Positions 1 through 64,000 of a stretch of 64,000 nt of DNA are shown here, in pieces. The notes under the pieces are model-generated. The model was given only the letters and a program-made list of their open reading frames with translations, was not told where the DNA came from and did no database searches. The stretch lies in the NCBI GenBank assembly GCA_963716725.1, contig CAVQUB010000005.1, positions 32,001 through 96,000 on the forward strand. The letters run 5' to 3'. Numbering within the stretch: the stretch's first letter is position 1; each line of letters opens with the position of its first letter. The stretch comes from an uncultured delta proteobacterium (GTDB taxonomy: Bacteria; Myxococcota_A; Polyangia; Polyangiales; Polyangiaceae). The position numbers were made by a program, and so were the translations under genes.

Positions 1-204
1 GCTGTCGATTTTGAAAGTGCGCTTGAGGAGCTCACGCCACGGGCGATAAGTCGAGCGATGCGTCGCCGGTCGTGCGGCGGTGGCGGTCTCATCGTGAATG
101 TGGGCAGGAGCACGCGCAGGGTTCGTGGTGGCACAGTCGTGCACCGGTGGCGGAGGTGGAGCGACTCTGGTTCTCCAGCGATGAGCTGCAGCGAGCACCC
201 CCGA

Positions 205-231
205 GTCCCCCGTCGGGGACTTCCCAGGGTC
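205..231 (-). repeat. 27-bp hairpin module Q inserted in frame in the transposase (adds DPGKSPTGD)
   Basis: Minus strand GACCCTGGGAAGTCCCCGACGGGGGAC with stem GTCCCC-GACG-GGGGAC; separates HY from SGVLA. Confidence 0.8.
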
Positions 232-351
232 GTAATGGACGCGATGGGCGCGTGGGGCAGGCACCGAGGCGGCTAGCCGGAGAAGAAACGACAACGGATC
301 GAGATCGATGGCCGTGGTGCCGTCGGAGAACGGTCGCTTGAGCAGGATGCG

Positions 352-405
352 ACGCGCTTCGCGACGATCCTTGAAAGTGCCCGGAGGGGCATCCCCGAAG
401 GGGGG
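352..405 (+). repeat. 54-bp element (module Q nested in module P), in frame and antisense in the transposase
   Basis: ACGCGCTTCGCGAC-GATCCTTGAAAGTGCCCGGAGGGGCAT-CCCCGAAGGGGGG; 48/54 identical to 26348-26401; splits GLV|RILLKRP and adds 18 aa with no stop. Confidence 0.85.
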
Positions 406-498
406 CACGAGCCCACTTCCGAGTCGACGCACTCGGTCTTGCGCGAGCGGCGGGCGTAGGACGTACTTGCAGAGGGTTTCGCGAGCACGCGCGTCCTC

Positions 499-543
499 CC
501 CCGTCGGGGACTTCCCAGGAGCCGCTTCGGAACACCCGGAGGG
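499..543. repeat. Q (minus) plus P (plus) modules side by side; P is completed at 2019-2021 on the far side of the IS4 element
   Basis: CCCCGTCGGGGACTTCCCAGG followed by AGCCGCTTCGGAACACCCGGAGGG(GTG); flanked by GTCCTC direct repeats at 493-498 and 2022-2027; net 54 bp. Confidence 0.8.
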
Positions 544-2010
544 CTCATGATTGATCGGATCCCATCTGGGACCGGGCAGCTCGGAAGCCGATCTCGTAGT
601 CGAGGAGCTTCTGGTAGCCCCGTCCTAACGTTTGCCACCCGGGTGCGCCGTTGTTCTTCAGATGCCCGCCGAGTCGCGCGACAGCGAATAGCGCTTGCTC
701 AATGGTCTGCGGGACGGCCGGGAGGCGGAGCTTGAACTTTATGAGGAGCAACTGGGGCTCACTCAGGATCGTTGTTGCCGGTTGCTCGGGTGCGACGCGG
801 GCTAACGAGCGCATGAGCAACAGGCGCCAGGCGATGGGCAGGAACACGGCGAGCGCGTTGCTCAGTGCCTGATACGACTCGAGCTGTCGTTTCTCGAGAG
901 AACACCCTTGCTTGAGTGCCTTGAAGAACTCTTCGATCACCCACCGACTGCGGTAACAGTCCACGACGGTCGCGAGTTCGGCGACGGTGTCAATGGGTTC
1001 GGTAGTGAGCAGCACCCACTCGACCGACGGCTCGCCTTCTGGTGGTTGGAGTTCCCAGACTCGAACCACGTTGAGTTCGATGCTGCGCGTCTCATGTCGA
1101 GTGTTGCGGGGGCGCAGCACAGTCAAACGTTTGCCTGCCACGGCGACCTCCGCGCTCCGGGCGTTGCGAGACGGGTGCTCTTTTGCAGCATGCGCGCGAC
1201 TGCTCGGTTTCCTCGATGACACCGAGATCGTGCGAAAAAACTGCGGTTCGAGCGTTGAGATTGCACTGCGCAAGCAGATGCCTATTTCCTCAGTTACTCG
1301 GTCGTGAGCCGAACGGATGACGTAGCGCGCACCGAGTTCCTGCGCCTTCGCCAGGACCTCGAAAATGTCCGCTTCGCGGTCCATCACGTGAATGAGCGCG
1401 CTGCCGGGGCAGCGTGCATGGACGGCCTCGAGCATGGCCGGCCAGCGCAGTGATTCGCGCTCGGGGTCTCTCCGACTGACAGACCGGCGGCGCCCGCGTC
1501 CACCCTTGTGTACGAGGCGGACGTGTCGCTGTAGACCCAGAACTCCGAGTGGCACTCGCTCCTCGCCGGGAAGCACGGCCAGCGCCACGTGTGCGAGAAA
1601 CCCCTGGCTGCCGCCGGACGTGACGCCCAACCCAGCTCGCCGACTGGCGCCGCCGAGCGATACTTCGGTCGTATCGTGCGCGACGATACACAGGCCAGCG
1701 GAACTCACACGCTCCACCGTCGCCGACAGGTGCGGGTCAAGGATCTGCTCCGCGTCGAACTGCTCGTTGCGCAGGAATCGGTAGACTCCCTCAAGCTCGG
1801 ACGGAGTGTCGACAGCCTGCGGAAACCCAACACCGGGCGCCGCCATCAGTTTCTCAGCGAGCCAACCGAGCCTGTCACTGCGCCGCTTATCGCCGAGCTG
1901 AGAGCCCTCGAACTCGTCCGAAATCGACCGCCCTAACCATTCTGTTGCCGGCATTTCTCCCGTAGATCACACGCGCCGTCCGCTCGCAATGAGATGTGTT
2001 TGATCATGAG
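544..2010 (-). mobile_element. IS4-family (IS50/Tn5-like) insertion sequence, 1467 bp
   Basis: Imperfect terminal inverted repeats CTCATGATTGATCGGATC and CTCATGATCAAACACATC; 8-bp target duplication CCGGAGGG at 536-543 and 2011-2018; contains one DDE transposase gene. Confidence 0.9.
545..1954 (-). CDS. IS4-family DDE transposase (IS50 group)
   Basis: Motifs LGDKRR, YRFLRN, HDTTE, MDREAD, YRSRWVIEEFFKALK (YREK) and ARLGG..PGWQTLGRG; stop codon lies inside the terminal repeat. Confidence 0.93.
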   Translation of the reverse strand: MPATEWLGRSISDEFEGSQLGDKRRSDRLGWLAEKLMAAPGVGFPQAVDTPSELEGVYRFLRNEQFDAEQILDPHLSATVERVSSAGLCIVAHDTTEVSLGGASRRAGLGVTSGGSQGFLAHVALAVLPGEERVPLGVLGLQRHVRLVHKGGRGRRRSVSRRDPERESLRWPAMLEAVHARCPGSALIHVMDREADIFEVLAKAQELGARYVIRSAHDRVTEEIGICLRSAISTLEPQFFRTISVSSRKPSSRAHAAKEHPSRNARSAEVAVAGKRLTVLRPRNTRHETRSIELNVVRVWELQPPEGEPSVEWVLLTTEPIDTVAELATVVDCYRSRWVIEEFFKALKQGCSLEKRQLESYQALSNALAVFLPIAWRLLLMRSLARVAPEQPATTILSEPQLLLIKFKLRLPAVPQTIEQALFAVARLGGHLKNNGAPGWQTLGRGYQKLLDYEIGFRAARSQMGSDQS

Positions 2011-3008
2011 CCGGAGGGGTGGTCCTCGCCGGGAGCCGTGGTGGCCGCATGCACCGAGAAGCCGTCCTCGCGGGCGGCCAGACCGGAAACGGAGAGCTCG
2101 CCGCGATCGGGCAGTGCGATGGCGGGACGCTGCCGATGCTCGGGCCCCGCCGGAGGGTTGCCGGTGACGGCGGCGGTGGCGAGTGCGGCCAGCTCGGGCT
2201 CGCGCTCGGCGAAACCGTCGTCGGTGAGGCAGAGCTCGTTGTCTCGTTCGACGACGCCGCGACGCGCGAGAAAGTCCAAGATGCGCACGCGGGCGGCGTG
2301 CAAGAGATCTGCGACGTCGGAGTTGGAGAGCGCGGGGAGCTGGTGGAAGACGAGGCTCCCGTCATCGGTCTCGAGGAAGACTCCGTCCAACGCGAGCAGG
2401 TGCAGGTGGGGGTTGAGTCGGAGGTCGGAATTCACGCGTTGCACAGCGGTGATCGCGCCGCTCTGGCCTTTGCCCACGCGGTAGAGGTCGCGCATCGTGC
2501 GGCGGTAGAAGCCGAGCACGCTGTCGGCGAACAGTCGCGTGATCCGGCTGAGCAGCTCGCGGTCGTAGGCGACGCGGGCGCGGAGCTCGAACGGCAAGGT
2601 GAGAACCCACTGCCTGAGCGGAGCACGCGACGGCAGAACATGGTCGATCCAATTCGCCGCTGACTCGGCCATCGTTCTGCCCAGGCACGAGGGGCACCAT
2701 GCGCGTCCCTTGCAAGAAAACGCGACCAAGAGCTTCGCGCGGCACTTCGGGTCTTGGCATTGAAGAAATCCAAAACCGTGCGCCAGGATTCCGCACTCGA
2801 GGTAGCCCTCGAACTCATCCCTCACGAACGCCGGCAACAGCGCGATGATCTCTTGGTCTGCGGCGGCTTCGAGCGTGCGGTAGTTCTCGGCGACGACCTG
2901 GTAGAAGTCGCTGAGCTCCGGTCGCCGGCGTCGATATTCGACGCCGCTGCCATCCGAAGTTGCGTCCGAGATCGGCAGCGCGGCGGCCATCGCCGCGCCC
3001 GAGCGCAC
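2011..3008 (-). pseudogene. N-terminal half of IS91/ISCR-type HUH rolling-circle transposase, interrupted by the IS4 element
   Basis: YRRRRPE; Cys-rich zinc-binding segment (CGILAHGF...C...C...AFSCKGRAWCPSC); RQWVLTLP; NPHLH (HUH); FSVHAAT. The ORF stop at 2004 comes from the IS end. Confidence 0.9.
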
Positions 3009-3608
3009 ACGGCGTGCCGACCCCGCCCGGGGCGAGAACGCCGCAAATTACCGTGTTGCAGGCGCTCGGGTGGGTGGCGAAACGCCGGCCGCCGGCGGCG
3101 GCCGCCACTGCCCACCGCTGCGCGCTACCCCGCCGCCGCCGCGAACCCCAGCGACTCACCCGCTTCCGGCGCTCGCATCACCAGCATCAGACGCGTCCGT
3201 TCCCTGGCAAGCCAGGGTCCGAAGCTCGTGAACCACGCCGGCTCGAGCCCGGCACCACGCGCCCAAGAGCGCGACCGAAAGCCCTGCCATCCTCGGCCCG
3301 AGCTCACGTCGCAGGATCAATCGCAGTGGAACTCGCTGCCAAAACAACTGCGAACGTGTCTGTCCATTCCCGAAGGAAACCCCCGTCCGCCTGAGCGGGA
3401 CGATCCAACGCGCCACCTCGGCCCAAATCGGAGCCGCCCATGAGCAGTACGTGTTCGTTCCGGATCCGCCGCCCGGAACGAGCGGCAACTGACGTAGCGG
3501 GCGTGCTCGTGCGTGCGCCCAGGTTTTCCGATGAGCGCGCAGTGGCGCTCATGTGGGAGGCTCGGTGCACAAACACCCCCCCCCGCCTCCGCGCTCCGAG
3601 CCCCGCCA

Positions 3609-5225
3609 CTACTCCGAGCAACCCAACCCCAGCGGGCCCGCCGTCAGCAAATACTTCGGGCTAGGGCACGACTTCACGCAGACGGGCAGGTTGCAACCCG
3701 CGCTGCCGCGCGGCACCACGTAGGTGCAGCCGCCGGCGCCGCAGCCGTGCTTCACGCCGGTGGCGGCGTCTTGGCCGAAGCCTTGTTTCGGAGCGGTCAC
3801 GCAGAAGCCGAAGATGTTCACCTTGCCGGCCGGGCATCCGCTGTTCTGCGCGACGGGGCAGGTGTTGAAGTGACGCGGGCTGCCGTCGGGGCAGGGCGGC
3901 ACGCAGATCGGGATGCCGCTGTCGGGCACCAAGCCGGGCGGGCAGTCGCCGGGGCTGGGCGTGGGCGGCGTCGGCTCGCCGGGTTTGTTCGGCTTGTCGC
4001 CGCCGCTCGGCGTGCTGACGTCGACCAGGTACGAGTAGCGCAGGTTGGTCTTCAGCGTGTTCTCGTGGATCCAGGCGTAGCCGCCGTCGCCCCACTTGGG
4101 GCCCCAGCTGTTGTGGATCAAGAAATAGGTGCCGTTGCCCTGGGTCTTGTAGCCCGACAGCACCATCGCGTGTCCCGAGCCCGAGTGACGGAAGTCACCG
4201 TCGGGGATCACCGCCGGCGAACCCTTCACGCTCTGGAACGCGTCGTCGACCCACATCGCGAACCAAACGTCTTGGCCTTTGGCGATGGTGGCCTTGATCT
4301 CGGAGATGTCCCCGTCGGGCAGGCGCGTGACGTTGGTGACCTTCGCCGTCTGCGCCGAGTCGAGCTGGCCGAGCTTCTGGCTGTCCACGGGCTGCTGACA
4401 CGAGACGTTGAGCATCGAGCCGCAATCGCAGCCCCCACCTGACCAATATTTGCAGGCCTCGACCTTGTCGTAGGGCCACGCGCTCTCGTTGCCGAGGGAC
4501 TTGCCCTTGTTCGACGAGGTTGCGTCTTGCATCGACGGCACGTGATAGCGCGCCCACACTTGCATCACGCTGACGTTGCCCGGCTTGCTGGTCGTGGTCG
4601 CGATGGCGTGGTCGATGGCCGTCGCGAAGGAGAAGGCCGTGCACGCGCCGACGGGACCTTGATTGCGCACCGGGCCCTCGGTGCCCGCCGCACGGTGGTC
4701 GACCGCGGCCGGCAACGCGTCGGCGCCCTCGTGGGCGGGGCTCACGTTGAAGGCTTGGCGTCGCACCACATACTGGCTCGCCTCGGCCACGGTGCCGTAG
4801 GTCGGAGTCATGCAGTCGAGCAAGAACTGCTCACCGCCGATGTTCGCTACGCCACAACCCTTGATGCCCTTGGCGGCCGGAGGCGGCGCGGGCTGCCCAC
4901 CGGGCGCGGTTGGGTTCGGCTGCGTCGGAAACCCGGGGATGGGCGGGATGGGAATTCCGCCGAGGCTGCCCCAGCCGGGGGGCGGCGCGGGCAACTGGAA
5001 CGCCGACGCGGGCGGCGGGGGCGGCAGCTGGAAGCCCCAGAAGGGCGCGGGGGCGGGCGCGGCCGCGGCCGGAGGTGGCGCCATCGGGGGCGGCGGGTTC
5101 TGCGCCACCGCGTAGCCGCCAGGATATGCCGCGGGCTGGGTGGCGGAGCGTCCGTTTCCGGTCGTGCAACCGTGAGTCAGACCCAGTGTGACGAGCGCGA
5201 GGGCGATGGTTCGATGGGTGGTCAA
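3609..5225 (-). CDS. Papain-like (C1 family) cysteine peptidase, probable lipoprotein, with Pro-rich N-terminus and Cys-rich C-terminus
   Basis: NQGPVGACTAF, GHAMVLSGY, NSWGPKWGDGGY; lipobox-like LTHGC; TTG start is inferred. Confidence 0.85.
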   Translation of the reverse strand: MTTHRTIALALVTLGLTHGCTTGNGRSATQPAAYPGGYAVAQNPPPPMAPPPAAAAPAPAPFWGFQLPPPPPASAFQLPAPPPGWGSLGGIPIPPIPGFPTQPNPTAPGGQPAPPPAAKGIKGCGVANIGGEQFLLDCMTPTYGTVAEASQYVVRRQAFNVSPAHEGADALPAAVDHRAAGTEGPVRNQGPVGACTAFSFATAIDHAIATTTSKPGNVSVMQVWARYHVPSMQDATSSNKGKSLGNESAWPYDKVEACKYWSGGGCDCGSMLNVSCQQPVDSQKLGQLDSAQTAKVTNVTRLPDGDISEIKATIAKGQDVWFAMWVDDAFQSVKGSPAVIPDGDFRHSGSGHAMVLSGYKTQGNGTYFLIHNSWGPKWGDGGYAWIHENTLKTNLRYSYLVDVSTPSGGDKPNKPGEPTPPTPSPGDCPPGLVPDSGIPICVPPCPDGSPRHFNTCPVAQNSGCPAGKVNIFGFCVTAPKQGFGQDAATGVKHGCGAGGCTYVVPRGSAGCNLPVCVKSCPSPKYLLTAGPLGLGCSE

Positions 5226-5369
5226 GGGCTTCGTCCGATCATACGTCAACCTGGCGCGAGGGCTTCCGCCAAGTTGGACGTGCGAGGCGATGAATCCTGG
5301 CACTGACTTTGTGCGTGAATGTGCGCTGCGCTTGACGGAGCGAGACGTCGGCGATGTGCTCCGCGGGCG

Positions 5370-6050
5370 ATGACCCAAGACGAAGCCAAGCTGCTGGCGG
5401 CCCAGGCCGCGCTGGCGCTCCTGCCCAAATCCGGCGTGATCGGCCTCGGATCAGGCTCCACCGCCAAGCTCTTCATCGACGGCGTGGGCCAGCTCGTCCG
5501 CAAGGGTCAAGCGTTGGTCGGCGTCGCGACCAGCGATGCGAGCCGGTCACAGGCCACCGCCCTGGGCATTCCGCTCTTGTCCGACGATGGTCCTTGGGAC
5601 ATCGCGCTCACCGTCGACGGGGCGGACGAAGTCAGCAGCAAGCTCGATCTGATCAAGGGAGGGGGCGGCTGTCACGCCCGGGAAAAGATCGTGAACTTCG
5701 CCTCGCGCACCAACGTGATCATCGTCGACGAGAGCAAGCTGAGCGAGAAGCTGGGCGAAAAATGGCCCGTACCCACCGAGGTGCTCGGCTTCGGACACGA
5801 GTCGACGCTGCGCGCCCTCGAGCGCTTTGGGAAGGTCACGCGGCGCATGCGTGACGAACGACCCTGGCTGACCGACGCTGGAAACTACATCTACGACGTG
5901 CACGTCGGCCCCATCGACGACCCCGCGGATCTCGACCGGCGCCTGCGGGCGATCGCCGGGGTGGTCGAGACTGGCCTGTTCGTGGGCCGCGCCGATCGGG
6001 TCATCGTCGCAGGCCCCAGCGGCGCGCGAGAGCTGACTTTGCCGGGTTGA
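5370..6050 (+). CDS. rpiA: Ribose-5-phosphate isomerase A
   Basis: GLGSGST, DGADEV, IKGGGG..REKIV, GVVETGLF. Confidence 0.95.
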   Translation: MTQDEAKLLAAQAALALLPKSGVIGLGSGSTAKLFIDGVGQLVRKGQALVGVATSDASRSQATALGIPLLSDDGPWDIALTVDGADEVSSKLDLIKGGGGCHAREKIVNFASRTNVIIVDESKLSEKLGEKWPVPTEVLGFGHESTLRALERFGKVTRRMRDERPWLTDAGNYIYDVHVGPIDDPADLDRRLRAIAGVVETGLFVGRADRVIVAGPSGARELTLPG

Positions 6051-6096
6051 CCCGGGAGTGTTTGGAGGGGCCTCGAAGGGCGCTATGCTTGGCCCC

Positions 6097-7224
6097 GTGA
6101 GAGTTCGAACCGTTCTTCGTGCCGCTTCGTTTGGCTGGGTGGTGGTCGCGACCGCGGCCGTGGCGTTTGCTCAGGCGACGCCCCGGTCTGCTTTCCCGCC
6201 AGCGGATCCGCCGCAGCAGGATCAACCGGTCAACCCCTGGGATGCGCCGGCGATCGCCGCCGACGGGGCGGCTAAGCCTCCGGCGAACGAGTCGCCGCTC
6301 GAGCGCGCGCGTCGACAGGTCGTCGTGCTGCAGCGCGCCGGCAAGGCCCTGGGCATGGGCAGCGTGCTCTCGGGTGACGGCCGCATTCTGACGGCGCTCT
6401 CGGTGCTCGGCCACGGCAACAACGTCGACGCGCGTTTCGCGGACGGCACCGTGATCGCCGTTCGCGTCGTGCACTTCGATCGCGGCTGGGATCTAGCGCT
6501 GGTGGCCGCGGTGACTCCCCACTCCGACCAGGGGCTGCGCGCGTCGCGGGTCGCTCCCGCCAAGGAGTCGAAGCTCACGGCCTTTGGCCCCGGCGCCAAG
6601 ACGCTGGCCGCAGCTCCGGTTCGCATCAAGAACTCGGCGACGCTGGTGGGCGGCGACAACGCGCCGCTGGTCTCGGCGCTCGTGCTGGACAGCAAGCACA
6701 AGGCGACCGAGCTCGGCTCCCCCGTCATCGACGAGAAGGGCGACGTGGTCGCTATCCTCGCGCAGGCTTGCGCGGGCGCGGCCGACAAGCCCTGCTCCCT
6801 CGCGCCCTTCGGCGCACCGGTCTCCGCCATCAAGGAGTTCTTGCGGACAGTGCCCACCGCCAGCCCCAGCCAGTGGCCGTCCTCTGGCATCCGCGTCACG
6901 CCGCACGACACGGGCACAGTGAAGGGAGTTCGAGTCTTGGCCGTGAGCCCGAGATCAGCGGCCGCCGGATCGGGACTGAGGAGCGGGGCCGACACCATCG
7001 TTGCTGTCGACGGCACGCCGGTCACGACCGCCGACGCGTTGGATGGAGCCCTGCGTGCGCGCGCGGGTCGCTCGCTGGAGCTGTTGGTGTTCGGGCACGG
7101 TCGCTACCGGATCGTACGCGTGGGCCCGGCCGCGCGACGCCCCGGAGGCTTCCGGCCCGCCGAGCCCCGCAGCCGGTGGCCGGCTCCGCGCCGGCCCCGG
7201 ACCCAGCCGGACCCGGGATATTGA
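6097..7224 (+). CDS. Secreted trypsin-like (HtrA/DegP-like) domain plus PDZ protein, catalytically degenerate
   Basis: GSVLSGDGRILTA, DLALV, GSPVIDEKGDVVAI; PDZ-like SAAAGSGLRSGADTIVAVDG; N-terminal signal peptide. Confidence 0.7.
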   Translation: MRVRTVLRAASFGWVVVATAAVAFAQATPRSAFPPADPPQQDQPVNPWDAPAIAADGAAKPPANESPLERARRQVVVLQRAGKALGMGSVLSGDGRILTALSVLGHGNNVDARFADGTVIAVRVVHFDRGWDLALVAAVTPHSDQGLRASRVAPAKESKLTAFGPGAKTLAAAPVRIKNSATLVGGDNAPLVSALVLDSKHKATELGSPVIDEKGDVVAILAQACAGAADKPCSLAPFGAPVSAIKEFLRTVPTASPSQWPSSGIRVTPHDTGTVKGVRVLAVSPRSAAAGSGLRSGADTIVAVDGTPVTTADALDGALRARAGRSLELLVFGHGRYRIVRVGPAARRPGGFRPAEPRSRWPAPRRPRTQPDPGY

Positions 7225-7364
7225 GCCGCGACACCCCAAAATACCCGGCTTTTTGCGGCGCGAGTGGCTTGGTCGACAGGACTTCGTTTCACCCCCTAGG
7301 CTCCGCTCGCGCGGACTGCTAAAAGGATTTTGCGGAAACCCAGAAGCCTTCCGCAGAATTACCC

Positions 7365-8138
7365 GTGAGTCGGCCCCTGCGCATCGAGGTTGCTGGCCAG
7401 ACCGATGTCGGTCGGAAGCGCAACCATAACGAGGACAACTTCGCCATCTTCGCGGAGTATGGCCTGTACGTCGTCGCGGACGGAATGGGCGGACACGCCT
7501 CGGGCGAGGTCGCGTCCAAGATGGCCGTCGATACGCTGCAAGAGTTCTTCGCAGCCACGGCGGACGACCCAGAGCGGACCTGGCCCTACAAGATGGACCG
7601 CACCAAGGGTTACGAAGAGAACCGCTTGGTCACCGGCATCAAGCTCTGCAACCTGCGCATCTACGAGCAGGCCCAGCGCAACGCCAAGCAGCGCGGCATG
7701 GGCACGACCCTGGTCTCCCTGTTCGCGGTCGAAGACGGCATCTACTTGGCGCACGTCGGCGACAGCCGCATGTACCGGATCCGCGACGCCAAGCTCGAGC
7801 AGCTCACCGAGGACCACTCGCTGCTCAACGACTACAAGAAGATGAAGCGCCTGACCGAGGAGGAGATCGCGAACTTCCCGCACAAGAACGTGATCGTGCG
7901 CGCGCTCGGCATGAAGGACACGGTCAAGGTCGATACACGCTTCGAGGCGCCTCGTGCCGGAGACACCATGTTGCTCTGCACCGACGGGCTCTCTGGCCCG
8001 GTCACCGACGAGAAGATTTGCGAGATCGTGGTGAACGCGCCGGATCTGCCCACGGCGACCAGCCGCCTGATCGAGGCTGCCAACGGCAACGGCGGCCCGG
8101 ATAACATCACCTGCATCTTGGCCCGCTGGATCGAGTGA
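7365..8138 (+). CDS. PP2C-family Ser/Thr protein phosphatase
   Basis: TDVGRKRNHNED, VADGMGGH, GMGTT, AHVGDSR, LCTDGL, GGPDNIT. Confidence 0.95.
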   Translation: MSRPLRIEVAGQTDVGRKRNHNEDNFAIFAEYGLYVVADGMGGHASGEVASKMAVDTLQEFFAATADDPERTWPYKMDRTKGYEENRLVTGIKLCNLRIYEQAQRNAKQRGMGTTLVSLFAVEDGIYLAHVGDSRMYRIRDAKLEQLTEDHSLLNDYKKMKRLTEEEIANFPHKNVIVRALGMKDTVKVDTRFEAPRAGDTMLLCTDGLSGPVTDEKICEIVVNAPDLPTATSRLIEAANGNGGPDNITCILARWIE

Positions 8139-8141
8139 GCG

Positions 8142-8936
8142 CTACTCGCTGGCGCCCAGCCCCAGCGTCAGCGACAAACCCGCCGACGTGAAGGTCTTGC
8201 CGGACGTCTGCTGCCCGCTCTCTACGTGGGGCATGCGCCCAACGGCGCCGTGCAGCGCGATGCGACCGCCGTGCAAGATGCCGTGGAGGTGCCGCGCGAG
8301 GTCCAGCGCGAGGCCGCCTGCCGCCGACGGAAAGAAACCCGACGCCTTGGCGTGAGTCAGCGTCACCAGAGCGTCGCCGCAGTCCACGCCCCAGCGGCCG
8401 TCTGCGTCCAAGCAGTAGTCGCCGTTGGCGTCGAGCCCGGTGAAGCCGAGGTTCCCGAACAGGTGCAGCTCGACCCACTTGCTCTTGGGCGTGGCCCGCA
8501 CGTCGACGCCGGCCTCGGCTCCCCCGCGAGTCGCCTCGTAGGACGCTCCGTCCGACGACCCGTGTCCGTAAGCACCGAAGACGACCCCGCCGACCGCGAA
8601 CACCTCCTGGTCGTCGAGGTGCGTTCGGTAGCGCAGCATTGGCTCCGGGTAGCCGCCGCTATCACCCGAGCCGACGTAACGCCCACCCAGCGCGAGCCCT
8701 GGCAGTCCGATCAGAGCCCCGGCTTCGAGCATCACCGCCGCCTGGCCGATGGGCGAGGACTGGGGGTTCTCCTGGACTGATTCCGACAGGTAGTAGCCGG
8801 GCACCGCGGCGATCTGCGCCTCCCCTCCGGGACGCGGGGTCGGCACCACGGACTGCGCCGTGGTTGCAGTCATGGGACCGAGGGTCGTGCACCCACAGGA
8901 AAACGCCAAGAGGAGGACGAGGGGTCGAGGTGACAT
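8142..8936 (-). CDS. Hypothetical lipoprotein, likely beta-barrel type
   Basis: Lipobox SCGC; alternating hydrophobic beta-strand pattern; GC-rich codon usage. Confidence 0.65.
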   Translation of the reverse strand: MSPRPLVLLLAFSCGCTTLGPMTATTAQSVVPTPRPGGEAQIAAVPGYYLSESVQENPQSSPIGQAAVMLEAGALIGLPGLALGGRYVGSGDSGGYPEPMLRYRTHLDDQEVFAVGGVVFGAYGHGSSDGASYEATRGGAEAGVDVRATPKSKWVELHLFGNLGFTGLDANGDYCLDADGRWGVDCGDALVTLTHAKASGFFPSAAGGLALDLARHLHGILHGGRIALHGAVGRMPHVESGQQTSGKTFTSAGLSLTLGLGASE

Positions 8937-9040
8937 TCGAAGCCGAGACTAGCAGCCGGCGTGCCAGCAGGAGTCCGGCAAACGCCCGGGGATATGCCGC
9001 GAAACCGTGCCGCCACGGCCCCACTGTGCGCCCCGCGCAC

Positions 9041-9610
9041 TCAGGGGAACTGGTGCGCGATGGCCAGACCGCGGTGGTCGCGTCGGTTGTAGTACTTGAA
9101 ATCCTGCCAGCTCCGCTGCCACTCGGCGCGCAGCATCAGGCCGTCGTAAACACGCACGCTGGCGCCGAGGCCGACCATGAACGACAGCTCAGCGCCCCAG
9201 GTGCCGAGCCGTGGCGAGGTGTAGAGCCAGGTCTGGTCGAAGAGCCGCAGCGCTACCGGGGTCGATGCGGCGAACCAGGCGTAGCCGAGCTCCTGCTCGA
9301 AACCCGCGACGAAGCGATCGCTGCGAAGGGGCATGAAGCGCGCGGCCAATCCGCCCGCGACCGCGTCATCGTCAAAGGCGAAGAGGCCCGTGAGATCGAC
9401 GTGACGCGTGGCGCGTCCGCTGAGCCACGCCTGGCCAGCGGTGGCGGCGGGCTCCTCGACGTAGGGGCGCGGCGACACTTCGGCCACACCGAAGCCGGCT
9501 TCGGCACGGCGATCGGGCATCAGACCCGCTGCGGGGCGAAATCCCGCGACCGGGCCGCAGCCGATCAGAACGAAGCCGATCAGAAGAAAGCCAATGACCC
9601 AACCGCGCAT
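9041..9610 (-). CDS. Hypothetical lipoprotein, beta-strand rich
   Basis: MRGWVIGFLLIGFVLIGC lipobox; C-terminal aromatic residue; starts 7 bp after the upstream gene. Confidence 0.65.
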   Translation of the reverse strand: MRGWVIGFLLIGFVLIGCGPVAGFRPAAGLMPDRRAEAGFGVAEVSPRPYVEEPAATAGQAWLSGRATRHVDLTGLFAFDDDAVAGGLAARFMPLRSDRFVAGFEQELGYAWFAASTPVALRLFDQTWLYTSPRLGTWGAELSFMVGLGASVRVYDGLMLRAEWQRSWQDFKYYNRRDHRGLAIAHQFP

Positions 9611-9617
9611 CTCCGGG

Positions 9618-10445
9618 TCAGGGCTCTGCCGGATCGCCGGGTTGCCAGTCGTACGCCTCTTCGAGGTGAACGACGACGGGCAGGTGGTCCGAGCCGCCAA
9701 CGTTGCTGACCCAGGCGTTGAGCGGCTCGAAGGATCCATCGAAGAGCACGTGGTCGAGGGTCTGGGTGAACTGGTTGGCGACGGAGCTGCCTTGCCAGGT
9801 GTGCTGGCCCGGCCGGTACAAAGGCAGCGCGTTCCGGTAGCCGCGATCTTCCAGGTACCGCACCGCAACCCCGCCGAGGCCCTCGTTGAAGTCTCCGAGC
9901 ACGATGGTGGGCAGCCCCGTCGAACACTCCTTCACGAACAGCTCGATCTCGTAGAGGTGGTCGTCGCTCGAGCTCAGGTACGACTCGACGACGTTGCCGT
10001 TGCCGGTGTGCTTCGAGCGCAGGTGCAGGTTGAGGACTTGGAGCTTGCCGCTCGGAGTGTCCACCATCACGTGCCACGCCGGGTGCCAGCCGCTCGGTCC
10101 TGGGTGCCAGCCGCTGTCGGCGACGGGAAATTTCGACAGCACCGCCAAGCCCGCGGCGCCCGCGTTCGGCAGGTTGTGCTGGTAGAGCTGGTACGGGTAC
10201 TCGTCGCCGTACTCGGCGCGCAGCACCACCTCGAACTCCGGCGTTGTCTCTTGCAGAAAGACGACGTCCGATCGGTTCTTGCCCACGGCCCCGATGGTGG
10301 CCGGATCGAAGTGGTCGCCCGCCTCCACGTTGTACGATTGGATCTCGTAGTGGGCTACACCCGGCGTCGGGTCCCGCGGCTCGAGCGGTCGTTCGCCACA
10401 CGCCACTGTGGCGAGCGCACAGATTCCGAGCCCAACGCGAAGCAT
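9618..10445 (-). CDS. Endonuclease/exonuclease/phosphatase (EEP) family lipoprotein
   Basis: SYNV, DVVFLQE, VLGDFN, LDHV, SDHLPV; lipobox TVAC. Confidence 0.9.
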   Translation of the reverse strand: MLRVGLGICALATVACGERPLEPRDPTPGVAHYEIQSYNVEAGDHFDPATIGAVGKNRSDVVFLQETTPEFEVVLRAEYGDEYPYQLYQHNLPNAGAAGLAVLSKFPVADSGWHPGPSGWHPAWHVMVDTPSGKLQVLNLHLRSKHTGNGNVVESYLSSSDDHLYEIELFVKECSTGLPTIVLGDFNEGLGGVAVRYLEDRGYRNALPLYRPGQHTWQGSSVANQFTQTLDHVLFDGSFEPLNAWVSNVGGSDHLPVVVHLEEAYDWQPGDPAEP

Positions 10446-10514
10446 CCAGTTCCGAGTCTGTCATCGCTGCGACGTGGGTCAAGCAGCGGAAAAGCGCAAC
10501 GATTGCGCTGGTGG

Positions 10515-10952
10515 TCAGCGAGACTTCGGAAATACGATCTGCACCGGCGCCGGCTGGTTCTCGACGTCGGCCGCTTCGCCCACCAACGACGTGAGCGTGG
10601 CGTACACCGCGAGTACGATCGCGAGCATCAACACGCTGGTCCACAGGTAGGTGTATGTCGGCGGGTGCTTCGCCGTGCTCCATCCGTCGGCGTAGAACTT
10701 CCCGCCGCTGCGATCGCGCAGGCGCTTCTGCACGCCGCGCAAGAACGCGCTGTCTGGTGGAGGCTCTTCCTTCTTCAGATCGAGGGCGCCCCGGAGCAGG
10801 TCGCGCATCTTCGACTCGGCCTCTTCGCCGAGCTCGGCGCCCGCGTCCGCACTGGCGAGCTCGTCTTCCGGCGCTTCGGGCCCGTTCTCCGGCGGTGCTC
10901 CGTCCGCGCTCGGCCGCTCGTCATCGCGGCTGTCGTCATCGCGGTCGCTCAT
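10515..10952 (-). CDS. Single-TM membrane protein, putative anti-sigma partner of the upstream ECF
   Basis: ATGA overlap with the sigma stop; acidic N-terminus; one hydrophobic helix. Confidence 0.65.
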   Translation of the reverse strand: MSDRDDDSRDDERPSADGAPPENGPEAPEDELASADAGAELGEEAESKMRDLLRGALDLKKEEPPPDSAFLRGVQKRLRDRSGGKFYADGWSTAKHPPTYTYLWTSVLMLAIVLAVYATLTSLVGEAADVENQPAPVQIVFPKSR

Positions 10953-11557
10953 CGAATCTTCTCCCCCAAGGCGCGTTCCACCTTGGTCTTGAGCATGGCG
11001 CGGGCGCGGTGGATCCGGCTCTTCACCGTCCCGTCGGCCAGGCCCGTGATCTGGGCGATCTCCTGATAGGACAGGTCTTCCACATCCGCGAGGATCAACA
11101 CTTCGCGAAAATCGGGATCGAGCTCCGTGATGCAAGCGTGCACGATCTTCTCCACCTGCAACCCCTCCACCATGTGGTCGGGCCGGGCCACGTCACCAAA
11201 GGTGACGCCCTTGGCCTCGCTGAGCGGTGCGCGCTCGGCCACCGGCTCGAGTTCTTGCTGGGTGCCGTCGTGGCGCCGCGACAGGTACTTGAGGCGGTTC
11301 TTGCAGAGGTTGACCGCGATTCGGTAGACCCAAGTGCTCAGCTTGCTGTCGCCCCGGAAGGTGGCAATGGCCTTGAAGACCTGCACGAAGACCTCCTGAG
11401 CCATGTCTTCTGCTTCGTCGCGGCGGCCCAGCATTCGGAACACCAAGCGGAAGACGCGCTGCTCGTAGGTCTCGACCAACTCGTTGAACGCGCGCTCGTC
11501 GTGCCTGCGTAGGCGCTCGATGAACTTGAGCTCGCTGTCTTCGACGGAGTCTGTCAC
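10949..11557 (-). CDS. ECF RNA polymerase sigma factor (RpoE/SigW-like)
   Basis: AEDMAQEVF, STWVYRIAVN, LSYQEIA, GTVKSRIHRAR; start is inferred. Confidence 0.93.
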   Translation of the reverse strand: MTDSVEDSELKFIERLRRHDERAFNELVETYEQRVFRLVFRMLGRRDEAEDMAQEVFVQVFKAIATFRGDSKLSTWVYRIAVNLCKNRLKYLSRRHDGTQQELEPVAERAPLSEAKGVTFGDVARPDHMVEGLQVEKIVHACITELDPDFREVLILADVEDLSYQEIAQITGLADGTVKSRIHRARAMLKTKVERALGEKIR

Positions 11558-11786
11558 GTCCCACCAGGAGGCGCGTTCACCGTAGCCGGAAAGGCGCGAG
11601 GCGTCGTCATCCGAAGCGCCATCGGGCACGATTGAGGGCTCACTCGGAAGCCGGAGGCGCGAGGTGGCCACGGCCGACCGACACCCGAACCCGCCGCGGG
11701 TTCCGCAGAACGCCACCGGGAAGATCCCCGGGAACTTCGCCGGATGCGCGGCTGTCGGAGCGCTCGCGTGCCCCCAGTGGAGGCGG

Positions 11787-11857
11787 TTCCGGCGCATGGA
11801 TTCGAACCATGATTCAGGGATTCAAAGTCCCTTGTCCTGCCTTTAGACGACGCCGGA
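11787..11857 (-). tRNA. tRNA-Gln (anticodon TTG); CCA not encoded
   Basis: Acceptor stem TCCGGCG/CGCCGGA; anticodon arm AGGGA-CTTTGAA-TCCCT; T arm CATGG-TTCGAAT-CCATG; followed by A then CCG. Confidence 0.95.
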
Positions 11858-11946
11858 AAAAGGCGGCGCGAGCCTAATGGCCAGGGCCTAGGTCGGCAAC
11901 TGGCAAACGCCTGGGTTCGGAAAACCGGCCGGGGTTCGGGGATGGC

Positions 11947-12891
11947 CTAGCGTGTGAGGGCTCTGCCGTCGCGCGCTAGCAGCGGCGACCTCTGGGCGAT
12001 CCAAGACTCGAGCTCGCTCAGATCTGCGAGTCGCACGGCGTTCCCTGGCAGTTCGTCGATGTCCCGAGAGGACTGCCCCCCGACCACGAGCGTGCAGCGT
12101 CGGGGCAGTGCCGCGGACAGATCCGCGAGCAATGGCCCCGCTGTTCGAGGATCCAGGCTTACGCAGGAAATGAGCAGGGCCTCGGCGCCAGTCTCTCGGG
12201 CCGCGTGACTGATCTCCTCGACCGGCAGGCTCGGACCCAGGAACACCGCGCGCCACCCCGTCATCGCCGCGACGACCGCCGCCATCAAAGCACCCAGCTC
12301 GTGCAACTCGCCCTCGAGCGTTGTCGCTACCGCCGTCGGAGCGCTTGGATCGACAGCAAACAGGCGCAACATCGCGCCGAGGTGACTGCGAACCATCGCG
12401 GTGGCGGCGTGCTCATGCGCCACCTGGAGCGATCCGCCCTGCCAACGAGCGCCGACTTCGGTCAAGAGGGGCACCAAGACGCGATCGATGAACTCTCGGC
12501 GCGGCAAGGCCCACGCGGCGCCAGCTAACGTCTGGTCGGCGGACGACAGGTCGAGGCGCGCGATGTGGCCGAGGTAACGATCCACGAGGGGCGCGTACTC
12601 GGCGTTCGGCGCGGTCGGAGAGGAGTGGAGCTTCAAAAGCTTCTCCAGCTCGGCGGCCGAGAGCGTGGCGACGTCGCCGATGGCGTGGCCCAATCCGAGA
12701 AGGCGCTTCACCAAGCGGAGTCGCTGAACGTCATCGTCGGAGTAGAGACGGTCTCCTCCGTCCGAGCGCATGGGCTGAAGTGTCCTGTAGCGTCGCTCCC
12801 AGGCTCGCAACGCGTGGGTGGAAATTCCGGTGAGTCGCGCCACGGCTCCGATGCGATGACGGGGGGTTGGGTTGGACTGGCTCGTGGTCAT
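11947..12891 (-). CDS. carH: MerR-family cobalamin-binding photoreceptor/repressor (CarH/LitR type)
   Basis: MerR HTH (IGAVARLTGIS..LRAWERRY...RLYS), W-x9-EH motif (WQGGSLQVAHEH), B12-binding ELHELG; adjacent to crt genes. Confidence 0.88.
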   Translation of the reverse strand: MTTSQSNPTPRHRIGAVARLTGISTHALRAWERRYRTLQPMRSDGGDRLYSDDDVQRLRLVKRLLGLGHAIGDVATLSAAELEKLLKLHSSPTAPNAEYAPLVDRYLGHIARLDLSSADQTLAGAAWALPRREFIDRVLVPLLTEVGARWQGGSLQVAHEHAATAMVRSHLGAMLRLFAVDPSAPTAVATTLEGELHELGALMAAVVAAMTGWRAVFLGPSLPVEEISHAARETGAEALLISCVSLDPRTAGPLLADLSAALPRRCTLVVGGQSSRDIDELPGNAVRLADLSELESWIAQRSPLLARDGRALTR

Positions 12892-13147
12892 CTCGCGCTC
12901 ATCCCACCCTCAGGGTCTGAACGGTCTCTCGAACGCCAGGGTAACCCGCGAAGCGCCGCCAGTGGAACGCCTCGTGGGGGCCGTGTGGGCCGCGCGCGAG
13001 AGAAGCGAGCTGCCGAGCGCACCGTGCAGATGTCCAACACCCGGAAACCCCCGGTCGAAAGGACCAAGCCGAGCATCAACCCGACCCAGCTGAAGTAAAC
13101 GGCCTAGTCCGACCGGTCGAACCAGATGCGACCCACGTGGGTCGACT

Positions 13148-14149
13148 TCAGTGGGAAATGTCGTCATTCTGATACCTCATCCGTGGAAGGCCGTGGCACG
13201 GCAGCTTCGACGCGCGCGTGCCGTCCGGCAGGTCGGCGAGAGTCAAGAACGCCGCACGAAGCGCCAGCAGCAGCTTGCTCCGGGTCGAGACTACGGCGCG
13301 CCCCGACAGCGGGTCGAAGTCGCGCTCGGAGAGCTCGCGCCCGATGGCCGAATACACCAGCGCCGCGGTACGCACCGCGAAGGCGCTCCGCGCGTCCAGC
13401 GCGGCGACTCCTTGCTTGGCCGAGGCGTAATAGGTGTCGGCGAGCGCGAGCAACTGCTCGACGACGCGAGCGACGGGCAGCCTGGCGTTCTCGGGGATTG
13501 CGATGCCGAGGCCCGGGTCCAGCCCAGGCGCGCCTGCGGCGCGCAGCATGTCGCCGGGCAAGTACAGCCTGCCTCGCTCCCAGTCCTCGAGCACGTCGCG
13601 ACACACATTCGTGAGCTGCATTCCGATCCCGAGGTGCGCCGCATTGCTCAGCGCTCGCGCGTCCGAGACGCCCAGCACATGACACATCATGAGCCCCACC
13701 ACGCCGGCGACGCGGTAGCAGTAGAGCAGAAGGTCATCCAACGTCTCGTAGCGTGCGCCCTCGGCGTCCATGCGCATGCCGGCCAGGAGCTGCTCGGGGT
13801 AGTGGCGCGGGATCCCTCGCTCCGTCGCAACCTCTTGAAACGCACGGAGCACCAAGGTCGGCTGCGGCGCCCCGGCGTAGACGGAGTCGAGCTCGCGCTC
13901 GAGGCGGGCGAGGTTCAGTGACTGCGCCTCACCCGAGGCGAGGTCGATCAGGTCGTCGGCGTAGCGGCACCATGCGTAGAGCGCGGCCGCATCGCGCCGT
14001 GCCTCGACCGGCAAGAGCCGGCCGGCCAACGCGAAGCTCTTGCTGTGCTCGGCCAGCACGGCGAGGCAGGCGTCTCGGCTCGTAGCGCGATCGACTCCGG
14101 TCGATCCGCGGGCGTTCAGGTCGAGAGTGGAAGTCGACGCGGCGCTCAC
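13148..14149 (-). CDS. crtB: Phytoene synthase
   Basis: HSKSFALA, YAWCRYADDLID, YCYRVAGVVG, MQLTNVCRDVLED..RGRLYLP; GTGA overlap with crtI. Confidence 0.93.
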   Translation of the reverse strand: MSAASTSTLDLNARGSTGVDRATSRDACLAVLAEHSKSFALAGRLLPVEARRDAAALYAWCRYADDLIDLASGEAQSLNLARLERELDSVYAGAPQPTLVLRAFQEVATERGIPRHYPEQLLAGMRMDAEGARYETLDDLLLYCYRVAGVVGLMMCHVLGVSDARALSNAAHLGIGMQLTNVCRDVLEDWERGRLYLPGDMLRAAGAPGLDPGLGIAIPENARLPVARVVEQLLALADTYYASAKQGVAALDARSAFAVRTAALVYSAIGRELSERDFDPLSGRAVVSTRSKLLLALRAAFLTLADLPDGTRASKLPCHGLPRMRYQNDDISH

Positions 14150-15672
14150 GCTGCACGCTCCTTCCCGAGGTCGGCCAAGATCACGTCCAGGGTTGCCTTC
14201 GCCGAGTTGATCACACCGGGCAGACCGGCCCCCGGGTGGGTGCCCGCCCCGACGATGTAGAGCCCCGGGATCTTCGGGTCGCGGTTGTGCGGCCGGAACC
14301 ACGCACTTTGAGTGAGCGTCGGCGCCACCGAGAACGCCGAGCCGTGGAAGGCGGAGAGCTCGCTGGCGAAGTCCTCGGGAGTGAACCAGCGCTGGGTCAC
14401 GACGTGTTTGCGCAGATCCGGCATCAAGCGTTCGAGCGAGCCGAGGATCTTGTCGGCGTAGGCTGGCGCCGTCTTCTCCCAGTCGATGGGCGCGTTGCCG
14501 AGATGGGGCACCGGGGAAAGCACGTAGAACCCTGCGCAACCCGGCGGCGCGAGCGAGGGGTCCGTCACCGTCGGTGCGTGCAGGTACAAACTGAAGTCGT
14601 CCGGCAAGCTGTTGCCCGAGAAGATCTCGTCGAGCAGAGCTTCGTACCTCGGGCCGAAAACCACTGTGTGGTGAGCGACGTCGTAGGTTCTGTCCGTGCC
14701 GAAGTAGAGGAGGAACAGGCTCATGGACCAGTCGGCTTTCTCGAGCTTGCGTCGCGTCCGCTCCGCACGCGGCTCGCCGGAGTAGAGCTTGGCGTAGGTG
14801 TGATGCAGATCGGCATTCGAGACGACGAAGTCGAAGCTCTCTTCGCCACGAGGGCTCTTGACGACGTGGAACGCACGCCCCTCGGACTCTCTGACTTCGA
14901 TGTGCTCGACCGGGGTGGACAACCGGAGCTCGCCGCCGAGTTCCTGATACAGCTTCACCAACGCTTGGACCAACGCGCCCGTCCCGCCGCGGGGGAAGAA
15001 CACCCCCCACTTGCGCTCGAGGTAGTGGATCAGCGTGTAGATGGCGCTGGTCTCGAAGGGGTTTCCTCCGACCAGAAGCGAGTGAAACGAGAGCGCCTGC
15101 CGCAGGTGCTCGTCTTTGACGAAGCGCGCGACGGCGCTGTACACGCTGCGATCTGCCCGCAACCGGGCCAAGTCCGGGGCCACCTTGAGCATGTCGATGA
15201 AGCGCAAGAACGGCGTCGCCACCAGCTCCTCGTAGCCCTTCTCGAAGACCCGGCGCGAGTAGTCCACGAAGCGCACGTAGCCGTCGGCGTCGGCGGGACT
15301 GCGCGCGCGGATCTGCTCCAGCATCACGTCCGAGTCCCCGACGTAGTCGAGGGCGTCTCCGTCGCTCCACGACAACCTGTAAAACGGCGTGACGGGCAGG
15401 AGCTCGACGTAGTCGTTCATTTTCCGCCCCGCGAGCTCGAAGAGCTCTTCGATGCAGTGCGGAGCGGTGATGACGGTCGGCCCCGCATCGAACACGAAGC
15501 CGTCCTGCTCGTACACGTAGGCTCGGCCGCCGGGCTTGTCGCGTGCCTCGAAGAGGACGCTCGAGATGCCAGCGGCCTGGAGGCGGATGGCTGCCGCAAG
15601 GCCGCCGAAGCCACTACCGACGATCGCGGCGCGTGGTGCGCGCATCTGTGTTGCAGAAATTCGTTCAACCAT
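14146..15672 (-). CDS. crtI: Phytoene desaturase
   Basis: GSGFGGLA, FDAGPTVIT, LLVGGNPF, GAGTHPGAGLPGV. Confidence 0.95.
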   Translation of the reverse strand: MVERISATQMRAPRAAIVGSGFGGLAAAIRLQAAGISSVLFEARDKPGGRAYVYEQDGFVFDAGPTVITAPHCIEELFELAGRKMNDYVELLPVTPFYRLSWSDGDALDYVGDSDVMLEQIRARSPADADGYVRFVDYSRRVFEKGYEELVATPFLRFIDMLKVAPDLARLRADRSVYSAVARFVKDEHLRQALSFHSLLVGGNPFETSAIYTLIHYLERKWGVFFPRGGTGALVQALVKLYQELGGELRLSTPVEHIEVRESEGRAFHVVKSPRGEESFDFVVSNADLHHTYAKLYSGEPRAERTRRKLEKADWSMSLFLLYFGTDRTYDVAHHTVVFGPRYEALLDEIFSGNSLPDDFSLYLHAPTVTDPSLAPPGCAGFYVLSPVPHLGNAPIDWEKTAPAYADKILGSLERLMPDLRKHVVTQRWFTPEDFASELSAFHGSAFSVAPTLTQSAWFRPHNRDPKIPGLYIVGAGTHPGAGLPGVINSAKATLDVILADLGKERAA

Positions 15673-16702
15673 AGCTCCTCCTCAAGAGTTCGATGTCCGA
15701 CTTCACGCTCGCGAGTGCCGGAACGCTTCCGACACTGGCGGCCAGGTCTTCGAAGGCGCGTGCGAGGTATTCATCCACGTGCCTTCGACCGCTCACGCCC
15801 ACCAGTTCTCTCAGCCGCTCGGCGAGCACTTCCGGGTGGGTGTCGCGCTGCTGCACTCGGCGAGCGAGGCGCCGGAGCTCGTCGTAGGCAACCTCGTCGA
15901 GCTGCTCTGCCGCCCACGCGAAGGGCCAGGTCGGCCGCCCGCCGAGCAGGTCTTCGTGGCCCTTGTGGCAGCGCCTTTCGCTGACGATCCCGCCCAGGTC
16001 GTCCAGCATTTGCAGGGCCACTCCCAGGCGTCGTCCGAACTGCTCGAGCGCGCCGACCACGGGCCGGGGCCCGGCGGCGGCGACGGCTCCGAGGGCGGCC
16101 GCGAGCTGCATCAGGGCGCCGCTCTTCAGCTGCGTCGTCACGTTCACGACGGCGGGCACGTCCGCTCGAGCGAGGTCGTGAACGCGAGTCGACAGGTCGA
16201 GGGCCTGCCCCTGGTGAGCCCGAAGCAGCGTGCGGTCGACCAAGCGTCGCACGGCCAGCTCGACGGGCGGTGCTAGTTCGAGGCGCTCTATCAACCAGTC
16301 GGACCAGAAGTAGAGCCAAGAGCCCGCGTTGAGCGCACGCCCGAGCCCCCACTTCTTGTGCAACGCGAGTTCGCCGCGCCGGTAGGTGGAGTCGTCTTCG
16401 ATGTCATCGATGATGAGCGAACCCGCGTGCAACACCTCCACCACCCAGCGCAGCTCTGCTGGTGGCGCGGTCTTGCGGCCGGAGAGCTCCCAAGCCGTTT
16501 CGACCAGGCGAGCGCGGAACTCCTTTCCCGGACGCGAAAGGAAGTCGGCGAGAGGACCGTACAAGGCCTCGTCCCAGACTGCCCAAGGCACGGTTTGTCC
16601 CTGCAGATCGAGAAGGCGATCGAGCTCTCGTTCCGAGAACTGCTCACTGAGTAGCTCCACGAGCGGGGAAGTGGTGTTGATGGCTAGTGCGGGGTGGTTC
16701 AT
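15665..16702 (-). CDS. crtE: Polyprenyl (GGPP) diphosphate synthase
   Basis: PGKEFR, LHAGSLIIDDIED...RRG, GQALDL, LQMLDD; located in the crt operon. Confidence 0.85.
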   Translation of the reverse strand: MNHPALAINTTSPLVELLSEQFSERELDRLLDLQGQTVPWAVWDEALYGPLADFLSRPGKEFRARLVETAWELSGRKTAPPAELRWVVEVLHAGSLIIDDIEDDSTYRRGELALHKKWGLGRALNAGSWLYFWSDWLIERLELAPPVELAVRRLVDRTLLRAHQGQALDLSTRVHDLARADVPAVVNVTTQLKSGALMQLAAALGAVAAAGPRPVVGALEQFGRRLGVALQMLDDLGGIVSERRCHKGHEDLLGGRPTWPFAWAAEQLDEVAYDELRRLARRVQQRDTHPEVLAERLRELVGVSGRRHVDEYLARAFEDLAASVGSVPALASVKSDIELLRRSYG

Positions 16703-17862
16703 GGCGCGGCTCCGTTCGAAAAGGCGACTCGAATGGACAGGCCCCGAGGGGGCCGTCCCAAGAGGACGCGTGCGCGGTCCGTCGCGGTCGTGTTCATGGC
16801 GTAGAAACGGCGGATGGTCGGCTCCGGGAGGCCGTAGAAACGCTCCAAGACGTTCCAGCGATCTTCGGGGCGAAACGCGCCGAAGAGCAGACGGTTGAGC
16901 CAGGTGGAGAAGCGTTGCTGTCGGTGGTGCTCGCGCGTGAGCGCGTCCCAGGCGGGCCCGAACGGGTCTTCGCCGAACGACTCCGCGACGTGCAGCGCCA
17001 AGCGCGCTGCCCAGGGCAGCGAGTATCCGGTGGTCGGGTGAAACCAGCCCCCCCGGTAGCCGGCCTGCAGCGGCAGTGCTGATGAAGGTCTGGCGAGCGA
17101 TCGAGTCGGGATCGGTAGAACACCGCTCTCTTCACGCACGACGCCGGCGACGCGCAGTCCGCGAGCCCGGGCGTAGTCGAGGACTTCGCCGCGCAACGCC
17201 TCGATGTCCAGTGACGGTGTGTCGGAGTAGTAGGTGTCTTCGACGAGAACGCGCTGGGCATCCAGCGGCAGCACGTAGAAGAACCGAAACCCGTCGCTCT
17301 GAGGCACGCGGGCGTCCATCAAGATGGGCCGCTCGAGGCCGTGCTCAGCTTCGAGTTCGAGCTCGAGGCCGAGGAACTTCTGGTAGGCCAGGCGCGTGCC
17401 CGACTCGAATCGCTCCGGGCCGCGCGCGTCGATCACGAGCTTCGCGTCGATGGACTGTCCATCAGCGAGCTCCACTCGGTTCGCTTGCACGCTCGTCGCC
17501 GCCGCTCCGGTCAGAAGCACGGCGTTCGGCGCTCGGCCGAGCGCGGCTTCGACGACGTCGGCGAAGCGCTCGCTCGTCACCGCCGTATAGGCGCCGCCTA
17601 GCGTGCGCTCGCGGCGCGGGAAGAGGACGTCGTAGCCCTCCCAGCGATGCTCGACGAGGGGCTCCACCAGAGCTGCAGCCGCAGGCGAGAGGTCCCCGGC
17701 GTGAAAACACCAGGTGTGGTTGCCTCCGATTCTGGGGCCGGCCTCGATCACCGCCAGCCGGGCGCGCGGGGCGCGGCCCAGCGTGGCGAGCGCCAGAAGC
17801 CCCCCTTGGAGGCCTCCGCCGACGATGACGACGTCCAGGTCGTGTTCTTTCATGTCTAGCAT
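16699..17862 (-). CDS. crtY: Lycopene beta-cyclase (CrtY type)
   Basis: GGGLQG, GGNHTWCF, QKFLG, ILMDA.V.Q.DGFRF.YVLP, EDTYY, FHPTTGYSL. Confidence 0.93.
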   Translation of the reverse strand: MLDMKEHDLDVVIVGGGLQGGLLALATLGRAPRARLAVIEAGPRIGGNHTWCFHAGDLSPAAAALVEPLVEHRWEGYDVLFPRRERTLGGAYTAVTSERFADVVEAALGRAPNAVLLTGAAATSVQANRVELADGQSIDAKLVIDARGPERFESGTRLAYQKFLGLELELEAEHGLERPILMDARVPQSDGFRFFYVLPLDAQRVLVEDTYYSDTPSLDIEALRGEVLDYARARGLRVAGVVREESGVLPIPTRSLARPSSALPLQAGYRGGWFHPTTGYSLPWAARLALHVAESFGEDPFGPAWDALTREHHRQQRFSTWLNRLLFGAFRPEDRWNVLERFYGLPEPTIRRFYAMNTTATDRARVLLGRPPRGLSIRVAFSNGAAP

Positions 17863-17924
17863 CTGTATAATATATAATTAGGCTGGACTTGCGGATGTCA
17901 ATGGCTGTGTCTAAGTTTAGTCTA
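17853..17924. promoter_or_regulatory. AT-rich divergent promoter with CarH-type 11-bp-phased operator repeats
   Basis: TGTCTA 17853, TGTATA 17864, TGTCAA 17896, TGTCTA 17908, AGTCTA 17919 (TnnACA-like on the minus strand); TATAAT at 17866 and 17873 (+); TTGACA at 17896-17901 (-). Confidence 0.75.
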
Positions 17925-18880
17925 TGATGCCAGCCCGGGTCGTCCCTTTGAGAGAGCCAGCTGCCGCGCCTCGCCGGTGGGTGAGCCCCGCTGAACTCCG
18001 CCTCGACCACGTGGTCCGTCGCTACGGCCGCCTGGTCGCGGTGAACGAGCTCAGTCTCGCGGTCCGGCCGGGTGAGACCTTCGGGCTGCTCGGCCCCAAC
18101 GGGGCCGGCAAGAGCACGCTGATGCGCATGATGCTCGGCGCCGATGAGCCCGACGCCGGGTCGATCACCCTCGGCGAGCAGGCGGTCACGAGTCGTGCCG
18201 TGCGCGCGCGCATCGGCATCGCGCCTCAGGAGATCGCGCTCTACGGCAATCTGTCCGCCGCCGAGAACCTGCGCTTTGCGGGGCGGCTCTATGGTCTGTC
18301 AGGACGCGTGCTCGAAGAGCGCGTGCTCGCCGCACTGGAGGTTGCGGGGCTCAGTGCACGGCGTGACGATCGAGTTCGCGTGTTCTCCGGCGGCATGCAG
18401 CGACGCTTGAACCTCGCGTGCGCGATCGTCCATGAGCCGGCGTTGGTCCTACTCGACGAGCCGACCGCCGGGGTCGATCCACAATCGCGCAATCATCTCT
18501 TCGACGCCCTCGAGCGACTGAAAGAGACCGGTGTGACGGTCATCTATTCGACACACTACATGGAGGAGGCCGAGCGTCTCTGCGATCGCATCGGTATCAT
18601 CGACCACGGGAGGCTCCTCGCGCTGGGATCCGTCGAAGAGCTCACGACTCGTCACGGAGGCGGCTACCACATCGCGGCTGAACTCGAAGGCCCGCTTCCG
18701 AACGGCCTCCCTCGTCACACGGCGCTCGTCGGACAGAAGGTCCACTACGTCACCGACGACCCTTGGCCGATCGTCAACGCGCTCGCCCGCTCTGGATCGC
18801 GAATCGCTTCGTTGCAGGTCGAACGCCCGAGCTTGGAGGGCGTATTCCTATCGCTCACCGGCAGAACGCTGAGGGACTAG
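17924..18880 (+). CDS. ABC transporter ATP-binding protein (ABC-2/DrrA-like exporter)
   Basis: GPNGAGKST, FSGGMQRR, LLDEPT, STHYM. Confidence 0.95.
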   Translation: MMPARVVPLREPAAAPRRWVSPAELRLDHVVRRYGRLVAVNELSLAVRPGETFGLLGPNGAGKSTLMRMMLGADEPDAGSITLGEQAVTSRAVRARIGIAPQEIALYGNLSAAENLRFAGRLYGLSGRVLEERVLAALEVAGLSARRDDRVRVFSGGMQRRLNLACAIVHEPALVLLDEPTAGVDPQSRNHLFDALERLKETGVTVIYSTHYMEEAERLCDRIGIIDHGRLLALGSVEELTTRHGGGYHIAAELEGPLPNGLPRHTALVGQKVHYVTDDPWPIVNALARSGSRIASLQVERPSLEGVFLSLTGRTLRD

Positions 18881-18883
18881 GCG

Positions 18884-19957
18884 ATGCGAGAGGCCGTCTT
18901 CATCGCACTCAAGGATCTGCGGCTGCTCGTGCGGGACCGCATGGCGCTGTTCTGGGCGCTGGTCTTCCCCGTGGCGTTTGCCCTGTTCATCGGCAGCGTT
19001 TTGTCCTCGTCGGTGGCTCGCGAGGCAGTGCGCTTGCCGGTCGTCTTCGTGGATAGCGCCGAAACCGACGCTTCGCTTCGACTGAAGCGCGAACTCGACG
19101 CCAATCAGAGTCTGGCGGTAAAGACGGAGACCAGCCCCGACGCTGCGCGCGATGCGGTGCGTCGAGGGCACGCGCTCGGGTACGTTCACCTCAGCGCCAA
19201 GGGCGAGACCGAGTTCGGGGTCGACCCATCGCGGGCGAGTGAAGCCGCTCTGATCAAGGCCGCGCTCTCCGCCGCGCTGGTGACGGTCAGCTTGCCCGAA
19301 GGCAGCCCGGTGGTGGCGGTCCCGCTCAGCGAAGTGGCGGTGATCCGGAGCGGAGCTCCTGCCAACGCCTTCGCGCTGGTCTTCCCCGCGGCCATCGCCT
19401 GGGGGCTGATGGGCTGTGCCGCCACCTTCGCCGTGGCCATGGTCGCCGAGCGGACGGGCGGGACGCTGATTCGACTGCGCGCGGCTCCGCTGCCTCGTGC
19501 CAGCATCGTGCTGGGAAAGGCCTTGGCCTGCACCGTCGCTTGCCTGGTCGATGCAGCGGCCCTGCTCTTGATCGCGCGCGTGGGTTTCGGCGTACGCGCG
19601 CCCGATCTGTCCATGCTCGCCCTCGCGTTGTTCTCCGTGACCGCCTGCTTCGTCGGACTGACGCAGGTGCTGTCGACGCTGGGCAGGACCGAGCAGTCGG
19701 TGTCTGGCGCCGGCTGGGCGACGCTGCTGTTCATGGCCATGCTCGGCGGCGCGATGGTGCCCGTTTCGCTGATGCCGGAGTGGATGCAGCGCCTCTCGGA
19801 TCTCTCGCCGATTCGTTGGGGCATTCTCGCGCTGGAAGGCGCGCTCTGGCGGGGCTTTGGCCTGAGGGACCTGCTCTTGCCTTGCGCTATCCTGCTGGCG
19901 GTGGGCGCGCTGGGCTTTACGCTGGGCCTGCGCATCACGGGCCGGCGCGAGGCATGA
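18884..19957 (+). CDS. ABC-2 type exporter permease
   Basis: KDLRLLVRDR N-terminus, ERTGGTLIRLRAAP, multiple TM helices. Confidence 0.9.
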   Translation: MREAVFIALKDLRLLVRDRMALFWALVFPVAFALFIGSVLSSSVAREAVRLPVVFVDSAETDASLRLKRELDANQSLAVKTETSPDAARDAVRRGHALGYVHLSAKGETEFGVDPSRASEAALIKAALSAALVTVSLPEGSPVVAVPLSEVAVIRSGAPANAFALVFPAAIAWGLMGCAATFAVAMVAERTGGTLIRLRAAPLPRASIVLGKALACTVACLVDAAALLLIARVGFGVRAPDLSMLALALFSVTACFVGLTQVLSTLGRTEQSVSGAGWATLLFMAMLGGAMVPVSLMPEWMQRLSDLSPIRWGILALEGALWRGFGLRDLLLPCAILLAVGALGFTLGLRITGRREA

Positions 19958-20006
19958 CCTTGTTTCGGCCTGAGAGCCTTGACCCGCTCGTCGAATCGAG
20001 AGTCGC

Positions 20007-21500
<1,494 letters not shown>

Positions 21501-21636
21501 CTCCACGCCAGTGGCTTGGGGAGCGCACGCGCGGGGCCGCCCGCATCGCTCCCTTCGACGTGCATCCGCGCCGCGATTGTTCATGCGAATTTCTACTCAT
21601 GCTCAATCAATGCTCATGGCGTCGACTCGCGCTGCG

Positions 21637-21665
21637 TTGACGGTTTGGTACTCGCTGCGTATACG
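21637..21665 (+). promoter_or_regulatory. Candidate sigma70-type promoter
   Basis: TTGACG-17 bp-TATACG upstream of a purine-rich RBS and the ATG at 21686. Confidence 0.5.
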
Positions 21666-21685
21666 AGTGTCAGGGAGAGGGGCGC

Positions 21686-22561
21686 ATGAACTTCAAGGCA
21701 GCGTTATTTGGGCTTCTGGGATCGCTCGCGCTCGGAGCGGGCGTCGTGAGCTGCGGTGACGACGACGACGGTGGCGGCTCGACCGCGGGCGGCGGCACCT
21801 CCGGAACCGGTGGCGCCAGCGGCGGAGCTGCGGGCTCGGGCGGCTCGACCGGTGGCAGCGCAGGCACCGACGCGGGCGCGACGGTCACGTTCAGCGGCAC
21901 TGTGACCGAGTTCTCGTTCACGCCCGGCACAACGACGCCGATCGCGGACGTGCAGATCTGTCTGAGCGGCTCGACCACACCGCCATGCACCAAGACCGAC
22001 GCCAGCGGCAAGTACACCTGGCCCGGCCTGCCTGCGAACACCGAAGGGGCGGCCCTGTTCACCAAGACCGGGTACGCCAGTGTCGCAGTCGTGGGCGTGA
22101 CGGAGACGGCGGACGAAACCATCGACGCGACGATGCCCACGGAGGCCGTGGCGCAGACGTTCGCCACCGCCGCCGGGTTCACCTGGCCGCTGGCAGGCAA
22201 GAGCATCATCGGCTTTGCCGCCGTGGAGGACGTTGCGAGCGATGCGGGCGCCGATGCCGGCACGGTGGCGACCGGGGTCGCTGGAGCGACAGTGTCGATC
22301 AGCCCTTCCGGAGGCAAGGGGCCCGTGTACCTCAACGCCTCCGACCTGCCGGATCAAACTGCGACGGCGACGAGCTCGGCGGGAGCGGGCTTCTTCGGAG
22401 ATCTGCCCCCCGGCGAGTACACCATCAAGGTCACGTCCCCTTCCGGCAAGACGTGCACGCGCGCACCGCAATCCGGTTGGGCCGCCGCCAGCGCCGACTC
22501 GATCAAAGTGCCGGCGATTGCGGACTTCGTGATCAGCGCGGTGCGCTTCGTTTGCAAGTGA
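21686..22561 (+). CDS. Lipoprotein with Gly-rich linker and carboxypeptidase-regulatory-like beta-sandwich domains
   Basis: Lipobox VVSC, GGT/GGS linker, TDASGKY, DLPPGEYTI. Confidence 0.75.
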   Translation: MNFKAALFGLLGSLALGAGVVSCGDDDDGGGSTAGGGTSGTGGASGGAAGSGGSTGGSAGTDAGATVTFSGTVTEFSFTPGTTTPIADVQICLSGSTTPPCTKTDASGKYTWPGLPANTEGAALFTKTGYASVAVVGVTETADETIDATMPTEAVAQTFATAAGFTWPLAGKSIIGFAAVEDVASDAGADAGTVATGVAGATVSISPSGGKGPVYLNASDLPDQTATATSSAGAGFFGDLPPGEYTIKVTSPSGKTCTRAPQSGWAAASADSIKVPAIADFVISAVRFVCK

Positions 22562-22613
22562 GGGACTCGCAGCCCGGGGCGTGACGCTGCCCGAGCATCT
22601 CCGAAGCGGAGAT

Positions 22614-24026
22614 CTAACTGTCTGCCAGTCGTTCGGCGCGGACGCGCGCCGCCGCGCTGCGCGCTTGCCGCACGCAGTCCGGGATGCCGACCCCGTCGTA
22701 GGCTGCGCCGATGACGTACAGCCCCGGCAGGCTGCGGAGACGTGCTTCGATCCGCGCGACGCGCGCGCCGTGCCCGACGATGGGCTGCGGGTTCGAGTCG
22801 ATGTAGCGGAAGATGCGCGTCAGCGACGCGGTCCCGAGTCGGCCCATCAGCTGCTCGAGCGCGCGCTTTGCGATGTCCACGAGGTCTTCGTCACTCGTGT
22901 TCACGACGTCGACCTTGGCGCGGGCGCCGCCCAGGAACGCGCGCACCAAGACGTGGTCCTCCGGCGCTCGGCCGTCCCACTTGCTCGAGACCCAGGTGCC
23001 CGCGATGACCTCGGCCTCGCCCTTGGGAGCTACGAAGCCGACGCCGTCGAGCGGCCGCTCGAGCCCGGCCCGTGGAAAGGCGAAGAAGACAGTCGCCGTG
23101 GAGATGTAGGGGATGGCCGCGAGCTCCGCGGCGAGCTGTGCGTCGGGCACCATCTTCGCCGTCGCGTGGGCCGGCGAAGCGAAGATGACGGCGTCGGCCT
23201 CCAGGCTTTCGTCGCCATCGAGCAATACGCGATACGAGTCGCCGACGGGCTCGACCCGCTCGACGCTGCGACCACACTCGAGCGTGTCGGGGGGGAGACG
23301 CTGCACCAGCGCGTCGACCAGATCGCCCATGCCGCCCTTGAGCGACATGAACGGGCTCGGCGGCCCCGAACTCTTGGTCGCGGCCCCGCTCTGCTTCGAT
23401 CGCGCGAGCTGCAGCGCGAGCAGACCCTTGGCGAGGCTGCGGTGCTTCTTCTCGACCTCGACCAGCTGCGGAAAGGTGGAGAGGATCGAGAGCTCGCCGA
23501 TGTCGCCGGCGTAAATGCCGCCCAAGAGCGGCGCGGCCAGGCGCCGGGCCGCCTCGCGTCCGAAGCGCCGCGCGATGAAGTCCTCGATGCTCTCGTCGCT
23601 GCTCGTGGGACGACGTGGCAACACCAGATCGCCGAGCATGCGCAGCTTGCCCGGGAAGCTCACCAGCGGCGTCGAGAGCATGGGCCCGATCTGGGTTGGG
23701 ATCGCCAGCGCGAGACCCCCGGGCATGGGCTCGAGCCGACCCTGGTGCACCATGTAGACCTTCTTGGCTTCCGGACGCGGCACGATCAGATCGGCGCCGA
23801 GCCCGAGCTCGCGGCACAGCTCTGCGCCCTCGCGCTTGGTGCTCAAGAACGAGTCGGGGCCGCCATCCAGCAAGAAACCATCGCAACGAACGGTCTCGAT
23901 GTTCCCGCCCACGCGGTCACGTCGCTCGATCAGCGTGACGCGCGCGCGCGGTTCGCCATTCGTCAGCACGTACGCGGCGGTCAGGCCCGTGATGCCCGCG
24001 CCGACGACCACCACATGGCGGGTCAT
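22614..24026 (-). CDS. hemY: Protoporphyrinogen/coproporphyrinogen oxidase (HemY type)
   Basis: GAGITGL, GPDSF, GGIYAGD, GVGIPDC; ATGA overlap with hemE. Confidence 0.92.
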   Translation of the reverse strand: MTRHVVVVGAGITGLTAAYVLTNGEPRARVTLIERRDRVGGNIETVRCDGFLLDGGPDSFLSTKREGAELCRELGLGADLIVPRPEAKKVYMVHQGRLEPMPGGLALAIPTQIGPMLSTPLVSFPGKLRMLGDLVLPRRPTSSDESIEDFIARRFGREAARRLAAPLLGGIYAGDIGELSILSTFPQLVEVEKKHRSLAKGLLALQLARSKQSGAATKSSGPPSPFMSLKGGMGDLVDALVQRLPPDTLECGRSVERVEPVGDSYRVLLDGDESLEADAVIFASPAHATAKMVPDAQLAAELAAIPYISTATVFFAFPRAGLERPLDGVGFVAPKGEAEVIAGTWVSSKWDGRAPEDHVLVRAFLGGARAKVDVVNTSDEDLVDIAKRALEQLMGRLGTASLTRIFRYIDSNPQPIVGHGARVARIEARLRSLPGLYVIGAAYDGVGIPDCVRQARSAAARVRAERLADS

Positions 24027-25051
24027 CGGCGAGAGCGCTCGTGCACGACGTCGGCGACGAAGCGCACGCTGTCGGGCGAGGTCTCCGGCAAGATCCCGTG
24101 ACCGAGATTGAAGATGTGCCCCGGCGCCGGACCCGCGGCATCGAGCACCTCGACCACGCGTTTTTCGAGCAGCGGGCGGGGCGCGAAGAGCAGCAGCGGA
24201 TCCAGGTTGCCTTGCACTGCCACGTCGTTGCCCAAGCGAGCGCGCGCGGCGCCCAGCGGCGTGCGCCAGTCGACGCCGATGACGGTGCCGCCGGCCTCCT
24301 TCTGGAGCTCGAGCAGGGTCGCGGTGCCGGTCCCGAAATGGATGACCGGGACGCCGGTCTTGGCGACGTCCTGCAAGATGTGCTGCACGTGCGGCAGGAT
24401 GAACTCGCGGTAGTCGGTGGGGGACAGCGCTCCGATCCACGAGTCGAAGAGCTGAATGGCCTGGGCGCCGGCGGTCACCTGGGCGCGCAGATAGAGACGC
24501 ACGACCTCCGAGAGCTTCTTCATCAGCGTGTTCCAGAGCTCGGGCTCCGAATACATCATCTGCTTGGTCTTGGCGTAGTGCGCGCTCTTGCCGCCCTCGA
24601 CCAGGTAGCTGGCCAGCGTGAAGGGCGCGCCCGCAAATCCGATCAGCGGGGTCTTGCCGTCGAGCTCGGCCCGGATCAGGCGGATCGCCGCCAGCACGTG
24701 GCCCAGACTCTCTTCCGGATCGATCACTCGCAGCGCATCGATGTCGGCAGCCGTGCGTACCGGGTGGTCGAAGACCGGACCTTCACCCGCCGCGAACTCG
24801 AAGGGCGAGCCCATGGGCTCGAGCGGCAGCAAGATGTCCGCGAACAGAATCGCTGCGTCCACGGCCGCCGCGTGCACCGGCTGCAACGTGACTTCGCAAG
24901 CGAGCTCGGGCTGCCGGCAGATCTCGAGCAGCGTGTGCTTCTCGCGGATCTTGCGGTACTCGGCCATGTAGCGGCCAGCCTGCCGCATGAACCAAACTGG
25001 GGTCGCGTCGACCGGCTCGCGCCGGCAAGCGCGTAGGAATCGATCCCACAT
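24023..25051 (-). CDS. hemE: Uroporphyrinogen decarboxylase
   Basis: PVWFMRQAGRY, DAAILFADIL, GFAGAPFTLASY, NLGHGI. Confidence 0.97.
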   Translation of the reverse strand: MWDRFLRACRREPVDATPVWFMRQAGRYMAEYRKIREKHTLLEICRQPELACEVTLQPVHAAAVDAAILFADILLPLEPMGSPFEFAAGEGPVFDHPVRTAADIDALRVIDPEESLGHVLAAIRLIRAELDGKTPLIGFAGAPFTLASYLVEGGKSAHYAKTKQMMYSEPELWNTLMKKLSEVVRLYLRAQVTAGAQAIQLFDSWIGALSPTDYREFILPHVQHILQDVAKTGVPVIHFGTGTATLLELQKEAGGTVIGVDWRTPLGAARARLGNDVAVQGNLDPLLLFAPRPLLEKRVVEVLDAAGPAPGHIFNLGHGILPETSPDSVRFVADVVHERSRR

Positions 25052-25070
25052 CGTGTAGATCCTTCGTCCG

Positions 25071-25658
25071 CTAGCGCTTCTCGTTCTGAGCGGCGGCGGG
25101 CAAGATGGGCTCGTGCGGGGCTTTCTCGCCCTTCTGAGCGCGGTCCTTCATGTCGTACTTGGAGGGGCACTTGGCCATGATCTGATTGGCTTCGAAGTAG
25201 CCCTCGGCGTGGAGCTTTCCTTCGGCGGTGACCTCGACGTCCATGTCGGGCACGTCGCGGAAGGTGTCCGGGACCACGCACTGGGCGTAGCGCACGTCGA
25301 TGGTCTTCTCGTTCTTGACCATGGTGAAGCGGTATTCGCAGGGCTCGTCGCGCCGCTTCAGCGTGCCCTTGAGCAGATTGCCGGCCACGCGCACGTTCCT
25401 GTTGCCGAGCTTCTCGCGTTCGGCCACCAGCTCGTCGACACCCTTGGAATAGACGGCCGAGTCTTCGAAGCTGGTGAGGACCAGCGCGAGGATGCCGCCG
25501 CCCATCACGAGCAGCGCCGCGACCAAGCCGAGGTTCTGCATCTTGCGCTGGGTCGGTGGCTGTTCGGCCGCCGGGGCGGCGACCGGCCGATCGGAGTCGG
25601 GCGCGCCGTCCTCGGAGGTCTGCACCGCTTCCGCCAGCTCTTCGTCGAGCTTGCTCAT
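25071..25658 (-). CDS. ccmE: Cytochrome c maturation heme chaperone CcmE (CxxxY variant)
   Basis: TM anchor, VRVAG, PDTFRD, AEG, AKCPSKY. Confidence 0.88.
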   Translation of the reverse strand: MSKLDEELAEAVQTSEDGAPDSDRPVAAPAAEQPPTQRKMQNLGLVAALLVMGGGILALVLTSFEDSAVYSKGVDELVAEREKLGNRNVRVAGNLLKGTLKRRDEPCEYRFTMVKNEKTIDVRYAQCVVPDTFRDVPDMDVEVTAEGKLHAEGYFEANQIMAKCPSKYDMKDRAQKGEKAPHEPILPAAAQNEKR

Positions 25659-25723
25659 TGAATGCAAAGCGTAGTCGCGTGGTCCCTGTCGGTCCACTGG
25701 CTGGGCATGCCATCGAAGAAAGC

Positions 25724-26212
25724 TCAGTCGATTTTCGGCAGACGGGGCCGGCGGCGGAGTCCCGCGCGGGCGCCCAGCGCGGCGCCGAGCGCAGCCAGCG
25801 CCCCCAAAACGCCCAGCGTTACCGCCGCCACTGGCCAGGGACGCAGTGCGCCGCTCGACACGGTGAAGAGCCAGGCGCCCAAGGCCGCCAAGGTGCACCC
25901 GAGCACAGCCTCGCGCGCCCCCGCGCGCCCCCCGTGACGTCCCACGACGGCGCCGGTGATGCTCGTCGCAGCCACGAGGGACGCGAGCGCCGGAACCACC
26001 AACATCAGCGCGGCCGCTCCCCGCGCCGCGCCGCCGCCGGCGGCGTCGCTCGCCCAACGCGAGAGCAGCGCCCGACCCAGCGCGAGCGCCAGCATGCCGA
26101 GCGGGACCCAGAGCGTGAGGGTGAGCGCGGCTGCGATCGCCACCCACTGCGACGGTGGCCGGGTCTCGCCTTCGTCGTCCGGCGACTGAATCACGGGCAG
26201 GCGTCGCACCAT
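25724..26212 (-). CDS. Hypothetical integral membrane protein
   Basis: About four hydrophobic segments; fills the gap upstream of ccmE. Confidence 0.6.
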   Translation of the reverse strand: MVRRLPVIQSPDDEGETRPPSQWVAIAAALTLTLWVPLGMLALALGRALLSRWASDAAGGGAARGAAALMLVVPALASLVAATSITGAVVGRHGGRAGAREAVLGCTLAALGAWLFTVSSGALRPWPVAAVTLGVLGALAALGAALGARAGLRRRPRLPKID

Positions 26213-26299
26213 CCGAGTCGATCCTTAGCGCGGAATCCGAAAAACCACACAACCCGAGCCCGGCCCACGCCGAAAGGGGTGTAGCCTCACGGCCGTCCG

Positions 26300-27188
26300 A
26301 TGTTCGCGCGCTGGTTCTGCTCCTGCTCCGCTGTCGTGCTCGTCGTGACGCGCTTCGCGACGATCCTGGAAAGTCCCCGGAGGGGGATACCCGACGGGGT
26401 GGGGCAGGCATGGGCGGCCGAATCGGGGATTCGATCCCGAGTCACCGGCCGAGTCGACGCCTGCGCCTGCGCCTGCGCCCGCGACGACGGCGGATCCGCC
26501 GTACGCAGCCTGGCAAGGCTCGGGTCACGCCCCACCCGACGGCTACTCACCCGGATCGATTCCGGCGCCAGCGGTCGGCGCACCCATCTACGCGCGTCGA
26601 ACGGTCGAGCTCATCCCCGCGCTTGGCGTCGCCCTGGCGAACTGTCGCGCCGGCTCCCGCTCCGACAACCGCTGTGATGGCGTCGGCGGCGGCGGCATCG
26701 TCGGGTTCACCGGGCTCTGGCGAGTCACGCCCTACTTCGCGTGGGGTGGCGGCTTCGAGGTCGCGGCGTTCCGCAATCGACCCTCCGAGGAGAGTGAGCT
26801 CTCCGACGCGAGCGCTGCGGCCGTGTGGCTCGGGCTGATCGGTCGGGTGTATTTCAACGACGAAGGCGCCCTCGATCCCTACGTGCAACTCGCCATCGGC
26901 GTCGGTGCGCTCGGCACGCAGGCGACCGATCCGGCGGACGTCACCTGGGAGGAGACCGGCGCCGGACCCGCGGCACAAATTGGCGGGGGCCTCGACTTCC
27001 ACCTTTCGCGATCGCTTCGGCTCGGTCCGTCGCTGACCTACACACGGGTGTTCGTGGACAAGATCCGACGCTGTCAGGCCTCGGGCGGCGGCAAGTGCGA
27101 GGACGTGTCGAAGGACGACGACGGTCACTTGAACTCACACCTGACGCTGGCCGCTCGCCTGACCATCACTCTGGGGGGGGAGCACTGA
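26300..27188 (+). pseudogene. Outer-membrane beta-barrel-like protein with a 54-bp insert in the signal peptide and a +1 frameshift near 26425-26428
   Basis: Signal peptide MFARWFCSCSAVVLVV[insert]GQAWA-AES; a different frame continues GFDPESPAE...ELIPALG...DPYVQLAIG..GGGLDF..LGPSLTY to the stop at 27188. Confidence 0.65.
26348..26401 (+). repeat. 54-bp element (Q nested in P)
   Basis: ACGCGCTTCGCGAC-GATCCTGGAAAGTCCCCGGAGGGGGAT-ACCCGACGGGGTG; no internal stop codon in any of six frames. Confidence 0.85.
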
Positions 27189-27189
27189 C

Positions 27190-28506
27190 GTGGACGAGTT
27201 GGATCTGGTGCGACTCGATCGCCAGATCTCGCGGACGGCCCTGGCCTGGGTGCGGTGGCATCGCCGCCTGCGACGAGGGGCAGCGCTGGAGCACGATCCC
27301 TTCATCGGGCAACCCTTCGTCAGTCGCGACGGGTTCGAGCAAGTGCGAGGGCGGCCCGACGATGATCCGCTGCGCGCCCCGACCTTGCGTTGGCTCTACC
27401 GGTTGCTGCTGGACAAGGCGTGCCTGCCGGCCCTGGTCGAGCTCGCGCGCGCGCGAACGGTCGACCCGCACACGCTCCACCAACCCGCATCCGTATCACT
27501 GCCACTCAATCAGATCTTCGCCCGAGTGCTCTCGGACCGCGCTCGGTCGGAGCAGTGGCTCGCCGAGTGGGAGCGCAGCGCCGGTCCCGCGGCGGAGCTG
27601 GAGCGGCGACTCTGGGAACGCAGGCGCGAGGTCGCGGAACTCCTGCGTGTCGATCCGGAGGCCTTCGAGTCGCCGGCGGAGGGTCTGCCCGATCGCGCCC
27701 GCGCCTGGCTCGATCGGACCCAGGATCGGGCTGACGAGTTTCGAGTCCCGGAGCTTCACCTCTACTTGCGGTCGACCCTGGGCTTCGAGGCCCACGCCGG
27801 CTGGCCCAGCCGACTCAACGCCGAGACCCTCGGCGCGCTGTTTCGCCAGACCCGGCTCCTCGACTCCCTGCCGCTCGAGCCGGGGCCCCTGCCCGCGGCG
27901 CTGGCGCCGGCCAGCTTCTTGCGCGGACTGGCCCGGATCGGCGCCGGTTTTGCCGACGCCCTAGCCCCTCCGGATCAGCCCTTCGTGGTGGCCAACGATG
28001 CCTCCGGCCTGCGCCGCTTGGCCCACGGGGCGCTCTTCGCTGGGCTGGCCGTCGAGCCGGCCTTTGTCAAACGAGAGCTCCGCCTCGGCTCGGGTCAGGC
28101 GGAGGTTCACCGTCGCAGCTTGGCGCGCGTGATCTTGCTCGAGACCCGCGCCAGGGCGGTCCGCGTGGTCTTGCGAGACGCGGCCCACGCAGGTGATCGC
28201 GCTTATCGGCAGACCTTCGAAGAGACGACGGAGCGCTTGCTCGGTCGCCCGCTTCCGATGGCGCTCACCGGAGCGATCTTCGCGCCGCGTCGCGATGAGC
28301 CCCAGCGGTTCTCCGCCATCTTCCTCGCCGCGGGTCGAGCTCGCGATCTCTTGGAAGAGCACGACGAGGATTGGTATCGCAACCCTCGCGCCGTCGAACA
28401 ACTGCGCGCCGAGGCGGCCCTGCCGCCCGCGATCACGGTTTCGAATCGAGCGCTCGATGCCGGCGCGACCGAGCTCGAGCGCGTGCTCGGCTCGATGCTG
28501 GACTGA
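27190..28506 (+). CDS. Hypothetical helical protein, possibly a degenerate M3-peptidase-like fold
   Basis: Long ORF with coding-like codon usage, starting 1 bp after the upstream stop; C-terminal EDWYRNPRA. Confidence 0.65.
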   Translation: MDELDLVRLDRQISRTALAWVRWHRRLRRGAALEHDPFIGQPFVSRDGFEQVRGRPDDDPLRAPTLRWLYRLLLDKACLPALVELARARTVDPHTLHQPASVSLPLNQIFARVLSDRARSEQWLAEWERSAGPAAELERRLWERRREVAELLRVDPEAFESPAEGLPDRARAWLDRTQDRADEFRVPELHLYLRSTLGFEAHAGWPSRLNAETLGALFRQTRLLDSLPLEPGPLPAALAPASFLRGLARIGAGFADALAPPDQPFVVANDASGLRRLAHGALFAGLAVEPAFVKRELRLGSGQAEVHRRSLARVILLETRARAVRVVLRDAAHAGDRAYRQTFEETTERLLGRPLPMALTGAIFAPRRDEPQRFSAIFLAAGRARDLLEEHDEDWYRNPRAVEQLRAEAALPPAITVSNRALDAGATELERVLGSMLD

Positions 28507-29562
28507 TCAGAACCCGTCGGGGGACGGTGTCAGTCCGGTCGATTCGAGGTGGTAGGTGAAGCCGAAGAAGATGGCCGTGGCGGCTGGGTCGGACACGACG
28601 CGACGGACCGCGGCTTCGGCCGCAAACGCGCGGTCGATGTAACCCGCGCCCACGCTCACGGCGTGGCTCTTGGCACCGTCGTCGTAGCGATAGCCGCCGC
28701 GCAGCGCGAACTTGTCGGCGAGCAAGAGCTCGAGACCACCCATGGCGCGCACGGTGGTCTTGTCCCAGGTCGTAAAATCGCTGACCACGTCGCCCTCGAC
28801 GGTGATGTCGCTGGTTCCGATGCCGAGGCCACCACCCACGCTGCTCGGTTGGAAGCCGTGCCCAGGGTTGTTGAGGTTGTTGCCCACCAGCGAGATGGCG
28901 AAGTACTCGGTGGGCTTCAGGGTCGCGCCCGCGTCGAAGGCGAAGCCGCGAACGATGTTCTCGTCGCGGAGGCCGCCCGAGGCCAGGCTGTCTCCGAGGG
29001 GACCGAGGCCGTTCTGTTTCAGCCACAAATAGCGGCCGCCGACGCCCAGCGAGAATTGATCCGAGAACGGCATCGCCAACGCGAATCGCAGATCGGTCGC
29101 TTGGCGATCGATGCCATCGGGGTCCTGAAGCGTCCACACTCCGCCGAAGCCGCCGGCCAGGCGTGTGCTCGACACGATCGAGTCGACAGCGCCGCCGCCG
29201 TAGCTTTGCCGACTCGCTTCGGGCCAGATCTGGGCCAAGGCGCCCAGGTGATAGATGCGCGCGGACGCCATGTTGGCCGGGTTGAGGAAGAGCGCGCTGA
29301 CCGAGTTGCTGTAGGCCCGCAGCGCCCCACCCATCGCCGCGGCGCGCGGGGTCTCGATCTCGCCGTAGTTCCAGCCCACGGCTGGGTCGAGGGTAGACGC
29401 CTCGGCGCTCGCGCGCGCGGCATCGAGGGTGCAGGCGGCCAACGCGCACGCACCGACGAGCGCACGCCTTCGCGCCTTCGAGGCTCCACCAAGACGCTGG
29501 GGTTTCGACACTGGGCCGACAGCTACTCTCCCGCGCCGCTGACGGGCAACAAAACCGAGCAC
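28507..29562 (-). CDS. Outer-membrane beta-barrel protein (FadL/PorV-like); start uncertain
   Basis: PRAAAMGGA...ALFLNPANM plug motif, amphipathic strands, ALRGGY. Confidence 0.75.
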   Translation of the reverse strand: MLGFVARQRRGRVAVGPVSKPQRLGGASKARRRALVGACALAACTLDAARASAEASTLDPAVGWNYGEIETPRAAAMGGALRAYSNSVSALFLNPANMASARIYHLGALAQIWPEASRQSYGGGAVDSIVSSTRLAGGFGGVWTLQDPDGIDRQATDLRFALAMPFSDQFSLGVGGRYLWLKQNGLGPLGDSLASGGLRDENIVRGFAFDAGATLKPTEYFAISLVGNNLNNPGHGFQPSSVGGGLGIGTSDITVEGDVVSDFTTWDKTTVRAMGGLELLLADKFALRGGYRYDDGAKSHAVSVGAGYIDRAFAAEAAVRRVVSDPAATAIFFGFTYHLESTGLTPSPDGF

Positions 29563-30080
29563 GCCCCCAATACGCTCCGATGAGTGCTGTCAAGATTTCT
29601 GCGACGGCGAGCACGAAGAAACAGAAGATCGTCAGCCGAGCAGCACCTGCACTCTTGACTCCGAGAGCGACGAGTTTTCTGCTGCGCGAGCGACAAGACC
29701 ATCGCCGCGAGATGGCAAAGTCGCGTGTCCATGCAGAGTTACGCGCGCGTGTGGAAGACCCGATTGTGCAAGTCGCGACAGGGGGCAAACGTGCTCCCAA
29801 CAAAGCGCCAGCTTTTGTCCCGGATCATCGCGATCGGGAAATCCACGATTGAACTCCGGCAGCGACCGGTGCTAGCTCGGCCTTCCTTTCGACGGTGGTC
29901 ACGGTCGCGACGACCCAACCGCCACCGAAGGAACTCTGGAAGCGAACACTCGACTTCCGGCTGGCAATGAAGCTCGAGAGCTTGGTCTTCAGAGGCGAGG
30001 GCCCGCGGGGCGCAGGTTCCGTTTCCCTCGACTCGAATTCGGGTCCGCAACACGATCCAGATGAGCAGCGGGGCTACAGG

Positions 30081-30112
30081 CTGTCCACACCCTGTGGACA
30101 ACTTGTGGGGAG
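30081..30112. promoter_or_regulatory. DnaA-box cluster upstream of dnaA
   Basis: CTGTCCACA 30081-30089; inverted TTGTCCACA (TGTGGACAA 30093-30101); degenerate TGTGGGGAG 30104-30112. Confidence 0.75.
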
Positions 30113-30121
30113 CAATCTTCC

Positions 30122-31597
30122 GTGGATTTCGAAGCAGTCGTGCAGAGTCATTCGTTCCCAGTGCAGTCAGTGATGCAGAGCCCGATCAACCCCTCAGTCC
30201 CCTGGCGCGAGGCCCTGGAGCGGACGCGAGCCCGCTCGCCCGCTTCCTTCGAGCAATGGTTCTCCAGCGTCCAGGTGGACTCGCTCGAAGCAGGAGTGCT
30301 CTCGCTGGCCGCCCGCGACGAGTTCGTTCGCGACTGGGTCAAGACCCACTTCCTTCCCGATTTCGTCAGCCACCTCGAAGCCATCATCGGCCGAGAGATC
30401 AAGGTCGACTGGCGAGTCTCCAACCACTTGGACCATCCGGTGTGTGAGCCCAAGGCGCCGGTTCAGCGCCGGGTCGCTCCATCGGCCGAGCGCCCGCCGT
30501 CCGAGCGCGGCAACGGTGGCGGGCTGCTGAAGAGCGATCGTTCGTCGGCCGATCGCGCGGGCCTCACCGCGAGCCTCAACCCCAAGCACACCTTCACCAA
30601 CTTCGTGGTCGGCCCTTCGAACGAGCTCGCCTACGCCGCGGCGCTCGCGTCGGCTGGCGGCGGAGGGCCACGTTACAACCCGCTCTTCATCGCGGGCGGC
30701 ACGGGCCTCGGCAAGACGCACCTCGTGCACGCCATCGCGCACCAGGTGCTCGAGAGCAACCCGCGCGCCCGCGTCATCTACACGTCCGCGGAGCACTTCA
30801 CCAACGAGTTCATCGAGTCGCTCCAGCACAAGAAGATGGACGAGTTTCGCGCGCGGTACCGCACCGAGTGCGACCTCTTGTTGCTCGACGACATTCAGTT
30901 CCTGGCGGGGCGCGAGCAGACCCAAGAGGAGTTCTTCCACACCTTCAACGCGCTCCGGGACTCGGACAAGCCCATCGTCGTCACCAGCGACAAGTACCCG
31001 CAGCAGCTTCAGCGCATGCCCGAGCGGCTGGTGTCGCGCTTCACCTCCGGCTTGGTCGCGGACATTCAGGTGCCTCAGCTCGAGACCCGCGTCGCCATCG
31101 TGCGCAAGAAGGCCGAAATCGAGTCGATTCACCTGGACGACGCCGTCGCGGTCTTGCTCGCGCAGACCGTCAAGAGCAACGTTCGCGAGCTCGAGGGCGC
31201 GCTGATCCGCCTCGCGGCCAAGTCCTCACTGACCGGCCAAGCCATCGATGTCGCCTTCGCGGCTGCGGAGCTCGCTCGCGTCGCGCCACGCCGCCCGGAC
31301 GTGATGAGCGTCGAGGACATCCAGCGCGTCGTGTGCAGCCACTTCCGTCTGACGAACTCGGATCTACTCAGCAAGGACCGACACAAGAGCGTGGCCTTCG
31401 CCCGGCAGGTCGCCATGTACCTGTGCCGACAACGCCTCAAATGCAGCTTCCCAGAGCTCGGGCGCGCGTTTGGCAACCGCGACCACACCACGGTGATGAG
31501 CGCAGTGCGTCGGGTGGAGCACCTGCGGGCGAAGGACCCGCAGGTCAACGCTCACCTAGAGGCCATCGAGCAGCGCTTGGCTTCGTCGGAAGACTGA
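30122..31597 (+). CDS. dnaA: Chromosomal replication initiator DnaA (alternative start at 30173)
   Basis: LNPKHTFTNFVVG, YNPLFI.GGTGLGKTHL, DDIQF, QEEFFHTFN, RELEGAL, RDHTTV. Confidence 0.97.
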   Translation: MDFEAVVQSHSFPVQSVMQSPINPSVPWREALERTRARSPASFEQWFSSVQVDSLEAGVLSLAARDEFVRDWVKTHFLPDFVSHLEAIIGREIKVDWRVSNHLDHPVCEPKAPVQRRVAPSAERPPSERGNGGGLLKSDRSSADRAGLTASLNPKHTFTNFVVGPSNELAYAAALASAGGGGPRYNPLFIAGGTGLGKTHLVHAIAHQVLESNPRARVIYTSAEHFTNEFIESLQHKKMDEFRARYRTECDLLLLDDIQFLAGREQTQEEFFHTFNALRDSDKPIVVTSDKYPQQLQRMPERLVSRFTSGLVADIQVPQLETRVAIVRKKAEIESIHLDDAVAVLLAQTVKSNVRELEGALIRLAAKSSLTGQAIDVAFAAAELARVAPRRPDVMSVEDIQRVVCSHFRLTNSDLLSKDRHKSVAFARQVAMYLCRQRLKCSFPELGRAFGNRDHTTVMSAVRRVEHLRAKDPQVNAHLEAIEQRLASSED

Positions 31598-32232
31598 CAC
31601 GCTCGCTCCGCCCCGTTCACCAGCGCGCCCGTGCGGCGCTCGACGGCGACCGTCGGCAGCGAGCGCGGCGCGATCGGACGAAGCTCGGGCAGCTGACCCA
31701 CGACGCCGGCGATGTGCATGGACACGGCGTCAAAGGACTCGCCCGCGGCGCTGCCGAGGGCGCGGCCATACGCAAACTCGCTGCGCGACGTCGTCGCGAC
31801 ACTCTCGCCGGCCAGCGGGATCCCGTCGCGCACCAGCTGCCAGGTCCCGCGAACGTTGGCGGACCAGCCAGGCCCGGTCGCGCTCGGCGGGCTCGAATCG
31901 ACGCGCACGCGCAGGTGCAAGAGGTAGTCTCCCGGAGCGACGTTGTCGCCCTTCCGCTTGACCGAGACCGAGGGAAAGCTCGGCCAGAGGGTGCGTTCGA
32001 GGGCGCCGCCGAGCGCCGCGTGCACCTCGGCGAAGCACAACGCCCGCTCGCTGGCAGTCCGCTCACACTGACGATCGGGCGTTCCCTCGAGCTCGATCCA
32101 CAGGCGACTCGAGTGGGCGACCATGGCGTCCGTTGGCGGGGCGAGCTCGGCTGAGCGCACGGTGGCGTGGTGATGGTGCGTGCACGCGAACGAGAAGCCC
32201 GCGGCGACGATCCAGGCGTGCTGCCGGTTCAT
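31552..32232 (-). CDS. Hypothetical lipoprotein
   Basis: MNRQHAWIVAAGFSFAC lipobox followed by THHHH; convergent overlap with the dnaA 3' end. Confidence 0.6.
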   Translation of the reverse strand: MNRQHAWIVAAGFSFACTHHHHATVRSAELAPPTDAMVAHSSRLWIELEGTPDRQCERTASERALCFAEVHAALGGALERTLWPSFPSVSVKRKGDNVAPGDYLLHLRVRVDSSPPSATGPGWSANVRGTWQLVRDGIPLAGESVATTSRSEFAYGRALGSAAGESFDAVSMHIAGVVGQLPELRPIAPRSLPTVAVERRTGALVNGAERACQSSDEAKRCSMASR

Positions 32233-32400
32233 GCGATCACGATAGCGATCGATCCGCGAGCTGGCCCAGTTCGCGACCCGCGGCATTTCCTGCGTGATTC
32301 TGAGCGGTTTATCGGTGGCGGCCTCCGGCGGTCGGCGCATGTCTGGGAAAGATGCGCAGGAAATCTGACTTGTGCCGCACCTCCCCCTATATTGTCCGAC

Positions 32401-32613
32401 ATGGCCAACATTCGGCACATCCATCAGTACATGACGGATCGCCGCCGGGTGCTGCTCGGAGACGGCCGTGTCGGAAAGATCATTCGGATCGACACGGATT
32501 TTCCCCATGGCAGCACGACGGTGTCCGTTTGGACCGGTGAAGGCCCCGGTGTCACCAAGGTCGACATCGGCGAGGTCGTCGGTCCGGCGCCGCAGGCGAA
32601 GAAGAGCGCCTGA
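32401..32613 (+). CDS. 70-aa small protein, possible SH3/KOW-like barrel
   Basis: CTGACT-17-TATATT promoter 7 nt before the ATG; pattern DGRVGKIIRID..TVSVW..KVDI. Confidence 0.6.
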   Translation: MANIRHIHQYMTDRRRVLLGDGRVGKIIRIDTDFPHGSTTVSVWTGEGPGVTKVDIGEVVGPAPQAKKSA

Positions 32614-32675
32614 GTGCCGCGGGGCGCCCCAGGGTCGGCCACGGCCGGCTCGGGGCGCCGGCGGGCTGGTGCGGG

Positions 32676-33617
32676 TCAGTCACTGGGCGAGGTCTGGGAC
32701 GCCTGCAGTTCGCCTTGCAGCAAGAAGCCCCCGCCGTTGCCGCGATTGGCAGCGAAAGCGTTGGCAGGTTGCCCGGCCCGCAGCGAGAGGTAGATGGTGG
32801 GAGCCGTGCCCGTGGGCAACGAACCGTCTGGACCCAGATTCACTGGCTGGCCCGCGGCGCTGCGGAACTGCTCCCGCAAGGCCGGTTGCGACAGATCGAG
32901 GTAGCTGCCGAGGGCGAGCCACATCTCCGCGACCTCGCCATTGTACTTCGCATCGCCGCCGTTGTCGGCGAACAGCCCCCACTGATTGCCGGTGTTGTCC
33001 ATCAGCGTGTCCGAATAGAAGTTCACGGTGATCGACGGGACGCCGTCCAGGTACAGGTGGCGTTTGCCCTGATCCGACAGGTCGGCGCTGAACATCACAT
33101 GGTGCCAACTGGCGGTGTCGGTGACCGCGGCGCTGTAGAGGTCTACCGCCACGCCGCCCCCGGCCCTGCGCCACACCACACGAAACCGATCGCTCGCGGT
33201 CCACTCCAGCGCATTGGGACTGCCGGAGCCCGCGGCTTCGGGACCGATGCAATACGTGCTGCCAAGACCGACCCGTTTGAACCAAATGGAACCGGTGACC
33301 TGTTTGCTGTCCGCGGTGCCGAGCGGCGCCTTCCTGTCGAGCCAGTCGCTCACGCCGTCGAACACCACGCCAAGCACCGGGAACGCGGGGACGCCGCCCG
33401 CGCCGCCGGCGCTCACCGCCCCCGTACCTGCCGTGCCGCCGGTGCCGCCCGTGCTCACCGCTCCCGTGCCTGCCGTGCCACCACCGCTGGCAACGACGCC
33501 GCCGCTGCCGTCGGCGGGCTGCACCTCGCCGACGTCGAGGCAGGCCGCGAGCAGCATCGATCCGGCGACGAGCGCCGCCGCGGGAAGGGACTGTCGGGCC
33601 ACTCGAAAAGCATACAC
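32676..33617 (-). CDS. Lipoprotein with LamG/ConA-like jelly-roll domain
   Basis: Lipobox LAAC, Gly-rich linker, FDGVSD, SIWFK, WHHV, LYLDG, YNGEVAE. Confidence 0.75.
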   Translation of the reverse strand: MYAFRVARQSLPAAALVAGSMLLAACLDVGEVQPADGSGGVVASGGGTAGTGAVSTGGTGGTAGTGAVSAGGAGGVPAFPVLGVVFDGVSDWLDRKAPLGTADSKQVTGSIWFKRVGLGSTYCIGPEAAGSGSPNALEWTASDRFRVVWRRAGGGVAVDLYSAAVTDTASWHHVMFSADLSDQGKRHLYLDGVPSITVNFYSDTLMDNTGNQWGLFADNGGDAKYNGEVAEMWLALGSYLDLSQPALREQFRSAAGQPVNLGPDGSLPTGTAPTIYLSLRAGQPANAFAANRGNGGGFLLQGELQASQTSPSD

Positions 33618-33691
33618 GTCGAGGGCCAGATGCGCAGGAGCTCCAGGCGCGGCAAGCTGCGGCTCGGCCGCCGCGGGGCGCCCCCCTTTGG

Positions 33692-34465
33692 TCAGAGCGG
33701 CCAGTGCACCCGCGGGATCGGGTACGCGGGCTTGGCCAGCAAGTAGCCCTGGACGTAGTCGACGCCACAGTCACGCACGGCCCGAAGCTCGTCCAGTGTC
33801 TCGATCCCTTCGGCGACGACCGCCGCGCCGAGCTCCTTGGACAGCTCGGTCATGGAGCGCACCAAGATTTGCTGGCGCCGGTTCTTGTCGAGCTCGATGA
33901 TCAACTGGCGGTCGAGCTTCACGACCTGTGGCTCGAGATCGAGCACACGCTTGAGGTTGCTGTGCCCCGCGCCCAGGTCGTCGACTACCAAGTGAACCTG
34001 TGCGCGAGCGCAGATCTCCTTGAGCACGCTACGACACAGGTCGAAGTAGGCGAAGGCGGCGGACTCGGTGATCTCCAAGAACACCTCGGCGTCGTGGTAG
34101 TTCAGCGGATCGTCCGGCCGCACCAGCCAGCGCGAGCTGAGCTCGTCCGGGTGCACGTTGACGAACAATCGGTGACCGGCGCCGCGCGCAAAGGCGACGT
34201 CGCGGATCGGGCGCCCGAGGCGACCCGTGGACTTCTCTTCCACCGCCCGCTCGAACAGCTTGGACGGATCTCGGTACTCGGGCACTTTGCACCGCACCAA
34301 CGCTTCTTGAGCAAACGCCTGCCCAGTCGCCATGGACACGATGGGCTGGAAGTGCACGTCGAGATCGTCGGCGGTCAAGAAGCGCGTGCTCTTGACGCTA
34401 CCGGCACGCGCCTGCGCGACGTCGCCTTCGGTCGCGGTCCATTTCAGGTTGCGCGGTGAGCTCAT
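33692..34465 (-). CDS. Stand-alone EAL-domain c-di-GMP phosphodiesterase
   Basis: FQPIV, EALVR, FVN, LEITES, DDLGAGHS, KLDR, AEGIET, QGYL. Confidence 0.92.
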   Translation of the reverse strand: MSSPRNLKWTATEGDVAQARAGSVKSTRFLTADDLDVHFQPIVSMATGQAFAQEALVRCKVPEYRDPSKLFERAVEEKSTGRLGRPIRDVAFARGAGHRLFVNVHPDELSSRWLVRPDDPLNYHDAEVFLEITESAAFAYFDLCRSVLKEICARAQVHLVVDDLGAGHSNLKRVLDLEPQVVKLDRQLIIELDKNRRQQILVRSMTELSKELGAAVVAEGIETLDELRAVRDCGVDYVQGYLLAKPAYPIPRVHWPL

Positions 34466-34516
34466 GTTCGACGGTCCGGTGCGCGAGCGCGAACTTCGAG
34501 CGTACCATGGCGCCTG

Positions 34517-35902
34517 TTACTTTTCGCGGCTGCCCGAGGAGAAAGTGAGGCCGCGGATCCGGACGGCGGGAGCGGCCACGGAGCCGCCGGCGGACCACCA
34601 GTTGGGCGCGATGACCCGCTCGGCGGTCATGCTGTCCATGCCGTCCGCGCGTTCGAGGGCTTCGAGCAGGCTGTCGGTGAAGCGCATGCTCTCGATGGGT
34701 CGAGTCACTTTGCCGCCTTCGATCAGAAACGTGCCGTCACGGGTCAGTCCGGTCATCACGGCGCGGCGTGGCTCGAGGTAGCCGTTCACGTAGTGCAGAC
34801 GTCGCACATAGAGACCCCGGTCCACGCCGGCGATCAGCTCGTCGACGCTCTTGGCGCTCCCACCTTGTACGACCAGCGACGACGGCAGGGGACCTCCGAC
34901 GCCGAACCCTCCCGGTTGCGCGGCGTTGCCCGTCGAGCTCACCCCGGCGCGGTTCGCGGTCAGGCGGTCGTGCACCACGCCCTGGGCCACGCCACGGACG
35001 ATCAGCGGAACCTGCCGCCGCGCGACACCCTCGCGATCGAAGGGCGCCGCGAAGGCGTGGGCGCCCAGAGGGTCCTCGACGACGCTGAACGACTCTGCCG
35101 TGATGCGTTCGCCGAGGCGACCGGACAGCGGGCTCAGCCCCTGCTCGAGTTCCCGGGCCCCCAGGCCGATCATCGCGAGCCACTCCACCAGCTCGCACAA
35201 GGCCAACGCGCCCAGCACGGTGTCGTAGCGGCCCGCCGGCAGCGAGCCGGGGTTCTTTCCGCGCAGCGCGTCGGCGATGGCTCGCTCGGTCTCGGCCTCG
35301 ATCTCGAGGCGGTCGAGATCCACGTGGGCGCCCATGCCGTGACCCGACGCGCCGCTGCTGCCCGCCGTCTCGAGCGCCCACACCTTGAAGGTCGCCAGAG
35401 TGCTCTCGTGGGACCGCGTCAGGCCGTGGGAGGTGGCTACGGCTTCGATGCGCGAGGTGGTATCGAGCACCCCGGTCGCGAGCAAGCCCGCCGAACGAAT
35501 GCGCTCGAACACCGGCGCCAGCAGGGCGACGCGCTGTTCCGCGCTCGCGCTCGCGGTGCTTTCCGCGTAGCGCGCCACCGGGACGGGCGTCGGCTCGTCG
35601 GGGCGGGCGAAGCCCGCGAAGAGCGGGTCGCGCGGCACGCTGGCGGCGGCCGCAGCGGTTCGCTGAATCACGCTCACGATGGCCGCTTCGTCGAGCTCCG
35701 AGGTGCTGGCCTCGAGCACCCGACCGTCGCGCGAGACTCGCACCGCCACCACCGGCTCTTCGAGCTGCATGTGCTGTCCGAGCTCGCCCACGGAAAATCG
35801 GGCGAAGCCTCGCCGCGCGAAGGTCGCGTAGAGCTCGGCATCGGGCTCTCCGGAAGTGGCCAGGGCCGAGCTGAGCAGGCCTGCGAGCTCTTCGCCCTTC
35901 AC
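34517..35902 (-). CDS. tldE: TldE/PmbA family protein
   Basis: PFDREGV, STGNA, TGLTRDGTFLIEGG; GTGA overlap with tldD. Confidence 0.85.
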   Translation of the reverse strand: MKGEELAGLLSSALATSGEPDAELYATFARRGFARFSVGELGQHMQLEEPVVAVRVSRDGRVLEASTSELDEAAIVSVIQRTAAAAASVPRDPLFAGFARPDEPTPVPVARYAESTASASAEQRVALLAPVFERIRSAGLLATGVLDTTSRIEAVATSHGLTRSHESTLATFKVWALETAGSSGASGHGMGAHVDLDRLEIEAETERAIADALRGKNPGSLPAGRYDTVLGALALCELVEWLAMIGLGARELEQGLSPLSGRLGERITAESFSVVEDPLGAHAFAAPFDREGVARRQVPLIVRGVAQGVVHDRLTANRAGVSSTGNAAQPGGFGVGGPLPSSLVVQGGSAKSVDELIAGVDRGLYVRRLHYVNGYLEPRRAVMTGLTRDGTFLIEGGKVTRPIESMRFTDSLLEALERADGMDSMTAERVIAPNWWSAGGSVAAPAVRIRGLTFSSGSREK

Positions 35903-37365
35903 GAGTGTCCGACCTCCACCTTGCGGAAGCGCGCTGGCGGTGCCGAGTGCGCCACCGCCATGGTTTGGATGGGATCCCCTTTGCCGCAGAGCATGAGTCC
36001 CCAGATGCGGGTCTCTTCGGGTCCGCAGATGGCGTCGCAGCTCTGCCAGAAGCGCGGGGTCATGCCCGTGTAGCGCGCGTCGCGAAGCATGCGAACGCGT
36101 TTTCCGTGTTTGATCTCCCAGGCGATCTCGCAGGAGAATTGAAAGTTCAGGCGGAGGTCGTCGATGCTCCAGCTCTGATTGACGTCGAACAAGATCCCGT
36201 CGGCGGTGTCGGCCACCAGGTCTTCCAGTGATCCGCTCCTCGGCTCCAGCGAGACGTTCACCATGCGGATCATCGGGACGCGGTTCCACCCATCGGCGCG
36301 CACCGTCGCCGTGGACTCCCGCCCGAGCGCAGCCGCGGTCTCTCGCGACGACAGGTAGTCCACGAAGATCCCGTCCTGTACCAGGGGAACCTTCCGGGCT
36401 GGCATGCCCTCGTCGTCCCAGCCGAAGGTGCCGAGGCCTTGGGGCGCGGTCGAGTCCGCGGTCAGGGTCACGATCTTCGAGCCATAGCGCAGCTTGCCCA
36501 GGTCTTCGGGCTGCAAGAACGAGCCCCCGGCCAGCGAGATCTCCGATCCCAACGCGCGATCGAGCTCGGTGGGATGCCCACACGACTCGTGGACCTGCAG
36601 CGCCAGCTGATTGCTGCCGAGCAGAATGTCCCGGACGCCTTCGGGGCACGGGTCGGCCGCGAGCAACTCGATCACTTCGCTCCGGATGCGAGGAGCAGCG
36701 GACGCGAGATCCGTCCGCGCGACGATCTCGTAGCCGCCCTGCAGGCCCTCGGAGCCAGGGAAGCCCGGGAACGAGCGGCGCTGCATCCGGCCGTCGCTGC
36801 TCACCGCGATGGCGGTCATGCCGGTGCCACCGAAGACCAGACGTTGCGAGACATCGGTGCCCTCGCTGGTGAGCAACAGCTTCTCGATCTCGGTCCAATG
36901 CATCCACGCCTCGGCGCTGTGGATCGGCGCGCCCCCGCGTCGCAGTTCGGCCTCTGGCGTCGCGAGATCTTCCAGCTTCCGCTCCAGGGACACCGAGAAG
37001 GGCTCGATTTCGACCGGGGAAGCATACTCACCGACCTCACCGTCTCGCGCCGGGAAGCTCACGGGCTGCGCTTGGAGCCGGGCGCTGGCGCGCGCGACCC
37101 CGATGGCCTCGTCCACCATGCGCAACACGGCGGTTTCGGTGTCGGCCTGCGCACAGGCGAAGCCCCAGGCCCCCTTCGCGATCAAGCGTACCGAGAAGCC
37201 CGAGCTGTTGCCGCTCGAGATCCCGTCCGGCGCGCCTTCTCGAACCCGCAGTCGCTCGTTCCGCTCGCGGAGCCAGCGGACCTCGACATGGGACACGTCG
37301 GGGTGCTGCTTTGCCCGTCGAAGTGCGGTCGTGCAGAGGTCGCGAGCCTTCGCGGGCGCTGGCAT
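35899..37365 (-). CDS. tldD: TldD metalloprotease
   Basis: HESCGHPTELDR, WDDEG, RMVN, CGKG.P.Q. Confidence 0.9.
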   Translation of the reverse strand: MPAPAKARDLCTTALRRAKQHPDVSHVEVRWLRERNERLRVREGAPDGISSGNSSGFSVRLIAKGAWGFACAQADTETAVLRMVDEAIGVARASARLQAQPVSFPARDGEVGEYASPVEIEPFSVSLERKLEDLATPEAELRRGGAPIHSAEAWMHWTEIEKLLLTSEGTDVSQRLVFGGTGMTAIAVSSDGRMQRRSFPGFPGSEGLQGGYEIVARTDLASAAPRIRSEVIELLAADPCPEGVRDILLGSNQLALQVHESCGHPTELDRALGSEISLAGGSFLQPEDLGKLRYGSKIVTLTADSTAPQGLGTFGWDDEGMPARKVPLVQDGIFVDYLSSRETAAALGRESTATVRADGWNRVPMIRMVNVSLEPRSGSLEDLVADTADGILFDVNQSWSIDDLRLNFQFSCEIAWEIKHGKRVRMLRDARYTGMTPRFWQSCDAICGPEETRIWGLMLCGKGDPIQTMAVAHSAPPARFRKVEVGHS

Positions 37366-37741
37366 GGCGCGCGGAGTCTAACCCGGTCGCCCCACCCGGC
37401 CGCGCAGAATGTGGCACCATCGGCGTGATGACGACGCACGGGCCTTGGGCGGTCTGGGCAGCGCTCTTGGTCGTGGGGTGCGGCGCGGGTCCTGAAAACC
37501 ACTCCATCCTGGCCGCCCTCGTGACCGCGATGGTCCTATGCCCGCGGCGCCGCAGGTCTCGCCGAGCGCGGACTGCAGTCCATCGGGTGCTCTAGGAGGC
37601 CGTTGGAGTATTCACGAGCGCTGCGGTCGCGCGTTGCTCCGCCGCAACCATCGTCTCGAGGCAAACCCCACAGCTTACACGAGATCGCCCCCTGCTTTCC
37701 ACGCTGTTTCTGCCAGGCGCACCACGCTAGAGAGTCGGGTC

Positions 37742-39103
37742 ATGAGGCGGCTGTCCCGTGCTGGTGCTCGCGCGCTGCCCCGTGCGCTGGCCGTTTCAGC
37801 GAGCGCATCCGCGCTGCTCCTGGCCTCGCCGCCTGCGCGGGCGGCGGAGACCTTCGATGCCTTCACGCTCTCTTCACTGGTGAATCAGAACGTGAACGTC
37901 ATGGTCGCGAACCAGCGTCTCTTACGCGCGCAGGAGATCGTGGGCTTCGACGGCTGGTACTTCGGATTCGCCAGCCGCGGCGCTCCGGCGTCTTATCGCA
38001 TGTCCGACGGCTCCACGCTCGACGGCGGGGTCGCGCGCGCGTTCCTCGTAGCGGGCGGACGCATGGCGAACCTGTTCATGGACTTGTCGGTTTACGCGGG
38101 CATTCAGGTCGACCACGCGAGCGCGAGCGACTTCCCCAACGTCATGAGCCCGGCCGGCAGCAGCGAGGGCAAGGGCGAGAAGGTGGTCGGCTTCTTCAGC
38201 GAGGCCATCTTCCACGGAGGTGTGTCGATGCAGGGTGTGAGCTTGAGCGGAGGCGTCCTGGCGCAGACGATGCGCTTCGATGCCGATCCCGCCGGGCGAT
38301 TCGTGCCCTACGGCTACCCGGACGACCAAGACCGCAACTTTCGCCCGGGCACGCCCGCGCTGGTGCGCGCGCGCCAAGGCGAGCAGCAGGCGCAGTGGAG
38401 CTACTTCGTGAACCTGGACTCCGACCGCGGCTACGCGCTCGGCGCGTTGTTCAGCCAAGTGGAGGAGGTCACGGAGCGCGGGCAATCCCAAGTCGACAGC
38501 GCGCTCGCAGCGGTGCGAGCGCTGGCACAACCGCGCGACCTGCTGAGCTCGCTCTCGTCTCAGGCGCTCGGCTACCCCGGGCTCGGCCTCAACCGCTACG
38601 CTCCGGGCGTGGATTACTACGGTGACCGCTTCAAGGAGTTGCAGAAGGCGGTGCGTGACGTGCGGCCCATCCCTCCGACCCGAAGCGCGGCGATCTACGA
38701 GGTCCCGCTGGTGTGGGACCGGATCCTCGGCAGCCCGGTGAGCACGCGCTTCGTTCCTCAGATCTCACCCGAGCCCTTGTTCCGGTTGGCTGACGTGTCG
38801 GCCTCTTTCCAGGCCGACATCTTCGAAGTGGGTGCGCGCGCCACGGTCTTCCGGCGCGCGGACGGGTACACCGGGGCCAGCGATCTCTACGCCGGCGTCC
38901 ACCTGACCGACCCGAAGGAAAAGAAGGGCATCAGCGTCAACGCGAGCTACAGCTTCAACAACCCGGACTCCGCGACCTTCCTGCCGATGCCCAACGCCCA
39001 CGTGCTGGGCATCGGGTTCATGCTCGGGCTGCCGGAGGCGCTGCCGCCGCCGGTACCCATCGCGCGAGACCCCCTCGAGCAGGCGAAAGAGGCCGATCGA
39101 TGA
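37742..39103 (+). CDS. Hypothetical secreted/outer-membrane protein
   Basis: Signal peptide ending ARA-AE; beta-strand rich; ATGA overlap with the next gene. Confidence 0.7.
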   Translation: MRRLSRAGARALPRALAVSASASALLLASPPARAAETFDAFTLSSLVNQNVNVMVANQRLLRAQEIVGFDGWYFGFASRGAPASYRMSDGSTLDGGVARAFLVAGGRMANLFMDLSVYAGIQVDHASASDFPNVMSPAGSSEGKGEKVVGFFSEAIFHGGVSMQGVSLSGGVLAQTMRFDADPAGRFVPYGYPDDQDRNFRPGTPALVRARQGEQQAQWSYFVNLDSDRGYALGALFSQVEEVTERGQSQVDSALAAVRALAQPRDLLSSLSSQALGYPGLGLNRYAPGVDYYGDRFKELQKAVRDVRPIPPTRSAAIYEVPLVWDRILGSPVSTRFVPQISPEPLFRLADVSASFQADIFEVGARATVFRRADGYTGASDLYAGVHLTDPKEKKGISVNASYSFNNPDSATFLPMPNAHVLGIGFMLGLPEALPPPVPIARDPLEQAKEADR

Positions 39104-41361
39104 AACGACCTCGGACGTTCTTTCGAGCTTTGTTCCGCTGGGCCTTCTTGATTCTGCCCTTCGCGCCAAGCGGCTGTTTCTTCTGGTGCACCGTCAACGA
39201 AGAGGACAGCACCATGAAGTACGACGCCGACCTGCTGAACGATTCGATGCGCACGTTGCTCCGACCGGGTGCCTGCGCGCTGCGACCGTTCACGTCGACG
39301 GATCCGGGCGCCGGCGCGGTGAAGCTCGACCTGCGCTGGTTCGAGGGCAACGGCCGTCACCTCGCCTTCGTCAGTGGTAACTTCGGAGCCACGCTGGAAG
39401 TGAGCGCGGGCGGCGAGCTGGTCGCCACGGTCGCGCCGAAGGGCGAGCTCGATTCCGCCTCGGCGGCGCCGCTCGGCTCGGGCTTCTTGGCCCTGACCTG
39501 TCGGCAGGGCGTAGCGCGTCTGGCTCGGGTCGAGAAGGCGGCCGAGCTCGCGTCGACCTCCCTCAGCGTGGCGGAGTGCGACGCCGTGGTGGGCGCCGCC
39601 GCCGCTGCATCGCACGGTGTGCTGGCGACGCGGTCAGGAGACGCCATCGAGCTCAGCAACGTGGACGAGTCCCTCACCCAGACCGGCAACCGGACGACCA
39701 ACGCAGCCGGCGCGGCGCGGTTCAGGCTCGCCGACGAGCCGAAGCCCGGCGTGCTGGCAGTGGCCTTCCAGCTCGCATCCGGAGGATGGGTGTACCGCGA
39801 GGTCGATTCGAGCGGCGCCACGCTCGTGGAGCACACGGCCAGCCTCGGCGGCGACGTCTCCGAGGGCGTTCGCGCGCGGCGCGCGGTCGGCGGGGATCTG
39901 ATCGTGGCTGCCGATGACACGCTCTCACGTTGGCGTGTGGGCAGCGATGGCCAGATCGAGAACATCCAGTCCGCTGAGCTGCCGGACATCGGCCCGAAGC
40001 AGTGGTCGGCGGAGCGTTGGTTTGGCGGCGCCATGGCAATGCAGTCCGAGCCGAACCTGGACGAACCGGGCCTCGATGTGCCGCTGGCCTATCGTTCTCG
40101 CGCGGGCGGCAGCGACGGCTTCCTCGTGCTGAAGCCGCCCACCACCCCCTGCCGCGCCGAGGACTTCTGCCGCAACGTTGGCGAGTCGTCCCTTGTGGGG
40201 GTCATCGCTCACCAGGGCAAGCCCTGGGGCATCTACGACGTCTGGGCCTGGGCTCAGGCCGTCGAATCGAAGAAGCAGAGAGCCCTGCACGCGGTCTACG
40301 CAGCGCCGCTTTTCGACAGTGCAGAGCCCGCGAACGCCCTCGGCTGCGATGGCATCGACCTCGATGCGGGCTTCGACGGGGGAAGTGGCGGCAGCGGCGG
40401 CGGCGACTCCGGTGACGCGAGCGGCGACGTCGGCGCGGATGTGAGCGCGGGCGGCAGCGGCGGCGCGGGCGGCAGCGGCGGCGGCAGCGGTAGCGGCGGC
40501 GCGGGCGGTAGCGGCGGCGCGGGCGGCAGCGGCGGCGGCAGCGGTAGCGGCGGCGCGGGTGGCAGCGGCGGCGCGGGCGGCAGCGGCGGCGCGGGTGGCA
40601 GCGGTGGCGCGACCTGTGATGCTGGGACTACCGCGCCGCTCTCGGGTAGCCCGACGCTCGTCGGCGGGTTCGGCGTGACCGTGGAGGGGTTGGCGGTGGA
40701 TGGCGCCCATGTCTACGCCAGCATGCCCAACGCGAAGACGATCTCGCGCATCGCGCTGCCGTCGGGCTCAGCCTCGGTGCTGTACACAGAGGCGAACAGC
40801 CCGAGCGGGCTCGCAATGGTCGGCACCGATTTGTATTGGGTCACCGCCGCGGGCGAACTGCGCCGCGCCCCGGCGTCGGGCCTGGGTCCGGTGACCACGG
40901 TGGCGACGGTCGGGTCGAACGCGCGCTGCCTCGCGGTGGACGCCACCCACGCCAACGTGGGACGCAACACGCTGGCGCCTATCGCGCGGGTCACGCTGTC
41001 GAACGCAGCCATTCAGAACCTCGCGACCTTCGACGCAGCTTCGGGCATCGCCATCGGCAGCAGCGGGGACCTGTTCTTCGGCCACGTGGTCTCCGACTCG
41101 CTGTGGACGGTCCCGATCTCGGGCGCGGCGGCTAGCGAGTTCGTGAAGCTCGGCACTGGCCGGCAGGTCAGGGACCTCGAGCGCGACGGCACCACCGTCT
41201 GGGTCGCGTCGCTCAGCTCGGGCGAGATCTTGCGGGTCGACGAGACGTGCAAGGTGGTGTCCACCGCGTACGGCACCACGGCCGCCGCATTGGCGCTCTC
41301 GCCCACCCACGTGTATTGGACGACCTCAGGGACGTGGCAGGTGTTCTCGTTGCCGCGCTGA
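39100..41361 (+). CDS. Large exported (lipo)protein with Gly/Ser linker and C-terminal beta-propeller-like repeats
   Basis: PSGC lipobox-like; repeats GLAVDGAHVY, GLAMVGTDLYW, LALSPTHVYW. Confidence 0.75.
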   Translation: MKRPRTFFRALFRWAFLILPFAPSGCFFWCTVNEEDSTMKYDADLLNDSMRTLLRPGACALRPFTSTDPGAGAVKLDLRWFEGNGRHLAFVSGNFGATLEVSAGGELVATVAPKGELDSASAAPLGSGFLALTCRQGVARLARVEKAAELASTSLSVAECDAVVGAAAAASHGVLATRSGDAIELSNVDESLTQTGNRTTNAAGAARFRLADEPKPGVLAVAFQLASGGWVYREVDSSGATLVEHTASLGGDVSEGVRARRAVGGDLIVAADDTLSRWRVGSDGQIENIQSAELPDIGPKQWSAERWFGGAMAMQSEPNLDEPGLDVPLAYRSRAGGSDGFLVLKPPTTPCRAEDFCRNVGESSLVGVIAHQGKPWGIYDVWAWAQAVESKKQRALHAVYAAPLFDSAEPANALGCDGIDLDAGFDGGSGGSGGGDSGDASGDVGADVSAGGSGGAGGSGGGSGSGGAGGSGGAGGSGGGSGSGGAGGSGGAGGSGGAGGSGGATCDAGTTAPLSGSPTLVGGFGVTVEGLAVDGAHVYASMPNAKTISRIALPSGSASVLYTEANSPSGLAMVGTDLYWVTAAGELRRAPASGLGPVTTVATVGSNARCLAVDATHANVGRNTLAPIARVTLSNAAIQNLATFDAASGIAIGSSGDLFFGHVVSDSLWTVPISGAAASEFVKLGTGRQVRDLERDGTTVWVASLSSGEILRVDETCKVVSTAYGTTAAALALSPTHVYWTTSGTWQVFSLPR
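40447..40608 (+). repeat. Coding tandem repeat, about 18-bp units encoding AGGSGG
   Basis: GCGGGCGGCAGCGGCGGC reiterated with variants. Confidence 0.85.
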
Positions 41362-41477
41362 ATTCGGCGCGACACGCGCAGCGTTTGCTTTCAGCCCCCG
41401 AGACCTCCGCAAGGCGATTTGGCAGGGGGTGCAACGCCCTCCTAGCCACCCTGCGCTCGGCTTCCTAGGATGACCCG

Positions 41478-42095
41478 ATGGACGAGTCAGAGGCGTCGCC
41501 CGTGCTGATCGAGACCGAGCGGCTGGTCTTGACGCTGCTGCCACCTTCCGCGGCGCCACGCGTGCAGGCTTACTTCTGGGAGAACCGCGCCCACCTCGCG
41601 CCCTGGTCGCCGCCGACGCCTCCCGCCTACAACAGCGAGGAGTATTGGCGCTGGCGCCTGGAGCAGAACCGCGTCGAGTACCTCGAGGACCGCTCGTGTC
41701 GGCTGCAGCTCGGGTTGGCCAGCGACGCGGATGGCCCGGTGATCGGCCACGTCAGCTTCACGGAAATCTGCCGCGGTCCGTTTCAGGCATGCCACTTGGG
41801 CTACAACGTCGATCACCGTCACGAGGGCCACGGACTCATGCGTGAAGCGCTCCGCGCGGCCATCGATTTTGCCTTCGGTCGACTCGGGCTGCATCGGCTC
41901 AGCGCCAACTACATGCCGGTCAACGAGCGTTCCGGTCGTCTGCTTCGGGGCTTGGGCTTCGTGGTGGAAGGCTATGCCCGTGACTATCTGTTCATCGCCG
42001 GCGCGTGGCGTGATCACGTGCTCACGGCGCTCTACAACCCCGATCCGTCTCCGCCGGGGGTGCGAGCGTTTGCACTGCCACAATCACGAGGCTGA
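41478..42095 (+). CDS. rimJ: RimJ/RimL-family GNAT N-acetyltransferase
   Basis: TERL, HLAPW, CHLGY, GHGLMREAL, ANYMP.NERS, YLFIAGAWRDH. Confidence 0.85.
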   Translation: MDESEASPVLIETERLVLTLLPPSAAPRVQAYFWENRAHLAPWSPPTPPAYNSEEYWRWRLEQNRVEYLEDRSCRLQLGLASDADGPVIGHVSFTEICRGPFQACHLGYNVDHRHEGHGLMREALRAAIDFAFGRLGLHRLSANYMPVNERSGRLLRGLGFVVEGYARDYLFIAGAWRDHVLTALYNPDPSPPGVRAFALPQSRG

Positions 42096-44414
42096 GCGGC
42101 GTCGCCGTCGCAAGAAGGCGAGGGCGCTGGCCAAGAGCCCTGCCGCGAACCACGACGACCTGCCGCCGGGAACGGCGCTGCAGTCCGACAGAGAGTTCAG
42201 GTCTTGGTCGTAGGCGGAGGTTTCGACGTCAAGGCCGCCGCTGCCTCCGAAGCCGCTGCTGCCTCCGAAGCCGCCTCCGAAGCCGCCGCTGCCTCCGAAG
42301 CTGCCTCCGAAGCCGCCGCTGCCTCCCGTCGCCGGCGCTTTCTGCACCAGCTCGAGCTCGGTGAACAGCCCCATCTCGTCGCCCTTGTTCACGATCATGA
42401 CCCAGGCGTCCGTCGCGCCGGTGGGCACGTCGATCAACGCGTAGTTGGCCGCCCCCGTAGCGGGCTCGAAGAGCGTGGCGGCGTTCGAGCTGACTCCGGA
42501 CGAAGGATCGAACACGATCGCATCGCTGGCGAAGCGTACGAGCACCGCCGGCGAATAGGGATCGGCTTCAGGGCCGAGCTGCGAGCCGAGCGGGTGGTTC
42601 TGCCACTCGACCCGGAGCTTCTCGGTGGCCGCCTTCAAGGCCACGTGCGCCTGCAAGAGGCCGGGCGCGAAGCTCTCGCCTTGCTCGAACCCGACGTAGG
42701 GCTTGCCGGGCGAATAGAAGCCCTGGGCGATCTTCCAGTGTTTGCTCTTGAGTGGCTGGCCCTTGTACTCGAGCACGCGCTCGCAACGCGGCAGCACGCC
42801 CCGCTTCTCGAACTCCGTCTTCAGCGCGTCGGCGGCGGTCTTGCCCAGGGTCGACGTCTCGATCGCCGCTCGGAACAGCTCGGCCAGATCCTCGTAGCCC
42901 AGCTCGCCGCTGGGCGCGGCCATCATGGCGGTCACCAGCGCCGCGTCGAACTTGCCGCGGTCGGCCTCGGGCAAAGACTGCCGGGTGCTCCACAGCGCGG
43001 CCGAGAAGAAGGTCGAGTCGACGTGCACTTCGCCGGCCAGATATCCGGGGCAAGTGTCGGCGGCGTCGAGATCGCGGATCACGTCCCCGCCATAGCCGTA
43101 AGAGGTGTTCTTGGCGGCGTACTCACCCACCTGACCGTCGCCGGTCAGCGCGCTCGAGAAGTAGTCGGCGAGCCCTTCGTTCATGGCGCCGGGTGCCGGC
43201 GTTGCCCCCTGGGAATCGAGGTGCCAGTAGGGTGCAAAGTCGATGGTGCGATCGGTGAGCGCGTGCCCGAGCTCGTGGTAGACCACGTCGCCGTCGTAGG
43301 CGAAGTCGGCGTTCTTGCCTTGGCCGAAGAAGAGCCCGCCGTCGACGTTGTCGAAGAGGCCGGGGTAGGGGCTCTTCGGGCTGAAGAAAGCGTTGTCGTA
43401 GGACTGCAGCGGCAGCGCCGTGTTCTTCATCGTGGAGACGTCGCCGCTGTCCCAGCCTTGGGGAAAACGCAGGTTGGCCACCGCCGTCAACGGCTTGAAG
43501 TCGAGCTGGGGCATGCCCAATGACTCGAAGAACGCGTAAGCCTTGGCGGTGTGGAAGTACATGCTGACCTCCGCAAACTCGTCTTCGGGGGCGGTATTGC
43601 TGGCGAACTTGTAGGGGAAGTCGCCGCTCGCATCTGAGACCGCCTTGGGCAGCAGCTCGCACATGTGGATCTGGTACTTGCCGACGAGCTTCTGGGTGTC
43701 CACGCAGGTCACGGCCCGAATGCGGGAGTCCTCCAGCTTGGTCGCGCCCACCGCCAGGGAGCTCAGGGTCACCGGCGCGGCAGTGGGCGTCGAGACCGGG
43801 TTCTCTTCGTAGACGGTCGCGGCTCGATCGAAGCGCGTCGCGTCATAGGTGAGGATCAGTCTCCCCGTGTGTGCGTCGACGAGGACGACGGGCGAGCGCG
43901 GCGTGCCGGGGATCAGCCCGCGGTAGAGCACCCAGACCAGTCGCGCGGTGCCTCCGCGATCGAGCCACGCCAGCCGAACGTCGTTGGCACCGAAGTCGGC
44001 GCCGCGGGTGAACGCGTTTGCGCTCTGCGCGGCAGCGCTACGGGTGAGTGATGGCGTGTGCAAGACCGGGAAGCGCGGCGCGAGCCGAGCGGCCGCGAGG
44101 GCTGTCGGGTTGCCCCCGGCGTCGAGCACGACGCTGGCGCCTCGGGCGAGCACCGGGATGCCGTGATGCCGCTGCGCGAAGCGCACGACCCGGTGCCCGC
44201 TCGGCAGCGAGTGGGTGCGGGTGTGGACCAGGTCCAACTGGCCCGCCTCGGCCGAGCGAGACTTCAACACCTCCCGCGCGCGCGACACGGGGTCCGCCCC
44301 CTTGGGTGAGACTGGTGTGTTGGGCAGCAGCAGGCGCGGTGCCCCGCTGGCGACGGACGACAAGAGCAGCGCTGCGACGAGTGGGGTCAGGTGGGCCAAT
44401 CGGGGCGTACGCAC
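42084..44414 (-). CDS. Secreted thermolysin/fungalysin-like zinc metalloprotease with propeptide and MYXO-CTERM-like tail
   Basis: VRFAQRHHGIPV (FTP), VDAHTG (PepSY), DNAFF, HELGH, NEGLADY, GEVH; C-terminal C..-hydrophobic-RRRRR; GGAGG RBS. Confidence 0.88.
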   Translation of the reverse strand: MRTPRLAHLTPLVAALLLSSVASGAPRLLLPNTPVSPKGADPVSRAREVLKSRSAEAGQLDLVHTRTHSLPSGHRVVRFAQRHHGIPVLARGASVVLDAGGNPTALAAARLAPRFPVLHTPSLTRSAAAQSANAFTRGADFGANDVRLAWLDRGGTARLVWVLYRGLIPGTPRSPVVLVDAHTGRLILTYDATRFDRAATVYEENPVSTPTAAPVTLSSLAVGATKLEDSRIRAVTCVDTQKLVGKYQIHMCELLPKAVSDASGDFPYKFASNTAPEDEFAEVSMYFHTAKAYAFFESLGMPQLDFKPLTAVANLRFPQGWDSGDVSTMKNTALPLQSYDNAFFSPKSPYPGLFDNVDGGLFFGQGKNADFAYDGDVVYHELGHALTDRTIDFAPYWHLDSQGATPAPGAMNEGLADYFSSALTGDGQVGEYAAKNTSYGYGGDVIRDLDAADTCPGYLAGEVHVDSTFFSAALWSTRQSLPEADRGKFDAALVTAMMAAPSGELGYEDLAELFRAAIETSTLGKTAADALKTEFEKRGVLPRCERVLEYKGQPLKSKHWKIAQGFYSPGKPYVGFEQGESFAPGLLQAHVALKAATEKLRVEWQNHPLGSQLGPEADPYSPAVLVRFASDAIVFDPSSGVSSNAATLFEPATGAANYALIDVPTGATDAWVMIVNKGDEMGLFTELELVQKAPATGGSGGFGGSFGGSGGFGGGFGGSSGFGGSGGLDVETSAYDQDLNSLSDCSAVPGGRSSWFAAGLLASALAFLRRRRRSAS
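42234..42326 (-). repeat. Coding tandem repeat encoding a GGSGGF linker
   Basis: GCTGCCTCCGAAGCC-type units reiterated. Confidence 0.8.
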
Positions 44415-44670
44415 ATCGCCTCCCTGGGGTTCGCGGTGGGGCGCGATCCTTGGCAGCGCACCGGGGCCCGCGCAAGTCCAGGAGATCCCCAGGGGTTTTT
44501 CCCAATATCCGGGCCCCGACAAACTTTTTTGGAACCCCGGGGCTCTGCGGCCTGTCAATCCCCGCAAGAACACGACGCAAGCACGCCAGATGGGCGGCCC
44601 TCCCACACTGATGTGGGACGAAGCCCCGCCGAGCTGGTCCAGCGTCGCAACGCGAGGTGTGAGATCTGTC

Positions 44671-46209
44671 ATGGCCCAGTCAAATTCCGTCAACCCCTTC
44701 CTCTCGACCCTGACCAACTTCGACGCGCGCACGGCGTTCGGGCTCGAGCCGGCTCCGTTGGCGAATGACGACGCACCCATGGGCTACGCGCTGGTGCAGA
44801 ACGGCCCGGCCGTGAGCTCCGAAGAGTGCGAGAACGTCGCGGCCCGCGCCGTCGAAGTCACGGTGCTCTGGGGCGCGAACATCATCCACGTCGCGCACCT
44901 CGATCCTCCGCGCGCTTTTGCCGTCGGCGAACGCGCCAGCGAGGTCACGCTGCCGAGCGAGAAGCTCGGGACGGATCGTCTCGAGATCGTCAGCCTGATG
45001 GCGGGCGAGCCCTGCGTGACGGTCCCGGCCGGCGCGACGGCGCGCATCACGAAGTCGAGCGGCACCGAGACCGCGGCCCCGGGCGCCACCATCGCCCTCG
45101 CGCTGGGGACGCGCGTGGATCTGAGCTTCGGTGATCTGAAAGTGCAGATCGGCGGCGTGCACGCTGGCAAGCGCACCAAGCGTGCGTACTTCGCCGACGA
45201 CGACTCCTCGACGGCAGCCTTCTTCGGTCTGTCCGCGAGCATCGTGGCGGCCTTCGTCGGTGCGATGGCCTTCTTCGTGCCGGCCATGGGCCTGACGGAC
45301 GACGAGAGCAACGACAGCGACCGCCTGGTGCTGATCCAGCAGTACCTTTCGGCGAGCGCCGAGCGCAACCGCGAGCTCGACGAGAAGACCGCCGAGAACA
45401 CCGACACCGAGAAGGGCGGCGGCGAGCGCGCCGAGGCGGCGGCGAAGGAGTCCGGCGCCATGGGCAAGCCCAGCGCGAAGCTCGCGAGCAAGCGTGCGGG
45501 CGTGGCCGGGCCCAAGGACAACATCGACCCGCACATGGCGCGGGAGCGCGCCCTGAACGAGGCCCGCACCTTCGGCATGATCGGCCTGCTCAACTCGGGC
45601 CCTGGTGGGGATCCCAACGCCCCGACCGTGCCCTGGGGCCGCGATTCTTCCCTCGGCACCGATGACAAGAGCGCCCAGGGCAACATGTGGGGCGACGAGA
45701 TCGGCGACTCATGGGGATCCAACGGCCTGGGCCTGACCGGGATCGGTGAGGGTGCCGGCGGCAAGGGCGAGGGCATCGGCATCAACGGTATCGGCACCTG
45801 CGGCGGCACCGTGTGCTCGGGACTCGAGGGCGGCTTCGGCAACTCGCTCGGACGAAACGCGCCGGGTCACAAGACGCGCGTGCCGCAAATGCGGCCCGAC
45901 GGGTCGCTGAGCGTGTCCGGTCACCTGCCCTCGGAGGTCGTGCAGCGCATCGTCCGCCAGAACTACGGTCGCTTCCGCATGTGTTACGAGCAGGGACTGG
46001 GTCGTAACCCGAACCTGCAAGGTCGCGTCGCGGTACGCTTCGTGATCGGTCGTGACGGCGCGGTGAGCCGCGTGCAGAACGCGGGCAGCGACATGCCCGA
46101 CAGCGGAGTGGTGAGTTGCGTCGTCGGCGCCTACTACGGGCTCTCGTTCCCGGCACCCGAGAACGGCATCGTCACCGTGAGCTACCCGATCATGTTTTCG
46201 CCTGGCTGA
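44671..46209 (+). CDS. AgmX/PglI (GltG-like, TonB-C-like) C-terminal domain membrane protein
   Basis: VEVTVLWG, TM segment, Gly-rich region, VVQRIVRQNYGRFRMCYEQGL..NPNLQGRV.VRFVI...VSYPIMF. Confidence 0.85.
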   Translation: MAQSNSVNPFLSTLTNFDARTAFGLEPAPLANDDAPMGYALVQNGPAVSSEECENVAARAVEVTVLWGANIIHVAHLDPPRAFAVGERASEVTLPSEKLGTDRLEIVSLMAGEPCVTVPAGATARITKSSGTETAAPGATIALALGTRVDLSFGDLKVQIGGVHAGKRTKRAYFADDDSSTAAFFGLSASIVAAFVGAMAFFVPAMGLTDDESNDSDRLVLIQQYLSASAERNRELDEKTAENTDTEKGGGERAEAAAKESGAMGKPSAKLASKRAGVAGPKDNIDPHMARERALNEARTFGMIGLLNSGPGGDPNAPTVPWGRDSSLGTDDKSAQGNMWGDEIGDSWGSNGLGLTGIGEGAGGKGEGIGINGIGTCGGTVCSGLEGGFGNSLGRNAPGHKTRVPQMRPDGSLSVSGHLPSEVVQRIVRQNYGRFRMCYEQGLGRNPNLQGRVAVRFVIGRDGAVSRVQNAGSDMPDSGVVSCVVGAYYGLSFPAPENGIVTVSYPIMFSPG

Positions 46210-46243
46210 TCTCTCCCCGCATCGAACCCCGGTTCAGCCAGGT

Positions 46244-46273
46244 AGGGTCGCGTCACAGGACGCGGCCCTTTTT
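46244..46273 (+). terminator. Intrinsic terminator
   Basis: AGGGTCGCGTC-ACAG-GACGCGGCCCT followed by a T run. Confidence 0.8.
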
Positions 46274-46305
46274 CTATGCGCGCCCGGGATTGGGCCTCAC
46301 GCGCC

Positions 46306-47775
46306 TCACTTCGTGAAACGAATCACGCGGTCGAGGACCAGCGTGCTCGGATCGGGAGCGGTCTTGGTCTTCGGCTCCAGGTAGGTGCGGAAGGTGATGG
46401 TTCCCGATTTGCCCGCGGCGACGCCGGTCGGACAGCCCGCATCTGGGATCTCCAGGCACTTTGGATCGCCGGCGCAAGCGCGAGCGACCTTCCACGCATA
46501 GAGCTTCGACGCGTCCGGGTGCGACGGCAGGAAGGCGCTGGCGCTGCCGGCGTACTTCAGGTTGTCGATGGAGGCGACGCCGACCAGGTGATCCATCGCG
46601 TAGACGCTGAAATTCGAGTAGCTGGTCTTGCCCGACTTCACGTGGTCGACGCCCAGCACCACGAAGAAATCGTCGGGCGACGTGAACAGGGGCTGCGGCA
46701 GGGTAGTCGGGTAGTTGGTGTCGCGATTGTCACCGGCGCAGACCGCGTTGCCTTGGATGCAGGCCATGGGATCCGGAGTGCCCTTGCTCACGAGCATGAC
46801 CTTGGCGGTAAAGCCCGGGTTGGCGGCGATGACGGCGGCTTCCAGCGCGTCGAGCGCGCTGGTCAGCCCGGTCTCGGTGTCGGTGGTGTTCTTGGGGCGA
46901 GCCGCAGGTGTGGGCAGCGGGTTGGGCGCCTTCGGCGTCTTCGGCGTCACGCGCAGGAGCTGACCCGGGATGGCGTCGAGGTAGGTCTTGCCCTTGGCCG
47001 CGTCGCCGAACAACGCCACCCGGAACAGCACGCCCACCGTCTCTGCCGAGTCCTCGATGCCGAGCTTCACCAAGCTCGGATCGAAGGTCAGGGTGTTGAT
47101 CGCGGTCGCTGCCACGCCGGAAGCGACCAACGCCGCTGTCGCGTCGCTCACGGTGGTCTGGTCGGCCGCGGCGATGATGGCCACGGGCGCCTCGAAGGGA
47201 TCGGGCTCCCCGCCCACCTGAATGACGAGCTGGTTGAGCGTCTCGGACAAGCTGGCGAAGACCGGCTTGCGCGTTCCCGGTGAATCCTCTCGGTCCATCA
47301 AATAGGGCGTGAGCCCGAAGTACTTGGCGTCCGGCGGCGTGGTTCCGACCCAGATCACCGCTTCGTCTGCGCGCAGACGGTACGAGGCGGCGAGTCCTGC
47401 GTTGTCCTCGTTGAGATTCGCAGCGGTCTGCCCCGGCGCGCGCGGCACGTGGAACGCGGCGTAGGGACTGGTCGGGTTGTTGCCGGAGCAGCTCTTGCCC
47501 GCCGAGCAGCAATCCGAGAGATCGAGCAGCCGAAACGCGCCCTGCTGGACCAGAAAACCCTGGCTCTCGAGGGCGGAGCCTAGGCCGGTCTTGCCACCAC
47601 TGCCGGAGCTGCCGGCGGTTCCGCCACTGCCGGCGGTTCCGCCACCGGCCTGCGCGTCGCCGGCGTTGCCCCCGGCGCCGCCCGACGACGAGCCGGGGTC
47701 GTCGTCGCCGCCGCAGGCGAAGGCGAAAGAGAGAGCAAGCCCGAACGCGGACGCGAACGAATAGCGCAACCCCAT
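46306..47775 (-). CDS. Hypothetical lipoprotein with Gly-rich linker
   Basis: Lipobox FAFAC-GGDDD; long globular domain; strong GC3 bias. Confidence 0.75.
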   Translation of the reverse strand: MGLRYSFASAFGLALSFAFACGGDDDPGSSSGGAGGNAGDAQAGGGTAGSGGTAGSSGSGGKTGLGSALESQGFLVQQGAFRLLDLSDCCSAGKSCSGNNPTSPYAAFHVPRAPGQTAANLNEDNAGLAASYRLRADEAVIWVGTTPPDAKYFGLTPYLMDREDSPGTRKPVFASLSETLNQLVIQVGGEPDPFEAPVAIIAAADQTTVSDATAALVASGVAATAINTLTFDPSLVKLGIEDSAETVGVLFRVALFGDAAKGKTYLDAIPGQLLRVTPKTPKAPNPLPTPAARPKNTTDTETGLTSALDALEAAVIAANPGFTAKVMLVSKGTPDPMACIQGNAVCAGDNRDTNYPTTLPQPLFTSPDDFFVVLGVDHVKSGKTSYSNFSVYAMDHLVGVASIDNLKYAGSASAFLPSHPDASKLYAWKVARACAGDPKCLEIPDAGCPTGVAAGKSGTITFRTYLEPKTKTAPDPSTLVLDRVIRFTK

Positions 47776-47876
47776 GCGGGAGAAGCTAGCACCTGTGACG
47801 AAGGCGACCAACGCGACGAACGCGACCAACGCGACGGCGTGAAGCAGGAAACCGCGGGCGAGGAAACCCCGGCAGC

Positions 47877-48623
47877 GTGGTAGGCTGCGCTGTGCGATCG
47901 CTCCTCGCGACTTCGGTGGCCTTTTTGGTCGCGGGACTTGGCGCGTGCACTGTGGAGCCCGTCGAGCTCGACGGAAAGCGCTGCCCCTGCGCCGGTGGCT
48001 ACGTTTGCGACTCGGCGCTCAATCGGTGCGTCTTGCCGGGCGGCGCTGGTGGCACCGGTGCGAGCGGCGGTGCTTCGCCGACAGGGGGCGCTGCCGGTGC
48101 GAGCGCATCGGGCGGGGCTGCCGGCGCCAGCGGCGCCAGCGGCTCCGGCGGGAGTGCGACGGGTGGCAATGGCGGCTCCGGCGGGAGTGCGACGGGTGGC
48201 AATGGCGGCTCCGGCGGGAGTGCGACGGGTGGCAATGGCGGCTCCGGCGGGAGTGCGACGGGTGGCAATGGCGGCTCCGGCGGGGACGGCGGATCGACCG
48301 GGATCGACTGCGGAGCCGAGAACGTCTGCGAGGCGGGTCAGATCTGCTGCTACACCCAGAGCACGAAGATCGGAGTCTGCGGCGCGCTGGGAAGCTGCAC
48401 GTCTCCGCAGGTCCCCATCAGCTGCCAGCGCCCGTCGGATTGCCCCGGGCAGATCTGTTGTGGTCAGCTCAAGATCGGTACCACCTACCTCTCGGTGAGC
48501 TGCCAGTCGTCGTGCTCTGGCTGGAGTGAGCTTGAAATGTGTACCGGGCAGCCGTCCGTGTGTTCCGGCGGCGATACTTGTCAGAGCAGCACCGCTTTGC
48601 TCAATTTCTCGTTCTGCGGCTAG
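47877..48623 (+). CDS. Cys-rich lipoprotein with tandem-repeat linker
   Basis: Lipobox LGAC; CPCAGGYVC; C-terminal CC-containing repeats. Confidence 0.75.
   Translation: MVGCAVRSLLATSVAFLVAGLGACTVEPVELDGKRCPCAGGYVCDSALNRCVLPGGAGGTGASGGASPTGGAAGASASGGAAGASGASGSGGSATGGNGGSGGSATGGNGGSGGSATGGNGGSGGSATGGNGGSGGDGGSTGIDCGAENVCEAGQICCYTQSTKIGVCGALGSCTSPQVPISCQRPSDCPGQICCGQLKIGTTYLSVSCQSSCSGWSELEMCTGQPSVCSGGDTCQSSTALLNFSFCG
48141..48284 (+). repeat. Perfect 33-bp tandem repeat, 4 copies plus a partial copy (GSGGSATGGNG)
   Basis: GGCTCCGGCGGGAGTGCGACGGGTGGCAATGGC at 48141, 48174, 48207, 48240. Confidence 0.95.
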
Positions 48624-48633
48624 ACCGCCTGGC

Positions 48634-49305
48634 TCAGCGCAGCGCCCGACCGATGGCCATCTTCGTGCTGAGCACCCAGGCCGATCGCAGGCCGACCCAG
48701 CCGTAGCCCACGGGCGCTCCCGACTCGGGGCTGGCCACCACCAAGATGGTGCCGTGGCCGAAGCCCGTGCGCTTCGTGCCCGCGCGGGAGTCGTCTTGAT
48801 GGCGATAGCGCGAGGCATCCGCGATCCGCATCAGGTAGACGTAGGGAGTCTCGGGGACGGGCTCCGGCGCCGCGAGCAAGAAGGCGACATGCCCGGTGTT
48901 CGCCGACTGGATCTCCTTGGGTTTGAGCCAGGCGATGACGTCCCCCGCGGTGGCGTCCGCGACGCGCGGGACGCGCTCCCAACCCTGCCGCTCGTGGCCG
49001 GCGATGGAGGTCGCAATCTGCCGGTAGTAGTCCCGCGCCAACGGGCGACCGTTCGTCGCGCGGAAAGTCACCGCGGAATGTGCGACGGGGGAAGAGCGCT
49101 TCAGGACCCAGGCGGCCATGCCCGAGCAGTCGAACTCGTATCGTCCCGCGCGTTCATCGACCAAGGTGGCGTGGGTGTACTTCGACACCTGCAAGGTCGA
49201 CTCGATGCGCACCAGGGTCGAGAGCACCGCCTCGGGGCCCACGGGCGCCGCGGACACCGAGGACGCCGTGAGCGTGATCGCCGACAGTAGGCCCGAACGC
49301 ATCAT
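48634..49305 (-). CDS. Secreted NlpC/P60-superfamily-like protein
   Basis: Signal peptide; FDCSG, GDVIAW, TGHV. Confidence 0.65.
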   Translation of the reverse strand: MMRSGLLSAITLTASSVSAAPVGPEAVLSTLVRIESTLQVSKYTHATLVDERAGRYEFDCSGMAAWVLKRSSPVAHSAVTFRATNGRPLARDYYRQIATSIAGHERQGWERVPRVADATAGDVIAWLKPKEIQSANTGHVAFLLAAPEPVPETPYVYLMRIADASRYRHQDDSRAGTKRTGFGHGTILVVASPESGAPVGYGWVGLRSAWVLSTKMAIGRALR

Positions 49306-49416
49306 GAACGACTTTGAACCGAGATCCCCGGCGGATCAAGCGACGCTTCATGGCATTTTGGCCGGGGGTGCACGGCGACGATGACGAGCGGCCGGCGTGA
49401 GGCATAAGCTCGCGCG

Positions 49417-51732
49417 GTGTCCGGCATCGCTCGTTGGTCGCTCCGGATCGGGGCAGTTCTGTTGTGTTCGTCGGTGGCGGGCTGCGCGCCGCCGCCGCGA
49501 CCTCCGGAGTCCGGGGCCGCGCCCAGCGCGAAGCCTCCCGACAAGGCGCCGACCAAGCGCCAGCAGCTGATCCAGGCGCTGCGATCGCTGGAGCGCACGA
49601 GCGATCCCATCGCTGCGCTGCCCGCTGCGCTGAGGAGCGAACTGCGGGAGTTCGTCCAGCAACTCGGTCAAGGCGAGCGCGCCGAACTCGCGAAGCGCGA
49701 GGGCCCCCTGGTGCGTGAGCGCCCGCTGCTCCACTTGGCTGTCGGCGGCACCGCTCCTGATGCGCTCTACGAGCTCGCGACCAGCCAGCGCCTGCCGCAA
49801 GATCTGATGACCGTGCGCGCCGCGTCCGGGAAGACGAGCTTCGACGATCTGCCTGCAGCGGTGACCGTCATGGCCGAGCGGTGCGCGACCACGTGGCTCC
49901 GCGATCGTGCCGCTGAGGCCGCGTCGCCGACCGCGCTCACGCCCGAGCTCGCGGATCGGATCGACGTCGCGGCGCAGGTCCTGGGCCGCTGGGACATCAC
50001 GCGGCTCGTCCGCGAGATCGCGGTCGAGGTCGTGCCCAACGACGCAACCCGCTGGGCGTCGCTGGCGCGCGCCACCGCTCACGAGCTGGACCTGGATGCG
50101 ACTCGCGCCGCCATCGCCGAGGCCAAGAAGTATCCAGTTTCGAATCGGATCCAGGCCGCGCGGGTCACCCGCGCCGAACGCGCGCTCGACGCGGTGTCGA
50201 AGATCAAGCAGCTCGAAACGACGGCAAAGGATCTGCCGAGCCGCCTCGAGCTGGCGCGCGCGCTGCTCGACATCCGTCGCCTCGACCAGGCGAAGAAGGC
50301 CCTCGCGCCCCACCAGGCCGACGCGGCGAAGCACCTCGGTGTCGCGGCCGCGCTGGCCGAGAGCGAGCTCGACAACGGTTTGTGCCCGGGTCTTCCGATG
50401 GGCATGGGCACGACGTTCTTGTGCGCGATAGCCTGGAAGCAGCACGCGCCGATGGTCTCTTTGACTGCGGAGCTCGAGCGGGCCTGGCAGAGCGGCGGCG
50501 GACGCGACGTCCGCGGCATCGAGGGCTACCTGGCCATCGTTCAAATCGCGCCGTGGCTGTACGGAACTACCGGGGCGGCAGGCATCACTCAAGAGGAGCT
50601 GGCGCGGCGATTTCTCGAACGCCTGGGCTCGATGCAGAGCGCGGCGAAGCTGGCGACGGCCAGCGCGCCGCATTTTGCGGGGGCGGTGCTGTTCGCCGAC
50701 ACCATCGCGGCGGGCTTCGACGCCGTCGTCAACAACCACACCAAGGTGCCCCCGGCCGCGCGCGCCGAACTCACCAAGCGCGCCACCGAGGTGGTGAAGG
50801 CGGCGCCGAAAGACCCCCTCGCGCACGCCTCGATGCTGGCCGTGGCCGCTCTCGCGTTTCGCGACGACGACGTGCAGCCGCTGCTCGAGCTGCTGCCCGA
50901 GGACGTCGATCCCGCGAACTTCTCCGCGTTCCAGGTGCTGCGCCTCTGGACCGGCACCGTGAAGCAGAACCCAGCGCTGGCGCGCTCTGCGGCCAACGAG
51001 CTCGCGGCGTTGATCCCCGAGCTCGCCGCCGACTCCCTCGACCGCGCGCGGCTCATGCTCTTGCTCGCGGAGAGCGATGCCACGCTCCACCGATCCGAGA
51101 AGGCATACGCCGTGTTGGAGCAGGTCGCCAAGTCATTGATCTCGGAGGGCGTGCCGCTCGAGCTCCGGCTGCGCGCCGCCATCGACTACGCCGGAGTGCG
51201 AGCGCTCGCGGGCAAGCCCGAAGAAGGAGCCCAAGCGCTCGAACTGATCGTTGCCAGCGCGCCGGTGACGCATCCCGACGTAAAGGCGCTGGGCTTCGTC
51301 GCGTCGAGCTACCTGTTCGTGCTGCGTGCTCGCTCGTCGAGCGGCAGCGAACGAGGGGAATATCGCGACAAGTTCGTGAAGCTCGGAAGCGAGCCAGCGT
51401 TCGCCAAGAGCTCGTCGGCGACGGATCTCTGGCGCCTGCACTGGCGCCGCGAACTCGACTTTTTGGTCGACACGGATCGCTGTGGGCCCCTCCGTGCCTG
51501 TGTCGACAACGCGAAGCGGAAACGCGGTCTGCCGATGGGAGAGCTCGAACAAGACGCGGGACCCGAGGTCGCCAAGCTGATCCGCCGGGGCGCGCTGCCG
51601 TCGGGCACCCTGAACCTGACCTTTGCCTTCGGCTCGTCGGGCCTCGAGGGCATCGTCCAGGTCACCCCGGCGTTGTTGGTCATGAACTCGCCCGGCCCAA
51701 CAACCGCAGAAAGAGCGGGCGATCGGCCGTAG
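49417..51732 (+). CDS. Large helical (TPR-like) lipoprotein
   Basis: Lipobox VAGC; Ala/Leu-rich helical repeats. Confidence 0.7.
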   Translation: MSGIARWSLRIGAVLLCSSVAGCAPPPRPPESGAAPSAKPPDKAPTKRQQLIQALRSLERTSDPIAALPAALRSELREFVQQLGQGERAELAKREGPLVRERPLLHLAVGGTAPDALYELATSQRLPQDLMTVRAASGKTSFDDLPAAVTVMAERCATTWLRDRAAEAASPTALTPELADRIDVAAQVLGRWDITRLVREIAVEVVPNDATRWASLARATAHELDLDATRAAIAEAKKYPVSNRIQAARVTRAERALDAVSKIKQLETTAKDLPSRLELARALLDIRRLDQAKKALAPHQADAAKHLGVAAALAESELDNGLCPGLPMGMGTTFLCAIAWKQHAPMVSLTAELERAWQSGGGRDVRGIEGYLAIVQIAPWLYGTTGAAGITQEELARRFLERLGSMQSAAKLATASAPHFAGAVLFADTIAAGFDAVVNNHTKVPPAARAELTKRATEVVKAAPKDPLAHASMLAVAALAFRDDDVQPLLELLPEDVDPANFSAFQVLRLWTGTVKQNPALARSAANELAALIPELAADSLDRARLMLLLAESDATLHRSEKAYAVLEQVAKSLISEGVPLELRLRAAIDYAGVRALAGKPEEGAQALELIVASAPVTHPDVKALGFVASSYLFVLRARSSSGSERGEYRDKFVKLGSEPAFAKSSSATDLWRLHWRRELDFLVDTDRCGPLRACVDNAKRKRGLPMGELEQDAGPEVAKLIRRGALPSGTLNLTFAFGSSGLEGIVQVTPALLVMNSPGPTTAERAGDRP

Positions 51733-51771
51733 GGGCTTGCCAGAAACCACTTTATCCTACACTGTGCGCCA

Positions 51772-52113
51772 ATGGAGCACAGTCGCCGCCACGCACGTCT
51801 CCCGGTGAGGTTCCCCGTCGCCATCGAGAGCCCCGCCAAACCCGGTCGGGTCGGCGTGGTCCGCAACGTCAGCCAGCGGGGGGTCTTGCTCGGCACGCCG
51901 AGCCGCTACCAGCCCGGGCAGCGCGTGCGCCTGCGCTTCAAGACCCGGTCCGGCGGGCCCGAGTTCGATCTGCCGGCGACGGTCGTCCGGATCGAGCACG
52001 ATCCCAACGGCGACTGGCTCGCGAAGCTGGTCGCGTTCGAGTTCGATCGCGACGTGAACGAGGGACGCCTCGACGAGCTGCGCCGGACCTACGAGCTGTT
52101 CTCCGCGGCGTGA
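51772..52113 (+). CDS. Stand-alone PilZ-domain protein
   Basis: RRHAR (RxxxR) and NVSQRG ([D/N]xSxxG). Confidence 0.85.
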   Translation: MEHSRRHARLPVRFPVAIESPAKPGRVGVVRNVSQRGVLLGTPSRYQPGQRVRLRFKTRSGGPEFDLPATVVRIEHDPNGDWLAKLVAFEFDRDVNEGRLDELRRTYELFSAA

Positions 52114-52119
52114 TCGAGG

Positions 52120-54303
52120 TCAGTACTCGAAGCCGCTGCCACCGATGAACTCGCGGAGGATCGACGTCGGCGGGACGTGGTCCGGATAGATTGTCACGAA
52201 GCGATCGAGCAGCCCGAGCAAGCGAAACGCCGTCGTGTAGGCGGCATCGGACTGGGGGACCTCGAGCAGGTAGCGCTCGGCGAAGACCTTGAGCACGCTA
52301 AGCTCGTAGATCAACGACGAGTCGAAGACCGCGTCGGCGTGGTGCTGGTACGGAAAGATGTGCTTGCGCTCGCCCGCGCGCACGCTGGGCCAGCGCATGA
52401 TGTTCATCGCCGCGGTGGCCCCTCGCGTATGTCGATCTCTGACAATGCGCCGGATCAGGCGCACGTCGCTGGCGTGCACGCGCGTCAGCCGGTCGAAGGG
52501 CAGCTGGGCCAGGGGACAGGCGAATACGCGGTACACGCTGTCCGCGGGCAGGGTCGACAGCAGCTTTGGGTTCAGGCCATGGATGCCTTCGAGCATCAAG
52601 ATGTCGCGCTCCCCCAGGGAGATCTCCGCCCCGCCTCCGGCGTCGCTGGCGCCCGTCGTGAAGTCGTAGCGCGCGGTACGTAGGGTTTCCCCGGCCAGAA
52701 GTCGGGAGGTGTGCTCTTGCAGGAGGGGGACGCGCAGCGCTTCGAAGGCCTCGTAGTCGTAGTCGCCCTCTTCGTCCCGGGGGGTCTCGTCGCGGTCCAC
52801 GTAGTAGTCGTCGAGCGAAACGCTGACCGGGTTGATGCCGTTCACCTGGAGCTGAACCCGGAGTCGCTTGATGAAGGTCGTCTTTCCCGATGACGAAGGA
52901 CCGGCGATGCACACGACCTTCACCCTGGCGCCGCGTGAGTGGATGTCGTCCGCGATGCGTCCGATGCGCTTCTCCTGGAAGCCTTCGCTCACGCGAATCA
53001 GCTGCGAGACGTCTGCCCCGATGCAAGCGCGATTGAAAGCGCCGATGCTGGTGATGGACAACGTCTCGAGCCAGCGATCCTGGTCGCGGGTCATCGAGCT
53101 GGCTTGTTGGGACACGGCGCGGGCGTGCTGCACTCGCGCCGCCGATGCGCTCGGAGCCGTCGACTCGGACAAGAGCGGTCCCTCGGCGAGCGGAGTGCCG
53201 TAGACCATGAGCAGCGCGCCATCGTCGGCGAGCACCCGGAACTCTTTGGACAGCTTGCCCGCGCTCGAGAGCAGCGCACCAAAGCTCAGCGCGTAGACCT
53301 CGCCACAAGCCACCAGGGGCACCGCCGGCTCTCGCCAGAGGTCGAGCAGCTGGGCCACGTCCTGCCACCCCGCCGCCGCAAAGTGCGCCTTGGCTTCATC
53401 GACGGTCCACCACTCCTCGCGGAGCAAGCTGTCTTCTTCGATCAACTCGCGCATGGTGCGCTCGAGATCGGCGGCCACTCGGCTCAGATCTCCTGGTCCG
53501 CCCTCGGCGATCACGCGCTGTGCGAAGCCTACCGAGTGCCCCATGCGCAGTCGCAGCGAAGGGTCCACCCGGCGCCCGGCGGCCAAGAGCACCAACGCCT
53601 GGCTGTGGCGGTAGATGCGCTGCCCCTCCCAATGATCGGCGGTGAGCGCTTCCACCGTGCAGTCCGACGACAGCGGGCTCACGAGCGAGAGCGCCTTCTT
53701 GTCCACGAGCGCTGCGACGATCAGGCGACCCCGGTCGTACTTCGGCAGCAGATCTTCCAGCGGGGTGCCGGTACGCGCTCGGCGCGGCCGGCCGGCGACG
53801 GTCACGTCGAGGGTCGTGCGTCTGGGCAGGGAACGTTCGTGGAGCAAGAGGCCGACGTTGTCGGTCATATCGATCAGACGTGCCGCCACGCCTCCGACCA
53901 ACGACTGCACGACGGACAGGGCCAGCGTGGGATACTGCCGCGCGAGGTCGTCGAAGCGCTCGCGCGTGAGCACTGCGAGCTCGACGCGAGTGGTGGCGGT
54001 GATGGTGGCGGCGCGGGGGCGGTCGGAGATCAGCGCCAGCTCGCCAAAATGCTCGCCACGGGTGATCTCGTCGAGCTCCAGCCCGTGCCGGCTGATGCTC
54101 GCGGTGCCGTCGAGAACGAAATACATGGCGCGGTCGAGCTCGCCTTCTTGCACCACCACCGTGCCCGTCTCGACCCAGAGCTGGTCCAGAAAGGGTGCGA
54201 CGTGATCGCGCTCGATCGCGGAGAGTCCGCGAAAAATCGGGTTCCCGCTCTCCCGGAGCGCAGAGGATGAGGGCGGGATGCTGGTCGTGGGCCGGATGGA
54301 CAT
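52120..54303 (-). CDS. cNMP-binding domain + ThrRS-N-terminal-like region + uridine/nucleoside kinase fusion
   Basis: GEHFGELAL..PRAAT; IVAALVD...YRHS; AGPSSSGKTT, SLDDYY, EGIHGL, RRIVRD, W.SVR.GE..HIFP. Confidence 0.85.
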   Translation of the reverse strand: MSIRPTTSIPPSSSALRESGNPIFRGLSAIERDHVAPFLDQLWVETGTVVVQEGELDRAMYFVLDGTASISRHGLELDEITRGEHFGELALISDRPRAATITATTRVELAVLTRERFDDLARQYPTLALSVVQSLVGGVAARLIDMTDNVGLLLHERSLPRRTTLDVTVAGRPRRARTGTPLEDLLPKYDRGRLIVAALVDKKALSLVSPLSSDCTVEALTADHWEGQRIYRHSQALVLLAAGRRVDPSLRLRMGHSVGFAQRVIAEGGPGDLSRVAADLERTMRELIEEDSLLREEWWTVDEAKAHFAAAGWQDVAQLLDLWREPAVPLVACGEVYALSFGALLSSAGKLSKEFRVLADDGALLMVYGTPLAEGPLLSESTAPSASAARVQHARAVSQQASSMTRDQDRWLETLSITSIGAFNRACIGADVSQLIRVSEGFQEKRIGRIADDIHSRGARVKVVCIAGPSSSGKTTFIKRLRVQLQVNGINPVSVSLDDYYVDRDETPRDEEGDYDYEAFEALRVPLLQEHTSRLLAGETLRTARYDFTTGASDAGGGAEISLGERDILMLEGIHGLNPKLLSTLPADSVYRVFACPLAQLPFDRLTRVHASDVRLIRRIVRDRHTRGATAAMNIMRWPSVRAGERKHIFPYQHHADAVFDSSLIYELSVLKVFAERYLLEVPQSDAAYTTAFRLLGLLDRFVTIYPDHVPPTSILREFIGGSGFEY

Positions 54304-54317
54304 GCGACGTTCCTGGA

Positions 54318-54740
54318 ATGTGGCGTGATAGGTTCGCCCACGTGGCGGCTGAGGAGAAGGGCGTTGTCCCGCCGCAGGCAGTCGTCGGCTGGCGGCGCGT
54401 GGGCTTGGCCGTAGGGACCCTGGTTTTCTTGGCCGTCGCCTGCTCGATGGCAGTTTGGTGGTTCACCGAGGCGCTGCCCATCGCCTGGACGGCCGCGCTT
54501 CCTCTGGTGCTCTACCCGATCTTGGGAGTCTTCGGCCGAGGTCCCGTCGGCGACTTGCGGCGCACTGCCGAGCCCTACGTCGACGCCTACATCTTCTTGT
54601 GCATGGGCGGCATGACCATTGGCGCCGGCATGGAGCAGTGGGGACTGCGCGGTCGGGTCGCGCTCCACGTCATGCGGGCTGTGGGCACCGAGCCGCGCCG
54701 CCTCTTGCTCGGGATGCTCGTGGCTACGGCCGCCCGGTGA
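54318..54740 (+). pseudogene. Truncated SLC13/DASS (sodium:dicarboxylate/sulfate) transporter fragment
   Basis: MAVWWFTEALPI..TAALP, IFL.MGG..I..MEQWGL..RVAL...LLLGM..ATA, then a stop after about 140 aa; no continuation seen. Confidence 0.8.
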
Positions 54741-54755
54741 ATGTGGGATTCCGGT

Positions 54756-55241
54756 TCAGGGGTCCTTGCGTCGCGTGTAGCGCACCACCATTTTCGAGTC
54801 GGCACCGCGCACGACCAACACGTCGTCGGTCTTCTCGATGACGTGTCGCTCCAGGGTCGTGCCGACGCTCTCGGCCTCGCAAGTGCTGTGCTCGATGTCG
54901 AAGTAAATCATCCGGTCGGCGACCCGGAGCTTCCCCCAGAGATCGCAGATGGGGCGGTGCTGCTGCACCGGCAAGTGGATGTGAAAGCGTCCGTCGCTGG
55001 TCACGTCGAGCCGCGTCACCAGCTTGCTGTTGGCCAAGCCGTTCCAGCCGCCCACGAAGTAGAGGTAGGGATCGCTGCGATCGACGGCCTCGATGGGCTC
55101 GGCGCGGGGGGGAGGAGCGTCGTCGCGTGTGTCCCGCCCGCTCTGGGTCGGGATCACGATTTCGGCTTGGGAGCGCGCCGGGCTCGTGGCGGAGCCCCCG
55201 CAGCCCGCGAGGAGCAGAGTTGCGAGGAGCGGCCACTTCAC
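54756..55241 (-). CDS. Hypothetical lipoprotein
   Basis: KWPLLATLLLAGC lipobox. Confidence 0.7.
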   Translation of the reverse strand: MKWPLLATLLLAGCGGSATSPARSQAEIVIPTQSGRDTRDDAPPPRAEPIEAVDRSDPYLYFVGGWNGLANSKLVTRLDVTSDGRFHIHLPVQQHRPICDLWGKLRVADRMIYFDIEHSTCEAESVGTTLERHVIEKTDDVLVVRGADSKMVVRYTRRKDP

Positions 55242-55291
55242 CCCGGCATCCTGACCTTGCCGGGGCCGAGAGAAAAATCCCCGGGGCCCCC

Positions 55292-55337
55292 TTGACTCGT
55301 GTGATACACGGTGATACACGTATCACGCCGTGACACA
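55292..55337 (+). promoter_or_regulatory. Promoter with repeated operator
   Basis: TTGACT at 55292; GTGATACACG twice (55301, 55311); palindrome GTGATAC-AC-GTATCAC; GTGACACA over the start codon. Confidence 0.75.
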
Positions 55338-55791
55338 GAAACCCTCCGAACCTCCGAAGCCCGAGGAAAACGCCGACGAAGCCCCCGAGGGCGCCGAACC
55401 CAAGAAGGAGCGGGTGCTGCACACCCGCATCCCGGCCGTGCTCGAGGGCGAGCTGAAATCCGCCGCGCGGGCCCTGCGCATTCCGGTCTCGAACCTGGTG
55501 CGCACCATCCTCGAGGACGCGGTCAGTATCGCCGACCGCGCCTCCGAGCGGGTGGAGGACCGCCTGAGCCGCGCGGCCAAGACGGTCCACGACGAGCGCG
55601 ACCGCCTGCGGTCCAAGGCGGTGCGCAAGCCAAAGCTAGACGACGTGGTCGCGTATCAACCCGTCGTCCTGGCGAAGCCGAGCGAGTGCGCCAAGTGCGG
55701 CGCCGAGCTCGCTGAAGGTGATCAGGCCGGTCTCGCGGTTGGCGCGATGCCCGGCGCGGCGCGCTTCGTCTGCGCCACTTGCATGCCCTAG
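55330..55791 (+). CDS. Putative ribbon-helix-helix regulator with C-terminal CxxC...CxxC zinc finger
   Basis: VLHTRIPAVLEGELKSAARALRIPVSNLVRTILE; CAKC...CATC. Confidence 0.7.
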   Translation: MTQKPSEPPKPEENADEAPEGAEPKKERVLHTRIPAVLEGELKSAARALRIPVSNLVRTILEDAVSIADRASERVEDRLSRAAKTVHDERDRLRSKAVRKPKLDDVVAYQPVVLAKPSECAKCGAELAEGDQAGLAVGAMPGAARFVCATCMP

Positions 55792-55893
55792 CTGCTTCTA
55801 GAATCACGAAGGTCACCGCGCGAGCATGTTGCTCGTCGATGGCGGACGTGTGTCCCAAGCGCCACTTCGGCGCAGTTTGAACAGGAGTCCATC

Positions 55894-56139
55894 ATGAACA
55901 CGCAAACCGAATCCCAGAACCAGTCCGACGCCGCCGAGATCGCATCTGCCTTCGTCCGAGTGGGCGCCGCATGGGCTCGCTACGGCCTCAGCATCGCGCG
56001 CTCGTCGGTAGAGACCAGCGCCCGCACGCTGGAAGTGACCGCGGGCGCCTTGGGCACCATCGCGAATCGCTTCGAAGAGCTCGCGAAGGACCCCAAGGCC
56101 GAGGGCGACACGGTGAAAACCACCGGCAAACCCGAATGA
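55894..56139 (+). CDS. 81-aa amphipathic helical protein
   Basis: AGGAG RBS; coding-like codon usage. Confidence 0.7.
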   Translation: MNTQTESQNQSDAAEIASAFVRVGAAWARYGLSIARSSVETSARTLEVTAGALGTIANRFEELAKDPKAEGDTVKTTGKPE

Positions 56140-56179
56140 CGCGCGGCCGCGGAACGAGTCGATCTATGCTGTCCCCACC

Positions 56180-57085
56180 ATGGGGATCCGGCAGCGACTC
56201 GTTCTAGTGGTGTGCGTGACAGCGGTGGCGTGTGGCGGCGGCGCGACCAGCGGCCCCGGCGCGGAGCACGCGTCGGGCGTGGAGGGAGCCGATGACGCCA
56301 GGGGAGGCGAAGGCGGCGAAGCGAAGGGTGGGCCCCCGCCCGCCAAGGCGCCCGCGGCGGGGACCAAGTCCCTCGAGAAGCGCACCGCGTCCTTGGTCTT
56401 CGATTTCACGTTGAAGAAGGGGGAGCACGCGGGCGGCATGCAGGCCGGCAGCTGGTCCCTCGAAGAAGAGCGCGCGATCGAGGTCCTCGCCAGCGAGGGC
56501 TCCGCCGTCAACAAGCTGAAGGTGGTCTACGGCCGGCGCGAGTCCAAGCCGCTGCTCGGAGTCGAGATGACGACGGCGACGGCCGGTCACACCTACGTGC
56601 TCGAGTCGAAGGGCGGCAACGTCGACATTGGCCGCGGCGATGGCAAGGACGTCAGCGGTGGCGAACGCGACGCGCTGATGGCGGAGTACGACTGGGTCGG
56701 TGGTCCGAGCCCGCTCTCGAAGTGGCTTGGCGAGGGCGGGCCCGCGGCGGGCAAGAAGCTCGAAGGCGGTCCGTCGGAGACGCGGGCGCTGGTCGGCGTT
56801 CTCGCGGGCGTCGACTACCAGAGTTCCAAGGTCAGCGTGGTGTCGAAGGGAAAGTCCGGCGACACGCTCACGCTCGACGTGACGACGACGCTCACGCTGG
56901 TGGGTGGCAAGACGCGCTTCGAGCTCACGCTCAGCGGTCCGGCCCAGGTCGATCTGGCGAAGGGCTGGGTGAGCACGCTGTCGCTGAAGGGCACCGCCAA
57001 GGCCAGCGGGACCCTCGACCACAAGAAGGGTGTGCTCGACGTGACCGGCACGGGCAAGGCCGAGATCAGCCGCAGCGCCGAGTGA
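56180..57085 (+). CDS. Hypothetical lipoprotein
   Basis: Lipobox AVAC; strong GC3 bias. Confidence 0.75.
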   Translation: MGIRQRLVLVVCVTAVACGGGATSGPGAEHASGVEGADDARGGEGGEAKGGPPPAKAPAAGTKSLEKRTASLVFDFTLKKGEHAGGMQAGSWSLEEERAIEVLASEGSAVNKLKVVYGRRESKPLLGVEMTTATAGHTYVLESKGGNVDIGRGDGKDVSGGERDALMAEYDWVGGPSPLSKWLGEGGPAAGKKLEGGPSETRALVGVLAGVDYQSSKVSVVSKGKSGDTLTLDVTTTLTLVGGKTRFELTLSGPAQVDLAKGWVSTLSLKGTAKASGTLDHKKGVLDVTGTGKAEISRSAE

Positions 57086-57154
57086 AGCGAGCGATGGATG
57101 CTTCAGGCCGGGTGTGGCCGCGCAGCTTGCGAGGATCGTAGTACCGTATCGCGC

Positions 57155-58954
57155 ATGAAGCGGCTCCTCCTTCTCGGGTGTCTCGCGCTGGCGTTGTCCT
57201 GCACCGATTCCAATGACGACAACGGTCCCAGGGACGCTGGCAGCCAAAGCGACGCCGCCACTCCCAGCGACGCTGGTGGCCAAGGCGACGCCCAACCGGG
57301 CGATGGTGGGACTTGCGTTCCCACATGCGCGGCCGGTCAAGGGTGCGGAAATGATGGCTGCAATACCGATACCTGCGGCATTTGCGCCGCCAACGAGATC
57401 TGTCAACCGGACCTCACTTGTGCCGTGCCGGCCCCGGAAACTTATCTCGCCGTCGTCAACGACTCCGAGACCATCTCCAATTGCATGGCGCCCTGCGCGG
57501 TGCAGTTCGATGTGCAGGCAGCCGAAAACCTCAGTTGGACCCAAGTACGCGACGGTCGCTTCATCTGGAATTTCGACGACGGTGGGTCGACGGCGGACAG
57601 CGAGGGATTTCTCGCCGCGACCGTCTACGAGACACCCGGGACTTACCAGCCGACGGTCACCGTAAACGGCCAAACGTGGACGGCGCAGACCATCCAGGTC
57701 ACGGCGCCCGATTGGGTGGGCTGCGTTTCACCCGCTAGCCTGGGAGTCGGCCGGTTTGACGATTGCCCGGATAGCACCCACCACTATGACGACCTGAACG
57801 CGGCGCTCGGCGCAGCGAGCGGCAGCTTCCACGTACTGCTGGATCGGGCCTCGGCCGCCTCCTACGGCAATCTCCCAGAGAACGCCGGCAAGCCATCCAT
57901 GATTGGTGCCTACGGTGCCGAGGTCACCTTGCCGAAGGTCGGCACCGCAGACGCCCGTCCTCGTTCAAATTGGCGCTACGTGGATCTCGACATCACCGTG
58001 AGCGGCGACGCCGGTATTGGGTTCGTCAACGGCTTCGGCGTGCTGCTGCTTCGCGTCAATTCGCACGGGACGACGAAGTACAATCACATGGCTGCCGATG
58101 ACGGCTTCTTTCTGATCGACAGCCGATTCCGAGGCAATGACTACGTCCTGATCGGCGGCGATGTGGTCCGCCCGACAGCGAAGGGCAGCACCTTTGTTCG
58201 CACGGTGGAGGGTCAGAGCACCTTCCGAATGTCCGGCGGAAAGAAGGAGCTTTACCAGAACTGTTCCTTTGATTGTGACGGTTGTGGCAGCCAAATCGGG
58301 CTCACGATCCGCGCAAACACGGACTGGGTGCTCGTCCAGGGCAACACCTTTCTGGAGAACGCGGGTGCGGCTGCTGACGCCGGCGATCCCAACGTCACCC
58401 ATCGATACATCATCTGGGAGCGCAACCTCTACGACCTCAGGACCGCTGAGCAGAATTTCCAAAACGCTTTCAGCATGCGAGACAGCGTCATTCGGAACAA
58501 TGTGTTGCTCGACCCAGCGAGCGGTGGCGCTGGAGTCGCCATTGCGGTGGGAACGGTATCTGGAGAAGACTCAGGCAATGTGTGGGTGACGAACAACACC
58601 ATCATCCAGAGCAACCCAGACAAGATGGCGGTCCTCTTGGACTGTGTCCTGGGAGGTTGCGTCAACAAGAACAACCTAATGTTCTCCACCGGGAGCTCGT
58701 TCGACAAATGCTTCTCGGGGGGCACGCTTTCAAACAACTGGTGCTACTCGAGCAACTACTGTTTGAATCCGAACGGATCGACCACGCCGTGTTCGGCTCC
58801 GAGCTTCGTGAGCACCGACCCGACGAGTGCCGACTTCGCCCGGCCCGCAGCAAACACGGTGGGCATCAACGCTGGCGACCAGACAGTCCCCGTCTTTGAC
58901 GACTACTTCGGAACACCGCGAACCATGATTGACGTGGGTGCGGTCGAACGATGA
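57155..58954 (+). CDS. Lipoprotein with Cys-rich module, PKD-like domain and parallel beta-helix (pectin-lyase-like) region
   Basis: Lipobox ALSC; CGNDGC..TCG.C; WNFDDG...YETPGTY; IRNN/VTNNT repeats; C-terminal DYFGTPR...DVGAVE. Confidence 0.8.
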   Translation: MKRLLLLGCLALALSCTDSNDDNGPRDAGSQSDAATPSDAGGQGDAQPGDGGTCVPTCAAGQGCGNDGCNTDTCGICAANEICQPDLTCAVPAPETYLAVVNDSETISNCMAPCAVQFDVQAAENLSWTQVRDGRFIWNFDDGGSTADSEGFLAATVYETPGTYQPTVTVNGQTWTAQTIQVTAPDWVGCVSPASLGVGRFDDCPDSTHHYDDLNAALGAASGSFHVLLDRASAASYGNLPENAGKPSMIGAYGAEVTLPKVGTADARPRSNWRYVDLDITVSGDAGIGFVNGFGVLLLRVNSHGTTKYNHMAADDGFFLIDSRFRGNDYVLIGGDVVRPTAKGSTFVRTVEGQSTFRMSGGKKELYQNCSFDCDGCGSQIGLTIRANTDWVLVQGNTFLENAGAAADAGDPNVTHRYIIWERNLYDLRTAEQNFQNAFSMRDSVIRNNVLLDPASGGAGVAIAVGTVSGEDSGNVWVTNNTIIQSNPDKMAVLLDCVLGGCVNKNNLMFSTGSSFDKCFSGGTLSNNWCYSSNYCLNPNGSTTPCSAPSFVSTDPTSADFARPAANTVGINAGDQTVPVFDDYFGTPRTMIDVGAVER

Positions 58955-59173
58955 CGCCCTGGAGCTCCGATCAGGCTGAAGCACGCGAGTTTGCTCGGAC
59001 CGAAACCATCCGAGCGGAATGCCATGGGCTTTCGCGTGGGCGACGAGCTCCGGCAAGGTCACCGTCCAGCGCTCGGTGAGGGCTCGCCAGTCGCCCCCGC
59101 AATACTTCTCCACGAGCTCGGCGGTCTTGCCGCAGAGGAGCGCGGTCAGCTGATCGTGCTTCGGGATCTCCAT
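58730..59173 (-). CDS. Possible small hypothetical protein; 3' end runs antisense into the beta-helix gene
   Basis: First ~65 codons fill the gap after fabH and look coding; the remainder is doubtful. Confidence 0.35.
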   Translation of the reverse strand: MEIPKHDQLTALLCGKTAELVEKYCGGDWRALTERWTVTLPELVAHAKAHGIPLGWFRSEQTRVLQPDRSSRASSFDRTHVNHGSRCSEVVVKDGDCLVASVDAHRVCCGPGEVGTRRVGAHEARSRTRRGRSVRIQTVVARVAPVV

Positions 59174-59227
59174 GGCAGGGGAGGGCGCGCTCGAGTTGCT
59201 CGCCGGCAACGCCGAGTGATCGCGCGC

Positions 59228-60229
59228 TCAGAAGCGCAGGACGGCGCCAGCCCAGGTGAAGCCGGCGCCAAAGGCCGCGAGCAAAACCGTCTTGCCGGCC
59301 GTGAGCCGGCCGTCTTGGATGGCGGCGTCGAGGGCCATGGGGATCGTCGCGGCGGTCGTGTTGCCGTACTTCTCGATGTTGTGCACGACCTTCTCTTCGT
59401 CGATTTCGAGGCGCCAGCCCACCAGTTGATTGATGCGCATGTTCGCCTGGTGCGGCACGAAGAGGTCCACGTCTTTGATCCCGAGGCCGGCCTTGCCGAG
59501 CACCTCGTGGGCGACCGCCGGCATCTTGTCCGTCGCCCAGCGGAAGACCTGCTTGCCCTTCATCTTCGGGAAGTGGCGGCCCTCGTCGATCATCTCTTTG
59601 GTGATGCGCGGGATGTGCTTGGAGGCTGGCGCTTCGAGCCAGAGATCTTGTGCCGCCGAGCCGTCGGCGTGCAGTGCGACGGAGAGCAGCCCGCTCTTTT
59701 CGTCCTTGGCGCGGCCGATCACCGCCGCGCCCGCACCGTCGCCGAACAACACGGCCACGTCGCGACCGCGATCGCTGAAGTCGAGCCCCGTCGAGTGCAC
59801 CTCCGAGCCGACCAGCAGCACGTTCTTGTACGTGCCAGTGCGGATCCAGGCGTCGGCGACGCTGAGCCCGTAGATGAACCCCGAGCACTGGTTGCGGACG
59901 TCGAGCGCGGGCACGCCCGGCAGCCCGAGCTTGTGACCCAAGAGGCAGCCCGAGCCCGGAAAGGTGTAGTCGGGGGAGAGCGTGGCGAAGATGATGGCGT
60001 CGATCTCTTCCTTCTTCACGCCAGCGTGGGCGAGCGCCCGCTCCGAGGCGGGCACCGCCAAGTCGGAGGCCCCGATGCCGTCCTCTTCGATGTAGCGGCG
60101 CTCCTTGATGCCAGAGCGCTGGAAAATCCACTCATCGCTCGTGCTCATCAGCTTGGAGAGGTCGTCGTTGGTCACGACCTTGCTCGGAACGTAGCTGCCA
60201 ACGCCCAATATTGCCGAACGTGCTTCCAT
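59228..60229 (-). CDS. fabH: 3-oxoacyl-ACP synthase III
   Basis: TSDEWI..RSGI.ERR, NQCSGF, LFGDGAGA, PHQAN, YGNT, FGAGFTW. Confidence 0.95.
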   Translation of the reverse strand: MEARSAILGVGSYVPSKVVTNDDLSKLMSTSDEWIFQRSGIKERRYIEEDGIGASDLAVPASERALAHAGVKKEEIDAIIFATLSPDYTFPGSGCLLGHKLGLPGVPALDVRNQCSGFIYGLSVADAWIRTGTYKNVLLVGSEVHSTGLDFSDRGRDVAVLFGDGAGAAVIGRAKDEKSGLLSVALHADGSAAQDLWLEAPASKHIPRITKEMIDEGRHFPKMKGKQVFRWATDKMPAVAHEVLGKAGLGIKDVDLFVPHQANMRINQLVGWRLEIDEEKVVHNIEKYGNTTAATIPMALDAAIQDGRLTAGKTVLLAAFGAGFTWAGAVLRF

Positions 60230-60257
60230 TGCCAATCGCGCGCCGTAACATGGCGCC

Positions 60258-60842
60258 ATGGCGATTCGCAAGATTGCTCAGATGGGGAATCCGGTGCTTC
60301 GAGTGCGGGCCCCAGAGGTTCCACCAGAGGAGATTGGCTCCGCGCGCATCCAGACGCTGATCGACGACATGATCGAGACCATGCGCGACGCCAACGGCGC
60401 TGGAATCGCCGCGCCGCAGGTCCACGAGTCGCTGCGCATGGCGGTGATCGAAGTTCACGGCAACCCTCGCTACCCAGACTTTCCCGGGATCCCGCTCTCG
60501 GTACTGGTTAATCCAATTGTCGAGCCGCTGGTGGCCGTCGATCCGCTCGACGATCGCGACGCCATCGTGATGTACGAGGGCTGCCTGTCGGTGGACGGCA
60601 TCCGCGGTCGTGTCCGACGTCCGCGCGTCGTGCGAGTACGTGGCCTCGACCGCGAGGGCCGCCCCGTCGACTTCACCTGGGAGGGGCTCAGGTCGGCGGT
60701 GGTCCAGCACGAGACCGATCACCTCGACGGCATCCTGTTCATCGACCGCGCCGACCCGCGATCGCTGGCCTTCATCGGGGAATACGACCGCTACGTGCCG
60801 CGCGAAGAGCGCATGGTCGACGGGGTCGAGTTGGTGGAGTGA
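60258..60842 (+). CDS. def: Peptide deformylase
   Basis: GAGIAAPQ, EGCLS, QHETDHLDG. Confidence 0.96.
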   Translation: MAIRKIAQMGNPVLRVRAPEVPPEEIGSARIQTLIDDMIETMRDANGAGIAAPQVHESLRMAVIEVHGNPRYPDFPGIPLSVLVNPIVEPLVAVDPLDDRDAIVMYEGCLSVDGIRGRVRRPRVVRVRGLDREGRPVDFTWEGLRSAVVQHETDHLDGILFIDRADPRSLAFIGEYDRYVPREERMVDGVELVE

Positions 60843-60902
60843 GCAGGCTTGCCTTGCGCCGCACGATGCCTGCTACGATGACTACCCTCGAGCGCCCCGA
60901 CC

Positions 60903-62561
60903 ATGCGACCCAATCCCGGTGACGTCATCGGCGGCAAGTTCCGCATCGTTCGCATGATAGGCGACGGGGGAATGGGCGCCGTCTTCGAGGCGCGCCACGA
61001 GGTCTTGGGCACTAGCGTCGCGCTGAAGTTCCTGCACACGGAGCTCGCGCGGCGTCAGGGGTTGGCCACGCGTTTTCTGCAAGAGGCGCGGGTCTCGGCC
61101 AGCATCCAGAGCCCCCATGTCACCAAGGTCACCGACGTCGAGCAGACCGCGGACGGCACTCCCTACTTGGTCATGGAGCTTTTGACCGGCGAGTCGCTTC
61201 AGCAGCTCCTGGATCGCCAGCGCAAGCTCCCAAAGGATCAGGCCATCGACTTCGTGCTCCAGATCTTGTCTGGGCTCGAGGCCGCGCATGCGCTCGGCGT
61301 CGTGCACCGTGACCTGAAGCCGGACAATGTGTTCATCACTCCCAGCACCGGCGGTCCGGTCTGCAAACTGCTCGACTTCGGCATCGCCAAGCTGCGTCAG
61401 ACCAACGACTACAACAGGGGGCTGACCCGCCCAGGCGCGCTGATGGGCACTCCCGAGTACATGTCGCCCGAGCAGCTCTACTCGGCCGATCGCGTGGACC
61501 ACCGCGCGGATCTCTACTCCATTGGCGTGATGCTGTTCGAATTGCTCGCGGGCGAACGCCCGGCCATCGGCGAAGACGCGGCTGCCATCGTCGGCAACGT
61601 GATGGCCGGCAAGGTGAAGCGCCTCGACCAGCTCGATCCGTCTCTGCCGGGCGAGCTGGTGGCCGTGGTGCACAAGGGCATCGACCCGGACAAGGGCCGG
61701 CGCTTCCAGAGCGCGGTCGAGATGCGCTCGGCCATTGCACCCTTTGCTGGGCAGCTCTCTCACGCGGGCAAGCTCGCAGCGACGCCGGTTCCTGCCGGGG
61801 TTTCCGGCTTTCCTGAGCCCGCGGATCAGCCCGCGGCGCCGGCTGACAAGCCGCCGATCACCGCGGACGAACCTGCGCTCGATCCACCGAAGCCAGGAGT
61901 GGCGCCCACGCTGCCGCCCGAAGACGAGACGGCTCCGGCGCCGCAGCGTCCAGCCACGGTGCGCGACATGCCCGCGCAGGGCGGGACTCAAGAAGCCAGC
62001 AAAGATCTGATCGCGAACATCGCGGCCGAGAACGCCGCAGCTCAGGCGGTGCCCGTGGCGCCGACGCCGCCGGCCTACGCGTCGCGTGCGCCGGTCGCAG
62101 CGCCCTTTCCGGTGCCGCAGCAGTTTCCGTCGGCTCCCCGACGCAAGAGCGGCGGGGGAGGCGGGCTCGTGCTCGCGCTCCTGGGCGGGGTGGTGGTGAT
62201 TGGCGCGATCATCGGCGGGATCATTTGGGTGCGCCAGAACAAGGACACTTCGGGCGGCGACCAACCCATCAACATCGCGGGCACGACTCCGACCACGAAG
62301 ATGACGGGGCAAGGCCCGGCCTATGATCCGCAGCCCCAAGTCCCGCAAGACCCGCCGCCACAGACCGATCCGGGTCCTGGCCCCAAGCCCACGGCGACGG
62401 GCACCAGCAAACCGAAGCCCAAGGATGCCGGCGCCGACCCGGCGCAAGACGCTCAGAGCCCGATGCCGACCTGGCCGCTGCCCATGCCCAGCGGCATGCC
62501 GCCGATCCCCACGTTCCCGTTCCCGATTCCGGTCTGGCCACCGCCGGCGCCGAGCCAGTGA
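60903..62561 (+). CDS. Hanks-type Ser/Thr protein kinase with TM helix and Pro-rich tail
   Basis: GDGGMGAV, VALK, HRDLKPDN, DFG, GTPEYMSPE. Confidence 0.95.
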   Translation: MRPNPGDVIGGKFRIVRMIGDGGMGAVFEARHEVLGTSVALKFLHTELARRQGLATRFLQEARVSASIQSPHVTKVTDVEQTADGTPYLVMELLTGESLQQLLDRQRKLPKDQAIDFVLQILSGLEAAHALGVVHRDLKPDNVFITPSTGGPVCKLLDFGIAKLRQTNDYNRGLTRPGALMGTPEYMSPEQLYSADRVDHRADLYSIGVMLFELLAGERPAIGEDAAAIVGNVMAGKVKRLDQLDPSLPGELVAVVHKGIDPDKGRRFQSAVEMRSAIAPFAGQLSHAGKLAATPVPAGVSGFPEPADQPAAPADKPPITADEPALDPPKPGVAPTLPPEDETAPAPQRPATVRDMPAQGGTQEASKDLIANIAAENAAAQAVPVAPTPPAYASRAPVAAPFPVPQQFPSAPRRKSGGGGGLVLALLGGVVVIGAIIGGIIWVRQNKDTSGGDQPINIAGTTPTTKMTGQGPAYDPQPQVPQDPPPQTDPGPGPKPTATGTSKPKPKDAGADPAQDAQSPMPTWPLPMPSGMPPIPTFPFPIPVWPPPAPSQ

Positions 62562-63355
62562 GCGCGACCGTTTCGCGCCAAGACCACCTCGTGACTCGCA
62601 AAGAACCCTCAGCCGACTACGTGCGGGAGTTCGCCGCCAGTATGTCGCGTGTTTATCGCGCTGCCCACGGCGAGGCCGAGATCCGCGAGCATGCCGGGGC
62701 CGCCACGCGCCGCGGTGGCGCGGCGGTCAACGTAGAGTTGCTCGCACACACCCACGACGCGCTTCGTGACACCCGAAGGGGTGGAGCGCCTGGCGTGATG
62801 TGCGTGGTCGCCGACGACCGTCCCGGTCTCTTGGCGACTATCAGCGCGGCATTTGTCCTGGCGGGGCTCGATGTCATCGACGCTACCGCCCACACACGTA
62901 AGACCTCCGGCGGGCGGCGAGAAGCCGTCGACATGTTCTGGGTGCGCTACACCGAGCCCGCCAAGCGATCCGAGCGCGTGGCTGCCGCAGACGCGGAGGC
63001 CGTTGCGCGCGTGCTCGTCGATTTGCTCGAAGGCAGGCTCGACCGCGAGGTGGCCTCGAGGCGCTCGGTGGGCCCGGCGCCCAAGGCCAGCGAGACCAAG
63101 GTGAGGTTTGTCGAAAACGAAGACGGCGAGCTGGCGACGCTCGAGGTCGAGACCGACGACCGCTCCGGACTCCTGCTCGCGCTCAGCCAGGCGCTCTTCG
63201 ATCAAAAAGTGCAGATCGTCGAGTCCGCGGTGAAGACCGAGGGCGCGCGCGTGCTCGATCGCTTTCAGATCGTCGAGCTCGACGGCAAGCCCATCCAGCC
63301 CCAGCGACGGCTGGAGATCCAGGTTTCGGTGTTGTCTGCGATTCAGGTGGGGTGA
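62558..63355 (+). CDS. Stand-alone tandem ACT-domain protein resembling the GlnD C-terminus
   Basis: DDRPGLL...AVDMFWV and LEVETDDRSGLL..LS...VKTEGARVLDRF; no nucleotidyltransferase or HD domain. Confidence 0.8.
   Translation: MSATVSRQDHLVTRKEPSADYVREFAASMSRVYRAAHGEAEIREHAGAATRRGGAAVNVELLAHTHDALRDTRRGGAPGVMCVVADDRPGLLATISAAFVLAGLDVIDATAHTRKTSGGRREAVDMFWVRYTEPAKRSERVAAADAEAVARVLVDLLEGRLDREVASRRSVGPAPKASETKVRFVENEDGELATLEVETDDRSGLLLALSQALFDQKVQIVESAVKTEGARVLDRFQIVELDGKPIQPQRRLEIQVSVLSAIQVG
62757..62783 (+). repeat. 27-bp module P inserted in frame (adds DALRDTRRG)
   Basis: ACGCGCTTCGTGACACCCGAAGGGGTG, equal to the 54-mer without its central Q; hairpin CACCC-GAAG-GGGTG. Confidence 0.8.
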
Positions 63356-63424
63356 GTGCGGTCCGGGGCGCGGGCCCACTGGCTGCGGTTGGACTCACCA
63401 CGAAGTCGAGCCAAGGGCGCGCTG

Positions 63425-64000
63425 CTACCTCGGGCGCTCGTCCCGAATGGCTCGGAGCTCGTCGCCTTGGGCGACCCTGTTCTCGAATTCGGGATCGAAG
63501 CCGACCCGCGCGAGGGCCCTCGCGAGGGTGACGTTGGTCGTCGATCGATAGCGTGATGCGAGCTTGCGCGCGCCCAACGCGCCTAGGACCGAGAGCGCGG
63601 CGTCTGCCGCGCCGGAACCGATGCGTTCGCCCAAGCGACCGTCGTCGCGATCGGGTCCGGTGATGAACGACGGGCGCGCCAGAGTGTGCGGCAGTCCCGA
63701 GTCCCGGATCTCGCGCTCGAGTCGGGCGCGCACACTCAGGTAGGCATTGTTGGTGTTCGGTGCGGCGCCGACGCTCGACAGATAGACGAAGCGCGGGCGA
63801 AGGCCCGAGGCCACGGCCGCCCGCAAGAGCAGGGCGGTGAGACCGTAGTCCACGCTCTCGTAGTCGTCTTGACCCCCGGACGCGCGACCTCGAGCCCTGG
63901 TGGTGCCGAGCAGGGCGTAGACCACCAACGGGCTGTGCCGACGCAGCGCCTCGAGCATGGCCGCGTCGTCCCAAGCCGTCGCGTCGACGCTGGCGCCGAG
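63425..64000 (-). CDS. NAD(P)-binding atypical SDR/NmrA-like protein, 5' end outside the window
   Basis: YALLGTT, VDYGLT, FVYLSSVGA, YL.VR..LE, ARPSFITG. Confidence 0.8.
   Translation of the reverse strand, partial: LGASVDATAWDDAAMLEALRRHSPLVVYALLGTTRARGRASGGQDDYESVDYGLTALLLRAAVASGLRPRFVYLSSVGAAPNTNNAYLSVRARLEREIRDSGLPHTLARPSFITGPDRDDGRLGERIGSGAADAALSVLGALGARKLASRYRSTTNVTLARALARVGFDPEFENRVAQGDELRAIRDERPR

What the first reader, a model, noticed from the sequence alone, without database searches (positions are those of the whole stretch)
1..3008. Rolling-circle transposase gene carries three in-frame hairpin inserts and was an open frame before the IS4 hit
Seen: deleting 544-2018 joins ORF 2004..3008 to frame 543->1, giving an uninterrupted HUH transposase with inserts HPSGCSEAAPGKSPTGED, PPFGDAPPGTFKDRREAR and DPGKSPTGD within about 340 bp. 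They flank but spare the presumed catalytic KYVLRP, which has a single Tyr (ISCR-like rather than YxxxY). Three of five copies in 64 kb lie in this gene. Inference: either ssDNA exposed during rolling-circle transposition is a hotspot, or this enzyme family mobilises the hairpins, or a dispensable gene simply tolerates them.
Basis: partly seen in the sequence, partly recalled or inferred. Interest (0 to 1): 0.72.

Follow-up and report, generated by a model that had tools for sequence, protein, structure and literature searches.

The report
Hairpin mini-elements riddling a dead transposase gene
A broken rolling-circle transposase gene of a soil/water myxobacterium carries four in-frame insertions built from 27-base hairpin modules, a new variant of the known "palindromes inside genes" phenomenon, and the insertion sequence that split the gene aimed at one of those hairpins.

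Summary
Window 1-3008 (minus strand) is an ISCR-like, single-tyrosine IS91-family transposase gene. It is split by a 1467-bp IS4-family element (544-2010) with an 8-bp target duplication (536-543 / 2011-2018). Without the IS the frame is continuous and runs 270 nt past the window edge to a natural stop.

All three inserts are true insertions, absent from an 88%-identical orthologue. A fourth lies just outside the window.

- Everything comes in 27-nt quanta. There is a P unit and an S unit; the 54-nt inserts are composites of one S-type and one P-type unit (in ins2/ins4 the P unit is nested in the S unit).
- The units are discrete, hairpin-forming, usually stop-free elements, mostly confined to this genus.
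- 28 of 82 P loci lie in IS91-like genes, which make up 0.3% of the genome. Another 22 lie in other mobile-element genes, and young identical IS copies have none.
- The IS4 element targets the S hairpin at all 10 copies or fragments examined.

No link to the HUH enzyme was found: the IS end is unlike the units, a genome with P lacks the Y2_Tnp domain (the IS91-family transposase core), and the units occur in both orientations.

This is a REP/RPE-like family, a new variant of a known kind. This scan has met in-frame REP-like hairpins before, on other DNA. The mobilising enzyme remains unknown.

The parts
2019..3008 (-). 5' part of the ISCR-like IS91-family transposase gene (GTG start at 3008). 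It holds the zinc-binding domain and the HUH motif, HLH, at 2400-2408.
   Evidence: Pfam Zn_Tnp_IS91 E 4.4e-12 and Y2_Tnp N half. NCBIfam ISCR_clade_Ia 155.5 bits. NPHLHLL translated. 88-89% aa identity to L002 and L001 over residues 1-329.
1..543 (-). 3' part of the same gene. The catalytic Tyr codon is at 463-465. The frame runs on past the window to C5:31731.
   Evidence: Translation. Continuation to the stop. Y2_Tnp C half. LCKYVLRPP. Alignments to C35, L002 and L022.
544..2010 (-). IS4-family insertion sequence, 1467 bp, transposase ORF 545..1954. One of 7 full copies at 99.9-100% identity.
   Evidence: Pfam DDE_Tnp_1, Tnp_DNA_bind. NCBIfam transpos_IS4_3 295.5 bits. Terminal inverted repeat I1. 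Copies and flanks.
536..543 (.). Left copy of the 8-bp target duplication CCGGAGGG. It lies in the S-type hairpin half of ins1.
   Evidence: Read. The same hairpin target is seen at all other IS4-like copies.
2011..2018 (.). Right copy of the 8-bp target duplication CCGGAGGG.
   Evidence: Read.
493..543 (+). ins1, 54 nt with 2019-2021. It is one P unit plus one S-like unit and encodes HPSGCSEAAPGKSPTGED. It sits at the N-cap of the catalytic helix.
   Evidence: Absent in L002, which reads ...TTAPGED|ARARETLCKY. Present and identical in the paralogue C35. Mapped at D329|A330 on the model.
352..405 (-). ins2, 54 nt, 'Q' type: an S unit (15+12 nt) with a P-type unit nested inside. It encodes PPFGDAPPGTFKDRREAR.
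   Evidence: Clean 54-nt gap against C35, L002, L010, L005 and L022. Other Q copies. A bare S unit at site B0.
205..231 (+). ins3, a single 27-nt P unit encoding DPGKSPTGD, inside a predicted beta-strand.
   Evidence: Clean 27-nt gap against C35 and L002. The same site is filled, 27 of 27 identical, in congener copy L022. Mapped at Y398|S399 on the model.

Best explanation
The region is a dead copy of an ISCR-like (single-Tyr HUH) IS91-family rolling-circle transposase gene. It has been colonised by a genus-restricted family of discrete 27-nt hairpin mini-elements of the REP/RPE kind.

There are two unit types:
- P: hairpin followed by ACTTCCCAGGGTC.
- S: CACCC-loop-GGGTG followed by TCGCGAAGCGCG.

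ins3 is one P unit. ins2 and the off-window ins4 are an S unit with a P unit nested in it, in opposite orientations. ins1 is an S-like unit plus a P unit.

Each unit is exactly 9 codons and mostly free of stops, so insertions lengthen the protein without breaking the frame. An IS4-family element that targets the loop and stem of S-type hairpins then landed in ins1 and split the gene.

Shown here:
- the inserts are true insertions with defined ends;
- the hairpin is kept by compensatory changes;
- the units accumulate far above expectation in mobile-element genes, IS91-like most of all;
- the IS4 targeting.

Inferred:
- the units move as single-stranded hairpin elements by a cut-and-join reaction next to a T, catalysed by an enzyme not yet identified;
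- their excess in old mobile-element genes reflects a real insertion bias towards such DNA, added to by hitch-hiking on IS copies and by relaxed selection.
For: True insertions. Filled against empty comparisons give clean gaps of 54, 27 and 54 nt against C35. All four inserts are absent from L002, whose N part is 88% identical.

The 27-nt quantum. In a second IS91-like subfamily, all 20 insert copies at 9 sites (B0-B8) are exactly 27 nt against an intact copy. There are perfect tandem arrays of 27-nt period with 2-11 units.

Defined ends. Of 27 possible rotations, register 0 fits 17 and register 1 fits 16 of 20 site-copies.

Hairpin. 294 of 354 stem cells pair, against 145-195 in shifted registers. 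C-G, T-A and A-T alternate at two stem positions across 59 distinct copies.

Enrichment. 28 of 82 P loci lie in IS91-like regions (0.31% of the genome). By context the 82 loci split as IS91-like 28, HNH/DUF222-like 9, rve_3 8, DDE 3, other rve 2 and none 32. There are 0 in 58 kb of young IS4-like, DDE509, rve484 and DDE705 copies.

Replication in a congener. In G001, 7 of 13 pattern hits lie in or within 160 nt of IS91-like genes.

Recurrent sites. A P unit follows the catalytic Tyr in subfamily A of G001 and in subfamily B' of G000. ins3 is 27 of 27 identical in G000 and G002, while the flanks are about 82% identical.

Cellular genes also carry units in frame: a TPR protein with (PSGTFKDRT)x8 and an FG-GAP protein with DLGKSPTGD.

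IS4 targeting. All 7 full copies and 3 fragments abut halves of a CACCC-NNNN-GGGTG hairpin. Five have perfect 8-bp duplications, one has one mismatch, and one has inverted flanks.

Precedents. In-frame RPEs and CGTC REPs without a transposase (PMC3733652, passages). The IS4-family element ISRm22 has 10 of 10 copies in REPs (PMC1525189, passages).
Against: No enzyme is identified.
- The only clear Y1_Tnp gene is flanked by different hairpins that occur nowhere else.
- Neither Y2_Tnp nor the HNH family tracks the presence of P across 41 genomes.

No single cut register fits all sites: B2, B5 and B8 disagree.

No empty and filled alleles were seen together in reads, so current mobility is not shown.

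The enrichment counts are inflated by IS copies that share inserts. There are about 14 distinct sites among the 28 loci, and that site count was made by eye.

Folding energies of single units are not exceptional against shuffles (z -1.3 to +1.0).

The excess in old copies could partly be age alone.
Confidence: 0.6

Rival explanations
1. The IS91/ISCR-like HUH transposase itself mobilises the 27-nt hairpins. It nicks next to the hairpin and joins the unit into nearby single-stranded DNA. The transposase acts preferentially on the DNA that encodes it, so its own gene is hit most often.
For: The largest number of P loci lies in IS91-like genes (28 of 82). The same holds in congener G001 (7 of 13). 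HUH enzymes act on hairpins in ssDNA (established for IS200/IS605 and REP/RAYT; abstracts listed). CGTC-type REPs have no known transposase (PMC3733652, passages). Junctions are compatible with a cut at G^T.
Against: The ori-like end of this IS (...CACCTATGCGC|) and the conserved end of the second subfamily bear no likeness to P or S. G019 has 10 pattern hits but no Y2_Tnp match in a genome rated 100% complete. Y2_Tnp is found in 30 of 41 relatives and P in 7 of 41. The intact, identical IS91-like copies carry no units and no units flank them closely. HNH, rve_3 and DDE genes are hit at comparable density per distinct site. Units lie in both orientations.
Confidence: 0.1
2. Single-stranded DNA made during rolling-circle transposition of IS91-like elements is the hotspot, whatever enzyme moves the hairpins. 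The IS spends time as ssDNA and so collects ssDNA-specific insertions.
For: Enrichment in IS91-like genes. The IS91 family is known to transpose through ssDNA intermediates (recalled from the literature, not read here). Truncated tandem copies of the second subfamily at C13:110108-114477 look like rolling-circle products.
Against: Only one strand is displaced, which predicts one orientation of the units relative to the IS. Observed: about 8 antisense to 4 sense (by eye). HNH/DUF222-like, rve_3 and DDE genes, which are not rolling-circle elements, are also hit. The young, presumably most active IS91-like copies have no units.
Confidence: 0.12
3. There is no insertion bias at all. Units land at random and survive only where they do no harm, that is in dispensable, decaying mobile-element genes, and are then multiplied when those elements copy themselves.
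For: Two of four inserts lie inside confidently predicted beta-strands and one at the N-cap of the catalytic helix. In relatives a unit follows the catalytic Tyr, as expected without selection for function. Many loci are the same site in several IS copies. Stop-poor 9-codon units keep frames open without selection.
Against: Intergenic DNA, also tolerant, holds at most 32 loci in about 7.75 Mb, against more than 20 distinct sites in a few kb of unique mobile-element sequence (the site count is by eye). The same codon is hit independently in two subfamilies that are about 35% identical. ins3 is identical in two species despite dS of 0.89 in the flanks. The gene backbone shows dN/dS of 0.17-0.27 and no frameshift, so this copy was not long dead.
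Confidence: 0.15

Closest known systems
Rickettsia palindromic elements (RPEs) and CGTC-tagged REPs (Di Nocera et al. 2013, PMC3733652; passages read)
   Same: Short palindromic repeats dispersed in one lineage, found in frame inside ORFs of known proteins as well as between genes. No dedicated transposase is known. The units end in GTC, and CGTC appears where units abut.
   Different: Strict 27-nt (9-codon) unit. Units nest to give 54 nt and form 27-nt tandem arrays. Stems are 4-7 bp and C/G-rich, rather than 8-9 bp starting with A/T. The host is a Polyangiaceae-type myxobacterium. Most P copies lie in mobile-element genes.
REP / REPIN elements with RAYT (Y1 HUH) transposases
   Same: A hairpin kept by compensatory changes, many copies, and a likely ssDNA-based cut-and-join mechanism. 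Such elements are targets for IS elements.
   Different: No GTAG tag. The genome's only clear Y1_Tnp gene is flanked by unrelated hairpins that occur nowhere else. P copies are mostly intragenic.
ISCR elements (ISCR1, ISVsa3/ISCR2) of the IS91 family
   Same: The host gene has the same architecture: N-terminal zinc domain, HUH, a single catalytic Tyr, and a C-terminal CxxC. It is 33.8% identical over 91% of its length to ISCR1, and the best NCBIfam model is ISCR_clade_Ia.
   Different: A distant environmental branch, far below that model's cut-off of 925 bits. This copy is interrupted and carries 63 extra residues from hairpin units.
REP-targeting insertion sequences, e.g. ISRm22 (IS4 family) of Sinorhizobium meliloti (Tobes and Pareja 2006, PMC1525189; passages read)
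   Same: An IS4-family element with every copy inserted in a palindromic repeat, at a palindromic site with G/C at the ends of the duplication.
   Different: A different IS and a different repeat. Here the targeted hairpins often lie inside genes, so the IS ends up inside IS91-like genes.

Membership tests
IS91 family transposase, ISCR-like branch | N-terminal zinc-binding domain (Zn_Tnp_IS91) | tested here: met
   Pfam PF14319, E 4.4e-12, 46.3 bits against a cut-off of 26.3.
IS91 family transposase, ISCR-like branch | Y2_Tnp catalytic domain with HUH motif | tested here: met
   PF04986 matches both pieces: N half 19.4 bits, just under the 20.9 cut-off; C half 21.7 bits. HLH lies at 2400-2408. 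H201 and H203 are invariant in 60 sequences.
IS91 family transposase, ISCR-like branch | Catalytic tyrosine(s): YxxxY in classical IS91, a single Tyr in ISCR | tested here: met
   For the ISCR-like form: LCKY aligns with ISCR1 LCRY and with YLGRY of a classical type, so the first Tyr is missing. That ISCR elements have one Tyr is recalled knowledge; the alignment here shows it for ISCR1.
IS91 family transposase, ISCR-like branch | Curated NCBIfam cut-offs | tested here: not met
   ISCR_clade_Ia scores 155.5, 36.7 and 248.7 (L002) against a cut-off of 925. transpos_IS91 scores 49.8 and 70.7 against 125. It is a distant branch, and the gene is in pieces.
IS91 family transposase, ISCR-like branch | Defined oriIS end downstream of the gene and a variable terIS side | tested here: inconclusive
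   Four comparators lose homology at the same point, C5:31512 (...CACCTATGCGC|), while the upstream limits vary. Likeness to published oriIS sequences rests on recall only.
IS4 family insertion sequence | DDE transposase, terminal inverted repeats, target duplication, several copies | tested here: met
   transpos_IS4_3 295.5 bits against a cut-off of 160. Inverted repeat I1. 8-bp duplication. Seven full copies at 99.9-100% identity.
REP with RAYT (REPtron) | Repeats flank a Y1 (RAYT) transposase gene in inverted orientation | tested here: not met
   The Y1_Tnp gene at C5:165574-165909 is flanked by other hairpins that occur only there.
REP with RAYT (REPtron) | Conserved GTAG tag and extragenic location | tested here: not met
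   Units begin GTC or TCC. 50 of 82 P loci lie in mobile-element genes and others in cellular genes.
RPE / CGTC-tagged REP superfamily | In-frame occurrence inside ORFs of otherwise ordinary proteins | tested here: met
   Seen in the IS91-like genes, a TPR protein, an FG-GAP protein, HNH genes and an rve_3 ORF.
RPE / CGTC-tagged REP superfamily | Terminal CGTC tag; stem of 8-9 bp beginning with A/T pairs; CCA tail | tested here: not met
   CGTC appears only where a unit follows ...C or another unit. Stems are 4-7 bp and C/G-rich. The tail is ACTTCCCAGGGTC, set against the description in PMC3733652.
MITE | Terminal inverted repeats of a parent IS and a target duplication | tested here: not met
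   The 27-nt units have no likeness to the ends of the IS4-like or IS91-like elements. There is at most a 1-3 nt junction ambiguity.

The most novel reading that the evidence does not exclude
The 27-nt units are the smallest class of HUH-mobilised elements. A single-Tyr ISCR-like transposase, or another HUH enzyme encoded in the same islands, cuts at G^T beside the hairpin and releases a unit-length ssDNA. It pastes that ssDNA 5' of a T in exposed single strands. This would explain the strict 27-nt quantum, the nesting, the unit-step arrays and the pile-up in rolling-circle transposase genes. It would also give the 'orphan' CGTC-type REPs and RPEs their missing enzyme.
Probability: 0.1. Interest if true: 0.85.

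Novelty: new variant of a known kind. Interest (0 to 1): 0.52.

Why it matters
In-frame palindromic elements are known from Rickettsia and a few other groups. How they move, and why some families have no transposase, is still open.

This lineage offers an unusually clean system:
- units of one exact length with defined ends;
- nested and tandem forms;
- recurrent hits at the same codon in different genes and species;
- many filled/empty pairs.

It also shows two practical points. An 'intact' reading frame in a transposase gene can hide several 9-codon inserts. And an IS can appear to target a gene family when it really targets hairpins that sit inside that family.

Tried and rejected
- Reads and contigs. 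I laid contigs of four runs (X3, X5, X6, X7) on window 1-3100 to look for empty-site alleles of the IS or of the inserts. No joint skipping 27, 54 or 1475 nt was listed. The contigs are short, so this says nothing either way. Loose ends at 543/544 belong to other loci.
- RAYT as the mobiliser. Rejected: its flanking hairpins differ and are unique to that locus.
- Likeness of P or S to the IS91-like ends. None seen.
- Co-occurrence across 41 relatives of P with Y2_Tnp or with the HNH family. No match of patterns.
- GC3 heuristic for coding context. Too blunt; replaced by a codon log-odds score, which is still only indicative.
- First junction-register script. It used sliding windows and was flawed; redone with fixed windows.
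- Folding energies of single units against shuffles. Not significant. The hairpin rests on covariation instead.
- Earlier notes of this scan on this genome and on this sequence. None found.
- Literature. Searches for such elements in myxobacteria found nothing relevant. This covers the held library only.
Full report
**What is in the window**

On the minus strand, ORF 2004..3008 matches the IS91 zinc-binding domain and the first half of the Y2_Tnp domain. The frame read from 543 down to 1 matches the second half.

Between them lies a 1467-bp element (544-2010). It encodes a 469-aa IS4-family transposase: Pfam DDE_Tnp_1 and Tnp_DNA_bind, and NCBIfam transpos_IS4_3 at 295.5 bits against a cut-off of 160. 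It has terminal inverted repeats (I1) and an 8-bp direct duplication, CCGGAGGG, at 536-543 and 2011-2018 (read).

Both copies of the duplication are read in the same phase.

The window is contig C5:32001-96000 of a 7.9-Mb, 67.6% G+C assembly. Beyond the window edge the frame runs on for 90 codons to a stop at C5:31731 and aligns with the C-termini of homologues. The frame is not broken outside the window.

**Identity of the gene**

The closest named relatives are ISCR1 (33.8% identity over 91% of the length) and ISVsa3. The best NCBIfam model is ISCR_clade_Ia, far below its very high cut-off.

An alignment was made of the orthologue, a second subfamily from this genome, ISCR1, another plasmid IS91-family protein and a classical IS91-type protein. 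It shows the HUH histidines and one invariant Tyr. The classical protein reads YLGRY, whereas this gene and ISCR1 read LCKY and LCRY.

Record titles of related loci place the lineage among Polyangiaceae-type myxobacteria known only as metagenome bins.

**The inserts are real insertions**

A paralogue on contig C35 lacks ins2 (54 nt), ins3 (27 nt) and a further 54-nt insert just outside the window, at window -95..-42. An orthologue in another bin, L002, is 88% identical over the N part and lacks all four. It reads ...TTAPGED|ARARETLCKY where this gene has HPSGCSEAAPGKSPTGED.

More distant homologues lack them too. None of the 120 best database homologues contains the unit-derived peptides searched for.

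Contigs from other studies cover ins3 and the ins2-ins1 interval without differences, so this is not an assembly artefact.

**Everything comes in 27-nt quanta**

- ins2 and the off-window insert are the same 54-nt element in opposite orientations.
- In a second IS91-like subfamily, diverged copies were compared with an intact copy. All 20 insert copies, at nine sites, are exactly 27 nt.
- One of these sites holds a 27-nt unit of a second type, S: CACCC-loop-GGGTG followed by TCACGCAGCGCG.
- The 54-nt element is an S unit (15 + 12 nt) with a P-type unit nested inside. ins1 is an S-like unit next to a P unit (read).
- P units also form perfect tandem arrays of 27-nt period with 2 to 11 units. 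These include arrays of 2-7 units at the same place in otherwise near-identical copies of another repeated element.
- The inserted 27-mers have nearly one rotation out of 27 possible. Register 0 fits 17 and register 1 fits 16 of 20 site-copies, so they are discrete elements with defined ends. No single cut position fits every site.
- The hairpin is kept by compensatory changes: 294 of 354 stem cells pair, against 145-195 in shifted registers. Folding energies alone are unremarkable.
- ins1 and ins3 have no stop in any of the six frames. ins2 has a stop in one frame and ins4 in two.

**Distribution**

A profile of the P unit finds 123 hits (E <= 0.01) at 82 loci. IS91-like regions found by tblastn cover 24.8 kb, or 0.31% of the genome, yet hold 28 of the 82 loci. 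The nominal binomial p is about 5e-49, but copies of one IS share inserts. By eye there are about 14 distinct sites.

| Context | P loci of 82 |
|---|---|
| IS91-like | 28 |
| HNH/DUF222-like gene family | 9 |
| rve_3 ORF family | 8 |
| DDE family | 3 |
| other rve genes | 2 |
| none of these | 32 |

There are none in 58 kb of young, near-identical IS4-like, DDE509, rve484 and DDE705 copies, and none in the intact, identical IS91-like copies.

Some cellular genes carry units in frame: a TPR protein with (PSGTFKDRT)x8 and an FG-GAP protein with DLGKSPTGD.

The S motif has 54 hits (reversed control 0), of which 5 lie in IS91-like regions.

**Other genomes**

A 20-nt P pattern with at most 1 mismatch occurs as follows:
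- 5 of 6 other species of the genus;
- 1 of 18 other genera of the family;
- 0 of 16 genomes of other families;
- reversed control: 0.

In G001, 7 of 13 hits lie in or within 160 nt of IS91-like genes. The figures are 1 of 16 in G002 and 0 of 4 in G005. G019 has 10 hits but no Y2_Tnp match at all.

Y2_Tnp is present in 30 of 41 relatives and the HNH family in 16 of 41. Neither tracks P.

Two observations point to site preference:
- G001's copy of this gene has a P unit directly after the catalytic Tyr (CKY|DPGKSPTGD|VLRPP). This is the same codon as a P unit in the other subfamily of this genome (CQY|DPWKSPTGD|ITRPP), although the proteins are only about 35% identical.
- ins3 is present at the same site, 27 of 27 identical, in G002. 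The flanks there are about 82% identical and dS is 0.89.

**Was the protein functional with the inserts?**

A confident AlphaFold2 model of the insert-free orthologue (pLDDT 85.5, pTM 0.85) places the inserts as follows:

| Insert | Position on the model |
|---|---|
| ins1 | N-cap of the helix that carries the catalytic Tyr (D329\|A330; helix 330-340) |
| ins2 | first residue of strand 358-361 |
| ins3 | inside strand 396-400 |
| off-window insert | inside strand 476-483 |

These are not surface loops. The backbone has no frameshift against L002, keeps the invariant residues, and shows dN/dS of 0.17-0.27. The copy was therefore under constraint until fairly recently.

Because the units are 9 codons long and mostly stop-free, the open frame is not in itself evidence that the insert-bearing protein worked.

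**The IS4 hit was aimed**

All seven full copies of the IS4-like element, and three fragments, abut halves of an S-type hairpin. Five have perfect 8-bp duplications, one has a single mismatch, and one has inverted flanks. In this gene the target is the S-like half of ins1. At C13:84056 it is the S unit inside another IS91-like gene.

This is the known behaviour of REP-targeting insertion sequences, including the IS4-family ISRm22 (PMC1525189, passages).

**Which enzyme moves the units?**

- The one clear Y1_Tnp gene is flanked by unrelated hairpins found nowhere else.
- The ori-like end of this IS (homology to four comparators stops at C5:31512...CACCTATGCGC|) and the conserved end of the other subfamily do not resemble P or S.
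- Units lie in both orientations relative to the genes: about 8 antisense to 4 sense, by eye.

I favour a REP/RPE-like mini-element with an unidentified enzyme and a real but unexplained bias towards mobile-element DNA. Hitch-hiking on IS copies and relaxed selection add to that bias.

**Comparison with what is known**

In-frame palindromic elements (Rickettsia RPEs, intragenic GTAG/CGTC REPs) and the lack of a transposase for CGTC-type repeats are described in PMC3733652 (passages).

This scan has itself reported in-frame REP-like hairpins in other genomes, there tied to RAYT-like genes and once inside the RAYT gene itself. I did not test those notes.

New here:
- the strict 27-nt unit, with nesting and unit-step arrays;
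- the host lineage;
- the pile-up in transposase genes, with recurrent hits at one codon;
- the absence of a RAYT link.

My searches of the held library found no description of such elements in myxobacteria.

**Verdict**

This is a new variant of a known kind, of moderate interest.

Noticed in passing
window 544-2010; also C24:289, C10:8851, C5:676888, C13:84056, C13:288522, C4:158802 and fragments at C5:716602, C34:146607, C1:162292: The IS4-family element sits in an S-type hairpin (CACCC-NNNN-GGGTG) at every copy. The copy at C10 has inverted rather than direct flanks, which suggests an IS-mediated inversion or insertion into a perfect palindrome.
   Followed up: partly
C6:95112, C6:71378, C13:26577, C13:329244, C21:258045; L021:315-339 (G001): Hairpins carry an 8-bp tandem duplication (for example CCCGTCGG twice) but no IS. 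These look like footprints left by excision of the IS4-like element. In G001 one lies inside the P unit of an IS91-like gene and shifts the frame.
   Followed up: no
C2:193795, C21:51030, C33:25633, C5:605040, C6:47676, C3:37333: Perfect 27-nt tandem arrays of 2-7 units lie at the same position, just upstream of 539-aa HNH-domain ORFs that are 96.8-100% identical. The HNH domain match is weak and the ORFs recall the REP13E12/DUF222 type (from memory). This is a copy-number-variable array inside a repeated element.
   Followed up: partly
C5:287503-287719 (outside the window): A 1018-aa TPR protein carries eight tandem units in frame, read as (PSGTFKDRT)x8.
   Followed up: partly
C13:110108-114477: Three head-to-tail truncated copies of the second IS91-like subfamily (1118, 1117 and 2009 nt, 100% identical, spaced 1181 nt apart) share the same sharp end. 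They may be products of rolling-circle or one-ended transposition.
   Followed up: no
C5:24600-25432 (about 7 kb before the window): An 833-nt duplicate, 99.5% identical, of the 5' part of this gene and its upstream region (equivalent to window 2414-3245).
   Followed up: no
C5:165449-166240: A Y1_Tnp (IS200/RAYT-like) gene is bracketed by inverted pairs of two hairpins (GCCCGCCC...GGGCGGGC and CCCCGGGA...TCCCGGGG). Each occurs only at these two flanks in the genome.
   Followed up: partly
window 26348-26399 and 62758-62783: These are the two other copies in the window. One is a 54-nt Q-type element at the 5' edge of an ORF, probably intergenic. The other is an S unit inside a 342-codon open frame of moderate coding score.
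   Followed up: partly

Follow-up and report, generated by a model that had tools for sequence, protein, structure and literature searches.

The 64,000-nucleotide stretch of DNA analyzed here (the window) and the genome to which it belongs carry two related families of 27-bp hairpin modules, P and Q. These are probably very small, non-autonomous mobile modules that are copied in a fixed orientation directly after a short target. The observations behind this proposal are repetition of the modules, covariation in the hairpin, exact insertion polymorphism, a target rule, and occurrence within coding sequences in both orientations.

Ever since REPs, SDRs of cyanobacteria, and GC clusters of mitochondria were described, it has been asked how such short hairpin repeats, a few tens of nucleotides long, spread. 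P and Q are unusually clean material for addressing it: the unit is fixed, dozens of exact filled/empty pairs exist, the oriented 2-nt target rule is also obeyed in nesting, and modules are present in very different genomes. A mobilizing activity should therefore be accessible to phylogenetic profiling and to assays with oligonucleotide substrates. The modules also provide a route to short loop insertions in proteins, since YbeY, phosphoglucomutase, ACT-domain, and TPR proteins each carry such additions and their congeners are without them.

Module structure, copy number, and window sites

P and Q were originally noticed at five sites in the window, and the sequence at every one of these sites does hold P or Q modules. 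The features are as follows.

1..3008, minus strand: host gene 1, IS91/ISCR-like transposase (Zn_Tnp_IS91 and Y2_Tnp; from Pfam, NCBIfam, and paralogues)
205..231, minus strand: Q module, 27 bp (from sequence and ORF translation; 0 mismatches to the Q pattern)
352..405, plus strand: P[Q] composite, 54 bp (P-left 352-365, Q 366-392, P-right 393-405)
496..522, minus strand: Q variant (GCTCC...GGGGGAG) adjoining a P remnant (from sequence)
523..543, plus strand: P-type module, left part, up to the hairpin loop hit by an IS
544..2010, minus strand: IS4/Tn5-like IS, 1467 bp, in the P hairpin loop (transposase ORF 545-1954)
2011..2021, plus strand: P hairpin split by the IS, right part (CCGGAGGGGTG; from sequence)
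26300..27188, plus strand: host gene 2, OMP-like (from translations and DNA alignment with orthologues)
26348..26401, plus strand: P[Q] composite, 54 bp, where the OMP-like gene encodes its signal peptide
62558..63355, plus strand: host gene 3, whose product has two ACT domains (Pfam ACT, ACT_4)
62757..62783, plus strand: P module, 27 bp, within host gene 3 (ACT-domain), reading H[DALRDTRRG]G

As stated originally, the three host genes are unrelated (an IS91/ISCR-like transposase gene, an OMP-like gene, and an ACT-domain gene), and the quoted peptide junctions HY/SGVLA, GLV/RILLKRP, and VV/GQAWA are present in the translations. Host gene 1 matches NCBIfam ISCR_clade_Ia (155 bits) as well as IS91, runs on upstream of the window, and is interrupted by the IS. 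The Q module at 205..231 is read within this gene as HY[DPGKSPTGD]SGVLA, and the P[Q] composite at 352..405 is antisense to it and contributes 18 aa. The composite formed by P and the Q variant at 496..522 recurs in two paralogues (C8:408874 and C35:5807). The IS that splits this P module (Pfam Tnp_DNA_bind, DDE_Tnp_1, and Dimer_Tnp_Tn5) is flanked by an 8-bp target duplication, CCGGAGGG, at 536-543 and 2011-2018, and the GTG at 2019-2021 is the end of the module.

The insertions had been described as in frame. The modules and composites do measure 27 or 54 bp, but the OMP-like host is frameshifted, with its signal peptide and mature part in different frames. A separate palindromic insertion of 13 nt (about 26427-26440), which orthologues lack, shifts the frame ∼25 nt downstream from P[Q]. 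This gene is probably broken, a pseudogene.

A pattern for Q (at most one mismatch) has 105 matches in the genome and a pattern for P has 46, versus 0 for each pattern read backwards. P/Q repetition is therefore far beyond chance. A profile search with Q (nhmmer) gives 124 matches at E≤0.1, and in total about 126 module clusters are found, which represent 92 distinct sites. Further copies thus do exist genome-wide. Modules occur singly, nested (Q in P or Q in Q), or as tandem arrays of up to eight. Each is a fixed 27-bp unit in which a leader of 11-13 nt (GAYCCTKGRAA in Q, ACGCGCTTCGYGA in P) is followed by a G+C-rich hairpin with a stem of 6 bp and a GNNG loop. P and Q form a real repeat family, and the view that its 27-bp units are fixed in size and able to nest and stack is supported.

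The Q hairpin shows strong compensatory covariation. Across 85 distinct Q sequences, 93.1% of the cells are paired, whereas slid controls pair at no more than 69%. Double-sided changes number 39 versus 8.6 ± 2.4 in shuffles, and none of 500 shuffles reaches the observed value. When the window was searched with Rfam 15, tRNA alone was matched, and the 34 module-bearing loci searched matched no family at the gathering score. The best match at these loci was guanidine-II, on a tandem array, with 24.1 bits against a cut-off of 32.

Insertion sites, target, and genomic location

Comparisons with orthologues and paralogues show that P and Q are true insertions. In line with the expectation of clean insertions relative to orthologues, the ACT-domain, YbeY, phosphoglucomutase, TPR, and OMP-like genes each have counterparts in genus mates from which exactly the module or modules are missing. 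In the ACT-domain gene, exactly 27 bp are absent in five of the five closest genus mates, and in YbeY exactly 9 aa are absent in all five genus mates with a match. Phosphoglucomutase shows a clean 9-aa gap in four genus mates and an 11-aa gap in one, two others being too divergent for this comparison. The 54 bp in the OMP-like gene are missing from 5/6 genus mates. For the TPR protein, a 77-aa block (eight Q modules plus 15 nt) is absent in G001, G003, and G005; G002 carries a P module a few codons from the position of the Q block, and in G004 two matches overlap at the junction.

Paralogues give the same picture within the genome. An empty paralogous site exists for about 35 of the 126 clusters, and the difference between filled and empty sites is exactly the module in the 23 pairs listed. 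In some pairs, such as C11:505702 and C6:120301, the flanks are 97-100% identical, which argues for recent insertion events. The modules are not an assembly artifact, since P is also present in the ACT-domain gene in contigs from X5 and X6, two independent runs. The evidence for mobility consists of differences between copies, species, and populations.

The flanking sequences further show that insertion is oriented and site-specific. The dinucleotide AC, which has a genome frequency of 5.1%, precedes Q at 35 of 42 distinct sites, and in other genomes it is found at 87/97 distinct Q flanks. P is preceded by CG (genome frequency 14.1%) at 25 of 32 sites. Filled/empty pairs reveal no target duplication beyond 1-2 ambiguous nt. 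The Q unit itself ends in AC at 19/42 sites, and its last bases otherwise vary (AA, AG, AT, and CA ends). The AC target is identical to the usual module end over these 2 nt, an arrangement that would also suit microhomology-mediated copying. Orientation relative to local GC skew was 24 versus 20, so that no strand bias was detected among the tested sites; the skew is weak, mostly <0.03, and about half of the sites are low-skew.

The absence of convincing intergenic copies holds within the window but cannot be generalized. A module was counted as coding when it falls within, or on the C-terminal side of, a Pfam domain whose open frame it shares. Of the 92 distinct sites, 25 are provably coding by this criterion, a further 21 are ambiguous, and 46 lack any ORF with Pfam support. 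Fifteen of the 25 coding sites are sense and 10 antisense, which agrees with the claim that modules occur in coding sequence in both orientations, and there they contribute 9, 18, or up to 77 residues. The view that P and Q are mainly a phenomenon of coding genes is not sustained, however. Both flanks are coding-like for only 28% of the 126 clusters, whereas 71% of 3000 random windows have this property. Most copies are found in mobile-element genes or in DNA of atypical codon usage. One flank-similarity group comprises 28 clusters centered on the IS91/ISCR-like transposase gene family, whose members carry up to seven modules. Among near-identical copies of one multi-copy element, the Q array ranges from one to seven modules.

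The lack of stops in the host frame, which had also been pointed out, is little more than this GC-rich genome gives by chance: among Q variants 66%, and among P variants 60%, have no stop in any of the six frames, versus 49.5% of random 27-mers. The in-frame length of P and Q is simply the unit size. Because 27 bp equal nine codons and a genome of 68% G+C has few stops, coding insertions are often tolerated.

Candidate mechanisms of spread

In the mechanism that we propose, Q would be inserted directly after AC and P directly after CG, in a fixed orientation, with the last base of the unit apparently supplied by the target. Nesting of Q in P and of Q in Q, as well as tandem arrays, would arise because the modules themselves contain such targets. 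Coding insertions persist as peptide segments of 9 aa or longer in loops and linkers, and the density of insertions is highest in mobile-element genes. We infer that movement is catalyzed by an enzyme acting on the hairpin, probably as ssDNA, in a manner like that of IS200/IS605 elements or REPs.

No mobilizing enzyme was found among the transposase genes of this genome, its genus mates, and the other Q-bearing genomes. A RAYT or other HUH nuclease gene flanked by the modules had been suggested as a candidate, and none flanked by P/Q repeats is present in this genome. Only one of its two Y1_Tnp matches is strong; NCBIfam labels it IS200/IS605, and it is flanked by a 66-nt inverted repeat of hairpins other than P/Q, one unique to that locus and the other without a match to the pattern used. 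Y1_Tnp is present in two of five other Q-bearing genomes, and a different two of these five hold Y2_Tnp as well as homologues of the transposase laden with Q. No Y1_Tnp match above 27 bits was seen in any of six genus mates, though P is abundant in G006 and G002, a result weakened by the incompleteness of MAGs. The Y2 counts do not follow the Q counts either, as G003 has 34 Y2 matches and three Q. Y1/Y2 HUH transposases therefore do not co-occur with the modules.

This lack of a co-occurring transposase would fit a route without a dedicated enzyme, in which modules spread by template switching or microhomology-mediated copying during replication. A nascent strand ending in AC or CG would stall, re-prime on the AC before another module copy, copy the 27-nt unit, and return via the AC at its end, and arrays would grow by slippage. 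The 2-nt identity of target and usual module end, and the variation in array number between near-identical element copies, are both consistent with such copying. Moreover, the 13-nt insertion beside P[Q] in the OMP-like gene completes a perfect palindrome, a typical product of template switching. Nevertheless, we regard this route as unlikely. Two nucleotides of homology are very little for exact and always complete 27-bp units at 92 sites, and the target-dependent last base is not predicted by simple copy-and-return through AC. In addition, MAGs with the labels of five phyla share a near-invariant Q leader, which points to its recognition by a protein.

A transcribed hairpin might instead be reverse-transcribed and its cDNA integrated. 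RNA-mediated spread of this kind has been proposed for GC42, one of the yeast mitochondrial GC clusters (PMC4478555). Many copies reside in transcribed genes in both orientations, and the hairpin covariation suits RNA as well as DNA. Yet the unit is strictly oriented to a 2-nt DNA target, and none of the copies listed has a tail or shows 5′ truncation of variable extent. These features fit DNA transposition better, making retro-insertion quite improbable. Least credible of all is an immobile functional motif (a regulatory RNA hairpin, protein-binding site, or peptide motif, inherited vertically or convergent), which the conserved hairpin and the strong conservation of the Q leader across phyla would suit, but which is contradicted by orthologues and near-identical paralogues that lack exactly the unit, by coding copies in both orientations and several frames, and by the lack of an Rfam match at cut-off. 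A peptide motif in particular is excluded by the occurrence of the same 27 nt in AT-rich non-coding flanks of the genome G042.

Comparison with known repeats and spread across genomes

The system had been called possibly undescribed. The literature search found the P/Q sequence in no paper, but the principle has precedents (PMC3733652; PMC2884548; PMC4478555). The closest analogues are intragenic REPs, cyanobacterial SDRs, and mitochondrial GC clusters. Like P and Q, REPs are short (20-40 bp), multi-copy hairpin repeats with an unpaired segment at one end. GTAG- or CGTC-tagged REPs inside ORFs are described by Di Nocera et al. (2013; PMC3733652), some wholly within ORFs, including DNA-repair and RNA-modification genes, and contributing residues. 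REPs are also known IS landing sites, going by the title of Tobes and Pareja (2006), cited in PMC3116915. Unlike REPs, P and Q lack a terminal GTAG or CGTC tag (tag criterion from PMC3733652). Most REP families are described as restricted to a species or genus (PMC3733652), whereas Q is shared among MAGs from several phyla. The fixed 27 bp, mutual nesting, head-to-tail arrays, and absence of a RAYT flanked by P/Q in this genome are additional differences. A MITE reading was rejected, as the unit ends are not inverted repeats and duplication does not exceed 1-2 ambiguous nt.

Cyanobacterial SDRs are reported by Elhai et al. (2008, Genome Res 18:1484) to be 21-27-nt hairpins that are single, tandem, or nested, with insertion polymorphism and no known transposase. 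The P/Q architecture agrees with this description; the phylum and the sequences differ. The target rule, clean 9-aa insertions in housekeeping proteins, and cross-phylum spread are documented for P and Q. A further source characterizes small dispersed repeats as about 20 bp, tandemly repeated, and possibly mobile (PMC2884548, citing Elhai 2008).

Mitochondrial GC clusters, double-hairpin elements, and byp elements are G+C-rich hairpins of a few tens of nucleotides with sporadic occurrence (PMC4478555, Wu and Hao 2015; background in Paquin 2000 and Lang 2014, as cited there). They have direct-repeat flanks of 2-3 nt (AG or ACT), and their units merge and shuffle (PMC4478555). They are organellar and sit in an AT-rich background, whereas P and Q have a fixed 27 bp, are on a bacterial chromosome, and enter nuclear-type housekeeping genes, with no evidence here of translational bypass.

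Rickettsia palindromic elements are about 100-150 bp long and confined to Rickettsia; P and Q, which are modular, are far shorter at 27 bp, as had been noted, and are set apart by this length. IS200/IS605 elements insert in an oriented manner directly 3′ of a short motif, make no target duplication, and need a hairpin near the cleavage sites. P and Q are likewise inserted in one orientation on the 3′ side of a short motif, with no duplication; unlike IS200/IS605 elements, they have a single hairpin instead of two different ends and no associated Y1 gene. Background on single-strand transposition by HUH Y1 transposases is given in PMC6006769. The Rickettsia elements, for their part, resemble P and Q in their in-frame insertion into ORFs, and the products are probably still functional (PMC3733652).

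The Q-bearing MAGs are labelled as five phyla, and the leader is nearly invariant among them. Outside the phylum of this genome, Q forms a multi-copy family in MAGs with the labels of four others. Multi-copy Q with genome-specific variants occurs in MAGs labelled Myxococcota, Fibrobacterota/Chitinivibrionales, Bacillota, and Gammaproteobacteria. Such variants are present in five other genomes at 10-59 copies each (controls 0), which argues for amplification within each genome. P was found in Myxococcota only (45 matches in G006 and 27 in G002, both genus mates). A contig with a Dehalococcoidia label holds one P[Q] copy. A bolder and rather doubtful possibility is that Q moves across phylum borders as a self-contained mobile unit of 27 nt, mobilized by machinery outside the known transposase families. 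This machinery could be a small-element enzyme that has so far escaped recognition, or else an activity of replication or repair, universal among hosts, that reads the leader and hairpin. If so, P and Q would rank as the smallest class of bacterial mobile DNA documented to have a defined target rule, and would offer a general low-cost route for peptide additions and for IS landing pads inside genes.

The IS4-like element, of which the genome holds 8-9 copies, specifically targets the hairpin loops of the modules. In an independent population (X11), it lies inside the P module of the ACT-domain gene. An in-frame insertion that was once tolerated can turn into a hot spot of gene disruption.

P and Q modules in the window and the assembly

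The assembly under study (G000; contigs C1, C2 and so on) comprises 7.89 Mb in 35 contigs, with 67.8% G+C and 84% completeness. When the sequence was read, all five sites at which the original prediction had placed the 27-bp hairpin modules P and Q in the window were present as described. The host genes encode an IS91/ISCR-like transposase, an OMP-like protein, and a protein with two ACT domains. The transposase matches the Pfam models Zn_Tnp_IS91 (46 bits) and Y2_Tnp (19 bits), and its 155-bit match to NCBIfam ISCR_clade_Ia lies under that model's cut-off.

Features of the window (P-left and P-right are the parts of P on either side of a nested Q; module sites as read from the sequence)
205-231, minus strand: Q
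352-405: P-left/Q/P-right
496-522: Q variant beside a P remnant
544-2010: IS4/Tn5-like insertion sequence (Pfam Tnp_DNA_bind, DDE_Tnp_1, Dimer_Tnp_Tn5)
11787-11857, minus strand: tRNA gene (Rfam RF00005, 62 bits)
26348-26401: P-left/Q/P-right, in the OMP-like gene
62757-62783: P alone, in the ACT-domain gene

The P remnant is interrupted by the IS4/Tn5-like element, and the GTG at 2019-2021, flagged originally as part of this site, is the terminus of the split P. The junction of this composite of Q beside P (496-543) does not resolve into a simple insertion.

Both modules are numerous in the assembly. Regular expressions match Q 5, 12, 31, and 97 times at zero and up to one, two, and three mismatches, respectively, and match uninterrupted P 2, 17, 25, and 43 times. 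A structure-tolerant Q pattern with at most one mismatch gives 105 matches and a P pattern gives 46, vs 0 for either pattern written backwards; an nhmmer profile of Q gives 124 matches at E≤0.1. A looser grammar of leader (the 11-13 nt before the hairpin) plus hairpin was dropped as unspecific (363 Q-like matches vs 153 in the reversed genome) and replaced by nhmmer and the stricter patterns. Matches to P-left alone with at most one mismatch, mostly chance sites without a following hairpin, were left out of the counts.

Merging adjacent units yields 126 clusters at 92 distinct sites. Most clusters are 27 bp (n = 97) or 54 bp (about 15) long, and lengths of 108, 135, 162, 189, and 216 bp also occur; the odd lengths of 41, 42, 60, 121, and 257 reflect units overlooked by the tokeniser. 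The architectures include single P, single Q, Q in P, and Q in Q. One P encloses four units (C6:145278-145412), and head-to-tail Q arrays reach a maximum of eight units. Copies of one multi-copy element, otherwise 99-100% identical, carry arrays of 1, 2, 2, 4, 5, 6, and 7 Q; the open frames spanning the array have no Pfam match and poor codon scores.

Multi-copy element with Q array
C2:193797, C3:37335, C5:605042, C6:47678, C21:51032, C33:25635, C13:58168, C4:109708

The hairpin of Q is under selection. In an alignment of 85 distinct Q sequences, drawn from G000 as well as other genomes (10 of 95 candidates, interrupted or clearly non-Q, were excluded), 93.1% of cells in the stem, columns 12-17/22-27, are paired, vs at most 69% in slid controls. 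Both sides of a pair are altered in 39 cells, compared with 8.6 ± 2.4 after shuffling, and none of 500 shuffles reaches the observed value. For example, pair 14-25 occurs as CG (56), AU (14), and GC (5), and pair 17-22 as CG (65), UA (12), AU (3), and GC (2). Pairing is weakest in the outermost pair, 12-27, where 20 cells are unpaired. Compensatory variants of P-right, judged by eye, are ACCC/GGGT, ACTC/GAGT, GCCC/GGGC, and CCCC/GGGG. An Rfam scan of the module loci assigned no family; a match of 24.1 bits to guanidine-II on a tandem Q array was below cut-off and differed in its loops, and was judged to be chance.

Empty sites, junctions, and targets

Comparison with orthologues in six other species of the genus (G001-G006) shows clean inserts of 9 aa in the ACT and YbeY genes and of 54 bp in the OMP-like gene. 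At the ACT site, where P is read as H[DALRDTRRG]G, five orthologues have CACGGC vs CACG, 27 bp, and GA in G000. Exactly the nine residues of P in YbeY (HERSS[DALRDTRRG]GGKD) are missing in all five genus mates with a match, and the 54-bp composite of Q nested in P in the OMP-like gene is missing in five of six. Antisense P in phosphoglucomutase (GKML[HPFGYREAR]RPES) corresponds to four clean 9-aa gaps and one 11-aa gap, with two sequences too divergent. In the linker of a TPR protein, eight Q plus 15 nt add 77 aa that are missing in G001, G003, and G005; in G004, the two matches overlap at the junction. The G002 orthologue carries P (SDALRDTRRGT; G002:C2:1143722-1143746, locus L256) a few codons from the position of this block, and the two read as independent hits on the same linker.

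Paralogues within G000 give the same picture. An empty site, at which both 120-nt flanks lie adjacent elsewhere in the genome, was counted from the listing for about 35 of the 126 clusters. In 23 filled and empty pairs inspected, which were chosen for adjacent flanks, the difference is exactly the module. Certain pairs are near-identical outside the module, indicating that some insertions are recent; in one multi-copy element, for example, P is present at six loci and missing at C6:120301, and the flanks are 96-100% identical.

The P of the ACT gene is also retained in contigs from two other studies (sequencing runs X5 and X6), with 0-8 substitutions and no indel, which rules out an artefact of the G000 assembly. 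Coverage in RNA run X20 is restricted to 63004-63100, a span outside which this insert lies. A genome-contig collection searched with the ACT protein yielded no relative; the orthologues came from the other genome search. Taken together, the comparisons indicate that P and Q are insertions, the support for mobility consisting of sequence differences between copies, species, and populations.

The sites entered share short motifs. AC directly precedes Q at 35 of 42 distinct G000 sites (genomic AC frequency, 5.1%), other genomes have it in 87 of 97 distinct left flanks, and CG directly precedes P at 25 of 32 sites (genomic CG frequency, 14.1%). These dinucleotides are also found in the empty sites and thus belong to the target rather than to the element. 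Flanking duplications, a point raised with the original prediction, are limited in the filled and empty pairs to an ambiguity of 1-2 nt.

Nested units and one empty paralogue suggest that the module boundaries used here are off by one base, with the last base supplied by the target. Q units within P terminate in GAT or CAT, and lone P reads GAT|ACCC; Q within Q terminates in CAA, compared with GGAA|GT in the host Q; one P terminates in CA, and its empty paralogue reads GCA|CAG. The weak outermost pair of Q fits this assignment of the last base. On that reading, Q would enter A|Y and P would enter C|R. Target sites of this form occur within the modules themselves, P-left and Q both ending in GAY, which accounts for nesting of Q in P and for arrays; slippage could also cause array growth and is compatible with this account.

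The modules are targets of another element as well. The IS4/Tn5-like element of the window is flanked by an 8-bp target duplication, CCGGAGGG, at 536-543 and 2011-2018. It is about 1.47 kb long and present in 8-9 copies in G000. All junctions inspected lie within P- or Q-type hairpin loops, with the target CCGNNGGG and an 8-bp duplication.

Other copies of the IS4/Tn5-like element
C10:8849-10329
C13:84022-85533
C13:288501-290000
C24:287-1757
C4:158790-160289
C5:676886-678356
C34:146607-147309

Several G000 loci have P units of 35-36 nt with an extra 8-bp duplication, which look like footprints of this element; such duplications in P hairpins represent frame-breaking events near modules. In run X11, an independent metagenome from another study, contigs of the ACT gene break inside P and run into the two ends of this same IS, the two contigs sharing 62773-62780 as an 8-bp duplication. 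In that population, a tolerated in-frame module has thus let in an IS that disrupts the gene.

Coding context and reading frame

A GC3-based classifier was dropped because only 51% of random windows scored as coding. Under a log-odds model of codon usage with long ORFs as training set, used as a relative measure only, both flanks score above zero for 28% of the 126 clusters vs 71% of 3000 random windows. The largest group by flank similarity, with 28 clusters, centres on the family of the window's IS91/ISCR-like transposase. A module-rich lineage of this gene carries up to seven modules per copy (C12:54-56 kb, C13:83-93 kb, C5:20-21 kb, and the window copy), and a sister lineage, 80-89% identical, has no modules at the equivalent positions.

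For 91 of the 92 sites, the two top-scoring open frames spanning the module (154 ORFs) were scanned with Pfam. The resulting coding fractions are lower bounds, being derived from Pfam-supported ORFs.

Pfam support for module-spanning frames
In frame with a Pfam domain (E≤1e-4): 46 sites
Module within the domain range: 13 sites
Module C-terminal to the domain, same open frame: 12 sites
Module on the N-terminal side of the first domain (ambiguous between coding and leader): 21 sites
Without a Pfam-supported frame: 46 sites

The certainly translated sites number 25 (13 + 12), 15 sense and 10 antisense. Ordinary hosts include genes for an FtsY/SRP54-type GTPase, UvrB, pseudouridine synthase, YbeY, RecO, a Ser/Thr kinase, an EAL protein, a branched-chain permease, phosphoglucomutase, and a CBM9 protein; others are rve, IS66, Tn5-like, HNH, and DUF559 genes. 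The original view of P and Q as a coding-gene phenomenon holds insofar as ordinary genes are entered in both orientations, but the provable cases are a minority. Likewise, the inserts do have a length that is a multiple of three, but this equals the unit size and is not a filtered outcome.

Consensus P and Q have no stop in any of six frames. Among the variants, 35 of 53 for Q and 15 of 25 for P are stop-free in all six, vs 49.5% of random G000 27-mers; TGA appears in one frame of the GATCCTTGA variant of Q and of the GTGAC variant of P. Translational bypass, as for mitochondrial byps, is a remote alternative, for the units contain no stop or frameshift that would need it.

In the OMP-like gene, the 18-aa insert falls within the hydrophobic core of the signal peptide. 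Just downstream, an additional 13-nt insertion (window about 26427-26440), absent from six orthologues, completes the perfect palindrome CGGGAT TCG ATCCCG and puts the mature protein out of frame with the signal peptide. From its sequence, the gene is probably dead.

Distribution, candidate mobilisers, and known elements

The genomes compared are MAGs or assemblies of varying completeness, such that absence means "not found", and taxon labels are those of the depositors. Among 40 relatives, Q has 8, 13, 3, 0, 3, and 3 matches in the six genus mates, 5 in one other genus of the family, and 0 in the remaining 33. P has 4, 27, 15, 0, 10, and 45 matches in the genus mates and 2, 3, and 1 in three other genera of the family. 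An exact Q pattern matches at least 100 stretches in species-representative genomes and 0 viral contigs. Among the matches listed are Myxococcota MAGs (Polyangiaceae, Kofleriaceae, "Myxococcales") and MAGs labelled Chitinivibrionales/Fibrobacterota, Bacillota, Gammaproteobacteria, and Dehalococcoidia, the last a composite of Q nested in P. A Phycisphaerales-labelled contig agrees with a Polyangiaceae contig in its three Q sites and in the flanks displayed, and may be mis-binned.

Five Q-bearing genomes searched whole contain 13, 19, 10, 59, and 36 Q (reversed controls, 0), and P was found in a single one of them, the Myxococcota genome. Each has its own predominant Q variant on many contigs, and the Q copies of one (G042) lie within AT-rich non-coding flanks, which argues for amplification within genomes rather than bin contamination. 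In Polyangiaceae MAGs, the IS91/ISCR-like gene holds Q where the G000 gene does, and one site filled there is empty in the window copy; this IS can therefore ferry modules from one genome to another. In G045 (labelled Myxococcales; loci L063, L099, L025, and others), two Q lie 23 nt apart in a larger repeat on many contigs, GGATAC-Q-TCTCGTATCC...GAGCGAC-Q-AACGCGAGGCG..., which may be a structured composite element.

In our preferred model, movement would depend on an enzyme that works on single-stranded DNA at the module hairpin, in the way of IS200/IS605 and REP elements. This model is favoured because insertion is oriented at a short motif and without duplication, the hairpin is selected, and the leader is conserved. 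The main rival is microhomology-mediated template switching. Module orientation relative to GC skew, itself weak, has no bias (24 vs 20).

The RAYT link suggested originally did not hold up. G000 has two Y1_Tnp matches, and the strong one, an IS200/IS605-family transposase gene (NCBIfam, 62.7 bits; C5:165574-165909, minus strand; locus L023, 1444-2037), is bordered by an inverted repeat of 66 nt, made up of two hairpins that are neither P nor Q. One of these is confined to the Y1 locus, and the other has no match for the pattern used. This strong Y1 is the only one among seven genomes of the genus, of which G000 has by far the most Q. As mobiliser, Y1 was rejected on finding no match in G044 and G045 (59 and 36 Q) or in the P-rich G002 and G006 (27 and 45 P). 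The IS91/ISCR-like transposase was rejected as well: its homologues and Y2_Tnp were found in only two of the five remote Q-bearing genomes, both Myxococcota. Nor do Y2 and Q counts go together within the genus, and Q was not found beside Y1 or Y2 genes taken from other genomes. In G041 (labelled Bacillota; loci L136 and L151), Q lies within a flank conserved over about 190 nt, with no Rfam match, near ORFs identified by eye as TnpB-like (zinc-ribbon, PAYSS motif) and IscB-like (PLTP N-terminus).

The nearest known likeness to P and Q is probably that of the cyanobacterial SDRs, reportedly described by Elhai in 2008. A full-text literature search with Q sequence strings retrieved no relevant paper. 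REPs of 20-40 bp also occur inside ORFs, including repair and RNA-modification genes (Di Nocera et al., PMC3733652); unlike these, P and Q have no GTAG or CGTC tag and no RAYT association. Yeast mitochondrial GC clusters (PMC4478555) resemble P and Q in their short flanking repeats, merging units, and unexplained mechanism. A literature search on in-frame palindromic repeat insertions in myxobacteria listed nothing on such elements. P and Q are unusual in having a unit fixed at nine codons, an explicit target rule, and modular nesting, and Q also in its cross-phylum spread. In a separate repeat region of G000 (C3, about 186.5-193.3 kb), a 22-nt k-mer recurs 112 times, the copies mostly spaced by 61 bp; this region is evidently a large CRISPR array.

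Follow-up and report, generated by a model that had tools for sequence, protein, structure and literature searches.

Minimal elements of the IS200/IS605 type (PATEs) are moved by a Y1 HUH enzyme, TnpA, and the palindromic element RPE-1 has a length of about 100-150 bp. In-frame insertions of RPE-1 in Rickettsia were reportedly described by Ogata et al. in 2000. REPs are described as carrying G-T pairs in their stems and as being mostly extragenic, with some located in ORFs where they encode 20-82 residues (PMC3733652). RPE-4 and RPE-6 are presented in the same survey as REPs of the CGTC type, and the CGTC families as having no dedicated transposase (Di Nocera et al. 2013, PMC3733652). REPs have also been reported to serve as specific targets of insertion sequences (IS), for example ISPpu9, ISPpu10, ISPa11, ISPsy8, ISRm19 and ISRm22 (Tobes and Pareja 2006, PMC1525189).

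The window analysed here is a stretch of 64,000 nt from an uncultured delta proteobacterium of the Polyangia (assembly GCA_963716725.1, contig CAVQUB010000005.1, positions 32,001 to 96,000), whose genome, referred to below as the source genome (G000), comprises 7.9 Mb at 68% G+C in 35 contigs. It contains copies of a REP-like family, that is, a known kind of bacterial repeat represented by a new family in myxobacteria. A literature search, in which subscription journals were thinly covered, returned no described repeat of this kind from Polyangia or myxobacteria. The family has the form of a short stem-loop repeat (27-nt forms with stems of 4-6 bp) and the high dispersed copy number (146 modules, at 107 loci spread over many contigs) of REPs in the broad sense.

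Architecture, copies in the window and distribution

From the copies inspected, the element is modular: a head of 12 nt is followed by n 27-nt units and then by a tail hairpin of 15 nt. The head, (A)CGCGCTTCGYG, also written (G)ACGCGCTTCGYG, contains a 4-bp mini-hairpin; each unit comprises the 15-nt spacer ACGAYCCTKGRAAGT and a 12-nt stem-loop NCCN-GNNG-NGGN, and the tail reads AY-NCCC-GNNG-GGGN'-G. When n is 0 this gives a 27-nt short form and when n is 1 a 54-mer long form, while arrays reach an n of about 11 (C4:157612-157942) and single units are also found alone. The arrays are direct and head-to-tail, with contiguous 27-nt units, and are homogeneous internally but different from one another. 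A CRISPR array was rejected, as the contiguous units have no unique spacers. The module lengths (12, 15 and 27 nt) are all multiples of 3 nt. Short forms arranged as inverted pairs surround about 117 nt in one relative, so that composite MITE-like forms may exist.

Altogether the source genome carries about 110-135 loci. The head motif has 103 matches, with short, long and array forms all represented, and the 146 strict modules in 107 loci compare with 6 modules in a reversed-genome control. A profile search (nhmmer) with a 12-copy seed returned 199 matches at E<=10, among them 15 full-length matches at E<1e-12, and a count of merged loci gave 134. A covariance model (R1), built from 22 long forms, found at least 86 genome matches at E<=0.01, with 150 of 11,269 candidates scored.

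Two long forms lie on the forward strand of the window. Copy 1 (352..405) is composed of the 12-nt head, one 27-nt unit and the 15-nt tail, and is matched by the covariance model at 349-410 with 84.1 bits; copy 2 (26348..26401) is matched at 26345-26406 with 85.5 bits. A repeat search of the window groups the pair as family D14 with 91% identity, and the window contains the first 20 bases of the 54-mer exactly two times, where shuffles predict 0.06 occurrences. Copy 2 is a 54-nt insertion in a gene with an ATG at 26300 that encodes a secreted protein of about 250 residues. The insert falls in putative signal-peptide codons, the signal peptide being read by eye from the N-termini of orthologues, and the gene as assembled shifts frame within a few tens of bases 3' of the insert. 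A short form, consisting of head and tail, was found by pattern match at 62756..62783 on the forward strand (covariance-model match 62754-62788, 37 bits), where it is in frame in a gene for an ACT-domain protein (Pfam ACT) and is read DALRDTRRG.

The left end of the window is more crowded, as a minus-strand pseudogene for an IS91-like (Y2_Tnp) transposase hosts modules throughout 205-543, namely copy 1, two single units and a short form into which an IS has inserted. Copy 1 is antisense and in frame in this pseudogene, and the minus-strand ORF at 1..432 remains open through it. The first single unit (205..233, minus strand; covariance-model match 30.6 bits, regular-expression module at 207-228) is in frame and sense, and is read DPGKSPTGD within the ORF translation ...RVHYDPGKSPTGDSGVL.... 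The second (496..520, minus strand), with the hairpin CCCCGACGGGGG, corresponds to a regular-expression module at 498-519 and to a weak covariance-model match (E 0.043). A degenerate short form follows on the forward strand. Sequence and junction analysis place its left part at 520..543, with the tail hairpin CACCC-GGAG-GGGTG interrupted by the IS, and a weak covariance-model match is also found at 517-551. The interrupting IS is of the IS4/Tn5-like type and occupies 544..2010 on the minus strand, with terminal inverted repeats CTCATGAT... and a transposase ORF at 545-1954 that matches the Pfam families Tnp_DNA_bind, DDE_Tnp_1 and Dimer_Tnp_Tn5. An 8-bp target duplication, CCGGAGGG, abuts the IS at 536-543; the right part of the split hairpin (2011..2021, forward strand) consists of the second CCGGAGGG copy followed by GTG. 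An N-terminal/core fragment of the Y2_Tnp pseudogene is found at 2004..2498 on the minus strand (L002:3505-3999(-); Pfam Y2_Tnp, E 2.9e-4), and a further 54-mer lies in the pseudogene just upstream of the window. A scan of the window against Rfam gave no match at the element, the sole match at gathering score being a tRNA at 11787-11857.

Representation of the element in other genomes is restricted. The strict short-form pattern has 23 matches in the source genome and none when reversed; it is present in five of six other species of the genus (0-32 matches each), in two of 18 other genera of the family and in none of 16 other families of the order. When the genomes of 185,579 species were scanned with the exact pattern, at least 119 stretches matched, and titles among the 80 matches listed include Polyangiaceae, Polyangiales, Myxococcales, 'uncultured delta proteobacterium', Nannocystis, Sandaracinaceae, Labilithrix MAGs and one 'Pseudomonadota' MAG. 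The long form hardly extends beyond the genus: BLAST found 15 copies in the source genome and at least 6, 2 and 1 in three congeners, while 60 other genomes of the family gave one weak partial match.

Covariation of the stems

Sequence comparison of the two 54-mers in the window places their six mismatches at positions 21, 28, 39, 42, 48 and 53. Four of these form two compensated pairs, G-C versus C-G at 28/39 in the stem GT[S]CCC-GGAG-GGG[S]AT, and C-G versus A-T at 42/53 in the stem [M]CCC-GA[M]G-GGG[K]. Of the remaining two mismatches, one (48) falls in a loop and the other (21) in a spacer. The initial annotation had drawn attention to the six differences, to both pairs and to the loop base, and all are borne out by the comparison. 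Six random substitutions introduced into copy 1 produced at least two compensated pairs, scored on a structure defined post hoc, in 0.09% of 200,000 trials.

A larger alignment (A1) comprises 22 long forms, 13 from the source genome and nine from three congeners. Pairing is observed in 97.9% of the 280 stem cells of the three proposed helices, and double-sided changes are found at column pairs 31/42 (CG 12, GC 6, AU 1), 34/39 (CG 17, UA 2) and 45/56 (AU 17, CG 3). The covariation score of A1 is 0.191, compared with at most 0.044 when the partners were slid and with 0.093+-0.012 in shuffles, none of 500 of which reached 0.191, although these shuffle statistics overstate significance because the shuffle test ignores relatedness. 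RNAalifold suggested an outer helix (columns 20-23 with 52-55) that was rejected, as it contains no double-sided changes; the tail hairpin was retained in the model since pair 45/56 covaries.

The tail was also analysed in 130 distinct-context copies from other genomes, collected with a search pattern that left the 3' base of the outer pair free. The outer tail pair is A-T in 77 of these, C-G in 36, G-C in 6, G-T in 6 and T-G in 1, and is unpaired in 4. At the next pair outward (the fifth), C-G occurs in 44 copies, T-A in 35, T.G in 49 and T-C in 2, with C.A in 0 of 44. In a census of units defined by the spacer only, 116 were recovered, against 0 in the control, and a perfect 4-bp stem is present in 100 of them, represented by six stem types (CCCT/AGGG 49, CCCC/GGGG 17, ACCC/GGGT 15, GCCC/GGGC 13, CCCA/TGGG 5 and CCCG/CGGG 1). 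The loops of 105 of the 116 units are GGCG, GGAG, GAAG, GACG or GGGG. A GNNG form of the loop, proposed from the window copies, emerges here without having been imposed; it also does so in a separate count, in which every frequent perfect-stem type carries GGCG, GACG, GGAG, GAAG or GGGG.

The copies are paralogues of a few subfamilies together with many tandem units, so that compensatory changes arose independently only a few times, as represented by about 5-6 stem types in the units and 3-4 types in the tails. Folding energy shows no significant excess over shuffles (z -0.6 to -1.5 for the written strand, folded as DNA or RNA), and the minimum-energy fold of copy 2 differs from the pair of hairpins originally drawn. 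As folding energy is unremarkable, the case for structure rests on covariation and not on energy. G.U wobbles are found at A1 pairs 6/14 and 29/44 on the written strand only, from which one particular strand seems to be the folded one. The functional state is likely to be some strand-specific single-stranded form, either ssDNA or RNA.

A covariation test on a larger alignment had been named beforehand as the observation that could overturn the structural reading, and covariation is present in A1, in the tails from other genomes and in the unit census. These results support conservation of the secondary structure and not of the encoded peptide, as the initial annotation held: the stems covary in larger, independent sets, and copies within genes are read in six frames and in both orientations.

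Insertion sites and the IS4-family insertion sequence

Five sites within genes are filled in the source genome and empty in all or most of the aligned congeners, with inserts of 27, 54 or 231 nt that are all in frame. The insert in a gene for a CBM9-domain protein (Pfam CBM9) is 27 nt long and is absent from five of five congeners. An ArsA-type ATPase gene carries a single unit of 27 nt that is absent from four of five congeners, the fifth having a different 54-nt insert at the same site. Two genic insertions in the window correspond to gaps in four of four aligned congeners, namely the 54 nt of copy 2 in the secreted-protein gene (a 54-column gap in G001, G002, G003 and G005) and the 27 nt at 62757-62783 in the ACT-domain gene. 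The largest insert, of 231 nt (8x27+15), lies in a gene for a TPR protein and encodes eight TPSGTFKDR repeats, whereas the aligned stretch measures 109 nt in three congeners and 105 nt in G006; at this locus one congener has its own independent short form of 27 nt nearby, in the opposite orientation. A sixth empty site is provided by the paralogous copies of a 180-nt repeat, one of which is without the 27-mer. These comparisons show that the element has been inserted as blocks at many unrelated sites, and presence or absence at orthologous sites within one genus shows that insertion has been recent. Comparison of filled and empty sites revealed no clear target duplication or target motif (at most an ambiguous 1-3 nt). 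Immediately 5' of ACGCGC a G is found almost without exception, and GG opens several of the 3' flanks.

Long ORFs remain open through the element, as in the case of a 599-residue Y2_Tnp ORF with six modules. Twenty of the intragenic copies were inspected, of which 13 run in the sense and 7 in the antisense direction of the host gene, and each of the six reading frames is represented; translations of element DNA include DALRDTRRG, ATRFAIPEGV, RRASR..., PPLRVSRSAS, PPVGDHEARR and TPSGVTQRV. With all six frames and both orientations in use, the element neither conserves a peptide nor requires a particular orientation. Because the module lengths are multiples of three, insertions into genes keep the frame and can survive in tolerant stretches.

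Intragenic copies are nevertheless a minority of loci. A codon-usage classifier placed 8 of 107 loci cleanly inside genes, compared with 563 of 1500 random sites, fractions that are only relative as the classifier is conservative (37.5% of random sites score as in a gene). Both flanks were devoid of a host-like coding signal at 54 of the 107 loci, compared with 458 of 3000 random sites, and many loci are located in islands rich in transposase genes. One 54-mer, part of a 4.2-kb repeat, lies inside an integrase-like gene, a name read by eye from the translation. For two other host ORF segments the names RNase E/G-like and DinG-like were dropped, as neither had a Pfam match.

The tail hairpin is itself a target for insertion. 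The ends of the IS4/Tn5-like IS lie in tail hairpins, at the same position and in either orientation, at nine of nine left and eight of eight right junctions (17/17). This shows that the tail hairpin is the only observed target of this IS4-family IS. The target is the tail core CCGNNGGG, with an 8-bp duplication, and in the window the two CCGGAGGG copies that flank the IS together rebuild the hairpin. Several elements have an 8-nt internal duplication at the spot where the IS inserts, which may represent a footprint of IS excision. These junctions point to an IS4-type transposase that is hairpin-specific and has a defined 8-bp target.

Routes of mobilisation and comparison with known systems

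Two kinds of HUH transposase were considered as mobilising enzymes. The source genome contains one good match to Y1_Tnp, a RAYT-like gene (C5:165574-165909, E 5.8e-20), and one weak match. No Y1_Tnp match was found in four of the five congeners searched, all of which bear the element; among those without a match are G002 (11 strict matches to the element) and G006 (32). IS91-like Y2 genes, with 14 matches in the source genome, are present in five of five congeners searched, and many copies of the element in G000, G001, G002 and G003 are located in or beside them. In G002, for example, a short form is found at a distance of 613-616 nt from the Y2 domain in four IS copies, and in G001 and G003 several element matches overlap Y2 matches. 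Another congener, G004, has Y2 genes and 0 matches to the strict pattern. The possibility that the element is the end of an IS91-like transposon was rejected, as the end common to eight intact copies, GCGCGTAAGGCAATCG..., is unrelated. The Y2 transposase is the best candidate on hand for the mobiliser and a RAYT is unlikely, although the enrichment in and near transposase genes is accounted for equally well if insertions are tolerated in dispensable DNA and then amplified by the IS. Orientation showed no clear relation to GC skew (31/33 versus 27/16), a weak test in a fragmented assembly of 35 contigs; a bias towards one replication strand, as ssDNA transposition should produce, is thus not apparent. 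Inspection by eye of the 2-kb interval between inverted copies in one relative revealed no REPtron-like gene. The same interval contains spurious-looking Arg-rich frames and one frame resembling RHS repeats.

The strand-specific wobbles are also what would be expected if the hairpins acted in transcripts, as a terminator, a stabiliser against 3' exonucleases, or a translational or processing signal, as proposed for many REPs; a similar argument is made for the GTAG/CGTC REPs in the text of PMC3733652, and one sense copy (C8:298114-298178) fills the spacer between two co-directional genes. We consider such a role unlikely. The mixed orientation of the intragenic copies and the many positions inside ORFs, not 3' of them, disfavour it, and it is also at odds with the absence of a T-run 3' of the hairpins in the copies inspected, with the lack of an Rfam match at the element in the window, and with the half or so of loci that have no coding signal on either side. 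The wobbles bear differently on a double-stranded site used by the host, in which cruciform or protein-binding palindromes (for a nucleoid protein, gyrase or a recombinase) would be spread by recombination and kept for host benefit. They amount to A.C mismatches on the other strand and fit a cruciform poorly, and a length of 4-6 bp is very short for a stem that has to be extruded. At least one protein, the IS4-type transposase, does recognise the tail core CCGNNGGG as DNA, and gyrase is stated in PMC3733652 to bind E. coli REPs, but the range of 0 to 32 strict matches per species within the genus and the polymorphic sites are as expected of selfish DNA, and we regard this explanation as quite improbable.

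Mobilisation of REP- or REPIN-type repeats by a Y1 HUH transposase, as in classical REP-RAYT systems, would account for short GC hairpins at more than 100 loci that are targets of an IS, and inverted hairpins do surround the RAYT-like Y1 gene of the source genome. It is nonetheless very unlikely that this system is responsible, since those hairpins differ in sequence from the element, most of the element-bearing congeners searched have no Y1_Tnp match, the stem has no abutting GTAG or CGTC tetranucleotide, and head-to-tail arrays dominate over inverted doublets. Least credible of all is a repeat maintained at the level of protein, whether as a conserved peptide motif or as chance similarity in GC-rich coding DNA. 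Both window 54-mers are located in coding or formerly coding DNA and the module lengths are multiples of three, but the reading of element DNA in six frames already contradicts a peptide motif, copies occur outside clearly coding DNA and are absent from orthologues, and the reversed-sequence controls give only 0 to 6 matches.

We favour, as the probable reading, a modular, lineage-specific, REP-like hairpin repeat of Polyangia whose hairpins are kept for copying or moving in trans as ssDNA, a route through a trans-acting nuclease being the best-supported guess. One DNA strand would fold as ssDNA and so allow a trans-acting enzyme to copy or move the element; only copies with intact hairpins would found new copies, by which the hairpins would be kept, and arrays might grow by local slippage. 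More speculatively, and we would put this as a doubtful extension, the 27-nt modules could be the smallest known HUH substrates, with a Y2 enzyme and not a RAYT binding the head and tail mini-hairpins on one strand and mobilising blocks in trans. The lengths of 12, 15 and 27 nt and the stop-poor sequence would then have evolved to colonise coding DNA, including the genes of the mobilisers, in a 'Y2-REP' parallel to RAYT-REP. The presence of Y2 in all five congeners searched, the copies near Y2 genes, the strand-specific wobbles and the lack of a target duplication at the sites compared are consistent with such a parallel.

In large free-living genomes, the element serves as a clean natural case of selfish DNA that is constrained by its structure. 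As all module lengths are divisible by three, conserved proteins (CBM9, ArsA-type ATPase, ACT, RCC1, TPR) gain 9 to 77 extra residues without loss of frame. Recognition of the blocks would aid the annotation of Polyangia MAGs, in which they inflate or split gene calls and mimic coding repeats, and since array lengths differ between paralogous copies they are possible markers for strain typing. The mobilising enzyme, if found, would bear on the spread of REP families without a RAYT, such as those of the CGTC type.

Among known systems, the GTAG/CGTC REPs as described in PMC3733652 share with the element units of 20-40 nt, a GC stem-loop, more than 100 copies and G-T stem pairs, as well as an ORF-internal minority that encodes extra residues, with clusters encoding tens of residues. 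Like the CGTC families in that account, the element has no dedicated transposase gene that we could find. Membership of the GTAG/CGTC superfamily was rejected, since there is no stem-adjacent tetranucleotide and the stems are too short. The consensus starts GACGCGCTTCG, with no GTAG or CGTC beside the stem, and the CGTC of its complement is at the far end of the head mini-hairpin, away from the main stem; stems measure 4-6 bp, compared with 8-9 bp or more given for CGTC families (PMC3733652). The head-unit-tail build, with all module lengths multiples of 3, is a further difference, as are the direct head-to-tail 27-nt arrays that dominate here, head-to-tail dimers being reported as absent or rare in PMC3733652. 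The main text of that survey contains no mention of Myxococc, Sorangium or Haliangium, so that the host lineage, Polyangia, is missing from it.

Several other systems resemble the element in part. A MITE was rejected, as head and tail are not mutual inverted repeats, the filled and empty sites compared show no duplication beyond an ambiguous 1-3 nt, and no parent IS with such ends was found among the IS91-like and IS4-like ends compared. PATEs also have hairpins at both ends of a tiny element, a strand-specific structure and no evident target duplication, but 27 nt is far below known functional ends. Measured against IS200/IS605 elements more generally, the strand-specific wobbles and the absence of a duplication fit, whereas no fixed or conserved target tetranucleotide, cognate TnpA or GC-skew orientation bias was found. 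The Rickettsia palindromic elements are alike in behaviour only, through in-frame insertion into ORFs whose orthologues are without the insert (here the CBM9, ArsA-type, TPR, ACT and secreted-protein genes); the 27-nt modules compare with about 100-150 bp for RPE-1, sequence and host were judged unrelated, and Polyangia genomes are large, free-living and not reduced.

In contrast to REPIN-RAYT systems and REPtrons, no RAYT flanked by the element was found and inverted doublets are not its main form; a REPtron was rejected because the hairpins on either side of the Y1_Tnp gene at C5:165574-165909 are of a different sequence. The element nevertheless resembles REPIN-RAYT, as presented by Nunvar (2010, PMC2817692) and by Bertels and Rainey (2011, PMC3116915), in being a hairpin repeat with within-genome subfamilies, of a kind thought to move as ssDNA via an HUH enzyme. 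The IS of the window is of the IS4/Tn5 type according to Pfam, with the 8-bp duplication CCGNNGGG, and is likened to the examples of PMC1525189 by its target habit and not by IS family: as with the REP-targeting IS described there, its copies are all located at one position of a repeated hairpin.

Larger repeats that carry the element

The short form of the element (the 27-mer, comprising the head and tail hairpin without a 27-nt unit) is present inside a MITE-like repeat of ~180 nt, which is found at G000:C8:149397-149576 and at ~15 other loci in the genome under study (G000) with 93-100% identity. The 27-mer is missing from one copy of this repeat, and several copies possess an additional 8-nt duplication within the hairpin. 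A pair of inverted short forms is located in the congener G006 (contig C20, locus L195:286-456), separated by ~117 nt of lower-GC sequence. This arrangement looks like a composite MITE in which the 27-mer serves as the terminal inverted repeats.

Arrays of CCCT/AGGG units, named by their stem, are carried by a larger repeat represented at six loci in G000: C5:605040-605246 (array of 207 nt), C21:51030-51209 (180 nt), C33:25633-25784 (152 nt), C2:193795-193919 (125 nt), C3:37333-37403 (71 nt) and C6:47676-47746 (71 nt). The coding scores of the flanks are near-identical across these loci, which represent one larger repeat, and the array lengths of the six paralogous copies show VNTR-like variation.

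Insertions and other features of the window

An insertion sequence of the IS4/Tn5 type (window 544-2010; 1467 bp) has terminal inverted repeats beginning CTCATGAT. All detectable copies in G000 (9 left and 8 right ends) are located in the tail hairpin, where they are accompanied by an 8-bp duplication, CCGNNGGG; the transposase is predicted to be hairpin-specific.

The second 54-mer of the window lies in a gene for a secreted protein (26300-27050), which in G000 shifts frame within a few tens of bases 3' of the insert, at a site with ~13 additional bases compared with congeners. Either the gene is a genuine pseudogene or the assembly contains an indel at this site.

Tandem repeats at 40361-40642 (period 9/18 nt), 42234-42338 (12/18/30 nt) and 48106-48303 (33 nt) are probably Gly/Ser/Ala-rich low-complexity protein segments with no relation to the hairpin family. 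The sole Rfam gathering-score match within the window is a tRNA gene (11787-11857, minus strand). GGC and GCG codons are abundant in the three tandem repeats, whose periods are multiples of 3.

Genes encoding HUH domains

A 4.2-kb IS91-like unit is present at G000:C13:126927-131150 and C8:411851-416074 (99% identity) and carries an intact Y2_Tnp gene (520-545 aa) and a second gene that appears integrase-like on reading its translation. Partial copies have one sharp end in common, GCGCGTAAGGCAATCG. Outside the window, at G000:C5:165400-166200 (L007:1379-2168), lies a RAYT-like Y1_Tnp gene (E 5.8e-20) that is flanked on both sides by inverted hairpins, GCCCGCCC-loop-GGCGGGC and CCCCGGGAT..ATCCCGGGG, that are unlike the element in sequence.
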